Positions 1 through 35,558 of a stretch of 35,558 nucleotides of DNA are shown here, one piece after another. Position numbers and translations under genes: made by a program. This DNA is from an uncultured Candidatus Saccharibacteria bacterium. Lineage in GTDB: Bacteria; Patescibacteriota; Minisyncoccia; Phycocordibacterales; JAKFXT01. Under the pieces are notes generated by a model. It saw nothing but the letters and a program-made list of their open reading frames with translations, was not told the DNA's origin and searched no databases. The stretch spans positions 1 to 35,558 of the forward strand of contig CAYLPX010000003.1 of assembly GCA_964385825.1 (NCBI GenBank). Direction: 5' to 3'. Within the stretch, counting starts at the first letter, position 1; every line of letters starts with the position of its first letter.

Positions 1-1507
1 TGTTGGTGGTACCGAGTGTTGCAGCGGTGGCGAAGAGGTTGGTTGATGAAGCGGTTGAAGCAAAAGAAGAAGTTGTTGTTGAATTAGTCGTAGTACTATT
101 AAGACCAGTAAAATTTTGAAGGGTTGATGAACTGGTTACCAAAAGGTTGGTTGGGGTAAAAGATGATGCAAAAAGACTAGTGAAATTTCCGGTTGTTGCA
201 AAAAGAGAGGTCGCGGTGGCGTTAGTAGTTGTATTATTTAAACCAGTAAAGTTCTGAAGGGTTGATGATCCAGACGACAACAGATTGGCTGCTGTTACTG
301 AACCAAGGGTGCTATTGCCAGCATTAAGGACTGTAGCGAAAAGATTAGTTGAAGAAGCAGTGGTTGCAAAGAAATTGGTGGAAGTTGAGTTTGTTGTAGT
401 GCTATTTAGAGCGGTAAAATTCTGAAGTGTTGTTGAGGAAAGGGCGATAAGCTGTCTAAAACTTGAAACCGCAGTTGTTGAAGTGGCTGTAAAATACGAA
501 CTTACAACCTCACCCACAACAGAAAGTTTGGCATAGGGACTCGTAGTACCGATACCAACATTCCCTGAAAAATAACTTCCTCCCTGAACTTCCAAGGTTT
601 GAGTTGAAGTGGTTGAAAGTCCGCCTATTAAAACCTGGTTTGTTGTGGTAGAAACTCTGATTCCAGAGTTGTTAAAGAATGTCCAGTTCACATCAGTTCC
701 ACCCGAACCTCCGCTGTTGTCATTTGCACAAGTAAGATTACCGGAAGCATCAGTTGTTACCTTGCCACCGTTACTAAACAATGTGCAGTTAAGCGAGCTT
801 ACTGTTACTCCCCCACTTGAAGAAACTGCAAAAAGATTAGTTCCAGCATTATTTTGAATATTTAAAAGGTTGGCGCTTTGCCCGAGTGAAGCACGGATAG
901 CTAATGCAACAGAGTTGGTAGAAGTAGCTTCAATGGTTACTTGAGTACTACCAATCGGTGTTGTTGTTCCAAAAGATGAAGGAGTAGATGTACCAGAAAC
1001 AGCCCCAGCTAATTCTGCAAAGCTAGCACTACCTATACGTTGGCGAGGAGCAAGTGTTTCGAAAGTAACGTTGTTGCTTGATACTTCCACCTGAAGATAA
1101 ATATCTCGGTTAGTATTGAAATCATAATCAAGAGCGTCAGGATACCCATTTGCAGTATCGCCAAGATTTACATTAAACACTCCTTCACGAACAGTTGAAG
1201 TAGTAACTCCTGGGGCACTTGTTGGCCAAAGTTTAGTTCCAGAGCCTACTGTTGGATTGTTCCAAATAGAAAATTTGAAGTAGTACGAAGTACCACTTCC
1301 CCCTAGGAGATTACCAGAAGCATCATAGAGACGCCCTTGGTAACTAATAATTTTAGGGGTACCAGACGCAGCCAAAACCGCCGCTTGAGGAAAAAGTGAC
1401 GTAAACGTAACAAGAATAGTTAAAGTAAGTGAAGAGACAGTACGCAAAAACTGCTTTTTTTTCTTCTGTTTTCCTTCCTCAAAATTAAACAAAAACGCCG
1501 GTTTCAT
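1..1507 (-). CDS. Large secreted tail-fibre-like repeat protein; N-terminal part only, the 3' end runs off the left edge
   Basis: Not in the supplied track because it is open at the window edge. I hand-translated the minus strand from the ATG at 1507 down to about nt 420 with no stop, and the track lists no stop-bounded minus ORF in 1..1616. It starts MKPAFLFNFEEGKQKKKKQFLRTVSSLTLTILVTFTSLFPQAAVLAASG (signal/anchor-like). It contains GNVGIGTTSPYAKLSVVG and then S/T/N-rich repeats (SSTLQNFTGLNSTTTN...NLFA). A TAAAAT -10-like box lies 10 nt upstream of the ATG. Confidence 0.65.
   Translation of the reverse strand, partial: MKPAFLFNFEEGKQKKKKQFLRTVSSLTLTILVTFTSLFPQAAVLAASGTPKIISYQGRLYDASGNLLGGSGTSYYFKFSIWNNPTVGSGTKLWPTSAPGVTTSTVREGVFNVNLGDTANGYPDALDYDFNTNRDIYLQVEVSSNNVTFETLAPRQRIGSASFAELAGAVSGTSTPSSFGTTTPIGSTQVTIEATSTNSVALAIRASLGQSANLLNIQNNAGTNLFAVSSSGGVTVSSLNCTLFSNGGKVTTDASGNLTCANDNSGGSGGTDVNWTFFNNSGIRVSTTTNQVLIGGLSTTSTQTLEVQGGSYFSGNVGIGTTSPYAKLSVVGEVVSSYFTATSTTAVSSFRQLIALSSTTLQNFTALNSTTTNSTSTNFFATTASSTNLFATVLNAGNSTLGSVTAANLLSSGSSTLQNFTGLNNTTTNATATSLFATTGNFTSLFASSFTPTNLLVTSSSTLQNFTGLNSTTTNSTTTSSFASTASSTNLFATAATLGTTN
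95..445 (-). repeat. Degenerate in-frame coding repeats (about 46-56 aa units) inside the tail-fibre-like CDS
   Basis: The plus-strand motif ccagtaaaattttgaagggttgatga recurs near 100-130, 241-270 and 411-440, encoding S(S/T)TLQNFT(G/A)LN. Confidence 0.6.
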
Positions 1508-1616
1508 CCTGCGTTCTATTTTACCAGAAAACCCTTATTTCTCTTGTGGAAAACGCATATTTTTTATCTTAAAAAAGATGAGTTATCCACTTGTATTTTT
1601 TAGATATGTATGACCA

Positions 1617-3872
1617 CTATTTCGCTACCGCAACTGCTTCATCAAATTTAACGGAAAGAAGTTTAGAATACCCTTCGGATCCCATCGTTACCCCATAAAG
1701 AATCCCTGCCCGACTCATGGTCTCACGGTTGTGAGTAATAACGATTAATTGGCTATACTTAGCCAAATTTTCAATCATATCACCGTATTTTCGAGAATTA
1801 GCTTCATCAAGTGCCGCATCAGTTTCATCCAATATGATAAATGGAGGTGGATTTACTTGAGAAATTGCAAACAAAAGGGCAATTGAGGTAAGTGCACGCT
1901 CCCCTCCTGAAAGCATGGAAAGCCCCTTAACCCTTTTATTCGGCAATGACACGTTAATATCGACACCATCTTCAGTTTCAGTATCTTCTTCCTCGCTCCC
2001 CTCTCCATCTAACTCAGCAAATTCATCCTTATTTTTACGCTTAATTTTCTTTTCTGCGAGTACAAAAAGTGAAGCAGAGCCGCCACCAAACATAAGGGTA
2101 AAAAACTTTCCAAACTCGATGTTTATCTTCTCGATTCCATTTTTAAATTCAATTTCAAGTTTAGTTTGTAGTTCAGTAATAAGTCCGAGCAATGTCTCCT
2201 TAGCGGCTGACAAATCAGCAATTTCTCGTGCCAAAAACTGATCACGCTCCAAGACCTCGTCATACTCCTTTTTAACCTCCTCACCCCCTGCTCCACCTGC
2301 TTCCTCAAGGCGAATTTTCATCTTTTCGAGTCTTTTACGCCGAGTCTCCTGCTCAAGACGAGGTTCGCCCAGGACTTCATCACCTAAACTGTCGTACCGA
2401 ATGGCCGCGAGCCCAACAAGTGCCTGCGCTTCACTAAGTTCAGCTTTAAAAGCTGCTTCTTCCCTCTCTAGCTGCTCTTCTTCACTTTTTAACTGAAAAA
2501 GGATTGCATTAAGCTCTGTACGACGATTCATCATGGCAAAAAGCTCGCGTTCAGCCAGACGCCCACGTGAATTTTCCTCCTCGCGCATCTTACGAAAAGC
2601 CTCATAAGCCTCCCTTTTCTTGCGTACTTCAGCCACCGCTTCATCAAGCTCCTTGGCATACTGATGACGATCTGCTTCTAACTTTTTTAAATCATGTTCA
2701 ATTTCACTACTCGCATCGTGGGCAACACCAACATTCTTTTTTTCAGAAATAAAATGTGCGAGGGAATCAACTATGCGTACAATAATTGCTCGCAAAAACC
2801 CCGGATTATCATTTTCGGACCCGCTTTCCCCCACCTTACGTATGTCTTCATGCAATGCCTCGAGGTCTGCCAATGAAACTGACGCCGTAAACGAGCTTGT
2901 TGCTTGATGTTTTGCCCGCTCAAATGCACGAGTAAGTGCCATTTTCTCACCTTCCAATCGACTAAGTTTCCCCTGCACAAGCCTTTCTGCTTCTTCAGCA
3001 CTTTGAAGCTCTTTTTCAATAATTAAAATCTCATGTCCCTTAGTATCACTCCCTTCAGTTTCTTCTATCAACTTTTTAGCCTGCTCTATATTTTTTTCGA
3101 CATGATGAAACTCGGCTAAGGGCCCATTTCGCCGTTCTGCTCCTGCTTTTTTTGCAGTATGTAGGTACTTTTCTTCACGTGCCAAATACTCACGATATAG
3201 TGCTACAAGTTCCTCGCGCAAACTCTCAACTCGCTTCACTTTTTCAACCTGCTTTTCTAGGAATTTTATATGCGGCGCAATTTCTCGTCGCAGCGACTCA
3301 ACCTGCTTAATGTTTTCAGCAGTTTTTTCCAGTTTTCGCTCACTTTCTTCACGTTTATACTGATACACCTTAAGCCCAAGAGCATCTTCAATCATGCTCC
3401 GACGCTCCCGGATTGACGCATTCAAGATACGATCAGCTTCACCCTGTGAAATAATGTGATGGCCCGAAGCCCCAATGTTTGCAGAAGCTAAAAGTTCTAC
3501 AATATCGCGGAGTCGCACCTGCGACCCATTAATCAAATACTCGTTCACCGAATCACGATGGACGGCACGCTCCAATACCACTTCATCAAAATCAATATTG
3601 AAAATTCGACTCGTATTATCAAACGTAAGCCGGACGCTAGCCCGATTCATTTTTGGCAAATTTTTACCCCCATTGAAAATGAGATCTTCTCCGCGCTTCC
3701 CGCGCATGCTTTTCATAGACTGCTCTCCCAGAACAAAGCGAAAAGCTTCAGCTACATTGCTTTTACCTGAACCATTTGGACCAACAATAGAAACTATGGG
3801 GGCGCTAAACTCGAGATCACCCTTCTTGGCGAACGACTTAAATCCATTGATCTCAAGGCGCTTTAAATACAT
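1617..3872 (-). CDS. smc: SMC-family chromosome segregation ATPase, unusually short (751 aa)
   Basis: N-terminal head: MYLKRLEINGFKSFA...GPNGSGKSN (Walker A). C-terminal head: LSGGERALTSIALLFA (signature motif) and FIILDETDAALD (Walker B). The middle is heptad-rich and charged. The rnc-smc gene order is conserved. Confidence 0.85.
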   Translation of the reverse strand: MYLKRLEINGFKSFAKKGDLEFSAPIVSIVGPNGSGKSNVAEAFRFVLGEQSMKSMRGKRGEDLIFNGGKNLPKMNRASVRLTFDNTSRIFNIDFDEVVLERAVHRDSVNEYLINGSQVRLRDIVELLASANIGASGHHIISQGEADRILNASIRERRSMIEDALGLKVYQYKREESERKLEKTAENIKQVESLRREIAPHIKFLEKQVEKVKRVESLREELVALYREYLAREEKYLHTAKKAGAERRNGPLAEFHHVEKNIEQAKKLIEETEGSDTKGHEILIIEKELQSAEEAERLVQGKLSRLEGEKMALTRAFERAKHQATSSFTASVSLADLEALHEDIRKVGESGSENDNPGFLRAIIVRIVDSLAHFISEKKNVGVAHDASSEIEHDLKKLEADRHQYAKELDEAVAEVRKKREAYEAFRKMREEENSRGRLAERELFAMMNRRTELNAILFQLKSEEEQLEREEAAFKAELSEAQALVGLAAIRYDSLGDEVLGEPRLEQETRRKRLEKMKIRLEEAGGAGGEEVKKEYDEVLERDQFLAREIADLSAAKETLLGLITELQTKLEIEFKNGIEKINIEFGKFFTLMFGGGSASLFVLAEKKIKRKNKDEFAELDGEGSEEEDTETEDGVDINVSLPNKRVKGLSMLSGGERALTSIALLFAISQVNPPPFIILDETDAALDEANSRKYGDMIENLAKYSQLIVITHNRETMSRAGILYGVTMGSEGYSKLLSVKFDEAVAVAK

Positions 3873-4082
3873 AAATTGTGGCTAATTATAACAAATTAAG
3901 CCGACTATACCTACTTTCAAAATAAAAAATTGGGTAAAGGTTCTGTCCAAAAAGCTTCGCTTTTTGGACAAGACAGGCACTTTGTCTTCCTCGCTCAAAT
4001 ATAAAATTATGAGCACAAAGCAACCAAAAACCATTCCCCTTCGCGCGAATATTCCCGCGTACATGCGGGGAAGAACTTGTTT

Positions 4083-4117
4083 CCAAAAGAAAAACGCTGG
4101 GCTTTCGCTCGCGTTTT
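4083..4117 (-). terminator. Probable intrinsic terminator downstream of rnc
   Basis: Minus strand reads AAAACGCGAGCGAAAGCCCAGCGTTTTTCTTTTGG: an imperfect GC stem followed by a T-run. Confidence 0.45.
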
Positions 4118-4181
4118 CTTTATTCAGCTAAGATACAGTTTACAGCAAAAAAAATTTAAAGCAATGTGGACAATAAAAAAA

Positions 4182-4877
4182 TTATAACCACTCTTTCTTC
4201 TCAAGTGCCCGTCGTGCTGCATTTTGTTCAGCCTCTTGCTTACTACGCCCCTCCCCGCCTGAAATAAGCTCTGAGCCCAAAAATACGCCAACTTTAAAAC
4301 ACTTGTCATGATCTGGACCCACTTCTTCTACGGTCTTATATATCGGCGTTACCCCAGCATGCTCCTGTGCCTTTTCCTGAAAATGGCTTTTAGCATCGAG
4401 CCATAATTTCTGCTCCACAATAGTCTCTGTAAGCGGAAACACATACGTAGCTATAAATTTTGCTGCCGTATCATACCCAAGATCAATAAAAAGTGCCCCC
4501 ACAATAGACTCAAAGGTGTTAGCAAGGATAGCATCGCGAGCTCGCCCCACATCTTTTGCCTCCCCCTTAGAGAGCAGCAAATAATTATTTACTTCCAGAG
4601 TACGCGATACTTCAGCAAGAGTCACCGCATTCACTAACGCAGCTCGATAAGCCGTTAAGTCTCCCTCATTCTTTTCAGGATATTTTTCAAAAAGAAACTT
4701 GGTTACCACAAGCTCGAGCACAGCATCACCCAAAAATTCAAGTCTCTCATTATGTGAAAGACCATTCTTTTTATTTTCATTAATAAACGAGCGATGGGTA
4801 AAAGCCTGCTCAAGCAGCTTTTTATTATTGAAAGAAACCCCGATTTTTTTCTCGAATTCGTCAAATTTCGGCATCAT
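4182..4877 (-). CDS. rnc: Ribonuclease III
   Basis: RNase III signature NERLEFLGDAVLELVV, plus a C-terminal dsRBD-like segment (GPDHDKCFKVGVFL...GGEGRSKQEAEQNAARRAL). Confidence 0.9.
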   Translation of the reverse strand: MMPKFDEFEKKIGVSFNNKKLLEQAFTHRSFINENKKNGLSHNERLEFLGDAVLELVVTKFLFEKYPEKNEGDLTAYRAALVNAVTLAEVSRTLEVNNYLLLSKGEAKDVGRARDAILANTFESIVGALFIDLGYDTAAKFIATYVFPLTETIVEQKLWLDAKSHFQEKAQEHAGVTPIYKTVEEVGPDHDKCFKVGVFLGSELISGGEGRSKQEAEQNAARRALEKKEWL

Positions 4878-4893
4878 ACTGACTTTACTATAA

Positions 4894-5793
4894 TTATTTT
4901 TTGAGGAGTATATCTACTGCTTTAGTAACAATGGGAAGGATATCATCATAAAAATTAAGATTGATAATATCGCTAACCTTAAACCACTGAGTATCATCAA
5001 GTCCTCCTGTTTTTTTAAGCACAACTTCCTGATGTGGAGCAGAGGCTAGGAAATAGACTACCTGTTTGCGGAGTTTACCCTTCTCTGGATCTGACGCAAT
5101 ATACTCATTGTCCCCAAGCTTTTGTTCAACAGTTATTGGCAATCCAATCTCATCATCAAGTACCCGTGCAACCCCCTTTTCCAAATCTTCATTCTCGGTT
5201 AAATGCCCCTTTGAAAGCGTCCAGTGTCCAAATATGTCATGTACGAGGGCCAAATACATATCTTCCCCCTCGCGTGCATACACCACCGCCCCCGCCAAGC
5301 GCTCTATAGGCATTTGCTCATACGGAAGATCAGCTTTTTTAAGTTTCTTTTTAGAAACTTCTTCTTTACCCGGCTCGCCTATTTCCTTGTACACAGCGCC
5401 GAGCACACCATTTACAAACTTACCAGAGTTTTCACCACCGTAACTTTTCGCAAGCTCAATAGCTTCGTTAATAGCCACTTTGGCCGGCACCTCCTTTCGA
5501 TCAGCGAACAATAGTTCAAAAAGCCCAATACGAAGTACATTCCGATCGACAATAGATATTTTTTCTATCGGCCAATCTGGAGCTGCTTTGGTAATAATAA
5601 GATCTAGTTCGTCCCGTTTCTTCAGGATATTTTCACCAAGTTGCTTCATAAAAGCACCGTCTCCCACCCCAGGAGCAAACTCAAGAGCATCGCGCTCAAT
5701 AATAGTTGGAATAGCAGAATCATCCTTTTGAGAGAAATCCCACTCAAAAAGTGCTTGTAAAACTATTGACCGTGAAAGGTGCCTGTTGGCCAT
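4894..5793 (-). CDS. nusB: NusB antitermination factor fused to a C-terminal Nudix hydrolase domain
   Basis: aa 1-135 are NusB-like (RNVLRIGLFELLF...AINEAIELAKSYGGENSGKFVNGVLG). aa 196-218, GHLTENEDLEKGVARVLDDEIGL, fit the Nudix box GX5EX7REUXEEXGU except RE->RV and EE->DE. Confidence 0.8.
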   Translation of the reverse strand: MANRHLSRSIVLQALFEWDFSQKDDSAIPTIIERDALEFAPGVGDGAFMKQLGENILKKRDELDLIITKAAPDWPIEKISIVDRNVLRIGLFELLFADRKEVPAKVAINEAIELAKSYGGENSGKFVNGVLGAVYKEIGEPGKEEVSKKKLKKADLPYEQMPIERLAGAVVYAREGEDMYLALVHDIFGHWTLSKGHLTENEDLEKGVARVLDDEIGLPITVEQKLGDNEYIASDPEKGKLRKQVVYFLASAPHQEVVLKKTGGLDDTQWFKVSDIINLNFYDDILPIVTKAVDILLKK

Positions 5794-5946
5794 TGGTGTT
5801 TAATGAACTGTGTCCAAAAGGACAAGGTAACTAAGTACGTACTAAAACTTAGACTAGAAAGAATTTCTGGAAAATAGTGAGCTAGTTCCCACACTAGACT
5901 CTCATACTTTGCTGAAACTCCCTCCTGAAAACCTTACTACTCAAGA

Positions 5947-6174
5947 TTACTTAGTTGAAGCGCCAGTACGAGCCTTAGCACGTGCCTGCTTCTTTTCGGT
6001 AACCTTAACCATATCAATAACTACTCGCCCATTATACTTGCCACAGGTTGGGCAAGCACGGTGTGGGATGTGCATAGCACCACACTCACAGGTCGAAAGA
6101 CGTGGAGCAACCAAAGCATGATGGCTCCGACGGTTTGCCGTATGGGCGCGGGTGTGTCGCATTCGAACAGTCAT
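5947..6174 (-). CDS. rpmF: 50S ribosomal protein L32 (bL32), zinc-ribbon form
   Basis: The N-terminus MTVRMRHTRAHTANRRSHHAL aligns with the L32 consensus (..RRSHDAL). Cys pairs CEC...CPTC are present. Confidence 0.85.
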   Translation of the reverse strand: MTVRMRHTRAHTANRRSHHALVAPRLSTCECGAMHIPHRACPTCGKYNGRVVIDMVKVTEKKQARAKARTGASTK

Positions 6175-6181
6175 ACGGGAG

Positions 6182-6209
6182 AGTATACAAAATATAGGGT
6201 TTTTTGCAA
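6182..6209 (-). promoter_or_regulatory. Sigma70-like promoter of rpmF
   Basis: Minus strand: TTGCAA, 16-nt spacer, TATACT. The -10 ends 7 nt before the ATG and there is no SD. Confidence 0.55.
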
Positions 6210-6229
6210 GATTCCCTGAATAAAGAGGT

Positions 6230-6259
6230 AAAAAAAACGCGCCCCCAGTGGTGGGGGCG
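6230..6259 (-). terminator. Intrinsic terminator of the high-GC 94-aa ORF
   Basis: Perfect 8-bp stem CGCCCCCA/TGGGGGCG (6240-6247 / 6252-6259) with a 4-nt loop, followed on the minus strand by T8 (6230-6237). Confidence 0.75.
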
Positions 6260-6264
6260 GTCGA

Positions 6265-6549
6265 CTACTTGCCGGCCAGGATTTTCGTGGCCGCCGCAAC
6301 AGTAGTGGTACTCATGGCCTCATTGACCTTTGCGAAGGAAATCCCGCAAGGAGGCTCAAAACTTGAGCAAAAACCAGGCCTAGGATCCCTCTTCTTGATT
6401 CGCCTTTCACAGGTCTCGCTGCCATCCTTACTGCAAAGTGGGCAAAGGATCTTGTTAGGAAGTGGCCCGCGTAATGCTTTTTGCAGCTCGTAGGGGTAAA
6501 GCCTGTAGTATTCCTTGGCCCCGTCCCCGTTGGGTTCCTTGTGTGGCAT
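6265..6549 (-). CDS. Orphan Cys-rich small protein (94 aa) in high-GC cassette A
   Basis: GGAGGC SD 8 nt upstream of the ATG and its own terminator. Five Cys (CPLC..C..C..C). Line 6241-6300 counts 70% GC. I recognise no family. Confidence 0.55.
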   Translation of the reverse strand: MPHKEPNGDGAKEYYRLYPYELQKALRGPLPNKILCPLCSKDGSETCERRIKKRDPRPGFCSSFEPPCGISFAKVNEAMSTTTVAAATKILAGK

Positions 6550-6645
6550 TTCTACTGCCTCCGGTTTTTAAGAACAGCACCATTTTGCGCTGGTGATTTG
6601 GCGCCCGCCTTAATTCTTACCTGGCGATAAGGACCAACTATACCA

Positions 6646-7263
6646 CTATTTTGCCAAAAAGCTAGTACAGAAGCTCCTTCGGTGGATAACTGAAGGCCCA
6701 TACTTTTTAAGAGCCGCTCTATGCTCCGCTGTGCCATACCCTTTATGTTTTTGGAATCCATATGAGGTATATTTTACAGACTCCCTTACCATCCTCTTAT
6801 CACGCGAAACTTTGGCCACAATTGAAGCGAGTGCTATTACTAACTCCTTTTCATCCCCCTTTATAATCGTTTTCTGGTGCCTATATTCACTCGGTGCGCG
6901 CAATGACCCATCAAGTCGTATTTCACTCTTCAGGGGGCTAATTTGAAGCTTTTGGAGCCCCTTTTCTATACAACTTCTTATGGCTTTTGAAATACCTTTT
7001 GCATCTATGTACTTAGCACTTTTGTATACCACGACGTACTCTAATACCCCCTCTTTTTTAAGCTTTTTTATTTTTTGAAGCCACACCTCTCTCCCCTTTT
7101 CAGATAGTTTTTTAGAATCCTTCACTTCCCCGAAAACCTTAAACACCAAGTGTTTAAGGTTTTCGGGGAAACATACAATCCCAACAGCAACAGGACCAGC
7201 TAGTGGACCCCTTCCCACTTCATCAACCCCAACTAACATCCGTTTTATCTGCTTTTTTGCCAT
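6646..7263 (-). CDS. rnhB: Ribonuclease HII
   Basis: VGVDEVGRGPLAGPVAVG catalytic motif; typical length of 205 aa. Confidence 0.9.
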   Translation of the reverse strand: MAKKQIKRMLVGVDEVGRGPLAGPVAVGIVCFPENLKHLVFKVFGEVKDSKKLSEKGREVWLQKIKKLKKEGVLEYVVVYKSAKYIDAKGISKAIRSCIEKGLQKLQISPLKSEIRLDGSLRAPSEYRHQKTIIKGDEKELVIALASIVAKVSRDKRMVRESVKYTSYGFQKHKGYGTAEHRAALKKYGPSVIHRRSFCTSFLAK

Positions 7264-7286
7264 TTTTATCTGACCTTAATGTATGT

Positions 7287-7294
7287 AGTATACT
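7287..7294. promoter_or_regulatory. Overlapping face-to-face -10 boxes in the 40-nt rnhB/dnaE divergent spacer
   Basis: AGTATACT is palindromic. It reads TATACT on the plus strand (7289-7294, 9 nt before the dnaE ATG) and TATACT on the minus strand (7287-7292, 23 nt before the rnhB ATG). Confidence 0.45.
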
Positions 7295-7303
7295 CTAGTC
7301 ACT

Positions 7304-10300
7304 ATGAGCCGTTTCGTTCACCTCCATACTCACTCTCACTACTCTCTTTTAACCGCTCTCCCTAAAATTCCCGAACTTGTTAAGGCCGCCAAAGCGGATG
7401 AAATGGTGGCTCTTGCCTTAACTGACAATGGAAACTTGTATGGGGCCATTGAATTTTACAAAGAATGCAAAAAGGCGGGTATCAACCCGATTATTGGAGT
7501 TGATTTTTACGTTGCCACGCGCACAAGACATGACAAAGAAGCCAATGTGGACAATCGTCGCTATCGTTTAGTACTCCTTGCTGAAAATAATGCCGGCTAT
7601 CAAAACCTGATTAAACTCGTCACTGAATCAAACTTAGATGGTTTCTACTACAAACCACGTGTTGACCGTGAACTACTTGAAAAATACCACGAAGGACTAC
7701 TAGCCATTATCCCCTCTTTCTCTGGAGAAACATCGGGACCCTTACGCGTCACTGATTTTGAAAAAGCACAAGATATTTTGTCGTGGCATAAAAAGATTTT
7801 CGGTGAAAACAATGTTTTTCTAGAAATCACGCACCACCCTGACATAGAAAATCACGAGGAATTAAATACTCATATCAAAACCTTGGCCAGGGATACTAAG
7901 ACTCCACTTGTAGCTGCACACGATGTATACTACATGAAGCCGGAAGACAAGAGGGCGCGTGAAGTAGTACTTTCAATTCAAAATGGTGGCGCTGGTGGTC
8001 TTTCAAATGATGAAGAAGTGGGTGATTTTTCTTTCATTTCACAAAGTGAGGCTGAAAGTTACTTCAGTGATGTACCCGAAGCCCTTGCCAACACAGTCTC
8101 TGTTGCGAGTCGCTGTAAAGTTGAACTTGAACTTGGTACTTGGACCTTCCCCAACCTTATTCTTCCGAGTGGCAAAACCTATGAAGAGGAGCTTCGTGAA
8201 CTCACTTATGCAGGTATAGAAAAAAGAAAACTAGAGAGGACCGAAGAAGTCGTTAACCGCATTGAGTACGAACTAAATATTATTAAGCTCAAAGGCTTCG
8301 CGCCATACTTTTTGGTGGTGGCTGACTTACTCCACTACGCTCACGATCACGGCATTCTTACTACTATTCGCGGGTCGGTTGCTGGATCACTTGTTACCTA
8401 CCTCTCTGGTATCACCAACATTAACCCTCTTGAATACAAACTGCCCTTTGAACGCTTCCTCAACCCTGAGAGACCTGGTGCGCCTGATATTGATATGGAC
8501 TACGCCGATAACAGACGCGATGAAATGCATGAGTACGCACGAGTAAAGTATGGCCGTGATCATGTGGCGCAAATCGGAACATTCGGAACAATGATGGCGC
8601 GTGGTGCCGTACGCGATGTGGCACGCGCTCTCGGGTATCCCTATGGAGTTGGTGATCGTATCGCCAAAATTATTCCTTTTGGATCACAGGGTTTCCCCAT
8701 GACCATCGCCCACGCACTTGAAATCACTCCCGAACTTCAAGAAATCTACAAAAAAGAAGAAGATGTGCGGGAAATTATAGACATGGCCCAAAAAATTGAA
8801 GGTAATGCTCGTCATATCTCTATCCACGCAGCTGGTGTAGTTATTTCCAATCGCCCCTTAAATGAGGTTGTTCCTGTGCAGTACGACCCAAAGGAGGGTA
8901 ATAAAATCATCACACAATACGACATGTGGTGTATTGAAGATGTAGGGCTCCTTAAATTTGATTTTCTCGGTATCCGCAACCTAGCTATCCTCTCTGATGC
9001 AATGCGTCTCGTAAAAATTCATAACAATATCGTGGTGGACATTGAAAACGTCCCCCTTGATGACAAAAAAACTTTTGAACTACTCGCAAAGGGCGAAACA
9101 ATGGGACTATTCCAGCTCAATGGCTCAGGTATGACCAGATACCTTAAGGAATTGAAGCCGACGACCATTCACGATATCAACGCGATGGTGGCGCTCTATC
9201 GCCCAGGGCCTTTGGAATCCATTCCCTCATACATTGAACGCAAACATGACGCTTCTAAAGTCACCTATCTTGATCCGCGACTTAAAGATATTTTGGATCA
9301 ATCATACGGAGTGATTACCTATCAGGATGACGTGCTTTTAACGGCTATTAACCTGGCCGGATACTCATGGCTTGAAGCCGACAAACTCCGCAAGGCCATG
9401 GGTAAAAAAATTCCAGAGGTAATGCAAGCCGAAAAAGAAAAACTCATCAAAGGCTTCATTGAGTTCGGTAAACTAACCCCTCAAAAAGCTCAGAAACTTT
9501 GGGAACTTATTGAACCCTTTGCTGCGTACGGGTTCAATAAAGCCCATGCAGCCAGCTATGGTAAAGTCGCGTATCAAACAGCCTACATGAAGGCCAATTT
9601 TCCTGGAGAATACATGACTGCGGTACTGACCGCTGAATCGGGAGACGTGGAGGAAGTAGCTATCATTATCGCCGAATGTACGCGCATGGGACTTTCTGTG
9701 TTACCACCTGACATTAACGAGTCCTTCCGTGACTTTACCTTAGTGCGCAAAGAGCAAGCCAAGGACTGTATTCGATTTGGACTTGGAAGTATTAAAAACT
9801 TTGGTGAAGGTATCGCTGGCGCCATTATTGAGGAACGCACAAGAGGTGGTAGGTTTACTTCACTACCTGATTTTCTAACTCGCATTCAAAATAGAAACTT
9901 AAACAAAAAATCACTAGAGGCCCTTATCTATTCAGGAGCACTCGATACAATGGGAGAGCGTGGTAATCTGCTTTTCAACATTGAAGCCCTCCTCGCATAC
10001 AATCGTGATGCCAAAAAAGACGTAGATCAAACTTCCCTATTCGGTGGACTTGGGGGTGGAACAAGCGCTGTACAGTTAAAACCAAGTGAGCCGATGGGTC
10101 AAACTGAAAAACTAAAATGGGAAAAAGAACTTCTTGGTCTCTATATTTCAGGACACCCGCTTGATAAGCATAGAGAAAAACTTGCTGGCAAAAGCAGAAC
10201 CATAGAACAAATCAAAACAACGCTGCAAGACGGCATGATGGCAGTAGCACACGGCATCATAGAAGAAGTTAAGCCACTACTCACCAAAAAGGGGGACCGT

Positions 10301-10477
10301 ATGCTCTTCCTTAAAATTGCTGATTATTCTGATTCACTTGAAATCGTAGTGTTCCCACGCACCTACACCGAACACAAAGATCTTTTTGTAGTTGAAAAAT
10401 GTATAGCTATAAAAGGCAAAATATCGCATCGCAACGGCGCCGTGAGTCTCATTGCTGACGCGGTAAAAGCACTGTAA
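7304..10477 (+). CDS. dnaE: DNA polymerase III alpha subunit
   Basis: N-terminal PHP domain (HLHTHSHYSLL), a polymerase core (GLLKFDFLGIRNL, FNKAHAASYG) and a C-terminal OB-like region. Confidence 0.95.
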   Translation: MSRFVHLHTHSHYSLLTALPKIPELVKAAKADEMVALALTDNGNLYGAIEFYKECKKAGINPIIGVDFYVATRTRHDKEANVDNRRYRLVLLAENNAGYQNLIKLVTESNLDGFYYKPRVDRELLEKYHEGLLAIIPSFSGETSGPLRVTDFEKAQDILSWHKKIFGENNVFLEITHHPDIENHEELNTHIKTLARDTKTPLVAAHDVYYMKPEDKRAREVVLSIQNGGAGGLSNDEEVGDFSFISQSEAESYFSDVPEALANTVSVASRCKVELELGTWTFPNLILPSGKTYEEELRELTYAGIEKRKLERTEEVVNRIEYELNIIKLKGFAPYFLVVADLLHYAHDHGILTTIRGSVAGSLVTYLSGITNINPLEYKLPFERFLNPERPGAPDIDMDYADNRRDEMHEYARVKYGRDHVAQIGTFGTMMARGAVRDVARALGYPYGVGDRIAKIIPFGSQGFPMTIAHALEITPELQEIYKKEEDVREIIDMAQKIEGNARHISIHAAGVVISNRPLNEVVPVQYDPKEGNKIITQYDMWCIEDVGLLKFDFLGIRNLAILSDAMRLVKIHNNIVVDIENVPLDDKKTFELLAKGETMGLFQLNGSGMTRYLKELKPTTIHDINAMVALYRPGPLESIPSYIERKHDASKVTYLDPRLKDILDQSYGVITYQDDVLLTAINLAGYSWLEADKLRKAMGKKIPEVMQAEKEKLIKGFIEFGKLTPQKAQKLWELIEPFAAYGFNKAHAASYGKVAYQTAYMKANFPGEYMTAVLTAESGDVEEVAIIIAECTRMGLSVLPPDINESFRDFTLVRKEQAKDCIRFGLGSIKNFGEGIAGAIIEERTRGGRFTSLPDFLTRIQNRNLNKKSLEALIYSGALDTMGERGNLLFNIEALLAYNRDAKKDVDQTSLFGGLGGGTSAVQLKPSEPMGQTEKLKWEKELLGLYISGHPLDKHREKLAGKSRTIEQIKTTLQDGMMAVAHGIIEEVKPLLTKKGDRMLFLKIADYSDSLEIVVFPRTYTEHKDLFVVEKCIAIKGKISHRNGAVSLIADAVKAL

Positions 10478-10562
10478 CAGTTGATAACTCCTTTTTTCAA
10501 AAAATAAAGGAGTACAATTATACATAGATGTAGGCCGCCCACCTTCAAGAAAGGAGGACTTC

Positions 10563-10781
10563 ATGAGCGCAGCCCAAACGCTTCAAGACCAACCCGCCAC
10601 TCAACAGCAGGTGCAGCAGCAGCAAAAGCAGCAAAGAGGTGCAGTTGAAGTGCAAGAAGATGCACTAATGCATCTGGGCGCTGACCCCGCTGTGTATGCT
10701 GACGATGACACTCCCAAGACTCCACAGAGAAGGGCATTGCGGCGAGCGCCGATTGATGACCTTGTGGATGATGGGGTTTAG
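10563..10781 (+). CDS. Orphan Gln-rich/acidic small protein (72 aa) in high-GC cassette B
   Basis: AGGAGG SD 5 nt upstream of the ATG and a terminator downstream. Line 10561-10620 counts 60% GC. The sequence is low complexity (QQQVQQQQKQQ) and likely disordered. Confidence 0.45.
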   Translation: MSAAQTLQDQPATQQQVQQQQKQQRGAVEVQEDALMHLGADPAVYADDDTPKTPQRRALRRAPIDDLVDDGV

Positions 10782-10796
10782 TGGTTCACCCCCTTG

Positions 10797-10827
10797 AAAT
10801 GGGCGCCTTTGGTGCCCATTTGTTTTG
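10797..10827 (+). terminator. Intrinsic terminator of cassette B
   Basis: Stem AAATGGGCGCC/GGTGCCCATTT with one G-T wobble, followed by GTTTTG. Confidence 0.55.
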
Positions 10828-10861
10828 CGTAAACCTATAAAATGCTATAGTCTGTAACATT

Positions 10862-12100
10862 ATGGAAGAAAAAGAAAACGACCACAAAAAACTAGGTAAG
10901 GAGCTTGATTTATTTACTTTCTCAAGCACCGTTGGTAAGGGTCTACCACTCTGGACCGCTAAAGGGGCGGCGCTTCGTCGTTCACTTGAAAGATTTATTG
11001 TTGATGAAGAAATCAAACGCGGATATCAGCATGTCTACACCCCAGCAATTGCAAAACTAGATCTATATAAAAAGTCCGGTCACTACCCCCACTACAAGGA
11101 TTCCATGTATGCTCCAATTGTCATTGACGATGAGGAGTTCATGCTTCGTCCGATGACCTGCCCTCACCACTTTGAACTATATGCTCGCAAACCGTGGAGC
11201 TACCGTGAACTACCAGTTCGTATAGGAGAACTTGCTCAACTATATCGCTATGAGCAATCAGGAGAACTTATGGGCCTCCAACGAGTTCGTACCTTCTGTT
11301 TGGCTGATGCCCACATCATCTGTGTCAGTGAAGAGCAGGCGATTGAAGAAATTAGCGGAGCGCTTGATCTTATTGAATATGTATCTGGAGTCTTTGGGTT
11401 AAAGCAGGGAGTGGATTTTAAATACCGACTCTCACTTGGCGACCGTGATAATGCTGAAAAATACTACAAAAACGACGCCGCATGGGAGAAGGGAGAAGAT
11501 CTGCTTCGCAAACTTATGCAAAAGCGTAACCAGCCTTTTGTTGAAGCTAAAGATGAAGCTGCATTTTATGGACCAAAAATTGATGTGCAGATGAAAAATG
11601 CAAACGGTAAAGAGGACACTGCTTTTACCGTTCAGTATGACTTTTGTATGCCAGAGCGCTTTAACCTTACCTACATTGGGGATGATGGGAAAGAACACCG
11701 CGCATTTGTAGTCCACCGATCTTCAATAGGTGCTATTGAACGAGTAGTAGCTTTTCTCATTGAACATTTTGCTGGTGCCTTCCCTCTTTGGCTCTCACCA
11801 ATACAAACAACTATTCTCCCAATTAGTGAAAAACATGTTGCTTATGCCAAAGCATTAGAAAAGAAACTGATGGCAGAAAATATTCGTGTAGCGGTAGATG
11901 AAAGCAATGAATCACTGGGTAAAAAAATCCGCAATGCTAAAAACGAAAAGATTCCTTACCTCCTTGTGGTTGGTGATAAAGAAATAGAAACGAATGGCGC
12001 AAGTGTAGAAAGTCGTGACAAGGGAGCGCTTGGCGCCATGAGTGTGGAGGAAATTGTAGAGAAATTAACGATCGAAATTAAAGACAAAAGTCTTACGTAA
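10862..12100 (+). CDS. thrS: Threonyl-tRNA synthetase, catalytic plus anticodon-binding core only (412 aa)
   Basis: It starts at the DHKKLGKELDLF motif that opens the class II core. HRAFVVHRSSIGAIERVVAFLIEH is present, and the C-terminus looks like an anticodon-binding domain. No TGS or editing domain is present. A TATAGT -10 lies 10 nt before the ATG. Confidence 0.9.
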   Translation: MEEKENDHKKLGKELDLFTFSSTVGKGLPLWTAKGAALRRSLERFIVDEEIKRGYQHVYTPAIAKLDLYKKSGHYPHYKDSMYAPIVIDDEEFMLRPMTCPHHFELYARKPWSYRELPVRIGELAQLYRYEQSGELMGLQRVRTFCLADAHIICVSEEQAIEEISGALDLIEYVSGVFGLKQGVDFKYRLSLGDRDNAEKYYKNDAAWEKGEDLLRKLMQKRNQPFVEAKDEAAFYGPKIDVQMKNANGKEDTAFTVQYDFCMPERFNLTYIGDDGKEHRAFVVHRSSIGAIERVVAFLIEHFAGAFPLWLSPIQTTILPISEKHVAYAKALEKKLMAENIRVAVDESNESLGKKIRNAKNEKIPYLLVVGDKEIETNGASVESRDKGALGAMSVEEIVEKLTIEIKDKSLT

Positions 12101-12105
12101 GATTT

Positions 12106-12153
12106 AAAACAACAAAATCCCCGGAAGCTTCGCTTCCGGGGATTTTGTTGTTT
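12106..12153. terminator. Bidirectional intrinsic terminator between the convergent thrS and LPYTG-protein genes
   Basis: Perfect long palindrome AAAACAACAAAATCCCCGGAAGC-TTC-GCTTCCGGGGATTTTGTTGTTT, with A/T runs on both sides. Confidence 0.8.
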
Positions 12154-14224
12154 ACGCAAAGACTGGAACCAGTACCTTTGAGGAAAGTTCTTTCTCCTCC
12201 TTTATACGCTCTACAGCGAGCAAGAACGCATACACATCAGCCTCTAGCATATGAAGCTTCATAAGGAAGTTCTGTGCCTTCTTTTCTTCTTTGCGCATAA
12301 GCAAATCCACATAGGAACTAGCAAGTGAACAATAAGTATCAGCAAGAAGTTTCTTAACCTTAGCGAGCGTCAAAATAGCTACCATATCCTCAGCAAGCTC
12401 ACTCTTCATAACGAGAATAGCGCTGGTGAGTAAGCTGTGGGCAACAGCACTGTCTCCTTCAGCAATATTGTAGATGAGTTCTGCAGCATCTTCCTTAAGC
12501 AGCGCGCCCTCACGGCGAGCATAAGCAACAAGCTTCTCAAGAATATTGGTTGGTATAGCTGTAACAAGTGGCAACACTACTTCAGGAGCTTGTGGTGAAC
12601 TCACAACGATTTCCCGCTCTCGTGCCAACGTTTGAACCTTTCCTGTAAACTTCTTGCGAAGCACGCTCAAGATGAGCACATACTTGGCGGTAAATGCGCG
12701 AAGAGGTGCAAAATCCTGCCCATATACGGAAACATAGGCGAGGGTCATACTTACCAATAGGAGGGCGAGTACGAACAGTATCGCAACTATCATGTCGCCA
12801 ATACCGGTATACGGAAGCTGGTTAAGATAAAGTCCAGCATACGGAGTAGACGCAAGGTACACAGAAGGATTCACCCCGCCTCCACTTGAAGTTACTGTTA
12901 CATTAGGAACTGGTGATCCACCTCCGCCCCCGCCGCCTCCACCACCTCCTCCGCCAGAACCTGAATTTACAGAAAGTGAAAGTGCCCCAGTGCCTGTGCC
13001 ACAATTATTAGTTGCAGAGAAATTAAGTACATATGAACCAATCGTGCTGACAGTTCCAGAAATAACACCCGTACTGGTGCTTACAGAAAGACCTGCTGGC
13101 AAACTTGATGCTGCGAAGGAGGTTGGATTATTGGTTGCAGTAATAGTGTAAGTAAACGGAGTATCAACTACCACATTAGCTGAAGTACCACTTGTAATAA
13201 CTGGTACGCCAGGAATACAAGGTCCACCCACAGGTACGATAACGATAGTGAGAGTCTGTGCTCCAGATCCACATGCGTTAGTTGCCGTAATAGTCACCGT
13301 ATAAGTTCCAGCTGTTGTTGGAGTACCACTAATTGTGGCACCAGAGAAAGTAAGTCCTGGAGGAAGTGATCCTGCGGTGAAAGTAATAGGGGCTGTTCCA
13401 GATCCGCTTATAGTGTACGAGAAAGCAGTGCCCACAACACCATTAGCAGAAGCTGTAGAAGCAACAGTAACTGCTACACAAGGAGTTGAAGTTGGAGTAG
13501 TTGTTCCAGGAGGCACTATCACCGCTGGTGGAACACTAGCATCAGAATTATTTGAGTTATGAATAAGCGGGATAGCGAGCAGTGCAACCCACCATGGGAA
13601 AGCGTCTTCCTGTGTTCCACCTCCAATATCTACACCAGTCGTATTATCACCACCTCCGATATCAATACCGTTTGTATTATTTCCACCTCCAATGTCTATA
13701 CCATTTGTATTATCCCCTCCACCAATATCTGAAGTTGAAACTGGCTGTATATTACTAGTTGTTACTACATTATTCCCTCCACCAATATCTTCTCCCCACA
13801 TGGTATTTGGCCCATAAAAATTTGAACCATTATCAGAAGAAGTATCTCCTCCTCCAATATTATCCCCCCAAAAACTAGTATTAGCCGTCGTGTTGTTATA
13901 AGAACCTGCATAATCCATATAGTCATCATATGAAGGAAGAGTGATAGGTGGAGGTGCTATCTCCATCTGAGCTGGAAAAATATTTCCACCCACACCTTCC
14001 CCTGAAAGATCTATTGGGGTATCTACATTATCAAAATTAAAATACTCTTCATCGTCAGCTTTTACATTTGTTACAGAATCTAGGGTTGCAAGTTGAGGCG
14101 TCACTATAAGTGAGGTTGGCGCAAAAAGTGTCGTTATGAGAAATAGCACGAAAAGCCCACGAACGAACATACTCGTTTTGGTTTTATTATTCTTTTTTAT
14201 ATTCATGATATTTTTCATATTCAT
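12152..14224 (-). CDS. Surface protein with DIGGG repeats, two Ig-like domains, a poly-Gly linker, an LPYTG motif plus TM segment, and a long cytoplasmic tail
   Basis: N-terminal anchor/signal (GLFVLFLITTLFAP) and DIGGG(D/N)NT repeats. Two Ig-like repeats have the TFTAGSLPPGLTFSGATISGTPT / SFAASSLPAGLSVSTSTGVISGTV pattern. A G13 tract is followed by LNQLPYTG (aa 470-474), the hydrophobic helix IGDMIVAILFVLALLLVSMTLAYV, and about 190 further helical residues. Confidence 0.75.
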   Translation of the reverse strand: MNMKNIMNIKKNNKTKTSMFVRGLFVLFLITTLFAPTSLIVTPQLATLDSVTNVKADDEEYFNFDNVDTPIDLSGEGVGGNIFPAQMEIAPPPITLPSYDDYMDYAGSYNNTTANTSFWGDNIGGGDTSSDNGSNFYGPNTMWGEDIGGGNNVVTTSNIQPVSTSDIGGGDNTNGIDIGGGNNTNGIDIGGGDNTTGVDIGGGTQEDAFPWWVALLAIPLIHNSNNSDASVPPAVIVPPGTTTPTSTPCVAVTVASTASANGVVGTAFSYTISGSGTAPITFTAGSLPPGLTFSGATISGTPTTAGTYTVTITATNACGSGAQTLTIVIVPVGGPCIPGVPVITSGTSANVVVDTPFTYTITATNNPTSFAASSLPAGLSVSTSTGVISGTVSTIGSYVLNFSATNNCGTGTGALSLSVNSGSGGGGGGGGGGGGGSPVPNVTVTSSGGGVNPSVYLASTPYAGLYLNQLPYTGIGDMIVAILFVLALLLVSMTLAYVSVYGQDFAPLRAFTAKYVLILSVLRKKFTGKVQTLAREREIVVSSPQAPEVVLPLVTAIPTNILEKLVAYARREGALLKEDAAELIYNIAEGDSAVAHSLLTSAILVMKSELAEDMVAILTLAKVKKLLADTYCSLASSYVDLLMRKEEKKAQNFLMKLHMLEADVYAFLLAVERIKEEKELSSKVLVPVFA
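13617..13735 (-). repeat. 33-nt tandem coding repeats (3.5 copies) encoding DIGGG(D/N)NTNGI
   Basis: Units at 13617-13649, 13650-13682 and 13683-13715, plus a partial fourth. Diverged copies of ccTCCaccaATATC lie near 13783 and 13849. Confidence 0.8.
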
Positions 14225-14285
14225 TTTTTCGCTAACAGTGCTGTAAAAAAATCGTGGTCTGTAATTACTAGCATAAAATGGGTCA

Positions 14286-14310
14286 GGAGGAGGAACCGAA
14301 GTTCCCCTCC
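14286..14310 (-). terminator. Hairpin with a C(UUCG)G tetraloop downstream of the high-GC lipoprotein gene
   Basis: Minus strand: GGAGGGGAAC-TTCG-GTTCCTCCTCC, a 10-bp stem with one bulge. The weak T-run means terminator function is uncertain. Confidence 0.35.
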
Positions 14311-14323
14311 CTTCCCGAACGAA

Positions 14324-15685
14324 TCACCAGCTCCGCATTGCGGTTTGCGCCGAAGGGCGAGTTACGGCATGGAAATGCCGATGGCATTCCCCCTGCGCCA
14401 AGTCCGGCGGCCGCATTTCACCCACCGTCATCCGCATGGTCGGCTTCCCGGATGCCTTGGGCGGAGACATGAGGTCGCCCTCATACACCGCTTCGAACCA
14501 ACTGGAGAACGCCGATTGCGGAACCACCATCGGCAGATCTTTGCCTTCCCAGCCGTAGGTGCCGAAGTTTTGCCAGCCGTTTTGCTGCTGACTGTGCATC
14601 AGGAGCTTTAGGTTGGGATCGGCCGGCGCATATCGGATCGCACCTGCCTCATACGCCTGCCGGAACTTCGCTCCGAGCTGGCGCGAGACCGACGCTGACT
14701 GAAATCCGCTCTCCCGAGCGGTGAGGTCAAGCACCTGCTGGCGCAATTCGGGCGGCAACGAGTTGCCATCCCAGATATGCGCATGCAGGGTCAGTGCGGT
14801 ACAACCGGCCGGTGCAACCACCGGCAAAACCGGCTGTTGCTGCACCAACTTCGGCGGCAATTCCGCCGCTTTGACTGGCGCCTTGGGGATGCAGATCTCG
14901 AGGATCAATTCCCCTGGCGCGCAGTTGCGCTGGAAGTAGCCGCCGAATTGCGTACGGGCCGTGTTGTTGTAGGACATGGCATACTTTGCAGTATGCGCCG
15001 CCGTGCACTTCACAGTGCGAAAGGTGTTCTTGCTGAAAAATTCCAGCAAGGCCACCTGCTCCGTCCGCCCTTCGGCGGTTGGAACCGGCATGCCGTTCGC
15101 ACGGAGTTCCTGCGCGAATGCCTTGAGGTCTTCCGGGAGAAGCCTCTTGTCGCCGACCTTGAGCGCCTCCAGGAACTGGGGGAACGTCAAGGCGGTATTC
15201 TTCTTGAAGAAGAAGGCATGTTGCGCCTTCGGCAGCGCGAGTTTCACCCCGCGCTGCTTCAGTTGCTCCACCTGCTCCAGCACGTTACCGCACCAGAGAG
15301 AGATGACCCCATCCCAGTCGCAGTTGTTTTGCAACGCCGCGATTTGAGTCGGATTGGTCACCTGGCCGGCGGCCGTTGCGGCCGCCGGGGCAGGAGCTGC
15401 TGCAGCCGGCTTGGAAGCCGATGCGGCAGGTGCCGAAGCTTGCGCTACGGCTGCGGGTGCAGCGGCCGGTGCGGCCGCTGTCGAAGCCGGAGCCGACGCT
15501 TTCGCACGCGGATCCGGCTTGCAAGGAACCCTTGCAGGCGCCCCACCCCCGATCGTACGAGTATTGCTGTCGCACATGCCATCCGCCGAAGCGGTTGGCT
15601 CACCGAAGACCCCCTTCATGAAGGAACCTCCAGCACATCCCGTCAGGGCAAATGCCAAGACGGTTACTGCAACGCGAGTGTACAT
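14324..15685 (-). CDS. Orphan lipoprotein with an Ala/Pro-rich linker (about 453 aa) in high-GC cassette C
   Basis: Internal start MYTRVAVTVLAFALTGCAG carries a lipobox (L-T-G-C); the ORF-track start at 15748 is probably too far upstream. The linker reads ASAPASTAAAPAAAPAAVAQASAPAAS.... Lines count 67% GC (14401-14460) and 80% GC (15361-15420). I recognise no family for the C-terminal two-thirds. Confidence 0.6.
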   Translation of the reverse strand: MYTRVAVTVLAFALTGCAGGSFMKGVFGEPTASADGMCDSNTRTIGGGAPARVPCKPDPRAKASAPASTAAAPAAAPAAVAQASAPAASASKPAAAAPAPAAATAAGQVTNPTQIAALQNNCDWDGVISLWCGNVLEQVEQLKQRGVKLALPKAQHAFFFKKNTALTFPQFLEALKVGDKRLLPEDLKAFAQELRANGMPVPTAEGRTEQVALLEFFSKNTFRTVKCTAAHTAKYAMSYNNTARTQFGGYFQRNCAPGELILEICIPKAPVKAAELPPKLVQQQPVLPVVAPAGCTALTLHAHIWDGNSLPPELRQQVLDLTARESGFQSASVSRQLGAKFRQAYEAGAIRYAPADPNLKLLMHSQQQNGWQNFGTYGWEGKDLPMVVPQSAFSSWFEAVYEGDLMSPPKASGKPTMRMTVGEMRPPDLAQGECHRHFHAVTRPSAQTAMRSW

Positions 15686-15814
15686 GACTGAACCCTTTCT
15701 AGTGGTTGAGTTTGATTCGTTACTTATACTTCCCGAGCGCGCGGACATCTACTACAATGCACGCTTGCGTTTGAGAAGTACAAGATTTCTCAAAGAACAG
15801 CTCCCCACCTTACG

Positions 15815-15856
15815 GTGAAGATTGAGAGAGGGACAAGTCCTTCTCTCAATCTTCAC
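15815..15856. other. 18-bp-stem hairpin between sortase and cassette C
   Basis: GTGAAGATTGAGAGAGGG / CCTTCTCTCAATCTTCAC with one G-T wobble and loop ACAAGT. No flanking T-run, so it is either an atypical terminator for the sortase gene or a cassette boundary element. Confidence 0.5.
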
Positions 15857-15876
15857 AACAAGAAATTTTCAAATTT

Positions 15877-16560
15877 CTAAAGAGCTTGTGCGCTCTTGTA
15901 ACTAGCGGTCACGATATACCGCTCTTCTTTGGCCCCAAAACTATCACAAGTTGAAAGTATGAGCTCGTGATCACGAGAAGCCACATTGATATACGCGAGA
16001 TCAGCGGTAGTGTGCACTACCTTTTCAACAACATAGGTATAGCTACGCTTGTTCCCATAGAGCACAACCGTATCCCCCTTCACCATGGAACGTAGCCCAT
16101 TAAAGGCTTTGTAGTTTTGATTGTGTACCACAGGCAAGAATGAGGAGTGGCCGAATATAAAGATATTCTGAGTACTCTCTAGGTCTCCCGAACCTGGATA
16201 TCGAACTGCCCCATAGAGTAGCGCATCGTCTAGCACTTTACCATCCCGACTCTCTGGGTTCAGAATCTTAGCATCAAGCCCTACTCGAGTAGAAACGATG
16301 CGCACTGGTTCGGTGTACTCCCCGGTACGATCAGTTGGTATACCTGATGTAGGTTCAGCCCCATTCATACTCACCCGATCGTCATGAACAAACAGTGAGA
16401 AAATCACGTTATTCACTTCACGGATGGAAAGTGGCACAGCATTGAAGCCAGCCGAAATCACAAAGAGCAAAACAAAGATAAAAAATGTTCGCTTCAAAAA
16501 GCGCGCCATTTTCTCGTCTTTATGTGCCTCGCTCGAGACTTTTTGCTCTGGTATCTCCAT
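15877..16560 (-). CDS. Sortase-family transpeptidase
   Basis: N-terminal TM (FFIFVLLFVISAGF), catalytic His context IFIFGHSSF, Cys motif LILSTC (TLxTC type) and a downstream Arg (EERYIV). Confidence 0.8.
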   Translation of the reverse strand: MEIPEQKVSSEAHKDEKMARFLKRTFFIFVLLFVISAGFNAVPLSIREVNNVIFSLFVHDDRVSMNGAEPTSGIPTDRTGEYTEPVRIVSTRVGLDAKILNPESRDGKVLDDALLYGAVRYPGSGDLESTQNIFIFGHSSFLPVVHNQNYKAFNGLRSMVKGDTVVLYGNKRSYTYVVEKVVHTTADLAYINVASRDHELILSTCDSFGAKEERYIVTASYKSAQAL

Positions 16561-16706
16561 AGCTTTTGCTTAAAAGTGTCAATGTAGGCAGAAATCCACC
16601 TCTTACTGACTAAAGCGTATGTTAGCATAAAAAAAGTACAGTGTCAATATTGGCGCTTTTTGCTAATTATGTCCTTGTTTTAGCCTATTGACAGCCATAG
16701 TTATAT

Positions 16707-17912
16707 ATGATATATACATATGGTAACTATATATTTTGTATGCAGACAACATTTCCACACAACCTGCCAACCGGCTCGGAAGATAAGCCAACTCTTAAGG
16801 AGAAGGCTCTTGCTCATGCCCCTATAGCGACCAAGGCACTCGCTTCTATTGGTCTTGCTGTCGTCCTTATACTCCTTCTTGTCCTTGGTGCTGTCACCGT
16901 GAAGTATGCTGGCGTTGCGCTAAAGAGCTCTTACTCTGCAGCGGTATCACTTTCCTCTAAAATATTTACCACATCCCCAATCACTACTTCGCCTACCACT
17001 ACCACCAAACCCGAATCAGCCGGTACAGTGAACTCTGGCGCTTCTTTCACCCTCTCATGGAACCACCTCAAGAAAACTGCTGCTGGTTCATACTCACTCT
17101 CCTACCCTTGCGTTGATAGCCTTTCTATTAAGGCCACAACTCCAGAGAACGGAACCGAGACCGTGTACTGCAACAAAGAATTCCTCTTCATTAACCACAA
17201 CAATGAGCTTGGACTTACTGTTCGCTCTGAGAAGTACCACTCAGTAGACCTCCCTATTACCATCCTCTTTACTAAGAATGGTGAGAAGACGGCTTCTGTT
17301 TCTGGAGTGATCTATGTCACTGTAGTGAACAATGCTATCGCTAGTTCAACCGACTCTACTGACACTAATAGCCAGAATGAAACTATCGTTGCGAGCGTGA
17401 GTACCACAACCACAACTAAACCAACCACCAATACAGGAAACAACACTGGTGGTACGACTATAAAAAATGGTGAACAGGCTGGTAACACTACCTCTAACAC
17501 CTACACCGGCGGTACTACAGTTGGTTCTGGTGTTAACAACCCGAATGGTAAGCCTGACCTACGTCCCGTTATTATGGAAACTGGTTACCTAGATAGTTCT
17601 AACGCGTTCGTACGTTCAGACACTCCTTCTCGCGCTAACCGTGTGGCAGTACGCTTCCGCATTGAAAACATTGGGGACAAGGTTTCAGGTCCATTCCGCT
17701 TTAATGCATACCTTCCTACCTATCCTTCGCAGACATTCAACTCTGAAGTGCAGCTCCCTATTTACCCAGGCGACCGCATTGAGTATGTACTCGGCTTTGA
17801 TCGCGCTATTAACGGTGTACAACAGTTCCACGTACAAGTAGATGGTGGTAACGATATTGTTGAGTCCAATGAGAATAACAACGACGGCTACGTAAACATC
17901 AACATTCAGTAA
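16707..17912 (+). CDS. Membrane-anchored Thr-rich surface protein with a C-terminal CARDB-like domain
   Basis: TM segment ALASIGLAVVLILLLVLGAV and T-rich linkers. The C-terminus DLRPV...RFRIENIGDKVSGPFRFNAYLP...ESNENNNDGYVNI resembles CARDB. The likely true start is the ATG at 16740 (MQTTFPH), downstream of TTGACA-17-TATATA at 16688-16716. Confidence 0.7.
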   Translation: MIYTYGNYIFCMQTTFPHNLPTGSEDKPTLKEKALAHAPIATKALASIGLAVVLILLLVLGAVTVKYAGVALKSSYSAAVSLSSKIFTTSPITTSPTTTTKPESAGTVNSGASFTLSWNHLKKTAAGSYSLSYPCVDSLSIKATTPENGTETVYCNKEFLFINHNNELGLTVRSEKYHSVDLPITILFTKNGEKTASVSGVIYVTVVNNAIASSTDSTDTNSQNETIVASVSTTTTTKPTTNTGNNTGGTTIKNGEQAGNTTSNTYTGGTTVGSGVNNPNGKPDLRPVIMETGYLDSSNAFVRSDTPSRANRVAVRFRIENIGDKVSGPFRFNAYLPTYPSQTFNSEVQLPIYPGDRIEYVLGFDRAINGVQQFHVQVDGGNDIVESNENNNDGYVNINIQ

Positions 17913-17933
17913 TTAAAACAAGACCTAAACAAC

Positions 17934-17971
17934 AAAACCCCCGAGCACTTCGTGCTCGGGGGTTTTGGTTT
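17934..17971. terminator. Bidirectional intrinsic terminator between convergent surface-protein genes
   Basis: AAAACCCCCGAGCAC-TTC-GTGCTCGGGGGTTTTGGTTTTT. It has the same architecture as the 12106-12153 terminator. Confidence 0.8.
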
Positions 17972-20305
17972 TTAGAAACAAGGATCTACTCGTACCGAAG
18001 CCAACTTCCTAAAATTAAAACTAGCAAAATTATGTGACAGACACGGGTTTTCTATCGCCCCCTGTGGACTTCCAAGAATAGTCACTCCCAGGTTTTCTGC
18101 AATGCTCCGCACATAATGCCCATCCGTTCCCCAGTTAGCACTTCCTCCCCCATCACCCATAGCTCCCAGCCGTGTCATGGTTGCAAAGTTTCTTGAAGCC
18201 CCGCCACACCAACCTTCGCACTCAGAGACAGTAGGTGTGCGGTCCAAAAGGATATCTTCCACCCCCTTGTGATATACAAGCTTCAAACCTTCTCCTCCAC
18301 TAAGTAAACCTGGACCGAAAGAAGTAATAAGATCAGCAGTAATACCAGGTACTGCATCGTCGCTATCTCTCTCAATAAGGTAGTACTGATGTGGGTCAAT
18401 CTGTGAAGCAAAGTTAATTAAAAGGGGGCTATCTTCAGAACTAAGTGTCACGTGCGAAAGGTCAATGCGAGTATTGGTATTATTGTAAAGCTCCAACCAT
18501 TGATTATTCTCTGATACACCTGTCCCAGGCCACGCCACTTCACTGATAACCACTGGCTGCTTTACGTATGTGACACCAACCGAACTTGAAGTCGCAATAT
18601 TGCCGCTATTGTCCATAGCCGTTCCTACTATTTCATGTTGTCCAATAGCTAATGCTAACTCAGCCTCAGTACTACTCCCAGAACCGAGGAGTACACCATC
18701 AACCCAAACACTGAAACTAGAAGTATCAGTGGCTACAGAAGAAAGAAGTAATGTTGTGGTACTTACCGGTAACACACAAGTATCATGCGCCAATGAATAT
18801 GCACAATCAGGAACCGAGATATTTATGTCAGGTGGAGTAATATCTACAGCTGGGGCATCATCAGTTGTAGTAGATACTTCTAATTCAACTGGCACTGCTT
18901 GAGATGCTGGAGCTAAACTTACACTATCTCCTCCCCCACCAAATCCAGGAAAAATTGTAATCGGTGCACTTGGCAAAGAATTAGTTTGAGCTTTACTTTG
19001 TATTTCCGGTTTAATAGTAAGAGTATTTTGCACTATTGATGCCGTGGTTTGTTGGGAATTGGAAGAAGTATTATCAATAAAGGCGAAGATGGGGCCAACG
19101 GCATTACTTGTCTTTTTTTGTGTAAACGTAACACTATTTACTCCAGCTTGTGCCATTTGTCCAGCTTCTTTTGTATTAAAACTGATAACACTACCTATAT
19201 TAAATATGCTCTGAGTAACGAATGCTAAAGTTTGTGAAGTTGTTTCTCTAATGTTTGCCACTGATTCCCAAATTCCTTTTTTTACATTAAAATCCCAGGT
19301 GTACTGAATCCAGTATTTTGGCTTTTCTAAAAAGGCAGCATCCGCAATTTTCTGCTCTCCAGCCGCTTTTCTCGCCTCCTCCTCTTTGACTAAAAACTCT
19401 TTTTCCTCGTATACTTTCTTCGCTTTCTCACCCTCTTCCTTAAACAAACTTATAACCCCTGCCCCCGTCGGAATTATCTGCCTCGACAACCGATCAAAAT
19501 ATTCTGATAAAACAGAATCGTCATTCTGATTTAAAAGTAATCTAGTATAAATCCCATCTTTATCTTTACGAAGGATATATAACTTTGCCTTCTTTCCAGT
19601 AATAGTGTCGACTCCGTAGGCATAGTCATCTATGGTTTCCCCTACCTCTGGTAATCTATAAACAAAAATTGTTTGTTTAATAGTATCCTTACTAAAAAAG
19701 GAATTATTAGAATATTTTGCCAGAAAATCAAAATATTCTCCCAAACTTTCAAATCTCTTTTCTTTCTCCCCTTCACTATAATACTGATACCCGAGCCCTG
19801 ACATAGTTTGCCTATCTTTATGTTGCATTGCCCAATACTCGTAAGGACTTTGTTCCCAACTTAGAAATGGAGGGTGTGGATCATTCCTTGTATGATCTGG
19901 GACTCCCATATCTTCTATGAGGTGTAGCACATGGCCTAATATTAAATAAGCTTCCTCAGTATCCCCCCTAGCATAAGCTTCTATTGCCTGTTTCCAAGAA
20001 AAGGAGTTCGCTACAACCTCTCCGCTCACCCATTCCTTAGCAGTCCTATAGCCTTGTAAACCTATCCCCCGAACAGGGTCGTAGAAATGGTTTAATACTC
20101 GACTCTCTGGTTTATAATCCTCGTCTATCGATCCCTGTACTATTTTTTCCTTTTCTATATCAGTTATCTTGTCACCATGTGAATAATTATAAAAAGAAAC
20201 TATTTCTTGCGAGAACCCGGCATGAGTAGTAGGGGCATCATATGCAAAACTTAAAACGGGAGTGAAAAATAGAATTGTGATTAAAGTTCTAAAGAACTTT
20301 TTCAT
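17972..20305 (-). CDS. Secreted zinc-dependent phospholipase C-like protein with a C-terminal lamin-tail (LTD) domain
   Basis: Signal peptide MKKFFRTLITILFFTPVLSFA; the start at 20305 lies 2 nt after the upstream stop. Zn-PLC motifs NHFYDP and LGHVLHLIEDMGVPDH match the SHFYDP / LHYLGDVNQPMH pattern of Bacillus PC-PLC. LTD-like segment VVISEVAWPGTG...NQWLELYNNTN. Confidence 0.7.
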   Translation of the reverse strand: MKKFFRTLITILFFTPVLSFAYDAPTTHAGFSQEIVSFYNYSHGDKITDIEKEKIVQGSIDEDYKPESRVLNHFYDPVRGIGLQGYRTAKEWVSGEVVANSFSWKQAIEAYARGDTEEAYLILGHVLHLIEDMGVPDHTRNDPHPPFLSWEQSPYEYWAMQHKDRQTMSGLGYQYYSEGEKEKRFESLGEYFDFLAKYSNNSFFSKDTIKQTIFVYRLPEVGETIDDYAYGVDTITGKKAKLYILRKDKDGIYTRLLLNQNDDSVLSEYFDRLSRQIIPTGAGVISLFKEEGEKAKKVYEEKEFLVKEEEARKAAGEQKIADAAFLEKPKYWIQYTWDFNVKKGIWESVANIRETTSQTLAFVTQSIFNIGSVISFNTKEAGQMAQAGVNSVTFTQKKTSNAVGPIFAFIDNTSSNSQQTTASIVQNTLTIKPEIQSKAQTNSLPSAPITIFPGFGGGGDSVSLAPASQAVPVELEVSTTTDDAPAVDITPPDINISVPDCAYSLAHDTCVLPVSTTTLLLSSVATDTSSFSVWVDGVLLGSGSSTEAELALAIGQHEIVGTAMDNSGNIATSSSVGVTYVKQPVVISEVAWPGTGVSENNQWLELYNNTNTRIDLSHVTLSSEDSPLLINFASQIDPHQYYLIERDSDDAVPGITADLITSFGPGLLSGGEGLKLVYHKGVEDILLDRTPTVSECEGWCGGASRNFATMTRLGAMGDGGGSANWGTDGHYVRSIAENLGVTILGSPQGAIENPCLSHNFASFNFRKLASVRVDPCF

Positions 20306-20307
20306 AA

Positions 20308-20907
20308 TTAATGATAAATAATTTTCCAAATTTTGGTAAAATCGTTTTGCCTTAAGTCAATACCTTCTACCACATCACCTCCTTTTGGGACAATTAATTT
20401 ATCCTCTGTTCCTTTTATAATAGATACGGTCTCTACGGGATTTAAGTATCTATATTCAAATGTGCAACCAAAATCTCCACAGTACTTTTTCCCCTTATTC
20501 TTTACATCTTCAGTATAAGTAATACTTAGATTCAAATTACCTTGTTTTGCCTTTTCATTCTTTAAATCCTTGAGGGCCTCAGCTTGATCATCTATAAGAT
20601 AGTACTTGCTAGCCTTAGTAACATCCCCAGCCCTAAGAGCTGTAAGATATAAATCAAGGGTTTCTTCGGGAGTTTTTCCGCCATCAAAATCCTTTTTTAG
20701 CAACGAATCATGCCTAGCTTCAGCACGTTTCCATTTCCACATCTGGTACTGATCCTTCTTATTAGTGAGCCAAATATCTACATCATCAGAAATATAAGAA
20801 AAAATAGCCATCGTTGCAAAGAGGCTAATAACAAAAAGTAAGAGCCAGGTAATCAGTTTCAAAAACAATCTTTTTGGCTTTGGAGCCCCCTCCCCTTCAG
20901 TATTCAT
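20308..20907 (-). CDS. Small single-pass membrane protein, unknown function
   Basis: MNTEGEGAPKPKRLFLKLITWLLLFVISLFATMAIFSYI followed by a soluble domain. I chose the start at 20907 because a TACAAT box (20919-20924, minus strand) lies 11 nt upstream; the ORF-track start is 20982. Confidence 0.55.
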   Translation of the reverse strand: MNTEGEGAPKPKRLFLKLITWLLLFVISLFATMAIFSYISDDVDIWLTNKKDQYQMWKWKRAEARHDSLLKKDFDGGKTPEETLDLYLTALRAGDVTKASKYYLIDDQAEALKDLKNEKAKQGNLNLSITYTEDVKNKGKKYCGDFGCTFEYRYLNPVETVSIIKGTEDKLIVPKGGDVVEGIDLRQNDFTKIWKIIYH

Positions 20908-20996
20908 ATATAGGCTAAATTGTACCACCCTACTAACCCTTGCCAACCCCATGTGGTTACTAAACCCCTCCCCACCCCACATACATCCTCACCTCT

Positions 20997-21042
20997 TATC
21001 GTGACGTCTATTTACGCTATAGCGTGAATAGACGTCACGATA
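20997..21042. promoter_or_regulatory. 46-bp near-perfect palindrome; candidate operator abutting the -10 box of the regulator gene
   Basis: TATCGTGACGTCTATTTACGCTA|TAGCGTGAATAGACGTCACGATA: 23-bp arms, no spacer and one mismatch (21013/21026). TACAAT at 21043-21048 follows directly, and the ATG is at 21056. Confidence 0.65.
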
Positions 21043-21055
21043 TACAATAATCTAC

Positions 21056-21607
21056 ATGGCACAAAAACATGCAGAACTTAAAAGAAAAATTATCTTACTG
21101 CTCTTGGCGGGTGTGGCCCTTGGTATTAACCGTTCTTCAAAACGCTATTTCATGATTTTAAAAGAACTTGGCAGGGAGTGGCGTAACGCTGACGAGAAAC
21201 GAATCTTAAGAGCTATCCGCGAACTCCATAATACCAACCTTATTAGCTATCGAGATAACAAGGATGGTACGACTACTGTTTTGCTGAGCAAACAAGGAAA
21301 AAAGGTCGCCCTAACCTATAACTTTGAAAACATAGTTCTTAAAAAAGAGAAAAAATGGGATAAGGAGTGGAGAGTGGTACTATTCGATATTCCTGAAAAA
21401 TTTAAAAAAGCTAGGGACGCTCTTCGCTTCCATTTGAAACGCATGGAGTTTTATGAGTATCAAAAATCAGTGTTTGTAACACCTTATAACTGTCTCAATG
21501 AAATTGAATACTTACGAGAGTTTTATCATATCAAACCATATATAAGAATAATTACCGCAAAAAGACTTGATAATGAGGTGGAGCTTAAGCGACACTTTGG
21601 TCTATAA
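21056..21607 (+). CDS. PaaX-like / Cas2-fold winged-helix regulator of the type common in CPR genomes
   Basis: The N-terminal region is wHTH-like (ILRAIRELHNTNLISYRDNKDGTTTVLLSKQGK). The C-terminus WDKEWRVVLFDIPEKFKKARDALRFHLKRMEFYEYQKSVFVTPY shows the beta-alpha-beta pattern of the Cas2/PaaX_C-like fold. Confidence 0.65.
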   Translation: MAQKHAELKRKIILLLLAGVALGINRSSKRYFMILKELGREWRNADEKRILRAIRELHNTNLISYRDNKDGTTTVLLSKQGKKVALTYNFENIVLKKEKKWDKEWRVVLFDIPEKFKKARDALRFHLKRMEFYEYQKSVFVTPYNCLNEIEYLREFYHIKPYIRIITAKRLDNEVELKRHFGL

Positions 21608-21628
21608 GCCACCAGTTATTTTTCCACA

Positions 21629-21656
21629 TTTGTACATCAAGGAAGATTGGTATAAT
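21629..21656 (+). promoter_or_regulatory. Promoter driving cassette D ORF1
   Basis: TTGTAC (or TTTGTA), 15-16 nt spacer, then consensus TATAAT at 21651-21656. Confidence 0.5.
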
Positions 21657-21686
21657 CAAAGGAGCACAAACTCTCGGAGAAACTCC

Positions 21687-21860
21687 ATGACCAGTTCCTT
21701 GCCGGATCCAGCGACATGGCCTAATGAACGTCTCATCACCTTCCTTGCAGGAAGTGATGAGGGGTCGCAAGATCCCCGCCTCCGCAAAGCCGCAATGGCT
21801 GTTGCGGAATCGCGAGGATTGGGGCCTTCGCTTGATGCACACATGCTCGACCTCAACTGA
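21687..21860 (+). CDS. Orphan small acidic protein (57 aa), high-GC cassette D ORF1
   Basis: GGAGA SD 6 nt upstream of the ATG at 21687. The ORF-track N-terminus from 21567 overlaps the regulator gene and is unlikely to be real. A terminator follows. Line 21841-21900 counts 67% GC. Confidence 0.45.
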   Translation: MTSSLPDPATWPNERLITFLAGSDEGSQDPRLRKAAMAVAESRGLGPSLDAHMLDLN

Positions 21861-21880
21861 GCGTAGCCTCTTTCCTAGCC

Positions 21881-21905
21881 GCCGCGGACCCCCGCGGCCT
21901 TTTTC
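21881..21905 (+). terminator. Intrinsic terminator after cassette D ORF1
   Basis: Stem GCCGCGG/CCGCGGC, loop ACCC, then CTTTTTC. Confidence 0.65.
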
Positions 21906-21989
21906 ATATCTTAGTGTGGATAAGTTGTCTTCACAAAAAATTACAAATACTGCATAGTATTAATCTTCTGTATCCCGTGGGGGGAATGT

Positions 21990-22235
21990 ATGCCGACGCT
22001 GGCAGATGTAACGAGATTTCGCATCAAAGCCCTCAAACCACTCTATGAGAAGGTTGAGGCTGAAGGTCAAGAAGTTCGGGCTGCTGGCAAATGGATAAGG
22101 CAAGACACCGATCTTCAGTTCGCACCACGCAGCATGGAATTCCTAACGATGGGCATCATGACCCATTGCGGATACCCACACACAATCAATGGGGTTACGT
22201 ATTACATCCTCGTACGCGACCTTGAGAGAGTCTGA
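21990..22235 (+). CDS. Orphan small protein (81 aa), high-GC cassette D ORF2
   Basis: G-rich SD-like GGGGGGA 4 nt upstream of the ATG. Two hairpins follow, the second a strong terminator. I recognise no family. Confidence 0.5.
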   Translation: MPTLADVTRFRIKALKPLYEKVEAEGQEVRAAGKWIRQDTDLQFAPRSMEFLTMGIMTHCGYPHTINGVTYYILVRDLERV

Positions 22236-22251
22236 CCCCGAGAGGGTCAGC

Positions 22252-22283
22252 AAAAACCGGCGATCGAATCGCCGGTCTTTTTT
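22252..22283. terminator. Bidirectional terminator shared by cassette D ORF2 and gyrB
   Basis: AAAAACCGGCGAT-CGA-ATCGCCGGTCTTTTTT. The T-run overlaps the gyrB stop codon. Confidence 0.75.
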
Positions 22284-24345
22284 ATATATCGAGCTGTGCC
22301 TTAGTCGCATTGCTTTGGATAAAGCTTTTACGACTCGGTACGTCAGTTCCCATCAAGACATCAAACACCTTATCCGCCTCTTGCGCATCTTCTATTTTCA
22401 CCTGCTTTAAAATACGACGCTTAGGATCCATGGTTGTCTCCCACAATTCCTCGGGGTTCATTTCTCCAAGTCCTTTGTAGCGAGCTACCGTAACTTTAGC
22501 AACACGCTTTGCTTTGGTATCCTCAGGCGCCTCTTCTTCATTTTCCTCTCCCTCAATCTCAACTATCATCTCAGCTATTTCTGGAGCGTCCTTCCCTACT
22601 ATCTTTTTCATCTCCTCCTCGCTGTAAGCGTAATTGACCTCCTTACCGCGTTTAATTTTAAAAAGTGGTGGCTGAGCAATATAGATAAACCCACCATCCA
22701 AGAGCGGTCTGAAGTGTCTGTAAAACAAGGTTAGAATAAGCGTACGGATATGTTCTCCATCAACATCCGCATCAGTTGCAATGATGATTTTGTGATAGCG
22801 CAACTTATCTAGGTTAAAAGTGTCACCAATCAAAGTTCCGAGCGCCAAGACCAGTGAACGGATTTCAACAGATGCCAGCATTTTATCAAGTCGTGCGCGT
22901 TCTACGTTCAAAATCTTACCTTTGAGCGGCAATATAGCTTGTGTCTTGCGATCGCGCCCCTGTTTGCTAGAACCGCCAGCAGAATCTCCCTCTACTATGA
23001 AAAGTTCGGCATCCTCGGCTGAAGTGTTCCCGGCACAATCAGCAAGTTTTCCTGGTAGATTAAAACCTTCAAGGGCCCCCTTACGAAGCACACTATCCTT
23101 CGCAGCCTTTGCAGCCTTGCGTGCGCGAAGAGCCAAAATACCTTTGTTGATAATCTCCCGAGCATCATCAGGGTTCTCCTCCAAAAAGGCACTGAATGCA
23201 TCTGAGAAAACAGTCGAAACTGCAGGCTGCGCTTCAAGCGTGGTGAGCTTGCTCTTAGTTTGACTACTAAACTGTACTTCACGCATCTTCACTGAAATGA
23301 TAGCAGTGAGTCCCTCAAGCACATCTTCACCAGTTAAATTCTCATCTTTTTCTTTAAGAACATTATTCTTGCGAGCATAGGTATTAATGATACGAGTAAG
23401 CGAAAGCTTGAACCCGGCCACATGTGTACCACCTTCACTGTTTACAATATTGTTCGCGAAAGCAATAACTCTCGTAGTGATGTCATCGATGTATTGCATG
23501 GCGATTTCCACCTGCACTCCATCATGCTCTTTTTCGATATAGAAAATATTGCGATGAATCGGTTTTGAAAACTCATTATAGTGTTTGAGTAATGACTTAA
23601 GCCCACCTTCAAAAAAGAAAGAAGAGGTTGGTACTTCATACCCAAGATCAGAAAAATAGACTTTGTTATCAAGATCTAACTTGGTACACTCACGCGCATC
23701 AATGGTACGGATAAGCACACTACGCACAAGGTAGGCTTGCTGACGAAGATGACCGACAATTTTTTCAAAATTAAATTCAGTCGTTTCCTTGAAGATTTCC
23801 TTATCTGGCTTAAACGTTGTGATGGTTCCCGTGAACTTAGTTTTACCAACCTGCTTCACTCGGGCTTTGGCCTTACCCTGAGAATACTCCTGCATGTACA
23901 CTAAGCCATCGCGATGTACTTCTACTTTCATATAAATAGAGAGAGCGTTCACTACAGATGCTCCCACACCATGAAGACCGCCCGAAACGTTGTACCCTTC
24001 CCCTCCGAATTTTCCACCAGCATGGAGGGTGGTCATGATAGTTTCAAGTGCTGAAACTTTTGTTTTAGCATGAACATCAACTGGAATACCACGACCATTA
24101 TCAACCACTCGAATATAATTATCAGGCAAAATGGTAACTTCAATGCGATCAGCATATCCATTCATCGCCTCATCACGTGAGTTATCAAAAATTTCCCAAA
24201 TGAGGTGATGGAGTCCACGCTCATCTACTTCCCCGATATACATCCCCGGGCGCTTACGCACAGGTTCTAGCCCCTCAAGCACAGTGATATCCTGCGCGTT
24301 ATATTCGTGAGCTACCTTTTTCTTTGCTTCTTCTTTTTTGGCCAT
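22282..24345 (-). CDS. gyrB: DNA gyrase subunit B
   Basis: GHKL ATPase motifs (VDNGRGIPV, GGLHGVGASVVNALS), TOPRIM (ELFIVEGDSAGGS, IIIATDADVDGEHI) and YKGLGEMN. Confidence 0.95.
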   Translation of the reverse strand: MAKKEEAKKKVAHEYNAQDITVLEGLEPVRKRPGMYIGEVDERGLHHLIWEIFDNSRDEAMNGYADRIEVTILPDNYIRVVDNGRGIPVDVHAKTKVSALETIMTTLHAGGKFGGEGYNVSGGLHGVGASVVNALSIYMKVEVHRDGLVYMQEYSQGKAKARVKQVGKTKFTGTITTFKPDKEIFKETTEFNFEKIVGHLRQQAYLVRSVLIRTIDARECTKLDLDNKVYFSDLGYEVPTSSFFFEGGLKSLLKHYNEFSKPIHRNIFYIEKEHDGVQVEIAMQYIDDITTRVIAFANNIVNSEGGTHVAGFKLSLTRIINTYARKNNVLKEKDENLTGEDVLEGLTAIISVKMREVQFSSQTKSKLTTLEAQPAVSTVFSDAFSAFLEENPDDAREIINKGILALRARKAAKAAKDSVLRKGALEGFNLPGKLADCAGNTSAEDAELFIVEGDSAGGSSKQGRDRKTQAILPLKGKILNVERARLDKMLASVEIRSLVLALGTLIGDTFNLDKLRYHKIIIATDADVDGEHIRTLILTLFYRHFRPLLDGGFIYIAQPPLFKIKRGKEVNYAYSEEEMKKIVGKDAPEIAEMIVEIEGEENEEEAPEDTKAKRVAKVTVARYKGLGEMNPEELWETTMDPKRRILKQVKIEDAQEADKVFDVLMGTDVPSRKSFIQSNATKAQLDI

Positions 24346-24540
24346 GCTGTTAGTTTGTAAGGTAGTTTTGTAAACAAAAAATACCTCCTTAGGTCACCCT
24401 ATTATAGCAAAATTAGAGCTAGAAAGAAAGCTAAAAAAGCCTTATCTTACATAGCTAAAACTTGCTTTTTAAGGTATTTATGGGATAGTTGTAGTCAGTG
24501 TAGTTCCCCTTTAACCCTTTCCCTTTTGGGAGGAGGTTGT

Positions 24541-25047
24541 ATGAAATACTTCTGGTTTCTCTTTGCCCTCTGCCTTGCCGGAGCGTGCTGCGCACAAACG
24601 CCGAAAATGGTGGGGTGGCACCTGTTCCCCATCGAGACCGAAGATGGTGGGGTGGAGCCCCGGTTTACGGGAGTGATAGACACCGCATGGTGCGACATCA
24701 CCATCAAAGCAACCAACCATTTGGTCTTCTCGGCGCTTGTAGCCGAAGAGAATCAACCGCGGTACCAGGAGGGAGGTACCATACAACACAAGGAGATCTC
24801 GATAAAAGGCGTTCCGGGGGTACTCACTATCCTCACCAATAACGCCGTCAACGTCGAGGTCGGAGAGGGCAAATGGTTGAGTACTGATGCGCCACCACGA
24901 CCATTATTCCAAGAATACTGCGTGGATGCAGTGAGGCGCTTGCCAGGCGCCGTTCAGGCCCTTTTCGGGGGAACCTTTGGGATCGGGAGACCCCTTACCG
25001 AAATACCACAGGCATTGATACTTCGGGTTCAAGAAGGAGCGGACTGA
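24541..25047 (+). CDS. Orphan secreted protein (168 aa), high-GC cassette E ORF1
   Basis: GGGAGGAGG SD directly upstream of the ATG at 24541. Signal peptide MKYFWFLFALCLAGACCAQ. Line 24601-24660 counts 63% GC. Confidence 0.55.
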   Translation: MKYFWFLFALCLAGACCAQTPKMVGWHLFPIETEDGGVEPRFTGVIDTAWCDITIKATNHLVFSALVAEENQPRYQEGGTIQHKEISIKGVPGVLTILTNNAVNVEVGEGKWLSTDAPPRPLFQEYCVDAVRRLPGAVQALFGGTFGIGRPLTEIPQALILRVQEGAD

Positions 25048-25048
25048 A

Positions 25049-25177
25049 ATGAAAACCCTCCAAATCATCGCCGGCACAGTTGCCGGCGATCGGTGGCAAA
25101 CAGCTGCCGTAAGCCGTATCCCGATCTTCATTCTTCTCATTCTTGTTTTCACCCTCGCCTATGTGGCGGGAGTATGA
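25049..25177 (+). CDS. Micro-ORF (42 aa) encoding a C-terminal TM helix, translationally coupled to cassette E ORF1
   Basis: Hand-translated: MKTLQIIAGTVAGDRWQTAAVSRIPIFILLILVFTLAYVAGV. Its ATG lies 1 nt after the ORF1 TGA, with an AAGGAG SD 9 nt upstream and a terminator immediately after. It is below the 60-aa track threshold. Confidence 0.4.
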   Translation: MKTLQIIAGTVAGDRWQTAAVSRIPIFILLILVFTLAYVAGV

Positions 25178-25184
25178 AGACAGG

Positions 25185-25214
25185 CGGCGCCCACCCGGGG
25201 CGCCGTTTTCTTTT
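25185..25214 (+). terminator. Intrinsic terminator after cassette E ORF1-ORF2
   Basis: 8-bp GC stem CGGCGCCC/GGGCGCCG, 5-nt loop, then TTTTCTTTT. Confidence 0.7.
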
Positions 25215-25267
25215 GCAGGAATAATAAAAATATAGTAAAACCTAAGTAGACAACTTGGGAGCCGAAC

Positions 25268-25591
25268 ATGAACCTCCACGCCATCAATCGCATCCTAGCC
25301 ATGCTGGCAGTCGCCGCGGCGTCTGCTGCTTGGTACCACAAGACGTACAACCAAATCGATTACGCAGTACAGGTTTGGGAACACAACAAGGCGGACGATG
25401 AGGAGTACCGCAGATACGCCTACATCAAGGAGTTCGAGTTTGGCACCTGCTATGCCAACGAGGATGGCGCCCTCCTCCATGGAAGGATTTTGGGCTTTGC
25501 CGACATGCAGAGGCTTGACCTTTGCATGAAAGATTTCCGAGAAAACGGGCGCGCTGAACTTTCGATCGCCCTTGATGCTGACCCGCCGTGA
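25268..25591 (+). CDS. Orphan protein with an N-terminal hydrophobic segment (107 aa), high-GC cassette E ORF3
   Basis: GGGAG SD 6 nt upstream. N-terminus INRILAMLAVAAASAAW. A TATAGT -10-like box at 25233-25238. The terminator hairpin contains the stop codon. Confidence 0.5.
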   Translation: MNLHAINRILAMLAVAAASAAWYHKTYNQIDYAVQVWEHNKADDEEYRRYAYIKEFEFGTCYANEDGALLHGRILGFADMQRLDLCMKDFRENGRAELSIALDADPP

Positions 25592-25603
25592 GGCGGGTTT
25601 TTT
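25582..25603 (+). terminator. Intrinsic terminator after cassette E ORF3
   Basis: CCCGCC-GTGA-GGCGGG followed by T6. The stop TGA sits in the loop. Confidence 0.75.
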
Positions 25604-25608
25604 GCTTT

Positions 25609-26133
25609 CTATTTTTTACTTACAAAAATTGCCTTGCCACGCCATGAAAAAAGAAAATCATGGAAGGATACAAAAATGTCCTTCCCCTTTTCACGATGTA
25701 GACTTTCTGGATCATTAAAATAAAAACCTTCTAATTCTGGTACTTCACCTTCCAATTCTTTTATTCCCGTGAGTACCACCATATGAAACTTATGTTGTCC
25801 CAATATCACCTTATCAGCCGACACTATAACTGGACTTCCGGCACGTAAGGCTAAAACTAGTTCTGCTACCCCATCGCCCGCATCCATTCCCTCTTTGCGA
25901 TATGCATGGAGTCCCGCCGCATTACATTCACTTACCACATAATCATGGATGAGGCCCGAAGGCCCATAGCCACCATCATCAAGGGCCTTCTTGGCCAATT
26001 CCGCAATAGAAAGATGTGCCACGCCAAAATAGTCGTAAATCATTTTCATACAGCAGAAGCCACAAGCTCGCGGCATCCAGTAGGGATCTTGAATATCTAA
26101 AAACTGCGAATAGTATGGTACGTCTAATTTCAT
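25609..26133 (-). CDS. Peptidase C39-like (papain-fold) domain protein
   Basis: VPYYSQ...PRACGFCCMKMIYDYFG resembles the C39_2/BtrH-like N-terminal Cys motif. Composition is that of the AT-rich backbone. A TACAAT box lies 11 nt upstream of the ATG. Confidence 0.6.
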   Translation of the reverse strand: MKLDVPYYSQFLDIQDPYWMPRACGFCCMKMIYDYFGVAHLSIAELAKKALDDGGYGPSGLIHDYVVSECNAAGLHAYRKEGMDAGDGVAELVLALRAGSPVIVSADKVILGQHKFHMVVLTGIKELEGEVPELEGFYFNDPESLHREKGKDIFVSFHDFLFSWRGKAIFVSKK

Positions 26134-26263
26134 AGCTTAAAGAAATTGTATTTTAGGAAAGTTCCAATTACCAAAGCCACTTATATTTTCTTTGATAAAT
26201 GAATTAAATGTAAACCACAGCACTAGCGCAACCAGTATTAACCCTAAAAGTCGAAATGACATA

Positions 26264-28627
26264 TTAGCGGACTTGCCAGTTAGCGTTGGCGTTAAGAGTG
26301 TCTGTGATGCTCTGCATCACAACATTTATTTCTTCGTCAGTAAGTGTTTTATCCATTGCCTGGAAAACAAGGTGGTAGGCGTACGACACTCTACCCTCTT
26401 TACGAAACTCATCGAACTGATCGATGCGAACAAAGTATGGACCAGCATGTTCTACAATTATTTTAGAAACCTCATTACTTGTTATTGTTTCAGGTACAAA
26501 GATAGCAATGTCGCGAAGTATAAATGGATAGGAAGAAAACGTCTTGAAAGCAATATCGGGACTGCGAGAAAATTCAATAGCAGAAATCTCTGGAAGTTTA
26601 TCAAGTAAATCTGTAAGGTTAGTTTCGCATGTGCTTTGACCATCATTAATCTCGATACCTACTTTCATTTTTAGCGCTACTCTAACTTCTTCAAGTATTT
26701 GCTTTTCTATCTCTCTTCCTTTTTTACCAAAATTAGGAACAAAAACATCAATGGCAAGAGAGAGATGTTCTTTGTTATTACCAAAAACCTTACCGATTTC
26801 AAATAATTTAACCTCTGAAAGTCCCAGAAGTGGAGCATTGTAAGTATTAAGCCCCTGGCTTTCTCTTAACCCCGCAATAAGAGATTGGCGCATAAAGTTT
26901 TTATTCCCCGCAATAGGATTCTGTAATTCTACTTCCCCATGTTCCACCATGGCATAGGTATACACCTCGGAAAACCCAGCCTCTGTCAGAGTCGTTCGGA
27001 TTTTATCTAAATAATAGAACTCCTTGTTTACTTCAACTTCGTGCGTCATGTTCGGAAGAATCGATGGGATATGTTCTAGCCCATAGATACGTCCTATTTC
27101 ATCAATAAGGTCTTCCTTGATACGCACATCAAGCCGCTCAAATGGAACTTCAACAAGAAAACGAGTTTCCTTTTGATCAGCCACGCGCCCATAGCCAATA
27201 ATATTTTTAAATTGATCACTTGTCGCTAAATCCTCAACAACCACCCCATTCTTACTTTTTGTAGCGTGAAGTATTTTACCCTCTCCCACATACATACCTA
27301 CATGATCAACTCCTTCAGGAACCTTGGTGCCTTTTATAAACTGTACTGACTCATAATAAATCTTTCCTTCGCCTGTATTTGCAAAAACGAGATCACCATA
27401 GGCGAGATTTTCTTTTTCTACCCTATCACTAAACACATACTTATCGACTGAATAACTAGGCATGTATATCCCCGCCTCAACATACAGGTAACTCACTAAT
27501 GATGAGCAACTAAAAAATCTTGGTGGGTCAACACGCATAGAACTGTCTCGTCTATATGCAGCGCTAAGTGTTGCTGGAATTGCATTTCGGAGTGCTTCTT
27601 CGACTACTAATTTTTTATGCGAAAGTCCAAGACGTTTCAAAATAGCATCAACCTCACTCTCTTTAAGTTCTGTACCAAGAAGTGTATTTATTTCTTTGGT
27701 TGAGACACCAAGTTTATATTGATGCTCAACATAGTCTTTATAATCAACCGCGCCTTCAACTACAAAATTCTCGCCCCTTGCTTCTTTTTCAAGAAGTTCA
27801 ATAGCATATGCGACTGCATAGCCCGGAAGCTCGGGAGCTAAGCCATTTTCAAAACGCTTTGAGGCATCAGTGCGAACATCAAGCAGCTTACTGCCGCGGC
27901 GAATAGTCTCTGCATCAAAGTTTGCTGCTTCCAAAATAATGTCCGTGGTGTCTTCCGTGATACTAGAACTCATTCCCCCTTTAATTCCACCGATCCCTAA
28001 AATATTCTTGCCATCCGTATTGCCATCAGTGATAAGTAACACACCACTTGGAATCACTCGTTCTGCTCCGTCCAATGTTTGTGTTTTTTCACCCTCTGCA
28101 CTTTCCCGTACGACAAACTTATACCCCCCCTCTTTCTCACTCAACTTTTTAGCATCAAAAGCGTGCATTGGTTGTCCAATATCAAACATCACAAAGTTAG
28201 TGATATCCACTACATTGTTTATAGACCGGCCTCCCATAGCTTCTATCCGCTCGCGAAGCCACTTAGGAGACTCTTTTACTTTCACCCCGCGCACCACGGC
28301 TCCATGAAAACGTTTTACTTTGGAAGTTGCCACTTCCACTGTCCAGGCATTTGATTCTGGGAAAGTCTGTAATTTTTTCTCAAATGGTTTTCGAGTGAGC
28401 GGGATATTAAAAATAGCGGAAACTTCTTTAGCCACCCCATAGTGACAAAAACAGTCATGCGCGCGATTGGGTAACACTTTTACATCAAGAACTGTATCGT
28501 CCCCCACTGCTCTCACCTCCTCAATTTCAAAAGCATGGTTTGTAAGCCCAGTGGCCAAATCTGCAGCCGAAGGGAGTTCAGTATCAAAAAATGTTTGGAG
28601 CCATGCTCGTGAGATCAACATACACAT
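26264..28627 (-). CDS. pheT: Phenylalanyl-tRNA synthetase beta subunit carrying an inserted NlpC/P60 domain and lacking the EMAP/OB tRNA-binding domain
   Basis: B3/4 domain (VVDITNFVMFDIGQPMHAFDA), B5 halves (EINTLLGTELKESEVDAILKRLGL ... VEVPFERLDVRIKEDLIDEIGRIYGLEHIPS) and a C-terminal FDX-ACB-like domain. aa 341-489 between the B5 halves are NlpC/P60-like. The start codon overlaps the pheS stop (TAATG). Confidence 0.9.
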   Translation of the reverse strand: MCMLISRAWLQTFFDTELPSAADLATGLTNHAFEIEEVRAVGDDTVLDVKVLPNRAHDCFCHYGVAKEVSAIFNIPLTRKPFEKKLQTFPESNAWTVEVATSKVKRFHGAVVRGVKVKESPKWLRERIEAMGGRSINNVVDITNFVMFDIGQPMHAFDAKKLSEKEGGYKFVVRESAEGEKTQTLDGAERVIPSGVLLITDGNTDGKNILGIGGIKGGMSSSITEDTTDIILEAANFDAETIRRGSKLLDVRTDASKRFENGLAPELPGYAVAYAIELLEKEARGENFVVEGAVDYKDYVEHQYKLGVSTKEINTLLGTELKESEVDAILKRLGLSHKKLVVEEALRNAIPATLSAAYRRDSSMRVDPPRFFSCSSLVSYLYVEAGIYMPSYSVDKYVFSDRVEKENLAYGDLVFANTGEGKIYYESVQFIKGTKVPEGVDHVGMYVGEGKILHATKSKNGVVVEDLATSDQFKNIIGYGRVADQKETRFLVEVPFERLDVRIKEDLIDEIGRIYGLEHIPSILPNMTHEVEVNKEFYYLDKIRTTLTEAGFSEVYTYAMVEHGEVELQNPIAGNKNFMRQSLIAGLRESQGLNTYNAPLLGLSEVKLFEIGKVFGNNKEHLSLAIDVFVPNFGKKGREIEKQILEEVRVALKMKVGIEINDGQSTCETNLTDLLDKLPEISAIEFSRSPDIAFKTFSSYPFILRDIAIFVPETITSNEVSKIIVEHAGPYFVRIDQFDEFRKEGRVSYAYHLVFQAMDKTLTDEEINVVMQSITDTLNANANWQVR

Positions 28628-29385
28628 TAAAACTGGTTAACCAAACGAAGATCTCCTTGATACAAAAGTCTGACGTCGGGAATACCGTACTTTATAACTC
28701 CCAAACGATCTAATCCCATACCGAACGCAAAACCCGTGTACTTACGAGGATCAATACCACCAGCCTCAAGTGTCTTGGGGTGCACCATACCTGCCCCCAT
28801 CAGTTCTATCCAGCCAGTGTTTTTACAAACAGTACAACCCTTCCCCTGACATTTAACACATGTTACATCTGCTTCAACTCCCGGCTCCACGAACGGGAAA
28901 TAACTAGGACGAAGTCGTATAGCTACTGGTACCCCGAAAAATTCTTTGAAGAAATGTTCGAGCACTCCCTTAAAGTGGGCAAGTGATACTCCCTCTCCCA
29001 CCATAAGACCCTCAAGTTGATAAAACTGTGCTTCATGTGTCGCATCTGTTGCTTCATGGCGATAGACCTTACCGGGAGTGACCATAGCTATCGGCATAGT
29101 ATCTTTGTGGCTCTGCATGTAACGAATCTGCACAGGGCTTGTATGAGTGCGAAGAAGTTTACGAGCGTTAAGCGGTTTAAGCCAAAAAGTATCCCACATG
29201 TCACGAGCTGGGTGCCACTCGGGAATATTGAGTGCATCGAAGTTATAGAACTCCGTTTCTATTTCAGGCCCATCAGCAACAGCAAATCCGAGTCCACGAA
29301 AAATACGGGCAATATCCCGTTGCATAAGGGTTATAGGGTGTAAATGCCCTTTAGCCCCAGGTGATTCTTGAGTTAGTTCTGCCAT
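28627..29385 (-). CDS. pheS: Phenylalanyl-tRNA synthetase alpha subunit, short form
   Basis: Class II core motifs (HPARDMWDTFW, FRLRPSYFPFVEPG, GFAFGMGLDRL). I prefer the ATG at 29385 (MAELTQ) because a TATAAT box (29393-29398, minus strand) lies 7 nt upstream; the ORF-track start at 29403 is a TTG inside that promoter. Confidence 0.9.
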   Translation of the reverse strand: MAELTQESPGAKGHLHPITLMQRDIARIFRGLGFAVADGPEIETEFYNFDALNIPEWHPARDMWDTFWLKPLNARKLLRTHTSPVQIRYMQSHKDTMPIAMVTPGKVYRHEATDATHEAQFYQLEGLMVGEGVSLAHFKGVLEHFFKEFFGVPVAIRLRPSYFPFVEPGVEADVTCVKCQGKGCTVCKNTGWIELMGAGMVHPKTLEAGGIDPRKYTGFAFGMGLDRLGVIKYGIPDVRLLYQGDLRLVNQF

Positions 29386-29427
29386 CTCTCGTATTATAGC
29401 CAAATAAGCTTATAATTCCACCCTACC

Positions 29428-30315
29428 CTAAAAAGTGACTGAGAAAATATCCGCTCCTTTTTTAAGATACAAACTCCGCCCCTCTTTAATTCGAAACTCA
29501 TAATTACTACCTTCCACAATTGGTTGTGTATTTTGAGGAGAACGATCGTCTATTTCCTCAACATAAATCCCATTCTCAAGGCGTATAAGTACTAAATCCT
29601 CTCTTCCTGGATAGGACTCATATGAAAGTACTGGCGAGTTAGTGTGTATGGTTATACTGGTTTTACAAACTGTATTCTCACAAAAATAGTTTGGAATAGC
29701 ATCAGCTTCACCCTTCCACGTTGCTACCAAAACACCATTAGTGTTACTGAAAACTAGCCGCGCAGGTGAGAGTTCGTCCTCTGTAGAAGAGGCCAGTATG
29801 TTAGTTGAGGTCGCAACGGGTATTTTAGGTGCAGTAAAAAGTGCGAGGGCTGTAGCATATTCAGGATTTTTCACCGGTTTCTTTGTCACACTTGATGTAG
29901 CCGTACTCGTGGCACTACTTATATATGGCAACACCGGGGTTACGACCGGATGATCCTTAATAAGAAACGTGTGTGCTTCACTTACTAATTCTGGGAACAC
30001 TTTTAACGTCTTGTGCCACGTTTGAAGTCCATCCTTTGAAACTCGAACTTCGTATGTTCCTGGGCGAAGATCCTGCACAAAAGCAGATTTTTGAATAATA
30101 CTTGTTTTTCGCTCAAGGGTGTTATTTATGTAGATCTCAATACCGGATTGATCAGTACTTACGTAAATCCCACCCGTCTCGCGAATACGTACCGCATCTT
30201 TGAGGTTGAACCGATACCCTTCAGCATAGAAAATAAAGAGGGGTACAATTGCAAAAAAAATGAGACTGAAGAATACAAAGAAGAATAATCTTTTTTTGCG
30301 TGAAAGTGGATCCAT
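29428..30315 (-). CDS. Membrane-anchored PEGA-domain protein
   Basis: N-terminal TM (LFFFVFFSLIFFAIVPLFIF). PEGA-like GIEIYINNTLERKTS...LRPGTYEVRVSKDGLQTWHKTLKV. Its ATG lies 1 nt after the upstream stop. Confidence 0.7.
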   Translation of the reverse strand: MDPLSRKKRLFFFVFFSLIFFAIVPLFIFYAEGYRFNLKDAVRIRETGGIYVSTDQSGIEIYINNTLERKTSIIQKSAFVQDLRPGTYEVRVSKDGLQTWHKTLKVFPELVSEAHTFLIKDHPVVTPVLPYISSATSTATSSVTKKPVKNPEYATALALFTAPKIPVATSTNILASSTEDELSPARLVFSNTNGVLVATWKGEADAIPNYFCENTVCKTSITIHTNSPVLSYESYPGREDLVLIRLENGIYVEEIDDRSPQNTQPIVEGSNYEFRIKEGRSLYLKKGADIFSVTF

Positions 30316-30316
30316 A

Positions 30317-31876
30317 CTATTTGCGATGTTTCGGGGTCACCCAAAAACCCATATACTTCCCTAGCATAAGACGAGTCTGTGCATGCAGTCCAGGGACAGC
30401 TCCGAAAGTAATAATGGTAAACGGCACCAATATCCACTGCATCACCATACCAAAACGAGAAGTCTTAACTTTACCCACCGGTTTTACCGGAACAAATGAC
30501 ATGTAGATAATAGCCGAGAGAATAAGCCCAAGCATCGCCACAGTCATGATGTTACGAGTCAGAATCGGCAGATTGTATGAAAGCAAACTCTTATTAAACA
30601 GAGATCCGCCCACAATAACAGGGAGCCAACCTAAGAGAAAAATCATAATAGGGTTAGTAGCAAGTGACCAGAAACCTTCTAACTGCACTAGCCCAACCCG
30701 AATCTTAGTCCAAAACGGTATCTTACTATTTTTAATAAACCCTAAGAAAATATAGGGCAAATTTTCAGCTCCATACATCCAGCGCAAATGTTGCTTGTAT
30801 ACATTAACTACTGTTTGCCAAAGTGTTGGTGCCACATTGGCATCCATCGACACAGGATAAGAGAGTGGGGTAACTGAATAATCACCATTATGAGCCATTA
30901 ACAAATTCCAATAGATACGCGAATCTTCTGAAACCATGTTTCGCTGCCAGAATCCGATTTCGTTAAGCGTAACAAAAGGAACTGAATGAGAAGAAAATGT
31001 AGCTAACTTCTCTGGCCTCTCCTGTTGCATCATTTGCCAAAATGTAGAAGAGCCTGCAACAACCCGCGAAATCATCGGTGCGTTCCAGACATTGTTGTTG
31101 TAGAAAGGAACAGGCTGATAGGAAGTTTTGTATGGATGAGGTGACGTTAGAAAATGCCATGTAAGACAAGAAAAATAGTCTGGGTACACAACCGTATCAA
31201 TATCGAAAGCAGAAACTAACACATCTTTATATGGAATACTGTTCTCATCGAGCACCTTAGATCTCGCCTCAAGAGCCATAAAAGCAATATTTGATCCCTT
31301 TCCCGCCATTTCCCCAGCCACATCCTTGGGATGTGTAGTAATCAAAAAAGCTCCAAATCTTTCTCCATAGCGATCCTTCATGTGCTGTGCCGTTTCTTGT
31401 GCAAGTGATCCAGCTCTCTCCTCCGTACCCAATACAACGAGAAATTTCTGATGATCATATTTTGCAGCTAACAATCCTTCTATACAGTGCGAAACCACAT
31501 CTTCCCCTTCTTTATAAAATGGTAAGAGGATCATATGTTTTACTTGCTCATGTTTAAGTGTGGCAAGTCGCGCACTCCAATCTACTTTCATGTTATAAAG
31601 TAAGCGCTTCCAGTTATGGCGCAAATGCATGGAAAGGTAAACCGTTTTAAGTAACCAGAAAAGATCAAAAGCGATAATAAAATAAGCAGCTGCGATAGGT
31701 CGAGTAAAAGAAAGTACTACTACCAAAATAAGCGTTGTCCATGAAAGCGCTCCAGGGAAGATTTCAAGAGCACGATAAAGAACATAATCAGAACCCGTAA
31801 GCTCTGTTGCCCTTCCTACCTTAAAATATGGTGTATTTTTATAGTCCATGTCCTTATTACCAAACAGATTTCCCAC
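30317..31876 (-). CDS. Integral-membrane processive family-2 glycosyltransferase (polysaccharide synthase-like)
   Basis: LPFYKE, AGKGSNIAF, FDIDTV (DxD), VSEDSR (TED-like) and QHLRW (QxxRW) motifs, flanked by multiple TM helices. The start is uncertain: GTG at 31876 or ATG at 31849. Confidence 0.75.
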   Translation of the reverse strand: MGNLFGNKDMDYKNTPYFKVGRATELTGSDYVLYRALEIFPGALSWTTLILVVVLSFTRPIAAAYFIIAFDLFWLLKTVYLSMHLRHNWKRLLYNMKVDWSARLATLKHEQVKHMILLPFYKEGEDVVSHCIEGLLAAKYDHQKFLVVLGTEERAGSLAQETAQHMKDRYGERFGAFLITTHPKDVAGEMAGKGSNIAFMALEARSKVLDENSIPYKDVLVSAFDIDTVVYPDYFSCLTWHFLTSPHPYKTSYQPVPFYNNNVWNAPMISRVVAGSSTFWQMMQQERPEKLATFSSHSVPFVTLNEIGFWQRNMVSEDSRIYWNLLMAHNGDYSVTPLSYPVSMDANVAPTLWQTVVNVYKQHLRWMYGAENLPYIFLGFIKNSKIPFWTKIRVGLVQLEGFWSLATNPIMIFLLGWLPVIVGGSLFNKSLLSYNLPILTRNIMTVAMLGLILSAIIYMSFVPVKPVGKVKTSRFGMVMQWILVPFTIITFGAVPGLHAQTRLMLGKYMGFWVTPKHRK

Positions 31877-31915
31877 TTTAGCAAAAAGAGCCCCAGAAAT
31901 CTACCGCACAACCTT

Positions 31916-32914
31916 TCACTGCTTTCCGCTAAAAATAGTACGCGCTTTTTCCCAATACCCCCCTTCCCCCTTCTCTTTCATGTAGTACCACCATTCTGCA
32001 CCCCAGAGATACTGCTGCCCAAAACGAGTCTCCTTTGCAAATGCGATACTTTCATCAAAGCGATCCAAACTCATGCGCTCTTTTTGTAGATCAAGCGAAG
32101 TTTCAGTAATTGGATGCAGTAACCAAGGTTCTAATGAAAGCTCTATAAGCAGACTCTCATGTTTCCCATAAAGAAGTATCGCGAGGTTTGTTTTTATTCG
32201 ATATACAAAAGGACGATACCACGACTTCACTTGGCCAAACGTTGGGTTCCACAGATATATGTACACACTTGTTCCAAAGACATCCCCCGCCTCCCAGGCA
32301 CTCCCCCACAACCCCAAATTCCCACTGTCAGTCACTAAAATTTTCCTAGTTGGATCAAGTTGCTTTACCAATGCTATTTCCTCTTTCAAGAAAGCTTCAT
32401 CCAAACCACCGCAGTACTCGGGTGCAAACACCGTAAGATATGGTTCATTTTCAACTTGCCAATACTTAACCTCACTATGTGAGCGATATCGAGTTACTAC
32501 AGAAGTAATGTAAAGTAAAATTTCTTTCTTTTGCTCTTCCCATGAAAGATTTTTGGCCCAATCAGGCACGTGACACTCGGGCCAACTAGGGAGTCTTCTG
32601 CCCACCGCAAGAATAGCATCACCATGCTCGTCAGCCACCCTTCCCAGTTCATAATCAAGTTCAGTAAAAGAGAAGTTATTCTTGCTCGGTTCTATCATTG
32701 GCCAATGCGCAGAGAGCCTAAAGTGCATAATGTGTAAATCATCTATAAGCCCATCAAAAACATTTTTAGCATTAAGCCCTAATTCGTCGGCCCGAAACTT
32801 ACTAAATGAAACACCGTACATAATAGTCTCCGGTGTCTTCCGATACGAAAGCGCAAAAACAATGAACAAAATAACCGCAACCACCAGAATAATTTTTTTA
32901 AGATACTTTTTCAT
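31916..32914 (-). CDS. Membrane-anchored clan GH-A (TIM-barrel) glycoside hydrolase, cellulase/mannanase-like
   Basis: WQVENEP acid/base motif and N-terminal anchor MKKYLKKIILVVAVILFIVFAL. I chose the start at 32914, 2 nt after the upstream stop. Confidence 0.6.
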   Translation of the reverse strand: MKKYLKKIILVVAVILFIVFALSYRKTPETIMYGVSFSKFRADELGLNAKNVFDGLIDDLHIMHFRLSAHWPMIEPSKNNFSFTELDYELGRVADEHGDAILAVGRRLPSWPECHVPDWAKNLSWEEQKKEILLYITSVVTRYRSHSEVKYWQVENEPYLTVFAPEYCGGLDEAFLKEEIALVKQLDPTRKILVTDSGNLGLWGSAWEAGDVFGTSVYIYLWNPTFGQVKSWYRPFVYRIKTNLAILLYGKHESLLIELSLEPWLLHPITETSLDLQKERMSLDRFDESIAFAKETRFGQQYLWGAEWWYYMKEKGEGGYWEKARTIFSGKQ

Positions 32915-32916
32915 AG

Positions 32917-33825
32917 CTATGCAAAAAGTATAAAAAAACCAACAATAATAAAACACATAGCAAGCACCTTATGTAGCACGTGACCCTTGCGGAACTCGTG
33001 ATGATACAACTCAGGAACCTTGTGACGAAATAGAAAAATGAGAATAAAGATAAAAACAAATTGAAGTGATGAAAGTGCGTTCACGATAGATGCCGATCCA
33101 AGCTTGATAGCATACAGCACACTTAAGAAAGATAGCCCCCCTAAAATACGATTACCAATAATAAGAAATCCTGTCTTATGCGAAGTCTTTTTACTAATAG
33201 TGAAAAGGTGGGTACGAATAGAAGGGAAAAACAAAAGCGAAAGCGCGGCCACTACATTTCCCATACGTGACCAAAAGAATGCATCTATAAACGTAGTTTG
33301 GTTAAATATCGTTTTAAGCAGCACTACCGAAAGTCCGAATAAAATACCAGCAACTGTCACCTGCATAAATGATCGCGCGTAAAATCTAAAATGCCCTACC
33401 AAAACCATACCAATTAAAATAAAGACCATGGCGTAGGGGAAAAGTCTGGGTAGGGTTTCATCCAAAAAGATATGCGCAAACAAAAAGGTGGTAAGGGTTG
33501 AAATGGCCGTAAGCCACGCAATAACATCAGTTGCGTTGGCATGCTTTAGCGCCCTATAGAGAAACAAAATAGAAGTGATAAAGATAAATCCCAAATCAAG
33601 TGACAGAAACGCAACCATGGAACTTGGCATATGCACGACACCGAATGGGACAAGCACTATAACCACCCCCGATATGATGCTTACAAAAAAGGCATATACA
33701 CCGGGACGCGAAACGGTAGTATTAGTCACAATATGCTTATCAATAAGCACAATAAGCGCATTGCCTAATTGCCCAAAGAAAACAAGGAGTACGGACAGTA
33801 GAAATGTAAGTGGAAGACTAATCAT
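32917..33825 (-). CDS. Polytopic membrane protein, EamA/DMT-like transporter
   Basis: About ten hydrophobic helices in two similar halves. Its start overlaps the GH1 stop (ATGA). Confidence 0.6.
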   Translation of the reverse strand: MISLPLTFLLSVLLVFFGQLGNALIVLIDKHIVTNTTVSRPGVYAFFVSIISGVVIVLVPFGVVHMPSSMVAFLSLDLGFIFITSILFLYRALKHANATDVIAWLTAISTLTTFLFAHIFLDETLPRLFPYAMVFILIGMVLVGHFRFYARSFMQVTVAGILFGLSVVLLKTIFNQTTFIDAFFWSRMGNVVAALSLLFFPSIRTHLFTISKKTSHKTGFLIIGNRILGGLSFLSVLYAIKLGSASIVNALSSLQFVFIFILIFLFRHKVPELYHHEFRKGHVLHKVLAMCFIIVGFFILFA

Positions 33826-35084
33826 ACCTTTGCTTCCCTAATTAACTTTTTATAAAAAAGTGCTGAGGCGCGAACCCTACGCTCTTTTGTTTTGTAATCT
33901 ATTTCAATAAGTCCAAACCGTGGCCAAAAACCTTTGTCCCACTCAAAATTATCAAGTAGTGACCAATATAAATATCCATATACTGGTACCCCCATACTCT
34001 TTGCTTTTAACACTGCATTAACTGACTTCTCTAGGAAACGGGTACGCTTAGTATCTTTTGCATCAGCTATACCGTTTTCAGTAACATATATCGGCTTTTT
34101 GTACCTAGCTAATTCAACGAGAGCTTGAAGGAGTGCTTGAGGGTAAAACTCCCATCCAAAATCTGTTCGCTCTTTATTTTCATTCTTAAAAAACCCATTA
34201 TCAATAAGGTTACGGTTATAAAAATTGAGCCCGATAAAATCTTGGTGACGAGCAATATGATTTAAAAACCACTTATTCCAGAAGTAGTCCCCCACTGCTT
34301 TCAGTGTACTATTTATGAGACTCTGTTTCTTTAGTTCAAAAGCAACCTGATGCTTCGCGATTCCTACCTGTGCCTCTGGAAATCTTTCTTTTATTACCCT
34401 GTAGGCTTTTTTGTGTGCGCGTATTAAGTTGCGAAGTACCATATAGTACGTAACGAAACTTTTCTTCTGTGGTGGCCACACACCCTTTAAATACGCATGG
34501 GAAGACACTACGTCGGGCTCATTAAGTGTTATCCAGAAAGTAACTTCGTTCCCAAGTTGACTAACTATCCTTTTAGTTAGTTCTTCAAAATAGTGAGGAA
34601 ACATTGAAGATGCAAAACCACCCTCTTCTGAAAGCCAAAGAGGGAGCGTCCAATGATTAAGCGTCACAAATGGCTCAAGTCCCATTTCCCGACAGGTTTT
34701 AATAACATCGCGGTAATGAGCTATACCCTCTTCACTGAATTCCCCTTTAGCTGGCTCAATACGAGACCATTCTATGGAGAAACGTGTCGCATTATGTAAA
34801 AGCTCCCGTGCCAAAGCAAAATCCTCCCTATAACGGTTATAGTGATCACATGCTCCTCCAGAGATATAGTTTGTAGGGTTAGTGGCCTCTTCTTTTATTT
34901 CTTGCCAGTTGGGTAGGTAGCCAAACTTACTCTCTGCCTCCCTTGCCAACCGCTCAGCATTTGCCTTTTCCCACACACTCCAATCATTGTGAGTGCCACC
35001 CTCTACCTGATGTGAGGCAGTTGCCGCACCCCAAAAAAAAGGATGTGGAGATTTTATTTTATTTCCTAGCGTAGTACCAATCAT
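33822..35084 (-). CDS. Glycoside hydrolase family 1 beta-glucosidase
   Basis: FFWGAATASHQVEGG N-terminal signature, TLNEP (acid/base) and YVTENG (nucleophile). Confidence 0.9.
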   Translation of the reverse strand: MIGTTLGNKIKSPHPFFWGAATASHQVEGGTHNDWSVWEKANAERLAREAESKFGYLPNWQEIKEEATNPTNYISGGACDHYNRYREDFALARELLHNATRFSIEWSRIEPAKGEFSEEGIAHYRDVIKTCREMGLEPFVTLNHWTLPLWLSEEGGFASSMFPHYFEELTKRIVSQLGNEVTFWITLNEPDVVSSHAYLKGVWPPQKKSFVTYYMVLRNLIRAHKKAYRVIKERFPEAQVGIAKHQVAFELKKQSLINSTLKAVGDYFWNKWFLNHIARHQDFIGLNFYNRNLIDNGFFKNENKERTDFGWEFYPQALLQALVELARYKKPIYVTENGIADAKDTKRTRFLEKSVNAVLKAKSMGVPVYGYLYWSLLDNFEWDKGFWPRFGLIEIDYKTKERRVRASALFYKKLIREAKV

Positions 35085-35143
35085 TATAAAAATACCCTAT
35101 AAAAGGATTCTATTAGTATAACAATGAGTTACTATTTCCCGAA

Positions 35144-35169
35144 CTTTGGAGCCACCTCGGAGGCTTGGT
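35144..35169 (-). pseudogene. Duplicated 3' end of tRNA-Thr (tRNA fragment, possible att-site remnant)
   Basis: ctttggagccacctcGGaggcttg at 35144-35169 matches the tRNA-Thr 3' end ctttggagccacctcCCaggcttg at about 35317-35340, with 2 mismatches in 24 nt. No matching 5' acceptor strand or T-arm can be folded. Confidence 0.55.
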
Positions 35170-35319
35170 CAGGAGTCGACTCAAGTCTTTTACTTCGCAC
35201 AGCTCGTAAAAGCCAAAGTGCTCACGACCCTGGCTCGTCTGTTTTGCAAAGCCAAAACATGACTCCGCCTTTCAATCCTGGACGCATGCAAAGCAGTTTG
35301 CATGCTTAGTTGTCTCCTT

Positions 35320-35395
35320 TGGAGCCACCTCCCAGGCTTGAACTGGGGACCTACTCATTACAAGTGAGTTGCTCTACCAACTGAGCTAAGGTGGC
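35320..35395 (-). tRNA. tRNA-Thr (anticodon UGU) with encoded CCA
   Basis: Minus strand: GCCACCTTAGCTCAGTTGGTAGAGCAACTCACTTGTAATGAGTAGGTCCCCAGTTCAAGCCTGGGAGGTGGCTCCA. It has a 7-bp acceptor stem, D loop AGCTCAGTTGGTAGAGC, anticodon stem ACTCA/TGAGT with loop CTTGTAA, and T arm CCCAG-TTCAAGC-CTGGG. Confidence 0.92.
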
Positions 35396-35397
35396 AA

Positions 35398-35558
35398 TTA
35401 GCTATTTGTACTATCTTTTGAAACTTTATTCAACTCCTCCTCCAACATGACTGGCTTCTCCCCTGCTGCAGCATTTTTAAACTCAGCAACATCACGAAGG
35501 AAGGCGGAAACCGGTGAATTATGATTATCGGGAATAATTTTACCTCGAATAACCTTAA
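35398..35558 (-). CDS. C-terminal end of an unidentified CDS (5' end beyond the right edge)
   Basis: Hand translation: ...VIRGKIIPDNHNSPVSAFLRDVAEFKNAAAGEKPVMLEEELNKVSKDSTNS, with the stop at 35398-35400, 3 nt from the tRNA 5' end. I recognise no family. Confidence 0.35.
   Translation of the reverse strand, partial: KVIRGKIIPDNHNSPVSAFLRDVAEFKNAAAGEKPVMLEEELNKVSKDSTNS

What the first reader, a model, noticed from the sequence alone, without database searches (positions are those of the whole stretch)
6230..25605. Five compositionally foreign high-GC cassettes sit in intergenic spacers of an AT-rich streamlined genome
- **Cassettes:** five segments differ sharply from their surroundings:
  - A, about 6230-6640
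  - B, about 10530-10835
  - C, about 14270-15860
  - D, about 21660-22285
  - E, about 24500-25605
- **Composition:** hand-counted 60-nt lines give 70% GC (6241), 60% (10561), 67% and 80% (14401, 15361), 67% (21841) and 63% (24601). Backbone lines give 32-45% (19261, 20401, 8401).
- **Placement:** each segment lies between intact backbone genes and disrupts none. The flanking pairs are rnhB|rpmF, dnaE|thrS, sortase|LPYTG protein, regulator|gyrB and gyrB|C39 peptidase.
- **Content:** each holds one to three ORFs I cannot assign to any family. Most have a GGAGG-type SD, and each cassette ends in its own GC-rich hairpin, T-run terminators in all but C.
- **Orientation:** four of the five (A, B, C, D) sit immediately downstream of, and co-oriented with, the neighbouring backbone gene.
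- **Products:** several are envelope-targeted, including a lipobox lipoprotein, a signal-peptide protein and small TM proteins.

Repeated, clean, promoter-compatible insertion of foreign cassettes without any visible integrase, transposase or flanking repeat is not a pattern I can match to a described mobile-element class. One candidate explanation, purely inferential, is piecemeal acquisition from a high-GC partner or host organism.
Basis: partly seen in the sequence, partly recalled or inferred. Interest (0 to 1): 0.85.

Follow-up and report, generated by a model that had tools for sequence, protein, structure and literature searches.

The report
GC-rich resident genes in Paceibacteria slots
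The five GC-rich segments are real, but at least four of them hold old, fast-evolving genes that related ultra-small bacteria carry at the same positions, so they are not freshly inserted foreign DNA; why they stay GC-rich is unexplained.

Summary
The composition steps are real. The five segments have 52-60% GC against a 42% backbone (z 2.6-4.8), and GC3 is 0.65 against 0.37. More than 15 independent assemblies exclude mis-assembly.

The "foreign insertion" reading fails for at least four of the five segments. The window comes from a Patescibacteria (Paceibacteria) genome.
- **A, B, C and the first E gene:** each has an ortholog at the same position in related species.
- **C family:** this lipoprotein always follows the sortase gene in at least 8 lineages. 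It is always 8-25 GC points (in GC3 11-45 points) above its own backbone, although synonymous sites are largely saturated.
- **A and E1:** their orthologs have backbone-like composition in some relatives.
- **Mobile-element signs:** I found no donor, integrase, attC site, flanking repeat, phage family or RNA family.

A new result concerns expression signals. Backbone genes lack Shine-Dalgarno (SD) sites and look leaderless. The GC-rich genes are leadered, SD-dependent units with their own terminators (15 of 18 against 7 of 70 genes across 8 loci, p = 3e-9). The GC excess is confined to ORFs and terminator stems.

Best reading: these are resident, clade-restricted accessory genes whose GC excess is actively maintained by an unknown cause. 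D, E_42 and E_107 may be newer gains.

The parts
6265..6549 (-). A_94: small protein with four invariant Cys (C36, C39, C47, C61), lying between rnhB and rpmF. GC 0.533, GC3 0.61.
   Evidence: ORF. In the protein collection as a singleton cluster. Orthologs sit in the same slot in species 2 (L104, 97 aa, E = 5e-35, GC 0.541) and in species 3 (L106/L107, 83 aa, E = 1e-17, GC 0.397). No Pfam hit.
6558..6562 (-). GGAGG Shine-Dalgarno site, 8 nt before the A_94 start codon
6240..6259 (-). Intrinsic terminator of A_94 (8-bp stem, 7 GC pairs, followed by T8)
10513..10518 (+). TACAAT -10-like hexamer, 44 nt upstream of B_72, giving a leadered transcript
10563..10781 (+). B_72: Q-rich, acidic small protein with a conserved C-terminal RAPIDDL motif, lying between dnaE and thrS. 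GC 0.553. GGAGG SD at 10553-10557.
   Evidence: A 75-aa ortholog sits in the same slot in species 2 (E = 6e-12, 46% identity, GC 0.544). The dnaE-thrS gap is only about 20-64 nt in the more distant L002 and L017.
10797..10821 (+). Intrinsic terminator of B_72
14324..15748 (-). C: lipoprotein, 474-aa ORF. The likely start is M21 at 15685 (MYTRVAVTVLAFALTGC, a lipobox). It has an Ala/Pro-rich linker followed by two conserved modules. GC 0.615, GC3 0.70.
   Evidence: Family members lie directly downstream of sortase in L088/L104, L089, L092, L094, L097 and L098, and L108 carries a C-domain homolog next to a p690-like LPXTG gene. All are GC-rich relative to their own backbone. The C-terminal module is predicted as a beta-sandwich with block-mean pLDDT about 75-94, with no PDB match.
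14283..14310 (-). GC-rich hairpin after the C stop codon, without a proper T-run
15815..15856 (-). 20-bp hairpin between the sortase stop codon and the C start codon, in the AT-rich leader (0.429 GC)
   Evidence: (I7)
21651..21656 (+). TATAAT -10 hexamer, preceded by TGG, 30 nt before D_57
21687..21860 (+). D_57: small ORF, GC 0.569. Terminator at 21881-21898.
   Evidence: No homolog was found in the relatives. Coding status is not tested by comparison.
21990..22235 (+). D_81: small ORF, GC 0.504, with its own promoter-like site at 21930-21958 and a terminator at 22256-22276
   Evidence: No homolog was found. In species 3 this slot holds a different GC-rich, SD-led 53-aa ORF (L089 4214-4375).
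24541..25047 (+). E_168: secreted protein with a signal peptide. GC 0.552, GC3 0.62. GGAGG SD.
   Evidence: Positional orthologs lie between C39 and gyrB in L089 (206 aa, GC3 0.556) and L092 (GC 0.414, GC3 0.38). Against the 91%-identical strain L102 there are 43 synonymous and 16 nonsynonymous codon differences.
25049..25177 (+). E_42: small membrane protein with an AGGAG SD. Terminator at 25182-25208.
   Evidence: Present in L102 at 97% identity, with 3 synonymous and 1 nonsynonymous difference. Absent from L089 and L092.
25268..25591 (+). E_107: signal-anchor protein, GC3 0.685. Its own TATAGT hexamer lies 31 nt upstream, with a GGAG SD. Terminator at 25580-25599.
   Evidence: Found on 15 contigs from independent assemblies. 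Against L102 it is 97% identical, with 7 synonymous and 2 nonsynonymous differences. Absent from L089 and L092.

Best explanation
The five segments are not newly inserted foreign cassettes. They are eight resident accessory genes restricted to one clade of Patescibacteria (class Paceibacteria). They occupy fixed slots between conserved housekeeping genes.

**Shown**
- Four of the five slots (A, B, C and the first gene of E) hold orthologs in related species. These genes were therefore in place before those species split.
- They evolve much faster than their neighbours.
- C is an integral member of a conserved surface-assembly locus: CARDB protein, sortase, C lipoprotein, LPXTG adhesin.
- Each gene is a self-contained, leadered unit: a native AT-rich promoter or read-through from upstream, a Shine-Dalgarno site, a GC-rich ORF and a GC-rich hairpin terminator. 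The surrounding backbone genes lack SD sites and mostly have a -10 box 7-12 nt before the ATG, which fits leaderless mRNAs.

**Inferred**
- The GC excess and the SD sites most likely come from one or more old lateral acquisitions in the ancestor of the clade.
- The excess is now held up gene by gene, because it survives largely saturated synonymous divergence. I commit to ORF-bound maintenance, either selection on the coding sequence or mRNA of this leadered, SD-dependent gene class, or GC-biased recombination at these fast-turnover loci. Recency of arrival is not the cause.
- D_57, D_81, E_42 and E_107 are later additions to the same slots.
For: **Authenticity**
- An independent Logan assembly reproduces both C junctions at 99.93% identity.
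- Fifteen contigs from JGI, ENA and Logan samples carry D and E in the same context at about 100% identity.

**Taxon and synteny**
- The best GyrB and RNase HII hits are Paceibacteria MAGs.
- The gene order is conserved: pheST, C39, gyrB, then CARDB, sortase, then thrS, dnaE, rnhB, rpmF.

**Orthologs in the slots**
- A.
- B.
- C, in 8 lineages.
- E_168.
- Family profiles find nothing in 80 more distant relatives.

**Rates (window against species 2)**
- Most backbone proteins are 84-92% identical (rnhB 69%, sortase 71%, the LPXTG protein p690 58%). A, B and C are 52%, 46% and 44% identical.
- Four-fold sites are 0.33-0.46 identical in nearly all genes (0.54-0.61 in rnhB and rpmF).
- GC at four-fold sites stays at 0.50-0.76 in the cassettes of both species, against 0.28-0.49 in the backbone.

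**Amelioration model (my inference)**
- A four-fold identity of about 0.40 with a random expectation of about 0.27 means that only about 18% of sites are unchanged.
- A passive deviation would therefore shrink to about 0.42 of its size per lineage.
- C's present GC4 of 0.74 would then need an ancestral GC4 above 1.
- In L098 the C homolog has GC3 0.73 next to a sortase gene at 0.285.

**Coding status**
- Synonymous against nonsynonymous differences are 43:16, 3:1 and 7:2 for the three E genes, compared with a strain about 91% identical.

**Expression signals**
- 15 of 18 GC3-excess genes have an SD site, against 7 of 70 other genes, in 8 loci (Fisher p = 3e-9).
- -10 hexamers lie 7-12 nt before the ATG in about 10 of 21 backbone genes, against 30-44 nt for cassette promoters.

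**ORF-bound excess**
- ORFs have 0.50-0.62 GC and terminator stems 0.53-0.69. The spacers inside D and E have 0.345.

**Turnover**
- The two modules of C are shuffled among species.
- E_42 and E_107 are 97% identical to L102, while E_168 and gyrB are 86-87% identical.
Against: - The cause of the persistent GC excess is not demonstrated. No polarised substitution data exist, and neither selection nor biased conversion has been tested.
- D_57, D_81, E_42 and E_107 have no homologs in any relative examined. For these, recent acquisition remains possible, and D's coding status is unverified.
- One short, uniformly high-GC contig (L100, 58.7% GC) encodes a C-family member (hmmsearch E = 6e-16). An outside high-GC reservoir is therefore not excluded.
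- Only 35 kb of this genome and 2-20 kb of each relative were seen. I do not know how many GC-rich, SD-led genes exist genome-wide.
- Leaderless transcription is inferred from motif spacing only.
- My single pooled homolog search for the small ORFs was technically unreliable. It did not find the query's own proteins. "ORFan" for A, B, D and E therefore rests on the local comparisons and on singleton 90%-identity clusters.
Confidence: 0.62

Rival explanations
1. The five cassettes are recent, independent insertions of foreign DNA, taken up piecemeal (for example by natural competence) from a high-GC partner or host, through a mechanism that leaves no integrase or repeats.
For: - GC3 and codon usage resemble a genome of about 55-62% GC.
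- SD-led units sit in an SD-free backbone.
- The genes are ORFans.
- D_57, D_81, E_42 and E_107 are absent from species 3 and species 4.
- The high-GC contig L100 carries a C-family gene.
Against: - A, B, C and E_168 have positional orthologs in species separated by largely saturated synonymous divergence.
- The A and E1 orthologs have backbone composition in some relatives.
- Promoters and spacers are native-like and AT-rich.
- No donor was found in 1.84 billion representative proteins, phages or plasmids.
- There are no repeats or target-site duplications.
- The same slot would have to be hit independently in at least 8 lineages.
Confidence: 0.1
2. The slots are recombination hot spots. Alleles and modules are repeatedly swapped among related Paceibacteria by homologous recombination in the conserved flanks, and GC-biased gene conversion at these loci drives both the fast protein evolution and the GC excess.
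For: - The C modules are mosaic. The window has N1+C1, its closest species has N1 with an unrelated C-terminus, and species 3 has another N-terminal module with C1.
- The N module of the distant L094 is 58-61% identical to the window, while its sortase is only 46% identical.
- Divergence in the E region against L102 is mosaic, 97% against 86-87%.
- Adhesin genes that recombine in reduced AT-rich genomes are known to be GC-rich (Mycoplasma P1 and MgPa; my own knowledge, not verified here).
Against: - The excess is 10-25 GC points and up to 45 points in GC3. That is far above the few points usually ascribed to biased conversion in bacteria (my own knowledge).
- The excess stops sharply at ORF and terminator ends, and drops to 34.5% in the 52-84-nt spacers inside D and E. 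A tract-based process should blur these edges.
- The A gene tree is congruent with the species tree.
- The fast-evolving surface genes p690, p785 and p401 are not GC-rich.
Confidence: 0.2
3. The segments are artefacts or non-coding features: chimeric assembly of a high-GC organism's reads into a CPR contig, or GC-rich structured RNAs misread as ORFs.
For: - High-GC patches in MAG contigs are a classic sign of chimeras.
- Structured RNAs are GC-rich in AT-rich genomes.
- D has no comparative support for coding.
Against: - More than 15 independent assemblies from different samples and pipelines reproduce the junctions.
- Orthologous arrangements occur in other species.
- No Rfam hit, even at permissive thresholds.
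- Third-position-dominated divergence and protein-level conservation show coding for A, B, C and E.
Confidence: 0.02

Closest known systems
Chromosomal hot spots or genomic islets of accessory genes between core genes (the concept of Oliveira et al. 2017, Nat Commun; cited from my own knowledge)
   Same: - Short intervals between conserved housekeeping genes hold ORFan accessory genes.
- There are no integrases, transposases or repeats.
- Content varies between species at some slots. The D slot holds different genes in the window and in species 3. E_42 and E_107 are extra genes in E. The B slot holds non-homologous genes in L092 and L098.
   Different: - Most slot genes here are orthologous across species, not turned over.
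- They are GC-richer than the backbone, whereas recently acquired genes are usually AT-richer.
- The anomaly persists through largely saturated divergence.
Phage morons (autonomous promoter-gene-terminator units of deviant composition between conserved phage genes)
   Same: - The anatomy is alike: own promoter, SD, one small gene, an intrinsic terminator and deviant GC.
- The unit sits between intact neighbouring genes.
   Different: - There is no prophage context. The flanks are dnaE, thrS, gyrB, rnhB, rpmF and sortase.
- There are no significant PHROGs matches (best E 0.003 and 0.085) and no matches in phage genomes.
- The genes are conserved at chromosomal positions across species.
Integron gene cassettes, including cassettes at secondary sites
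   Same: - Small, mostly ORFan units, often encoding secreted or membrane proteins.
- Co-oriented with an upstream promoter.
- Heterogeneous GC.
   Different: - No attC-type imperfect inverted repeat with R''/R' core sites.
- No integrase and no array.
- Each unit ends in a plain terminator hairpin, and several have their own promoters.
GC-rich adhesin genes of AT-rich reduced genomes (Mycoplasma pneumoniae P1 operon and RepMP, M. genitalium MgPa; my own knowledge, not confirmed in the papers I opened)
   Same: A surface-protein gene in a small AT-biased genome keeps a markedly higher GC than the rest and shows modular recombination.
   Different: - No repeated donor copies are seen in the window.
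- The phenomenon here also covers small cytosolic proteins (A, B).
- It is coupled to a switch in the mode of translation initiation.
Genomes with mixed leaderless and SD-led initiation (GeneMarkS-2 'group C', such as Actinobacteria and Deinococcus; my own knowledge)
   Same: Many first genes have a -10 box right before the ATG and no SD site, and a minority of genes are leadered with a canonical SD.
   Different: In those genomes the two classes do not differ in base composition. Here the SD-led class is the GC-rich, clade-specific one.

Membership tests
Integron gene cassette | attC recombination site at the 3' end (imperfect inverted repeat with R''/L''-L'/R' cores, GTTRRRY) | tested here: not met
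   The 3' ends carry simple 7-11-bp GC stems followed by T-runs. No shared or attC-like inverted repeats were found.
Integron gene cassette | Integron integrase and attI, or an array context | tested here: not met
   The window holds no recombinase-like gene (Pfam annotations of the neighbours; ORF list). The units are dispersed singly over 19 kb.
IS, transposon or MITE | Terminal inverted repeats, target-site duplication, transposase | tested here: not met
   The repeat scan of 5800-26200 finds no repeats flanking or shared by the segments. No transposase domain was found.
Phage moron or prophage remnant | Location inside a prophage, or homology to phage proteins | tested here: not met
   The flanks are housekeeping genes. 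The best PHROGs E-values are 0.003 and 0.085. No tblastn or blastn match in 50,697 phage records. The IMG/VR scan gave only a spurious 21-aa match.
Recently acquired genomic island (HGT) | Deviant composition relative to the host genome | tested here: met
   GC is 0.52-0.60 against 0.42. GC3 is 0.645 against 0.369. Codon usage is distinct.
Recently acquired genomic island (HGT) | Absence from the same site in related genomes | tested here: not met
   A, B, C and E_168 are present at the same sites in species 2, 3 and 4 and beyond. Inconclusive for D, E_42 and E_107, which are absent in species 3 and 4 (E_42 and E_107 are present in the 91%-identical strain L102; D could not be checked there).
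Recently acquired genomic island (HGT) | An identifiable donor lineage with closer homologs than the recipient's relatives | tested here: not met
   All C homologs with usable context lie in Paceibacteria sortase loci. Only L100, a 2.1-kb high-GC contig, is ambiguous. No plasmid or phage hits.
Structured non-coding RNA | Match to a known RNA family, or lack of a coding signature | tested here: not met
   No Rfam match at gathering or permissive thresholds. Coding signatures are present for A, B, C and E. D was not tested by comparison.
Sortase-associated surface-assembly locus (for gene C) | Conserved adjacency to a sortase gene and an LPXTG substrate gene | tested here: met
   C homologs lie directly downstream of sortase, or directly upstream of the He_PIG/PKD or p690-like LPXTG protein, in every lineage with usable context except the short high-GC contig L100. 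The window's p690 carries LPYTG.
Bacterial lipoprotein (for gene C) | Signal peptide with a lipobox ending in Cys | tested here: met
   LTGC in the window, and FGGC, LAGC, LGGC and LSGC in the homologs. Presence of Lgt and Lsp in this genome is not testable from the window.

The most novel reading that the evidence does not exclude
This Paceibacteria clade runs two gene classes with different rules. The first is an AT-rich, SD-free, largely leaderless housekeeping backbone. The second is a small set of clade-specific envelope and small-protein genes that are leadered and SD-dependent, and whose coding sequences are actively held 10-25 GC points above the genome. The cause could be selection on the mRNA (for example stability against AU-directed RNases, or a separate translation regime) or a locus-targeted GC-biased process. 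The C lipoprotein in the sortase locus is the clearest case. The most extreme version, which the evidence does not exclude, is that these signals are tuned to a high-GC, SD-using host.
Probability: 0.2. Interest if true: 0.75.

Novelty: new variant of a known kind. Interest (0 to 1): 0.5.

Why it matters
**For genome scanning.** A sharp GC step, ORFan content and clean junctions do not prove recent insertion. Synteny with relatives reversed the interpretation here.

**For CPR/Patescibacteria biology.** Three points can now be tested:
- A clade-restricted lipoprotein family is an obligatory partner of the sortase and LPXTG adhesin locus, which makes it a candidate for host attachment.
- The chromosome appears to use leaderless initiation for housekeeping genes and SD-led initiation for a distinct accessory class.
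- That class keeps a foreign-like composition through largely saturated synonymous divergence. Simple amelioration theory says this should not happen. If a maintaining force is confirmed, it would be a rare bacterial example of gene-specific base-composition equilibrium, and a marker for finding symbiosis-related genes in uncultured episymbionts.

Tried and rejected
- **Rfam.** Scans at gathering and permissive thresholds, on the window and on seven related loci, gave nothing in the cassettes. The hits were only terminator-like noise.
- **Pfam and PHROGs.** Nothing usable on any cassette ORF. Pfam on slot genes of relatives and on the neighbours in L100 also gave nothing.
- **Full-length C against 5.8 billion proteins.** Only the self hit returned. 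The Ala/Pro-rich linker probably swamped the word filter. The exhaustive HMMER search with the C-terminal 345 aa then found the family.
- **Pooled query.** I concatenated six small ORFs into one query. It returned nothing, not even the proteins' own entries, although all are in the collection. I disregard it as uninformative.
- **Integron and transposon idea.** Rejected. There are no attC-like sites, terminal repeats or duplications.
- **Structure of C.** The model is confident only for the C-terminal beta-sandwich. Foldseek against PDB gave no hit below E = 0.027 (transthyretin-like, generic). A profile search against PDB sequences gave nothing.
- **Viral collection.** The scan with E_107 gave one spurious 21-aa match.
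- **Phage and plasmid BLAST.** Nothing.
- **Literature.** I found nothing on SD usage or leaderless initiation in CPR, and nothing on conserved GC-rich genes there.
- **Polarising substitutions.** The window-against-L102 differences are balanced at 38:39, but this is uninformative without an outgroup.

Full report

Yes.
- The window has 43.8% GC overall and 42.2% outside the five segments. Backbone 300-nt windows have mean 0.423, sd 0.037 and maximum 0.517.
- The five segments have 0.530 (A), 0.549 (B), 0.600 (C), 0.518 (D) and 0.541 (E), which gives z = 2.6-4.8.
- Pooled GC3 is 0.645 in the cassette ORFs against 0.369 in the backbone ORFs. Codon choice shifts strongly: ATC 0.74 against 0.22, AAC 0.72 against 0.38, CCG 0.42 against 0.16, TCG 0.36 against 0.09. 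The proteins have about twice as much Ala and Pro.
- The flanking pairs, orientations, SD sites and terminators are as described.
- "AT-rich streamlined genome" overstates a 42% GC backbone. Only C is a dramatic outlier.

**2. Not an artefact**
- A Logan assembly of another run (L001) reproduces the stretch from sortase through C to the LPYTG gene with 3 mismatches in 4,193 nt.
- E_107 is found on 15 contigs from JGI, ENA and Logan assemblies. The six I fetched (6-20 kb) are 99.995-100% identical to the window across D, gyrB, E and C39.
- All eight cassette ORFs were called as genes by the source pipelines.
- Rfam finds no RNA family in the segments.

**3. What organism, and what do its relatives look like?**
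- The best GyrB matches are Patescibacteria of the Paceibacteria/Parcubacteria group, at 63-72% identity to species representatives. RNase HII gives the same answer.
- Gene order is well conserved: GH1, GT2, pheS, pheT, C39, gyrB, then CARDB, sortase, an LPXTG protein, thrS, dnaE, rnhB, rpmF, nusB-like, rnc and smc.
- I recovered several closer relatives:
  - Species 2: L088, L104 and L105 (GCA_964541455.1). Sortase is 71% identical, dnaE 90%.
  - Species 3: L089, L106 and L107 (JGI 3300015360). GyrB is 77% identical.
  - Species 4: L092 and L093.
  - Further lineages: L094 (GCA_021731245.1), L097, L098/L099 and L108.
  - L102, a strain about 91% identical in DNA.

**4. The slots are occupied in the relatives, mostly by orthologs**

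| Slot | Window | Relatives |
|---|---|---|
| A (rnhB / rpmF) | A_94, GC 0.533 | Species 2: 97 aa, 52% identity, GC 0.541, GC3 0.61. Species 3: 83 aa, 35% identity, backbone composition (GC 0.397, GC3 0.417), no SD. Four Cys invariant. |
| B (dnaE / thrS) | B_72, GC 0.553 | Species 2: 75 aa, 46% identity, GC 0.544. L092 and L098: unrelated 151-aa and 131-aa genes at backbone GC. More distant genomes: a gap of only about 20-64 nt. |
| C (sortase / LPXTG) | C_474, GC 0.615 | See below. |
| D (regulator / gyrB) | D_57 and D_81 | No homolog. Species 3 has a different GC-rich, SD-led 53-aa ORF with its own terminator in that slot. |
| E (gyrB / C39) | E_168, E_42, E_107 | E_168 orthologs in species 3 (206 aa, GC3 0.556) and species 4 (GC 0.414, GC3 0.38). 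E_42 and E_107 are absent there but present in L102. |

For C, an exhaustive HMMER search of 1.84 billion representative proteins found only 8 hits.
- Every hit with usable context lies directly after sortase or directly before the LPXTG gene.
- One short contig, L100, is high-GC throughout and is ambiguous.

Profiles of the four families find nothing in the 80 more distant relatives.

**5. The anomaly is old and persistent**

Between the window and species 2:
- Most backbone proteins are 84-92% identical (rnhB 69%, sortase 71%, the LPXTG protein p690 58%). A, B and C are 52%, 46% and 44% identical.
- Four-fold degenerate sites are only 0.33-0.46 identical in nearly all genes (0.54-0.61 in rnhB and rpmF), which is close to saturation.
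- GC at four-fold sites remains 0.50-0.76 in the cassette genes of both species, against 0.28-0.49 in the backbone.

The C homolog against the sortase gene beside it. For L089 the sortase coordinates include a short upstream extension.

| Lineage | C homolog GC / GC3 | Sortase GC / GC3 |
|---|---|---|
| Window | 0.615 / 0.70 | 0.463 / 0.46 |
| L104 | 0.626 / 0.73 | 0.444 / 0.45 |
| L089 | 0.56 / 0.63 | GC not computed / 0.45 |
| L092 | 0.538 / 0.54 | 0.383 / 0.35 |
| L094 | 0.555 / 0.67 | 0.355 / 0.28 |
| L097 | 0.549 / 0.58 | 0.461 / 0.47 |
| L098 | 0.618 / 0.73 | 0.364 / 0.285 |

In L108 the C-domain gene has 59.9% GC next to a p690-like gene at 36%.

A simple amelioration model is my own inference from the numbers. 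About 18% of four-fold sites are unchanged, so a deviation shrinks to about 0.42 per lineage. C in the window-species 2 ancestor would then need a GC4 above 1. A single old transfer that is passively decaying therefore cannot explain C. Independent hits on the same slot in at least 8 lineages are implausible. Something keeps these ORFs GC-rich, or they are replaced from a reservoir that is itself kept GC-rich.

**6. Are they genes?**

Against L102, codon differences are 43 synonymous to 16 nonsynonymous in E_168, 3 to 1 in E_42 and 7 to 2 in E_107. Third positions dominate. A, B, C and E_168 are conserved as proteins with invariant Cys, Trp and Gly motifs. D has no comparative test.

**7. A second, unexpected difference: how the genes are expressed**
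- In the window, about 1 of 21 backbone genes has an SD-like motif. About 10 have a TATAAT-like hexamer ending 7-12 nt before the ATG, the spacing expected for leaderless mRNAs.
- Cassette genes have GGAGG or AGGAG sites. Where they have their own promoter, the -10 box lies 30-44 nt upstream.
- Every C homolog in the relatives has AGGAG(G), and its neighbours have none.
- Over 88 genes in 8 loci, 15 of 18 genes with a GC3 excess of at least 0.12 have an SD-like motif, against 7 of 70 others (odds ratio 45, p = 3e-9). Four of those seven exceptions are themselves slot-family members.
- The GC excess is bound to ORFs and terminators. ORFs have 0.50-0.62 GC and terminator stems 0.53-0.69. Leaders, promoters and the spacers inside D and E have 0.26-0.48, with both inner spacers at 0.345.
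- The units therefore use native-looking AT-rich promoters around GC-rich coding sequences. That fits long residence, not imported blocks.

**8. Signs of turnover**
- C consists of two modules that are shuffled. The window and species 4 have N1+C1. Species 2, the closest species, has N1 plus an unrelated C-terminus. Species 3 has a different N-terminus plus C1. L094 has N1 at 58-61% identity, although its sortase is only 46% identical.
- Against L102, E_42 and E_107 are 97% identical, while E_168 and gyrB are 86-87% identical.
- These loci recombine. Whether this causes the GC excess is open.

**9. Function**

C is a lipoprotein. It has a lipobox, an Ala/Pro-rich linker, a Cys-containing N module and a C-terminal beta-sandwich (block-mean pLDDT about 75-94). 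It has no structural or sequence match in PDB. Its fixed place between the sortase gene and the LPXTG He_PIG/PKD adhesin gene suggests a role in surface assembly or attachment. That is an inference. The other products are:
- E_168: secreted.
- E_42 and E_107: membrane-anchored.
- A: a small four-Cys protein, probably metal-binding.
- B: acidic and Q-rich.

**10. Comparison with known systems**
- **Integron cassettes, IS elements, MITEs, morons.** The defining features were tested and not met.
- **HGT hot spots between core genes.** This concept fits the placement, but not the orthology or the direction and persistence of the GC deviation.
- **Mixed leaderless and SD genomes.** These are known, but without a compositional split between the two classes.
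- **GC-rich recombining adhesin genes of Mycoplasma.** From memory, these are the nearest analogue for C.

**11. Verdict**
- The insertion or new-mobile-element interpretation is not supported for at least four of the five segments.
- The remaining finding is moderately interesting and, as far as my limited literature searches showed, not described: a clade-wide class of leadered, SD-dependent genes with a stably elevated GC content in a leaderless AT-biased backbone.
- The mechanism that keeps the GC high is not resolved.

Noticed in passing
window, upstream of smc (3873-3890), rnc, rpmF, dnaE (7285-7303), thrS (10840-10861), p183, C39, pheS, p332: About 10 of 21 backbone genes have a TATAAT-like hexamer ending 7-12 nt before the ATG and no SD site. 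This suggests that leaderless mRNAs dominate in this Paceibacteria genome. I found no paper describing this for CPR.
   Followed up: partly
window 20997-21042; also 15898-15919 and about 14240-14250; L092 upstream of 11349: A 46-nt perfect-type palindrome (TATCGTGACGTCTATT...) lies between the divergent p224 gene and the PaaX-like regulator p183. A related GTCACGATA half-site lies inside the 3' end of the sortase gene, and CCACGAT or GTCACGAT motifs lie upstream of the LPXTG protein genes. This may be the regulator's operator, linking it to the surface-protein genes.
   Followed up: no
window 26264-28627 (-): The PheT (phenylalanyl-tRNA synthetase beta) product carries a precomputed Pfam hit to NLPC_P60 between its B3_4 and B5 domains, in this genome and in L097. 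That is an odd domain for a tRNA synthetase subunit.
   Followed up: no
window 12107-12153 and 17925-17975: Two bidirectional terminators between convergent backbone genes are 75% identical to each other (AAACAACAAAAYCCCCG...). They gave the spurious His_leader and ohsC Rfam hits.
   Followed up: partly
window 24134-25569 against L102: Divergence from a related strain is mosaic. The gyrB 5' end is 85.8% identical and E_168 87%. The gyrB-E intergenic region is 98.5%, and E_42 and E_107 are 97%. This suggests recent recombination or strong constraint on the divergent promoter region.
   Followed up: partly
L094 2346-3080: An archaeal-type IMP cyclohydrolase gene (PF07826) in an AT-rich relative is also GC-rich (GC3 0.63 against 0.26-0.28 for its neighbours) and has a GAGG motif upstream. 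GC-rich, SD-led outliers are therefore not limited to ORFans in this clade.
   Followed up: no
window 10862-12100 (thrS) against L098 7742-9490 and L092 13817-15202: ThrS is only 412 aa here and 410 aa in species 2 and 3, lacking the N-terminal editing (tRNA_SAD) region. L098 has a 582-aa form with tRNA_SAD. The short form is 72% identical to ThrS of the GC-rich L013 and L025, but about 42% identical to other relatives. Two ThrS types may circulate in the group.
   Followed up: no
window 1-1510 (-) and 13615-13862: A large surface-protein ORF runs off the 5' end of the window. It has roughly 120-nt repeats and a strong GC skew (+0.47). The LPYTG protein p690 holds 33-nt tandem repeats encoding DIGGG-type units.
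   Followed up: no
L100 (ERZ1758447, 2,140 nt): This is the only C-family member outside a recognisable Paceibacteria sortase locus. The contig has 58.7% GC throughout, and the gene encodes a signal-peptide (not lipobox) protein with a GGAG motif upstream. It could be a glimpse of an outside reservoir, or just a GC-rich relative.
   Followed up: partly
method note: A homolog search with several small proteins concatenated into one query returned nothing, not even the proteins' own database entries. Such pooled queries should not be read as evidence of absence.
   Followed up: yes

What the first reader, a model, noticed from the sequence alone, without database searches (positions are those of the whole stretch)
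14270..15860. Cassette C: a 60-80% GC orphan lipoprotein inserted between a sortase and its putative LPYTG substrate
The roughly 453-aa ORF has a textbook lipobox (VLAFALTGC) and an Ala/Pro-rich flexible linker. Its large C-terminal region has several Cys and matches no family I recognise. The cassette is bracketed by two unusual hairpins: an 18-bp stem at 15815-15856 and a C(UUCG)G-loop hairpin at 14286-14310. It splits what looks like a functional sortase/substrate pair. The codon usage (GC3-rich) and the linker style look typical of high-GC Proteobacteria or Actinobacteria rather than the backbone.
Basis: partly seen in the sequence, partly recalled or inferred. Interest (0 to 1): 0.7.

Follow-up and report, generated by a model that had tools for sequence, protein, structure and literature searches.

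The report
Hairpin-studded GC-rich lipoprotein gene beside sortase
The GC-rich lipoprotein gene is a long-resident, fast-evolving gene in a conserved slot between a sortase and its substrate in Saccharibacteria and other Patescibacteria, not a foreign insert, and like other genes in that slot it is unusually GC-rich and its mRNA is packed with stable hairpins written into its synonymous codons.

Summary
A 453-aa ORF (14324-15685, minus strand) has a lipobox, 62% GC (GC3 0.71 against 0.31-0.46 in neighbours), no family match, and the two hairpins as described.

The "inserted cassette" reading does not hold.
- Every homologue found except one on a short unresolved contig sits in the same slot: CARDB / sortase / X / He_PIG [LV]PYTG protein / ThrRS. 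These lineages are only 43-55% identical in ThrRS.
- In all of them the gene is GC-rich (GC3 0.54-0.75).
- At four-fold sites in one clade, AT->GC change runs 3.4x faster than in neighbours (p=2e-5). The composition is therefore held up in place rather than decaying.

Across 77 Patescibacteria loci the slot is either empty or holds orphan secreted or lipoprotein genes.
- 33 of 34 slot ORFs are GC-enriched.
- None of 39 slot proteins scanned has a credible Pfam match (one spurious coiled-coil hit).

These genes also fold far more stably than versions with permuted synonymous codons (window z -7.6; neighbours about 0). The sense strand carries about ten times more GNRA and UNCG tetraloops than expected.

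Best reading: a fast-evolving, domain-swapping surface lipoprotein whose mRNA is selected for dense hairpins, with GC enrichment as a consequence. The purpose of the hairpins is unknown.

The parts
16619..16647 (-). Best sigma-70-like promoter of the locus (TTGACA-17-TAACAT with TG), upstream of the sortase gene
   Evidence: No comparable promoter match lies between sortase, lipoprotein and He_PIG genes, so the three may be co-transcribed. This is an inference.
15877..16560 (-). Sortase (227 aa), with conserved FGHSS...LSTC...ER catalytic motifs
   Evidence: Pfam PF04203, E 4e-17. Orthologues flank every homologue of the lipoprotein except P0008.
15815..15856 (-). 18-bp stem-loop 20 nt after the sortase stop codon, with no T-run
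   Evidence: -29.8 kcal/mol, z -5.25. A strong hairpin occupies the same position, with a different sequence, in L012, L001, L006 and L003.
15635..15685 (-). Lipoprotein signal peptide MYTRVAVTVLAFALTG|C, with the lipobox Cys17
   Evidence: The lipobox is conserved in homologues (AFGGC, FLGGC, LLAGC, LLSGC); L014 has a Sec-type signal instead.
15332..15634 (-). Low-complexity Ala/Pro-rich stalk (residues 18-118). This is the GC maximum (0.74). It is not alignable between lineages.
14882..15331 (-). Conserved, mostly helical N-domain (residues ~119-268). It contains CDW..SLWCGN, AFFFKK, LLPEDLxAFAQELRANG and CAPGExILExC, with five invariant Cys.
   Evidence: Alignment A1. Best segment 73% amino-acid identity to L012 and 73% DNA identity. 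pLDDT is only 35-84.
14348..14809 (-). C-terminal beta-sandwich domain with a two-helix insert (residues ~293-446), bounded by Cys295 and Cys434. This module is swappable.
   Evidence: AF2 pLDDT 80-94. Only weak transthyretin/Ole e 1-like fold matches, E >= 8e-3. The remote homologues P0005-P0008 and P0010 align here. There is no DNA similarity to L012 across 14327-14892, although both flanks align.
15022..15057 (-). Example of an internal CDS hairpin: AGGUGGCCUUGCUGGAA-UUU-UUCAGCAAGAACACCU, encoding LLEFFSK
   Evidence: L012 keeps the stem through a paired change, GCUGG/CAGC -> GGUGG/CACC, which also changes the protein (L->V, S->T).
14979..14996 (-). Internal CDS hairpin with a GNRA tetraloop: GCAUACU-GCAA-AGUAUGC
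   Evidence: L012 has a different hairpin at the same place, coding different residues. A second GNRA hairpin, GCACU-GUGA-AGUGC, lies at 15005-15018.
14324..15685 (-). Whole lipoprotein CDS, treated as a structured-RNA unit with excess local folding along its whole length
   Evidence: Nine 150-nt windows give z -0.8 to -6.5, mean -2.9, against dinucleotide shuffles. Against synonymous-codon permutation z is -7.6.
14280..14316 (-). 3' stem-loop with a C(UUCG)G tetraloop, starting 8 nt after the stop codon. Terminator-like, with a weak U-tract.
   Evidence: The sequence is nearly identical in L012. Homology with L012 resumes exactly at the stop codon.
14225..14279 (-). Conserved intergenic leader of the He_PIG gene
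   Evidence: 77% DNA identity to L012 over 14064-14327. A similar sequence occurs in L001.
12152..14224 (-). He_PIG/PKD surface protein (690 aa), the presumed sortase substrate. LPYTG lies at 12803-12817, followed by a TM helix and a ~190-aa tail.
   Evidence: Pfam PF05345, E 5e-20. The [LV]PYTG[ILA]GD motif plus TM helix is conserved in L012, L001, L006 and L008.
16707..17912 (+). CARDB-domain membrane protein, the divergent neighbour that marks the conserved synteny block

Best explanation
What it is. The ORF is a genuine, vertically inherited but fast-evolving surface lipoprotein gene. It fills a conserved 'slot' between the housekeeping-type sortase and its large He_PIG [LV]PYTG substrate in Saccharibacteria-like Patescibacteria.

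Protein architecture (inferred). The protein is exported by a Sec/SPase II signal and lipid-anchored at Cys17. A Pro/Ala stalk holds it away from the membrane. It displays a disulfide-bonded helical N-domain and a beta-sandwich C-domain. The C-domain is exchanged between lineages as a module.

Role (inferred). The combination of a surface location, relaxed or diversifying evolution and module swapping fits a role at the cell surface next to the sortase-anchored adhesin. Candidates are host or phage contact, or modulation of the adhesin.

Why it is GC-rich. The high GC is not a trace of foreign origin. It is a maintained property of slot genes, which come from several unrelated orphan families. 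The most likely cause is selection on the mRNA for dense, stable local hairpins throughout the coding region.
- Synonymous codons are arranged so that they base-pair.
- GNRA and UNCG tetraloops are enriched on the sense strand only.
- In an AT-rich genome, stable stems need G-C pairs. This pulls all three codon positions, and so the amino-acid composition, towards GC. It also shows up as an elevated AT->GC substitution rate.

What the hairpins do is not established. My best guess is protection of the transcript from ribonucleases and/or throttling of translation of an exported, disulfide-rich protein within the sortase-X-substrate transcription unit.

Shown:
- residency and synteny;
- conserved GC enrichment;
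- the substitution bias;
- structure encoded in codon arrangement;
- strand asymmetry;
- the domain swap.

Inferred:
- lipidation;
- surface role;
- co-transcription;
- selection, rather than a mutational process, as the cause;
- the function of the hairpins.
For: Residency.
- Homologues P0002, P0003, P0006, P0007, P0010 and L012 all lie directly after a sortase. P0002, P0007, P0010 and L012 are also followed by a He_PIG gene; the L003 and L014 contigs end in a partial, unidentified ORF. P0005 is a fragment followed by a He_PIG-like N-terminus.
- Identity matrices: ThrRS 43-88%, sortase 39-71%, lipoprotein 27-63%, all in the same order.
- On the sortase tree, the window's clade is uniformly occupied by this family.

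GC enrichment.
- Lipoprotein GC3 is 0.54-0.75, against 0.18-0.47 for flanks, in eight lineages.
- In 27 occupied loci, 33 of 34 slot ORFs exceed the flank median (median +0.19, Wilcoxon 8e-10). 25 of 34 exceed every other ORF of their locus.

Maintenance in place (three-taxon polarisation, four-fold sites).
- Neighbours: GC->AT 0.262 per site, AT->GC 0.109 per site, equilibrium GC4 0.29.
- Lipoprotein: 0.219 and 0.375 per site, equilibrium 0.63 (observed 0.72).
- The AT->GC excess has Fisher p = 2e-5.
- At all sites, GC->AT and AT->GC counts are 98 and 72, against an expected GC->AT share of 0.69 (p = 0.002).

Structure.
- The tool's own shuffles give a mean z of -2.9 for the window CDS. He_PIG gives -0.6 and ThrRS +0.1.
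- In 20 loci, slot genes average -2.06 and other genes -0.32. The slot is lower in 20 of 20 (p = 2e-6).
- With protein, codon usage and GC fixed by codon permutation: window -7.6, L006 -7.8, L012 -7.9, L001 -7.6, L039 -11.2, and other slot genes -2.5 to -6.9 (one, L014, only -0.4).
- Same test on controls: neighbours +0.2 to -1.9, GC-rich housekeeping ORFs +1.35 to -1.6, non-slot GC-rich islands -0.9 to -1.4.
- The L023 slot ORFs have normal GC yet z of -6.9 and -4.9. Structure is therefore the more constant trait.

RNA level rather than DNA level.
- The sense strand is more structured than the antisense in 17 of 20 genes (p = 6e-4).
- In 16,965 nt of slot CDS: stems of 7 bp or more, 115 against 47+-4; GNRA loops, 20 against 1.9+-1.3; UNCG loops, 7 against 0.8+-0.9.
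- The antisense strand has 2 GNRA and 0 UNCG loops.
- Hairpins persist at the same positions with different sequences, including paired changes that alter both codons.
- Third-position variability is 0.28 in paired columns and 0.41 in unpaired columns.

Fast evolution and module swap.
- dN is 0.093, against 0.011-0.030 in neighbours.
- dN/dS is 0.30-0.97, against 0.03-0.37.
- The C-domain has no DNA similarity to L012, although both flanks align. Homology resumes at the stop codon.
- L012's C-domain is 36% identical to L024's.

Protein fold: the C-domain is modelled at pLDDT 80-94.
Against: Limits on the structure evidence.
- No transcript or structure-probing data exist. All folding is in silico, on 150-nt windows.
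- Direct covariation support is thin: 7-8 compensatory pairs of 348 in an alignment of only three effective lineages. The alifold consensus is biased towards conserved columns.
- The sense/antisense difference is modest (-2.43 against -1.78). Much of the signal is therefore Watson-Crick and would also exist as DNA palindromes.

GC and structure are separable.
- L023 is structured at normal GC.
- L014 and L003 are GC-rich with weak structure signals (z -0.4 and -2.5).
- There is no correlation between z and the GC excess (rho -0.25, not significant).
- Structure selection may therefore not be the whole cause of the GC enrichment. Recombination-linked bias could add to it.

Limits on the substitution test.
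- It comes from a single clade (L006/L008/L021), not the window's own lineage.
- It uses parsimony.
- 'Substitutions' may include recombinational imports.

Other gaps.
- Lipidation rests on a sequence motif only. SignalP and LipoP were not available, and no Lgt or LspA gene was looked for.
- One gene caller started the gene at M23, downstream of the lipobox.
- Nothing shows what the hairpins do.
Confidence: 0.55

Rival explanations
1. Recombination hotspot with GC-biased gene conversion. The slot is a diversifying-selection locus flanked by conserved genes that serve as homology arms in naturally competent bacteria. Frequent heteroduplex repair biased towards G/C raises GC. The hairpins would be a by-product or unrelated.
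For: - The AT->GC rate at four-fold sites is 3.4x that of neighbours, while the GC->AT rate is unchanged.
- The C-domain was replaced precisely between conserved flanks. dS varies between adjacent genes.
- Saccharibacteria are naturally competent (PMC10633639).
- Within species, recombination rate correlates positively with GC in 82% of 145 bacterial species, and high recombination is often seen in cell-surface genes (PMC11879095).
- GC excess and structure score are uncorrelated.
Against: - It does not explain structure encoded in codon arrangement (z -4 to -11 with GC held fixed).
- It does not explain the sense-specific GNRA/UNCG enrichment.
- It does not explain L023's structured slot genes at normal GC.
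- A GC3 shift of 0.2-0.4 is far larger than any reported bacterial gBGC effect. The cited survey concludes that selection, not gBGC, mainly drives GC (PMC11879095).
- It may still add to the GC enrichment alongside the main explanation.
Confidence: 0.2
2. One reading: a recently acquired foreign cassette from a high-GC proteobacterium or actinobacterium, for example the host, inserted between sortase and substrate and not yet ameliorated.
For: - Composition at all three codon positions resembles a native gene of a ~62% GC genome.
- The linker is Ala/Pro-rich.
- Hairpins lie at both ends.
- One remote homologue, P0008, lies on a wholly GC-rich 2.1-kb contig with no sortase visible.
Against: - Synteny is identical, and GC is high, in lineages with only 43-55% ThrRS identity.
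- Apart from the unresolved P0008 contig, no homologue was found outside this slot among about 15 billion proteins. None of 39 slot proteins has a credible Pfam domain.
- Substitution counts are near equilibrium instead of dominated by GC->AT.
- There are no flanking direct repeats, integrase or transposase.
- GC-rich housekeeping genes do not share the codon-arrangement structure signal.
Confidence: 0.03
3. Recurrent xenologous replacement. The slot is repeatedly refilled, whole genes or modules at a time, from a pool of GC-rich alleles circulating among Patescibacteria. Some of these have 55-62% GC genomes. Each lineage's copy would then be young even though the slot is old.
For: - The slot holds at least seven unrelated orphan families plus singletons.
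- The C-domain was swapped between the close relatives window and L012.
- Slot GC3 is roughly 0.6-0.8 whatever the genome's GC3 (0.29-0.74), with only a weak correlation (rho 0.40).
- High-GC Patescibacteria exist: L051, L066, L076.
Against: - Similarity of the lipoprotein follows that of the flanking genes. Family occupancy is clade-structured.
- In the L006/L008/L021 clade the gene has diverged in place (83% identity) while keeping its GC.
- In high-GC genomes the slot genes still exceed their own background.
- It does not explain the RNA-structure signal.
Confidence: 0.07
4. DNA-level mutational origin. Quasi-palindrome template switching, or hairpin-templated repair, in a hypermutable locus creates and perfects inverted repeats without any selection on RNA.
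For: - Many short near-perfect palindromes with 1-4-nt spacers lie inside the CDS.
- Both strands have negative z-scores.
- Paired changes in both arms are what template switching produces. The mechanism is described in PMC7202029.
- dN is elevated.
Against: - The sense strand is significantly more structured than the antisense (17 of 20).
- GNRA and UNCG tetraloops are enriched 10-fold on the sense strand and absent from the antisense. A DNA-templated process has no reason to do this.
- The effect is confined to one slot across a phylum, which would need a locus-specific mutator.
Confidence: 0.07

Closest known systems
Borrelia vlsE / vls cassettes (antigenic-variation lipoprotein of Lyme disease spirochetes)
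   Same: - A variable surface lipoprotein gene in a small, AT-rich, host-dependent genome.
- Its high G+C is conserved across species: 49.1% against 28.6% for the chromosome.
- The authors of PMC11499132 interpret this as actively maintained.
- Variation arises by segmental exchange.
   Different: - vls has a contiguous array of silent cassettes and a very strong coding-strand GC skew (0.52), with G-runs.
- Here GC skew is about 0.
- No second copy or TR/VR-like repeat occurs in the 35.5-kb window or the related contigs.
- The distinctive feature here is dense RNA hairpins.
- There is no sequence or fold similarity to VlsE.
Classical horizontally acquired genomic island or ORFan
   Same: Composition is atypical relative to the backbone, there are no detectable homologues, and the product is a surface protein.
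   Different: - ORFans and islands are typically AT-rich, patchy among close relatives and compositionally decaying (my own knowledge).
- This gene is GC-rich and syntenic across deep lineages.
- Its substitution pattern sustains high GC.
Selection for local mRNA secondary structure in bacterial coding regions, and heavily structured coding RNAs such as ssRNA-phage genomes
   Same: Native coding sequences fold more stably than codon-shuffled versions. The same test was used here.
   Different: - As far as I know, genome-wide effects are small, fractions of a standard deviation per gene. The neighbours and GC-rich controls here behave that way (z +1.35 to -1.9).
- Slot genes reach z -4 to -11 and carry GNRA/UNCG tetraloops.
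- That magnitude is otherwise associated with structured RNAs or RNA-virus genomes, not chromosomal mRNAs.
- No Rfam family matches.
Sortase-adjacent accessory genes of Gram-positive bacteria, such as pilin or adhesin operons and the actinobacterial SafA next to srtA
   Same: The gene is placed immediately beside a sortase and its substrate, and it encodes a membrane-associated, extracytoplasmic product.
   Different: - Those accessory proteins are conserved families with defined motifs (my own knowledge; not tested here).
- The slot holds at least seven unrelated orphan families, and many lineages have an empty slot.
- A conserved biochemical role in sorting is therefore unlikely.
- The lipoprotein itself has no LPxTG signal.

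Membership tests
Bacterial lipoprotein (Lgt/LspA substrate) | N-terminal signal peptide with a positive n-region, a hydrophobic h-region and the lipobox [LVI][ASTVI][GAS]C | tested here: met
   MYTR-VAVTVLAFA-LTG-C17. Equivalent lipoboxes occur in 6 of 7 lineages. This is a pattern check only; SignalP and LipoP were not available.
Bacterial lipoprotein (Lgt/LspA substrate) | The genome encodes Lgt and LspA, and the protein is lipid-modified | not tested
   Neither gene was seen among the window ORFs scanned. The rest of the genome is not available.
Recently transferred genomic island or cassette | Absent from, or at an empty site in, related genomes | tested here: not met
   The gene is present in the same slot throughout the window's clade. 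Empty slots occur only in other, deeper clades.
Recently transferred genomic island or cassette | Homologues in a plausible donor lineage | tested here: not met
   Only 8 hits at E<=1e-3 among 1.84 billion cluster representatives. One is the low-complexity P0009, judged spurious. All with recoverable context lie next to a sortase or a He_PIG gene. P0008 is the exception, and its short contig could not be resolved.
Recently transferred genomic island or cassette | Compositional decay towards the host (excess GC->AT) | tested here: not met
   Implied equilibrium GC4 is 0.63 for the gene and 0.29 for its neighbours, and the AT->GC rate is 3.4x higher. Tested in the L006 clade, not in the window's own lineage.
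Recently transferred genomic island or cassette | Mobility genes, att sites or flanking direct repeats | tested here: not met
   No flanking direct repeats. The neighbours are sortase, He_PIG, CARDB, ThrRS and DnaE.
vls-type antigenic variation locus | Surface lipoprotein with conserved elevated G+C | tested here: met
   The vls comparison figures come from PMC11499132.
vls-type antigenic variation locus | Array of silent donor cassettes | tested here: not met
   No repeat of the gene occurs in the window. Each genome or contig has only one locus in the motif scans of genome and metagenome collections. Collapsed repeats in MAGs cannot be excluded.
vls-type antigenic variation locus | Strong coding-strand GC skew and G-runs | tested here: not met
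   GC skew stays between -0.22 and +0.15 across the gene.
Diversity-generating retroelement target | TR/VR repeat pair with adenine-specific differences, and a nearby reverse transcriptase | tested here: not met
   No direct repeat involves 14324-15685. No RT was seen among the neighbours scanned.
Sortase substrate | C-terminal LPxTG-type motif, a hydrophobic segment and a charged tail | tested here: not met
   The lipoprotein ends ...HAVTRPSAQTAMRSW with no such signal. The downstream He_PIG protein does have LPYTG plus a TM helix.
Known structured RNA family (Rfam) | Covariance-model match at or near the gathering score | tested here: not met
   No match at gathering score in the window apart from one tRNA. 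In 14200-15900 only chance-level hits appear, all far below gathering score.

The most novel reading that the evidence does not exclude
The slot genes may be a phylum-wide class of dual-purpose RNAs. They would be mRNAs for hypervariable secreted proteins whose transcripts are themselves selected as nuclease-resistant, tetraloop-capped structured RNAs. The RNA would then have a role beyond encoding the protein.

Possible roles:
- a long-lived or stored message in a ribosome-poor epibiont;
- an RNA scaffold or decoy;
- most radically, a message built to survive outside the cell and be used in the GC-rich host.

On this reading, GC-rich islands of this kind in CPR genomes are RNA-structure islands, not horizontal-transfer scars.
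Probability: 0.15. Interest if true: 0.95.

Novelty: new variant of a known kind. Interest (0 to 1): 0.75.

Why it matters
GC-rich patches in AT-rich genomes are routinely scored as horizontal transfer. Here a patch of this kind proves to be an old resident whose composition is actively held up. That is a caution for island-calling in CPR/Patescibacteria MAGs.

The work also defines a conserved, easily located locus (sortase / X / LPxTG adhesin) that concentrates orphan, fast-evolving secreted proteins. These are natural candidates for host-recognition or host-range determinants in bacteria that live attached to other bacteria.

The mRNA signal is unusually strong for chromosomal protein-coding genes:
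- hairpins are written into synonymous codons;
- GNRA and UNCG loops are enriched on the sense strand only;
- codon-permutation z-scores reach -4 to -11.

If it is real in vivo, it points to an unrecognised layer of post-transcriptional control or RNA stability in organisms with minimal regulatory repertoires. It would also give a concrete case of RNA-structure selection reshaping both GC content and protein composition.

Saccharibacteria are now genetically tractable through natural competence (PMC10633639). The hypothesis can therefore be tested directly by synonymous recoding.

Tried and rejected
Family and fold searches.
- Pfam, NCBIfam, PDB-sequence, PHROGs and PADLOC searches of the protein found nothing beyond low-complexity noise.
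- Foldseek of the AF2 model against PDB and BFVD gave only generic beta-sandwich matches (transthyretin/Ole e 1-like), with E >= 1e-3. I do not assign a fold family.

Explanations considered and rejected.
- DGR or silent-cassette explanation: no repeats were found.
- Integron-like cassette: the hairpins are terminator-style elements shared with ordinary convergent gene ends, and I saw no integrase.
- Shadow ORF on the plus strand (14777..15691) as the real gene: rejected on codon-position GC pattern, protein-level conservation and dN/dS.
- A GC artefact as the cause of the folding signal: rejected using GC-rich housekeeping ORFs and non-slot GC islands as controls.

Searches that added little.
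- The alignment of all eight family members was too divergent for the search for related loci.
- The metagenome scan added only one new short contig.
- The organism behind P0008/L015 could not be identified.
- RNAalifold covariation on five sequences (three effective lineages) was too shallow to be decisive.
- hhalign linked only a few of the slot families to each other. Whether they share a single origin is unresolved.
- Literature searches found no description of this locus, or of GC-rich or structured slot genes, in Patescibacteria.

Full report
**1. The observation**

The minus strand carries an open frame at 14324..15748. The start that yields a signal peptide is ATG 15685. It gives a 453-aa product beginning MYTRVAVTVLAFALTG|C, followed by an Ala/Pro-rich stretch and a Cys-containing remainder.

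- The CDS is 62% GC, with GC1/2/3 of 0.61/0.53/0.71. Flanking genes have GC3 of 0.31-0.46.
- In 100-nt windows GC is 0.52-0.74. It rises at the start codon and falls after the 3' hairpin.
- Both hairpins exist as described and fold better than shuffles.
- They are not exotic. The same GC-stem/UUCG-loop style ends the convergent gene pairs at 12107-12154 and 17927-17974.
- The neighbours are a sortase (PF04203) and a He_PIG/PKD protein with LPYTG.
- The protein matches no Pfam, NCBIfam, PDB, PHROGs or PADLOC family.

**2. The gene is a resident, not an insert**

A search of 5.8 billion protein clusters with the post-linker region found two relatives. An exhaustive HMMER search of 1.84 billion representatives found eight hits in all, one a spurious low-complexity protein.

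- Every relative with recoverable context lies directly next to a sortase, or, for the P0005 fragment, a He_PIG-like gene. Where contigs extend, the gene order is the window's: LTD / CARDB(-) / sortase / X / He_PIG / ThrRS(-) / DnaE(-) / RNase HII.
- The one exception is P0008, on a 2.1-kb contig that I could not resolve.
- A scan of species-representative genomes added a close relative labelled Candidatus Saccharibacteria (L012; ThrRS 88% identical) with the same arrangement.
- The lineages are deeply diverged: ThrRS 43-55% and sortase 39-59% identity. The lipoprotein's similarity follows the same order (63%, 43-50%, 27-33%).
- On a sortase tree, the window's clade is uniformly occupied by this family.
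- Lipoboxes are conserved in 6 of 7 lineages.

**3. The GC anomaly is conserved and maintained**

In every lineage the gene is GC-rich, with GC3 of 0.54-0.75 against 0.18-0.47 for its flanks. At this depth of divergence synonymous sites are saturated. A single old import should therefore have ameliorated.

I polarised substitutions in the one clade with close relatives (L006, L008, L021). The figures below are for four-fold degenerate sites.

| Gene set | GC->AT per site | AT->GC per site | Implied equilibrium GC4 | Observed GC4 |
|---|---|---|---|---|
| Neighbours | 0.262 | 0.109 | 0.29 | 0.24 |
| Lipoprotein | 0.219 | 0.375 | 0.63 | 0.72 |

- The AT->GC excess has Fisher p = 2e-5.
- All-site counts agree: 98 GC->AT against 72 AT->GC, p = 0.002 against neighbour rates. 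A smaller outgroup-rooted count gave 21:19.
- The composition is therefore sustained in place.

**4. The slot is a phylum-wide feature**

Using the sortase alignment I retrieved 77 loci from species-representative Patescibacteria genomes.

- In the 50 loci where a substrate ORF could be called, the distance from the sortase stop to the first [LVI]PxT[GAS] protein is bimodal. It is <=340 bp (empty) or 700-3200 bp (occupied).
- Occupied slots encode one to three ORFs. By a crude heuristic, 28 of 34 have a signal peptide or lipobox.
- 33 of 34 exceed the flank median GC3 (median +0.19, maximum +0.41). 25 of 34 exceed every other ORF of their locus.
- None of 39 slot proteins scanned has a credible Pfam domain; the one hit is a spurious coiled-coil match.
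- They fall into the window's family (12 linked members), about six smaller families and singletons.
- The anomaly therefore belongs to the position, not to one gene family.
- Occupancy is clade-structured.

**5. Fast evolution and module exchange**

- Between L006 and L008 the lipoprotein has dN 0.093, against 0.011-0.030 for its neighbours.
- dN/dS is 0.30-0.32, rising to 0.4-1.0 in the closest comparisons. It is 0.03-0.37 in neighbours.
- Between the window and L012, DNA homology covers CARDB plus sortase (70%) and the N-domain (73%).
- It vanishes over the C-domain (14327-14892) and resumes exactly at the stop codon (77%).
- L012's C-domain instead resembles L024's (36% identity).

**6. 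The protein**

- AlphaFold2, run on an 8-sequence alignment, models the C-domain (residues ~293-446) confidently, at pLDDT 80-94. It is a beta-sandwich with a helical insert.
- The N-domain is modelled poorly.
- Foldseek finds only weak transthyretin/Ole e 1-like similarity in PDB, and nothing meaningful in viral models.
- Seven Cys after the lipid-attachment Cys are invariant among the three closest homologues.

I infer a lipid-anchored, stalked, disulfide-bonded surface protein. What it binds is unknown.

**7. The new finding: hairpin-dense coding RNA**

The CDS folds much better than composition predicts.

*Dinucleotide shuffles.*
- With the tool's own shuffles, nine consecutive 150-nt windows give z of -1.3, -3.6, -2.2, -3.5, -6.5, -3.9, -2.6, -0.8 and -1.9.
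- Eleven control windows in He_PIG, ThrRS and sortase range from -1.8 to +1.1.
- Across 20 occupied loci, slot genes average z -2.06. Sortase averages -0.57, substrate -0.67 and other genes -0.32. The slot is lower than other genes in 20 of 20 loci (p = 2e-6).

*Synonymous-codon permutation, with protein sequence, codon usage and GC held fixed.*

| Gene or class | z |
|---|---|
| Window lipoprotein | -7.6 (native -475 against -399 kcal/mol) |
| L006 | -7.8 |
| L012 | -7.9 |
| L001 | -7.6 |
| L039 | -11.2 |
| Other slot genes | -2.5 to -6.9 (one exception, L014: -0.4) |
| Neighbours | +0.2 to -1.9 |
| GC-rich housekeeping ORFs of 55-63% GC Patescibacteria | +1.35 to -1.6 |
| Non-slot GC-rich islands | -0.9 to -1.4 |

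- L023's slot genes have ordinary GC (0.44) yet z of -6.9 and -4.9.
- The window's other GC-rich island is not structured.
- Structure and GC are therefore separable, and structure is the more constant slot trait.

*RNA level or DNA level.*
- The sense strand is more structured than the antisense in 17 of 20 genes (p = 6e-4).
- A hairpin census of 18 slot genes (16,965 nt) gave the counts below.

| Feature | Native, sense strand | Codon-permuted (mean +- sd) | Native, antisense strand |
|---|---|---|---|
| Stems of 7 bp or more | 115 | 47 +- 4 | 69 |
| Tetraloops | 95 | 39 +- 4 | 61 |
| GNRA loops | 20 | 1.9 +- 1.3 | 2 |
| UNCG loops | 7 | 0.8 +- 0.9 | 0 |

- Hairpins persist at the same positions with different sequences across lineages. 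One example is CCGCC-GAAG-GGCGG against CCUUC-UUCG-GAAGG.
- In another, CUUGCUGGAA/UUCAGCAAG becomes CCUGGUGGAA/UUCACCAAG. That paired change alters both codons (L->V, S->T).
- Formal covariation in the shallow L006 alignment is suggestive only.
- No Rfam family matches.

**8. Interpretation**

The most economical account is as follows.
- Slot-gene transcripts are selected for dense, stable hairpins.
- In AT-rich genomes this selection favours G-C pairs.
- That explains the AT->GC bias, the high GC3, and the Ala/Gly/Pro/Arg-shifted protein composition.

Recombination-linked GC bias may add to this. The organisms are naturally competent (PMC10633639), the locus is mosaic, and GC correlates with recombination within many species, although the gBGC interpretation is debated (PMC11879095). 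It cannot, however, explain structure at fixed GC or the strand-specific tetraloops.

The purpose of the hairpins is not established. Candidates are transcript stabilisation, translational pacing of an exported protein, regulation within the sortase-X-substrate unit, or an RNA-level function.

**9. Comparison with known systems**

The nearest precedent for a conserved GC-rich variable lipoprotein gene in an AT-rich genome is Borrelia vlsE and its vls cassettes (49.1% against 28.6% G+C; PMC11499132). That system has silent cassettes and extreme GC skew, and neither is present here.

Selection for mRNA structure in coding regions is known as a weak genome-wide tendency (my own knowledge). The magnitude here, its confinement to one syntenic slot, and the tetraloop signature are, as far as I could find, undescribed.

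**10. Verdict**

The feature is real. The foreign-cassette interpretation is refuted, while the lipoprotein interpretation is supported.

My confidence differs by claim:
- about 0.9 that the gene is a resident slot gene;
- about 0.85 that the folding excess is a real sequence property;
- about 0.55 that RNA-level selection is the main cause;
- low for any specific function.

Noticed in passing
window 24541-25600 (+): A second GC-rich island (0.52-0.55). It holds a 168-aa secreted ORF (24541-25047), a 42-aa membrane peptide (25050-25178), a terminator, a 107-aa secreted ORF (25268-25591) and a second terminator. ORF1 has a positional orthologue in L001 (432-941, minus strand) with normal GC3 (0.38 against 0.60). 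Unlike the sortase-slot gene, it shows no excess RNA structure (codon-permutation z -1.3 and -0.9).
   Followed up: partly
window 12152-14224 (-), LPYTG at 12803-12817: In the presumed sortase substrate, [LV]PYTG[ILA]GD and a TM helix are followed by a conserved ~190-200-aa tail instead of the usual short charged tail. The tail gives faint NCBIfam hits to clamp-loader (RFC / DNA pol III gamma-tau) regions. The arrangement is conserved in L012, L001, L006 and L008.
   Followed up: partly
window 12107-12154 and 17927-17974: Two 48-nt bidirectional terminator hairpins between convergent genes share one design: AAACAACAAAAYCCCCG...CUUCG...CGGGGRUUUUG. They are 75% identical to each other. This suggests a stereotyped terminator module in this genome.
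   Followed up: partly
window ~6200-6600: A stretch of raised GC (0.49-0.59) lies between the L32 gene (5947-6174, minus strand) and RNase HII (6646-7263, minus strand). It has no long ORF and no Rfam match at gathering score. It may be an unannotated RNA gene.
   Followed up: no
window 52-459: Three copies of a ~102-nt direct repeat (63-73% identity, spacing 138-168 nt) lie at the very start of the window, in a region of strong positive GC skew (0.47).
   Followed up: no
L015 (ENA ERZ1758447 NODE_11333, 2140 nt): This is the only family member not seen next to a sortase. P0008 (248 aa, Sec signal, C-domain only) sits on a contig that is GC-rich throughout (0.59). An SPPPP-repeat ORF lies on the opposite strand downstream. 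The organism could not be identified.
   Followed up: partly
L003 2346-3080 (+): An IMP cyclohydrolase (PF07826) gene has GC3 of 0.63 in a GC3 ~0.26 background. It is a GC-rich island without the RNA-structure signal (z -1.4), so it is a more ordinary candidate for horizontal transfer.
   Followed up: partly
L006 1686-1979 (+), and the equivalent 92-aa genes in L007, L008 and L017: A small GC-richer ORF (GC 0.52) lies between the LTD and CARDB genes. Its divergence between close relatives is very uneven: 60% identity to L008 but 95% to L021. It may be another fast-evolving small gene in this neighbourhood.
   Followed up: no
L023 2770-3967 (+): In this member of the window's sortase clade, the slot holds two secreted ORFs (179 aa and about 218 aa) with near-normal GC but strong RNA-structure scores. 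This shows that hairpin density can exist without GC enrichment.
   Followed up: yes

What the first reader, a model, noticed from the sequence alone, without database searches (positions are those of the whole stretch)
27161..27607. An NlpC/P60 cysteine-hydrolase domain is inserted inside the B5 domain of PheRS beta
In canonical PheT, about a dozen residues separate ...L.RLG.. from ..V.VP..R.D....DLIEE..RIYG. Here about 150 aa intervene (aa 341-489). They carry the NlpC/P60 hallmarks in order:
- Cys in FFSCSSLVSYLY (Cys374, nt 27506-27508)
- GDLVF
- His in DHVGMYVGEG (His442)
- a third polar residue in KILHAT (His454)

The triad therefore looks intact. The protein also lacks the N-terminal EMAP/OB tRNA-binding domain, so its total length (787 aa) looks normal and automated annotation would hide the insertion. 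NlpC/P60 enzymes are usually cell-wall endopeptidases, amidases or acyltransferases, so one embedded in a cytoplasmic aminoacyl-tRNA synthetase is unexpected. It could be an additional hydrolytic or editing activity, or a moonlighting activity; both ideas are inference. A C39-like papain-fold peptidase gene is the next gene downstream (25609-26133).
Basis: partly seen in the sequence, partly recalled or inferred. Interest (0 to 1): 0.8.

Follow-up and report, generated by a model that had tools for sequence, protein, structure and literature searches.

The report
Cell-wall-type hydrolase domain inside PheRS beta
The beta subunit of this candidate-phyla bacterium's phenylalanyl-tRNA synthetase really does carry an intact NlpC/P60 cysteine-hydrolase domain inside its B5 domain, a feature conserved in well over a hundred related lineages and kept as a separate gene even where the rest of the subunit has been lost, though its substrate is still unknown.

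Summary
The pheT gene (26264-28627, minus strand, 787 aa) has an insert of about 150 aa (aa 341-489) that splits its B5 domain. The insert matches Pfam NLPC_P60 at 50.3 bits (cut-off 23). Its AlphaFold model (pLDDT 93.9) superposes on peptidoglycan DL-endopeptidases.

The insert is not a one-off:
- More than 110 Patescibacteria PheTs carry it, and the motif scan confirmed 112 loci among species-representative genomes.
- Cys374 and His442 are invariant. dN/dS for the insert is 0.056.
- In one clade PheRS has shrunk to a single mitochondrial-type chain. There the B5::NlpC/P60 module survives as a free gene of about 220 aa. Its catalytic triad is intact, but its PheRS-specific B5 residues have decayed.
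- A C39-like cysteine peptidase gene follows pheT in 38 of 54 loci with the insert. It is absent from all 4 relatives without the insert, and some proteins fuse it to the module.
- Modules that sit away from PheRS genes lie among cell-wall genes.

Best reading (inferred): an active cytoplasmic amidase that works with the C39-like peptidase on murein-type peptides, uses B5 as a scaffold, and is independent of tRNA charging. A role in editing or aminoacyl transfer is not excluded. I found no publication on this architecture.

The parts
28627..29403 (-). pheS, a short PheRS alpha subunit (258 aa) with the catalytic core only and no N-terminal coiled coil. Its stop overlaps the pheT start.
   Evidence: Pfam tRNA-synt_2d, 321.9 bits. 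TIGR00468, 284.9 bits, matching profile positions 65-322 of 324.
26264..28627 (-). pheT, the PheRS beta subunit (787 aa). Domain order: B1 remnant, B3/4, B5 N-half, NlpC/P60, B5 C-half, B6/7 (CLM), B8. B2 is absent.
   Evidence: TIGR00472 scores 406 bits against a cut-off of 402.65.
27785..28315 (-). B3/4 editing domain (aa 105-281). The equivalents of T. thermophilus Thr249, Asn250 and His261 lie within it. The Glu334 equivalent lies just downstream, in 'ILEAANFD'. All four are conserved.
   Evidence: Pfam B3_4, 180.2 bits. Residues read from the alignment to 1b70_B.
27608..27742 (-). N-terminal half of B5 (about aa 296-340), ending in ...ILKRLGLSHKKL.
   Evidence: The alignment with PheTs that lack the insert shows a clean gap starting here.
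27161..27607 (-). Inserted NlpC/P60 (MEROPS C40) cysteine-hydrolase domain, aa 341-489. Catalytic codons: Cys374 at 27506-27508, His442 at 27302-27304, His454 at 27266-27268. It contains a family-specific extra hairpin of about 20 aa between GDLVF and DHVG.
   Evidence: Pfam, 50.3 bits. PDB sequence hits. AF2 pLDDT 93.9. Foldseek TMt 0.90 to 7cfl. Cys and His are invariant in 114 of 114 PheTs. dN/dS 0.056.
27074..27160 (-). C-terminal half of B5 (aa 490-518), FLVEVPFERLDVRIKEDLIDEIGRIYG. It carries the four acidic residues D500, D506, D509 and E510.
26267..27070 (-). B6/7 catalytic-like module (aa 520-690) and the B8 FDX-ACB anticodon-binding domain (aa 698-787).
25609..26133 (-). Gene for a C39_2-like papain-fold cysteine peptidase (174 aa) with no signal peptide. 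Gln10, Cys24 and His117 are invariant. It is the likely partner of the NlpC/P60 module.
   Evidence: Pfam, 44.7 bits. Conservation. AF2 pLDDT 96.5. Foldseek top hits are the C39 double-glycine peptidases LahT, PCAT1 and ComA, with PeiR also listed. Co-occurrence, co-loss and fusion with the module.
22282..24345 (-). gyrB, the synteny anchor. The order pheS, pheT (or free module), [C39], gyrB is conserved across the clade.

Best explanation
SHOWN
- pheT encodes a PheRS beta subunit whose B5 domain is split by a complete canonical NlpC/P60 (C40) domain. The Cys374-His442-His454 triad is intact.
- B5 plus the insert is predicted to fold as one confident two-domain unit.
- The architecture is an old feature of the Parcubacteria-type Patescibacteria and is under strong purifying selection.
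- The whole B5::NlpC/P60 unit behaves as an evolutionary module. It persists as a free gene of about 220 aa after the rest of the beta subunit is deleted.
- The module co-occurs with, is co-lost with, and is sometimes fused to a cytoplasmic C39-like cysteine peptidase.

INFERRED
- The module is an active cytoplasmic cysteine amidase/peptidase of the gamma-D-glutamyl-diamino-acid (murein stem peptide) type.
- Together with the C39-like peptidase it breaks down peptidoglycan-derived or similar peptides, for salvage or turnover in these auxotrophic, reduced-genome bacteria. This would resemble YkfC.
- B5 is a domain not needed for aminoacylation. It acts as a tolerant insertion site and structural scaffold, and PheRS is a carrier rather than a mechanistic partner.
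For: Architecture.

Fold:
- The AF2 model of aa 290-525 has pLDDT 93.9 and pTM 0.88.
- The best PDB matches are all peptidoglycan DL-endopeptidases: Acd24020 (TMt 0.90, rmsd 1.7 A), the CwlT-like Acd33800, MepS, CwlO, LytE and YkfC-like 3h41.

Spread and selection:
- 114 of the 120 best PheT hits carry PF00877. Cys and His are invariant, and the third His is present in 110 of 114.
- 169 clusters at 50% identity match at E<=1e-30.
- 112 loci were confirmed in the scan of GTDB species representatives.
- The insert is as conserved as the rest of the protein. Its dN/dS is 0.056, against 0.061 for B3/4 and 0.114 for CLM.

Independence from PheRS:
- 17 stand-alone modules were found. 14 lie next to a 372-396 aa PheS+FDX-ACB single-chain PheRS.
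- In these the triad is 17/17, while the four acidic B5 residues decay.
- The lineage with free modules is monophyletic by gyrB (99%) and by PheS (100%).
- B5 is described as not involved in aminoacylation (PMC10880493).

Partner gene:
- A C39-like gene follows pheT in 38 of 54 loci with the insert, and within 800 nt in 37 of them.
- It is absent from 4 of 4 relatives without the insert. One-sided Fisher p = 0.004, my arithmetic, not corrected for phylogeny.
- Module+C39 fusions exist: L036, P0167 and P0169.

Cell-wall link: modules away from PheRS genes lie next to a DD-carboxypeptidase, a GT4 (MraY-like) gene, CAP, DUF218, VanW with PG_binding_4, and a Mur ligase.

Precedent: the cytoplasmic NlpC/P60 enzyme YkfC recycles murein tripeptide in Chlamydia (PMC9928106).
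Against: - No substrate was tested, and fold similarity does not fix specificity.
- Nothing explains why such an enzyme should sit in PheRS. 14 of 17 free modules still lie beside the PheRS gene, and some share overlapping stop/start codons with it. This could be inherited synteny, but it equally fits a continuing physical link with PheRS.
- The module lacks the SH3b domains that give YkfC its specificity.
- The cell-wall neighbourhood evidence rests on only 2-3 independent contexts.
- The position of the hydrolase active site relative to the tRNA 3' end could not be measured, because the tools return no model coordinates.
- 16 of 54 loci with the insert have no adjacent C39 gene.
Confidence: 0.45

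Rival explanations
1. The NlpC/P60 domain acts on PheRS's own chemistry. Its Cys attacks the ester of (mis)acylated tRNA(Phe), or the aminoacyl-adenylate, and forms an acyl-thioester. That intermediate is either hydrolysed (a second editing or clearance activity) or passed to an amine acceptor (an aminoacyl transferase). B5 docks the domain on the catalytic core.
For: - The domain is embedded in the synthetase in more than 100 lineages.
- After the beta subunit is lost, the free module stays next to the single-chain PheRS gene in 14 of 17 cases, with overlapping stop/start codons in the co-directional group.
- The single-chain enzymes have lost the B3/4 editing domain, which leaves an editing gap.
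- From general knowledge, the NlpC/P60 superfamily includes acyltransferases that work through thioester intermediates (LRAT/H-RAS-like).
Against: - The window protein keeps the B3/4 editing residues, so the domain is not a replacement there.
- The acidic B5 residues, which I recall as the Mg2+ site shared with the alpha subunit, decay in free modules while the triad is kept.
- Three free modules lie far from any PheRS gene, among cell-wall genes.
- All close structural relatives are peptidoglycan endopeptidases. None is of the permuted LRAT type.
- The C39-like partner has no obvious role in this scheme.
Confidence: 0.17
2. It is a true cell-wall hydrolase that acts outside the cytoplasm, on the organism's own wall or on a host bacterium's wall. 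The protein would reach the wall by a non-classical route such as lysis, vesicles or a dedicated exporter.
For: - The fold and sequence are closest to secreted autolysins and phage or tail lysins.
- Modules away from PheRS genes sit next to envelope genes, including a secreted CAP-domain protein and VanW with PG_binding_4.
- Patescibacteria are thought to be episymbionts (general knowledge).
Against: - Neither the free modules nor the C39-like proteins have a signal peptide or transmembrane segment; they begin directly with B5 or the catalytic domain.
- In most lineages the domain is internal to an essential cytoplasmic enzyme.
- No wall-binding domain (LysM, SH3b, PG_binding) is fused to the module.
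Confidence: 0.12
3. The domain is a sensor or regulator rather than a metabolic enzyme. It binds, or slowly turns over, murein fragments or another ligand, and so couples PheRS activity or stability to the state of the cell wall. Alternatively it is a neutral passenger insertion.
For: - B5 has no assigned catalytic role and tolerates the insert. Relatives without the insert exist.
- Non-catalytic NlpC/P60 proteins are known, for example RipD (hit).
Against: - Cys and His are invariant in 114 of 114 embedded and 17 of 17 free copies, and dN/dS is 0.056. This argues for catalysis and against neutrality.
- The module is retained where there is no beta subunit left to regulate.
- RipD-type proteins have lost the triad; this family has not.
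Confidence: 0.08

Closest known systems
Bacterial (alpha-beta)2 PheRS beta subunit (PheT, TIGR00472; e.g. T. thermophilus 1PYS/1B70, E. coli 3PCO)
   Same: - The domains B3/4, B5, B6/7 and B8 occur in the same order.
- pheS-pheT form an operon.
- The editing-site residues and the acidic B5 residues are conserved.
   Different: - A 150-aa hydrolase domain splits B5.
- The B2 OB-fold is absent.
- The alpha subunit lacks the N-terminal coiled coil.
NlpC/P60 (MEROPS C40) peptidoglycan DL-endopeptidases, e.g. C. difficile Acd24020 (7CFL), CwlT-like Acd33800, E. coli MepS/Spr, B. subtilis CwlO/LytE
   Same: - The topology is canonical and not permuted.
- The Cys-His-His triad and the conserved 'PY' Tyr are present.
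- TMt is 0.8-0.9 and rmsd about 2 A.
   Different: - There is no signal peptide and no wall-binding domain.
- The domain is nested inside a cytoplasmic synthetase domain.
- It has a family-specific hairpin of about 20 aa between GDLVF and DHVG, which is variable or absent in some free copies.
YkfC-type cytoplasmic murein-peptide recycling NlpC/P60 enzymes (B. subtilis/B. cereus 3H41; C. trachomatis YkfC, PMC9928106)
   Same: - It is an intracellular NlpC/P60 enzyme in a reduced-genome organism.
- 3h41 is among the structural hits.
- This is the precedent for the proposed role.
   Different: YkfC uses N-terminal SH3b domains to read the free L-Ala. Here the accessory domain is B5. Activity was not tested.
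Mitochondrial monomeric PheRS (PheS core + FDX-ACB; TIGR00469)
   Same: The sister clade's 372-396 aa PheS+FDX-ACB proteins have this architecture and score 236-250 bits on TIGR00469 (cut-off 258).
   Different: - These are bacterial proteins at the ancestral pheST locus, accompanied by the free B5::NlpC/P60 gene.
- The window itself has the two-subunit form.
Stand-alone descendants of PheT domains, e.g. the B3/4-type trans-editing deacylase CtdA (PMC12449066, listed)
   Same: This is a precedent for PheT domains living on as free proteins.
   Different: Here the free piece is B5 carrying a foreign hydrolase, not the editing domain. I did not read that paper beyond its abstract.

Membership tests
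Bacterial PheRS beta subunit (PheT) | B3_4, B5, B6/7 (tRNA_synthFbeta) and FDX-ACB domains in order, scoring above the equivalog cut-off | tested here: met
   Pfam hits. TIGR00472 scores 406 bits against a cut-off of 402.65.
Bacterial PheRS beta subunit (PheT) | Encoded directly downstream of pheS | tested here: met
   pheS is at 28627-29403 and overlaps the pheT start at 28627.
Bacterial PheRS beta subunit (PheT) | N-terminal B2 (tRNA_bind/EMAP OB-fold) domain | tested here: not met
   There is no PF01588 hit, and the alignment starts at T. thermophilus residue 151. This is a known trait of CPR PheRS-beta (PMC5370408). One relative, P0139 (903 aa), has both B2 and the insert.
Bacterial PheRS beta subunit (PheT) | Editing-site residues of B3/4 (T. 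thermophilus Thr249, Asn250, His261, Glu334) | tested here: met
   All four are identical in the phmmer alignment to 1b70_B. The residue roles are from my own knowledge of the PheRS literature.
NlpC/P60 (Pfam PF00877, MEROPS C40) | Significant profile match above the gathering score | tested here: met
   50.3 bits against 23, E=2.6e-13, aa 371-471. NCBIfam NlpC/P60 models also hit.
NlpC/P60 (Pfam PF00877, MEROPS C40) | Catalytic Cys, His and a third polar residue in canonical order, conserved across homologues | tested here: met
   Cys374 and His442 are present in 114 of 114, and His454 in 110 of 114. In free modules the triad is 17 of 17. The residues align to the catalytic residues of solved enzymes.
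NlpC/P60 (Pfam PF00877, MEROPS C40) | Papain-like alpha+beta fold | tested here: met
   AF2 pLDDT 93.9. Foldseek TMt 0.90 and rmsd 1.7 A to 7cfl, with 60 PDB matches at E<=1e-3.
NlpC/P60 cell-wall hydrolases (secreted autolysins) | Export signal and/or wall-targeting domain (SH3b, LysM, PG_binding) | tested here: not met
   The domain is internal to a cytoplasmic enzyme. Free modules start directly with B5 and have no such Pfam domains.
NlpC/P60 cell-wall hydrolases / YkfC-type recycling enzymes | gamma-D-Glu-diamino-acid amidase activity on murein peptides | not testable with these tools
   Needs biochemistry. It is inferred only from the fold and the gene neighbourhoods.
aaRS editing / aminoacyl-tRNA deacylase domains | Belongs to a fold with known deacylase activity (B3/4, INS/YbaK, AlaX, DTD, CP1) and reaches the tRNA 3' end | tested here: inconclusive
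   The fold is NlpC/P60, and no PDB match is a deacylase. The geometry relative to tRNA could not be computed.
Peptidase C39 clan (the downstream gene) | Profile match with conserved Gln/Cys/His; classical members are fused to an ABC exporter | tested here: inconclusive
   PF13529 scores 44.7 bits against 24. PF03412 (classical C39) scores 19.9, below its cut-off of 22. Gln10, Cys24 and His117 are invariant. Foldseek gives TMq about 0.65 to LahT, PCAT1 and ComA. There is no transporter fusion or neighbour.

The most novel reading that the evidence does not exclude
The B5::NlpC/P60 module is a previously unrecognised kind of synthetase-associated catalytic domain. It would be docked on the PheRS catalytic core, in cis within PheT or in trans beside the single-chain enzyme. 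Its Cys would intercept Phe-AMP or (mis)acylated tRNA(Phe) as a thioester, either to proofread or to donate the aminoacyl group to a peptide or cell-wall acceptor, with the C39-like peptidase acting on the product.
Probability: 0.12. Interest if true: 0.9.

Novelty: new variant of a known kind. Interest (0 to 1): 0.62.

Why it matters
Aminoacyl-tRNA synthetases do acquire extra domains, but I know of no described case of a papain-fold cell-wall-type hydrolase nested inside one. Seven full-text literature searches found none.

- The domain is widespread and strongly constrained in a large uncultured radiation, so it marks an unknown activity that these minimal cells cannot do without.
- The same clade shows a bacterial PheRS collapsing to the mitochondrial single-chain design while keeping only this module from the beta subunit. 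That is relevant to how mitochondrial PheRS arose and to what B5 is for.
- If the hydrolase handles murein peptides, it points to a salvage route in Patescibacteria.
- If it acts on aminoacyl-tRNA, it would be a new class of editing or transfer domain.

Tried and rejected
1. The search for related loci failed with the broad alignments A1 and A2 because they had no conserved 7-10-mer. A narrower alignment, A3, worked.
2. Two independent origins of the free module. The NJ module tree suggested this: stand-alone monophyly had 0-1% bootstrap, while the S1 subclade had 99.5%. I rejected it because the PheS core tree (fused forms 100% monophyletic) and the gyrB tree (99%) indicate one origin. The module tree is probably distorted by rate differences or by exchange between the two insert sub-types (FSCSSL..MPS and FDCSSF..IPR). 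This remains unresolved.
3. Lateral 'cassette' acquisition of the window's insert. Insert and backbone distances disagree for the window (Spearman -0.30, against +0.70 overall), and the backbone is sister to PheTs without the insert (93%). However, gyrB gives the same sister relationship (99%), and the next-nearest species carry the most similar inserts. Secondary co-loss of the insert and the C39 gene in the lineages without the insert is therefore more parsimonious. Lateral gain is not excluded.
4. Anti-phage defence. There were no PADLOC hits for the module, the C39 protein or their fusion. PHROGs gave only generic tail-lysin NlpC/P60 matches.
5. Replacement of a degenerate editing domain. 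Rejected for the window because the B3/4 residues are intact.
6. Proteins of 480-555 aa with the module near the N-terminus. They have the B5::NlpC-CLM-B8 architecture, but most probably are genes cut by contig ends. I did not treat them as a separate form.
7. Literature. Seven full-text searches found nothing on an NlpC/P60 insertion in PheRS or on a bacterial single-chain PheRS.
Full report
**1. The observation**

The minus-strand ORF 26264-28627 encodes a 787-aa protein. Pfam finds the following:
- B3_4, aa 105-281
- B5 split into two stretches; the better one is aa 482-516, matching profile positions 32-66 of 67
- NLPC_P60, aa 371-471, E=2.6e-13, 50.3 bits against a gathering score of 23
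- the B6/7 catalytic-like module, aa 520-620
- FDX-ACB, aa 698-787

NCBIfam puts the protein just above the pheT equivalog cut-off (406 against 402.65 bits). It also hits several NlpC/P60 endopeptidase models across aa 367-482.

In the phmmer alignment to T. thermophilus PheT, query 335 pairs with residue 433 and query 490 with residue 442. About 154 residues therefore stand where the reference has about 8.

The insert alone hits about 30 solved NlpC/P60 structures. FFSCSS, DHVGMY and ILHAT align to their catalytic Cys, His and third residue.

The B2 OB-fold is absent. The literature already notes this for many CPR PheRS-beta proteins (PMC5370408).

**2. The insert is a lineage trait under selection**

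- A search with the whole protein returned 120 best hits, of which 114 are PheTs of about 750-830 aa carrying PF00877. Their source names are Patescibacteria (Kaiser-, Yonath-, Paceibacterota and others). Six close relatives of 602-641 aa lack the insert.
- In the alignment, the sequences without the insert show one clean gap between 'L.RL.F...' and 'F.V..PFERLD'. Cys374 and His442 are present in 114 of 114, and His454 in 110 of 114. The insert is as conserved as the rest of the protein: mean consensus fraction 0.61, against 0.48-0.79 for other domains.
- An exhaustive profile search of 1.84 billion representatives found 169 clusters at E<=1e-30. Most are PheTs with the module at about residues 300-510.
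- A motif scan of one genome per GTDB species confirmed 112 loci. The 80 that were kept are nearly all labelled as Patescibacteria/Parcubacteria-type MAGs; one contig is labelled Alphaproteobacteria.
- Against the closest species representative, L006, dN/dS for the insert is 0.056. For comparison, B3/4 gives 0.061 and CLM 0.114. dS is near saturation, so these are rough values.

**3. The fold**

AlphaFold2 was run on aa 290-525 (B5 N-half, insert, B5 C-half) with a 35-sequence alignment. It gives pLDDT 93.9 and pTM 0.88, which means one confident two-domain unit.

All top Foldseek matches in the PDB are peptidoglycan DL-endopeptidases:
- C. difficile Acd24020 (TMt 0.90, rmsd 1.7 A)
- the CwlT-like Acd33800
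- MepS/Spr, CwlO and LytE
- YkfC-like 3h41
- RipA and RipB

None is of the permuted LRAT/acyltransferase type.

**4. The free-standing module and the single-chain PheRS**

A search with the insert alone returned no PheTs. It returned 38 proteins, most of about 190-240 aa. Their sequences read B5 N-half, NlpC/P60, B5 C-half, and they stop just after the B5 helix.

Their loci show a gene for a 372-396 aa protein made of the PheS core plus FDX-ACB. This is the architecture of mitochondrial monomeric PheRS. It scores 236-250 bits on TIGR00469 (cut-off 258) and 231-253 on NF051887 'SrmL' (cut-off 300). The module gene lies immediately beside it, followed by gyrB. This is the same place that pheS-pheT occupy in the window.

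Counts among the 79 loci that could be classified:
- 62 modules are embedded. All 52 that have a detectable pheS nearby pair with a short PheS of 243-291 aa.
- 17 are free. Of these, 14 lie beside the long PheS+FDX-ACB form.

NJ trees of the PheS core (fused forms monophyletic, 100% bootstrap) and of gyrB (99%) indicate one origin for this reduced state. The module tree itself does not recover monophyly. I regard that as unresolved rather than as evidence for two origins.

Most tellingly, the free modules keep the triad in 17 of 17 cases. But the four acidic residues of the B5 C-terminal helix decay in them: D 8/17, N 8/17, K 8/17, E 7/17. In embedded PheTs these residues are nearly invariant. 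They are window D500, D506, D509 and E510, equal to T. thermophilus D452, D458, E461 and E462. From memory of the UniProt/HAMAP annotation, they form the Mg2+ site shared with the alpha subunit.

So selection on the free protein acts on the hydrolase, not on the PheRS-specific part of B5.

**5. The partner gene**

The next gene, 25609-26133, is a 174-aa Peptidase_C39_2 protein.
- Gln10, Cys24 and His117 are invariant, and there is no signal peptide.
- Its AF2 model has pLDDT 96.5.
- It resembles the double-glycine C39 peptidase domains LahT, PCAT1 and ComA (TMq about 0.65), and also the pseudomurein endoisopeptidase PeiR (0.63).
- A homologue follows pheT in 38 of 54 loci that carry the insert and have room downstream; 37 of these are within 800 nt.
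- All four relatives without the insert (L005, L086, L087, L088) run pheS-pheT-gyrB with no such gene. One-sided Fisher p is about 0.004. This is my arithmetic and is not corrected for phylogeny.
- gyrB (99%) and the PheT backbone (93%) place the window and L006 as sister to three of these lineages, with L088 separate. The simplest history is therefore a joint secondary loss of the insert and the C39 gene, probably twice.
- Three proteins fuse the module to the C39-like domain: L036 (400 aa), P0167 and P0169.

**6. Other context**

The three free modules that are not next to a PheRS gene lie among envelope genes. These include a Peptidase_S11 DD-carboxypeptidase, Glycos_transf_4, CAP, DUF218, VanW with PG_binding_4, and a Mur ligase.

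No defence-system model matches.

The window itself is ordinary Patescibacteria housekeeping DNA: smc, rnc, a nusB-NUDIX fusion, rnhB, dnaE, a class II aaRS gene, a sortase, surface proteins, gyrB, glycosyltransferases and glycosidases.

**7. Interpretation**

Shown:
- The architecture.
- An intact and strongly constrained catalytic centre.
- A DL-endopeptidase-type fold.
- Cytoplasmic context.
- Evolutionary autonomy of the B5::NlpC/P60 unit.
- Linkage to a C39-like peptidase.

Inferred:
- The module is an active cytoplasmic amidase for murein-type (gamma-D-glutamyl) peptides. It would work with the C39-like enzyme in the manner of YkfC recycling enzymes (PMC9928106).
- B5 is described as not involved in aminoacylation and of unknown function (PMC10880493). 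It would serve as a tolerant insertion site and scaffold.

I give this reading 0.45. The rivals are:
- A PheRS-coupled editing or aminoacyl-transfer role (0.17). It is kept alive by the persistent adjacency of the free module to the PheRS gene, and by the loss of B3/4 in the single-chain lineage.
- An extracytoplasmic wall hydrolase (0.12).
- A sensor or neutral passenger (0.08).

**8. Novelty**

Seven full-text searches found no description of this architecture or of a bacterial single-chain PheRS. Databases do carry the Pfam domain calls and mixed names, so the fusion is visible but unstudied.

I class it as a new variant of known kinds: PheT and NlpC/P60. Interest is 0.62.

All trees are neighbour-joining on Kimura distances with 100-200 bootstraps, and should be redone with likelihood methods.

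Noticed in passing
L002 8862-10001, L007 7048-8196 (-), and 12 further loci (L008-L012, L018, L021, L022, L067, L069, L075, L077, L084, L085): A monophyletic Patescibacteria clade encodes a 372-396 aa PheS-core + FDX-ACB protein at the ancestral pheST locus. This is the architecture of mitochondrial single-chain PheRS. No B3/4 or B6/7 ORF is nearby. It scores just below the cut-offs of TIGR00469 (pheS_mito) and NF051887 ('PheS-related mystery ligase SrmL'). My searches found no paper describing a bacterial single-chain PheRS.
   Followed up: partly
L036 9842-11044; proteins P0167 (397 aa) and P0169 (392 aa): Single polypeptides fuse the B5::NlpC/P60 module to the C39_2-like peptidase domain. 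They lie away from any PheRS gene, between CAP-domain and DUF218 genes and downstream of a DD-carboxypeptidase and a GT4 gene.
   Followed up: partly
window 28627-29403: PheS is only 258 aa and matches TIGR00468 from profile position 65 onward, so it lacks the N-terminal coiled-coil tRNA-binding arm. Every PheS paired with an insert-bearing PheT in the 80 loci is 243-291 aa.
   Followed up: partly
window 26264-28627 compared with L006 8996-11365: Divergence along pheT between two close relatives is very uneven. Identity is 90-97% in the N-terminus and B3/4, 88% in the insert, 82% in B8, but only 62% in the B6/7 catalytic-like module. This could reflect recombination or relaxed constraint on that module.
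   Followed up: no
window 24346-25608: A 1.26-kb stretch between gyrB and the C39-like gene has no convincing gene on the operon strand. Two opposite-strand ORFs have no Pfam hit: 24526-25047 (173 aa, with a hydrophobic lipoprotein-like N-terminus) and 25268-25591 (107 aa). The first has only a weak match in L006. There is no Rfam hit.
   Followed up: partly
window 14000-16000 (ORF 14324-15748, 474 aa): GC content rises locally to 0.54-0.57, against about 0.42 elsewhere. The region covers a 474-aa ORF with no Pfam family, next to a sortase gene and Ig/PKD-repeat surface protein genes.
   Followed up: no
window 4894-5793; also L001 19777-20658 and the end of L002: A NusB-NUDIX fusion protein (299 aa) is conserved in related contigs.
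   Followed up: no
protein P0139 (903 aa): One PheT carries both the B2 tRNA_bind domain and the NlpC/P60 insert. Loss of B2 and gain of the insert were therefore separate events.
   Followed up: no
inserts of P0039-P0158 and free modules P0001-P0034: Two insert sub-types exist: 'FSCSSL...MPS...DKY' and 'FDCSSF...IPR...DQ'. Both occur within one well-supported PheT backbone clade (97%), and both occur among the free modules of a single monophyletic lineage. Either the sub-types converged or modules have been exchanged between genes.
   Followed up: partly
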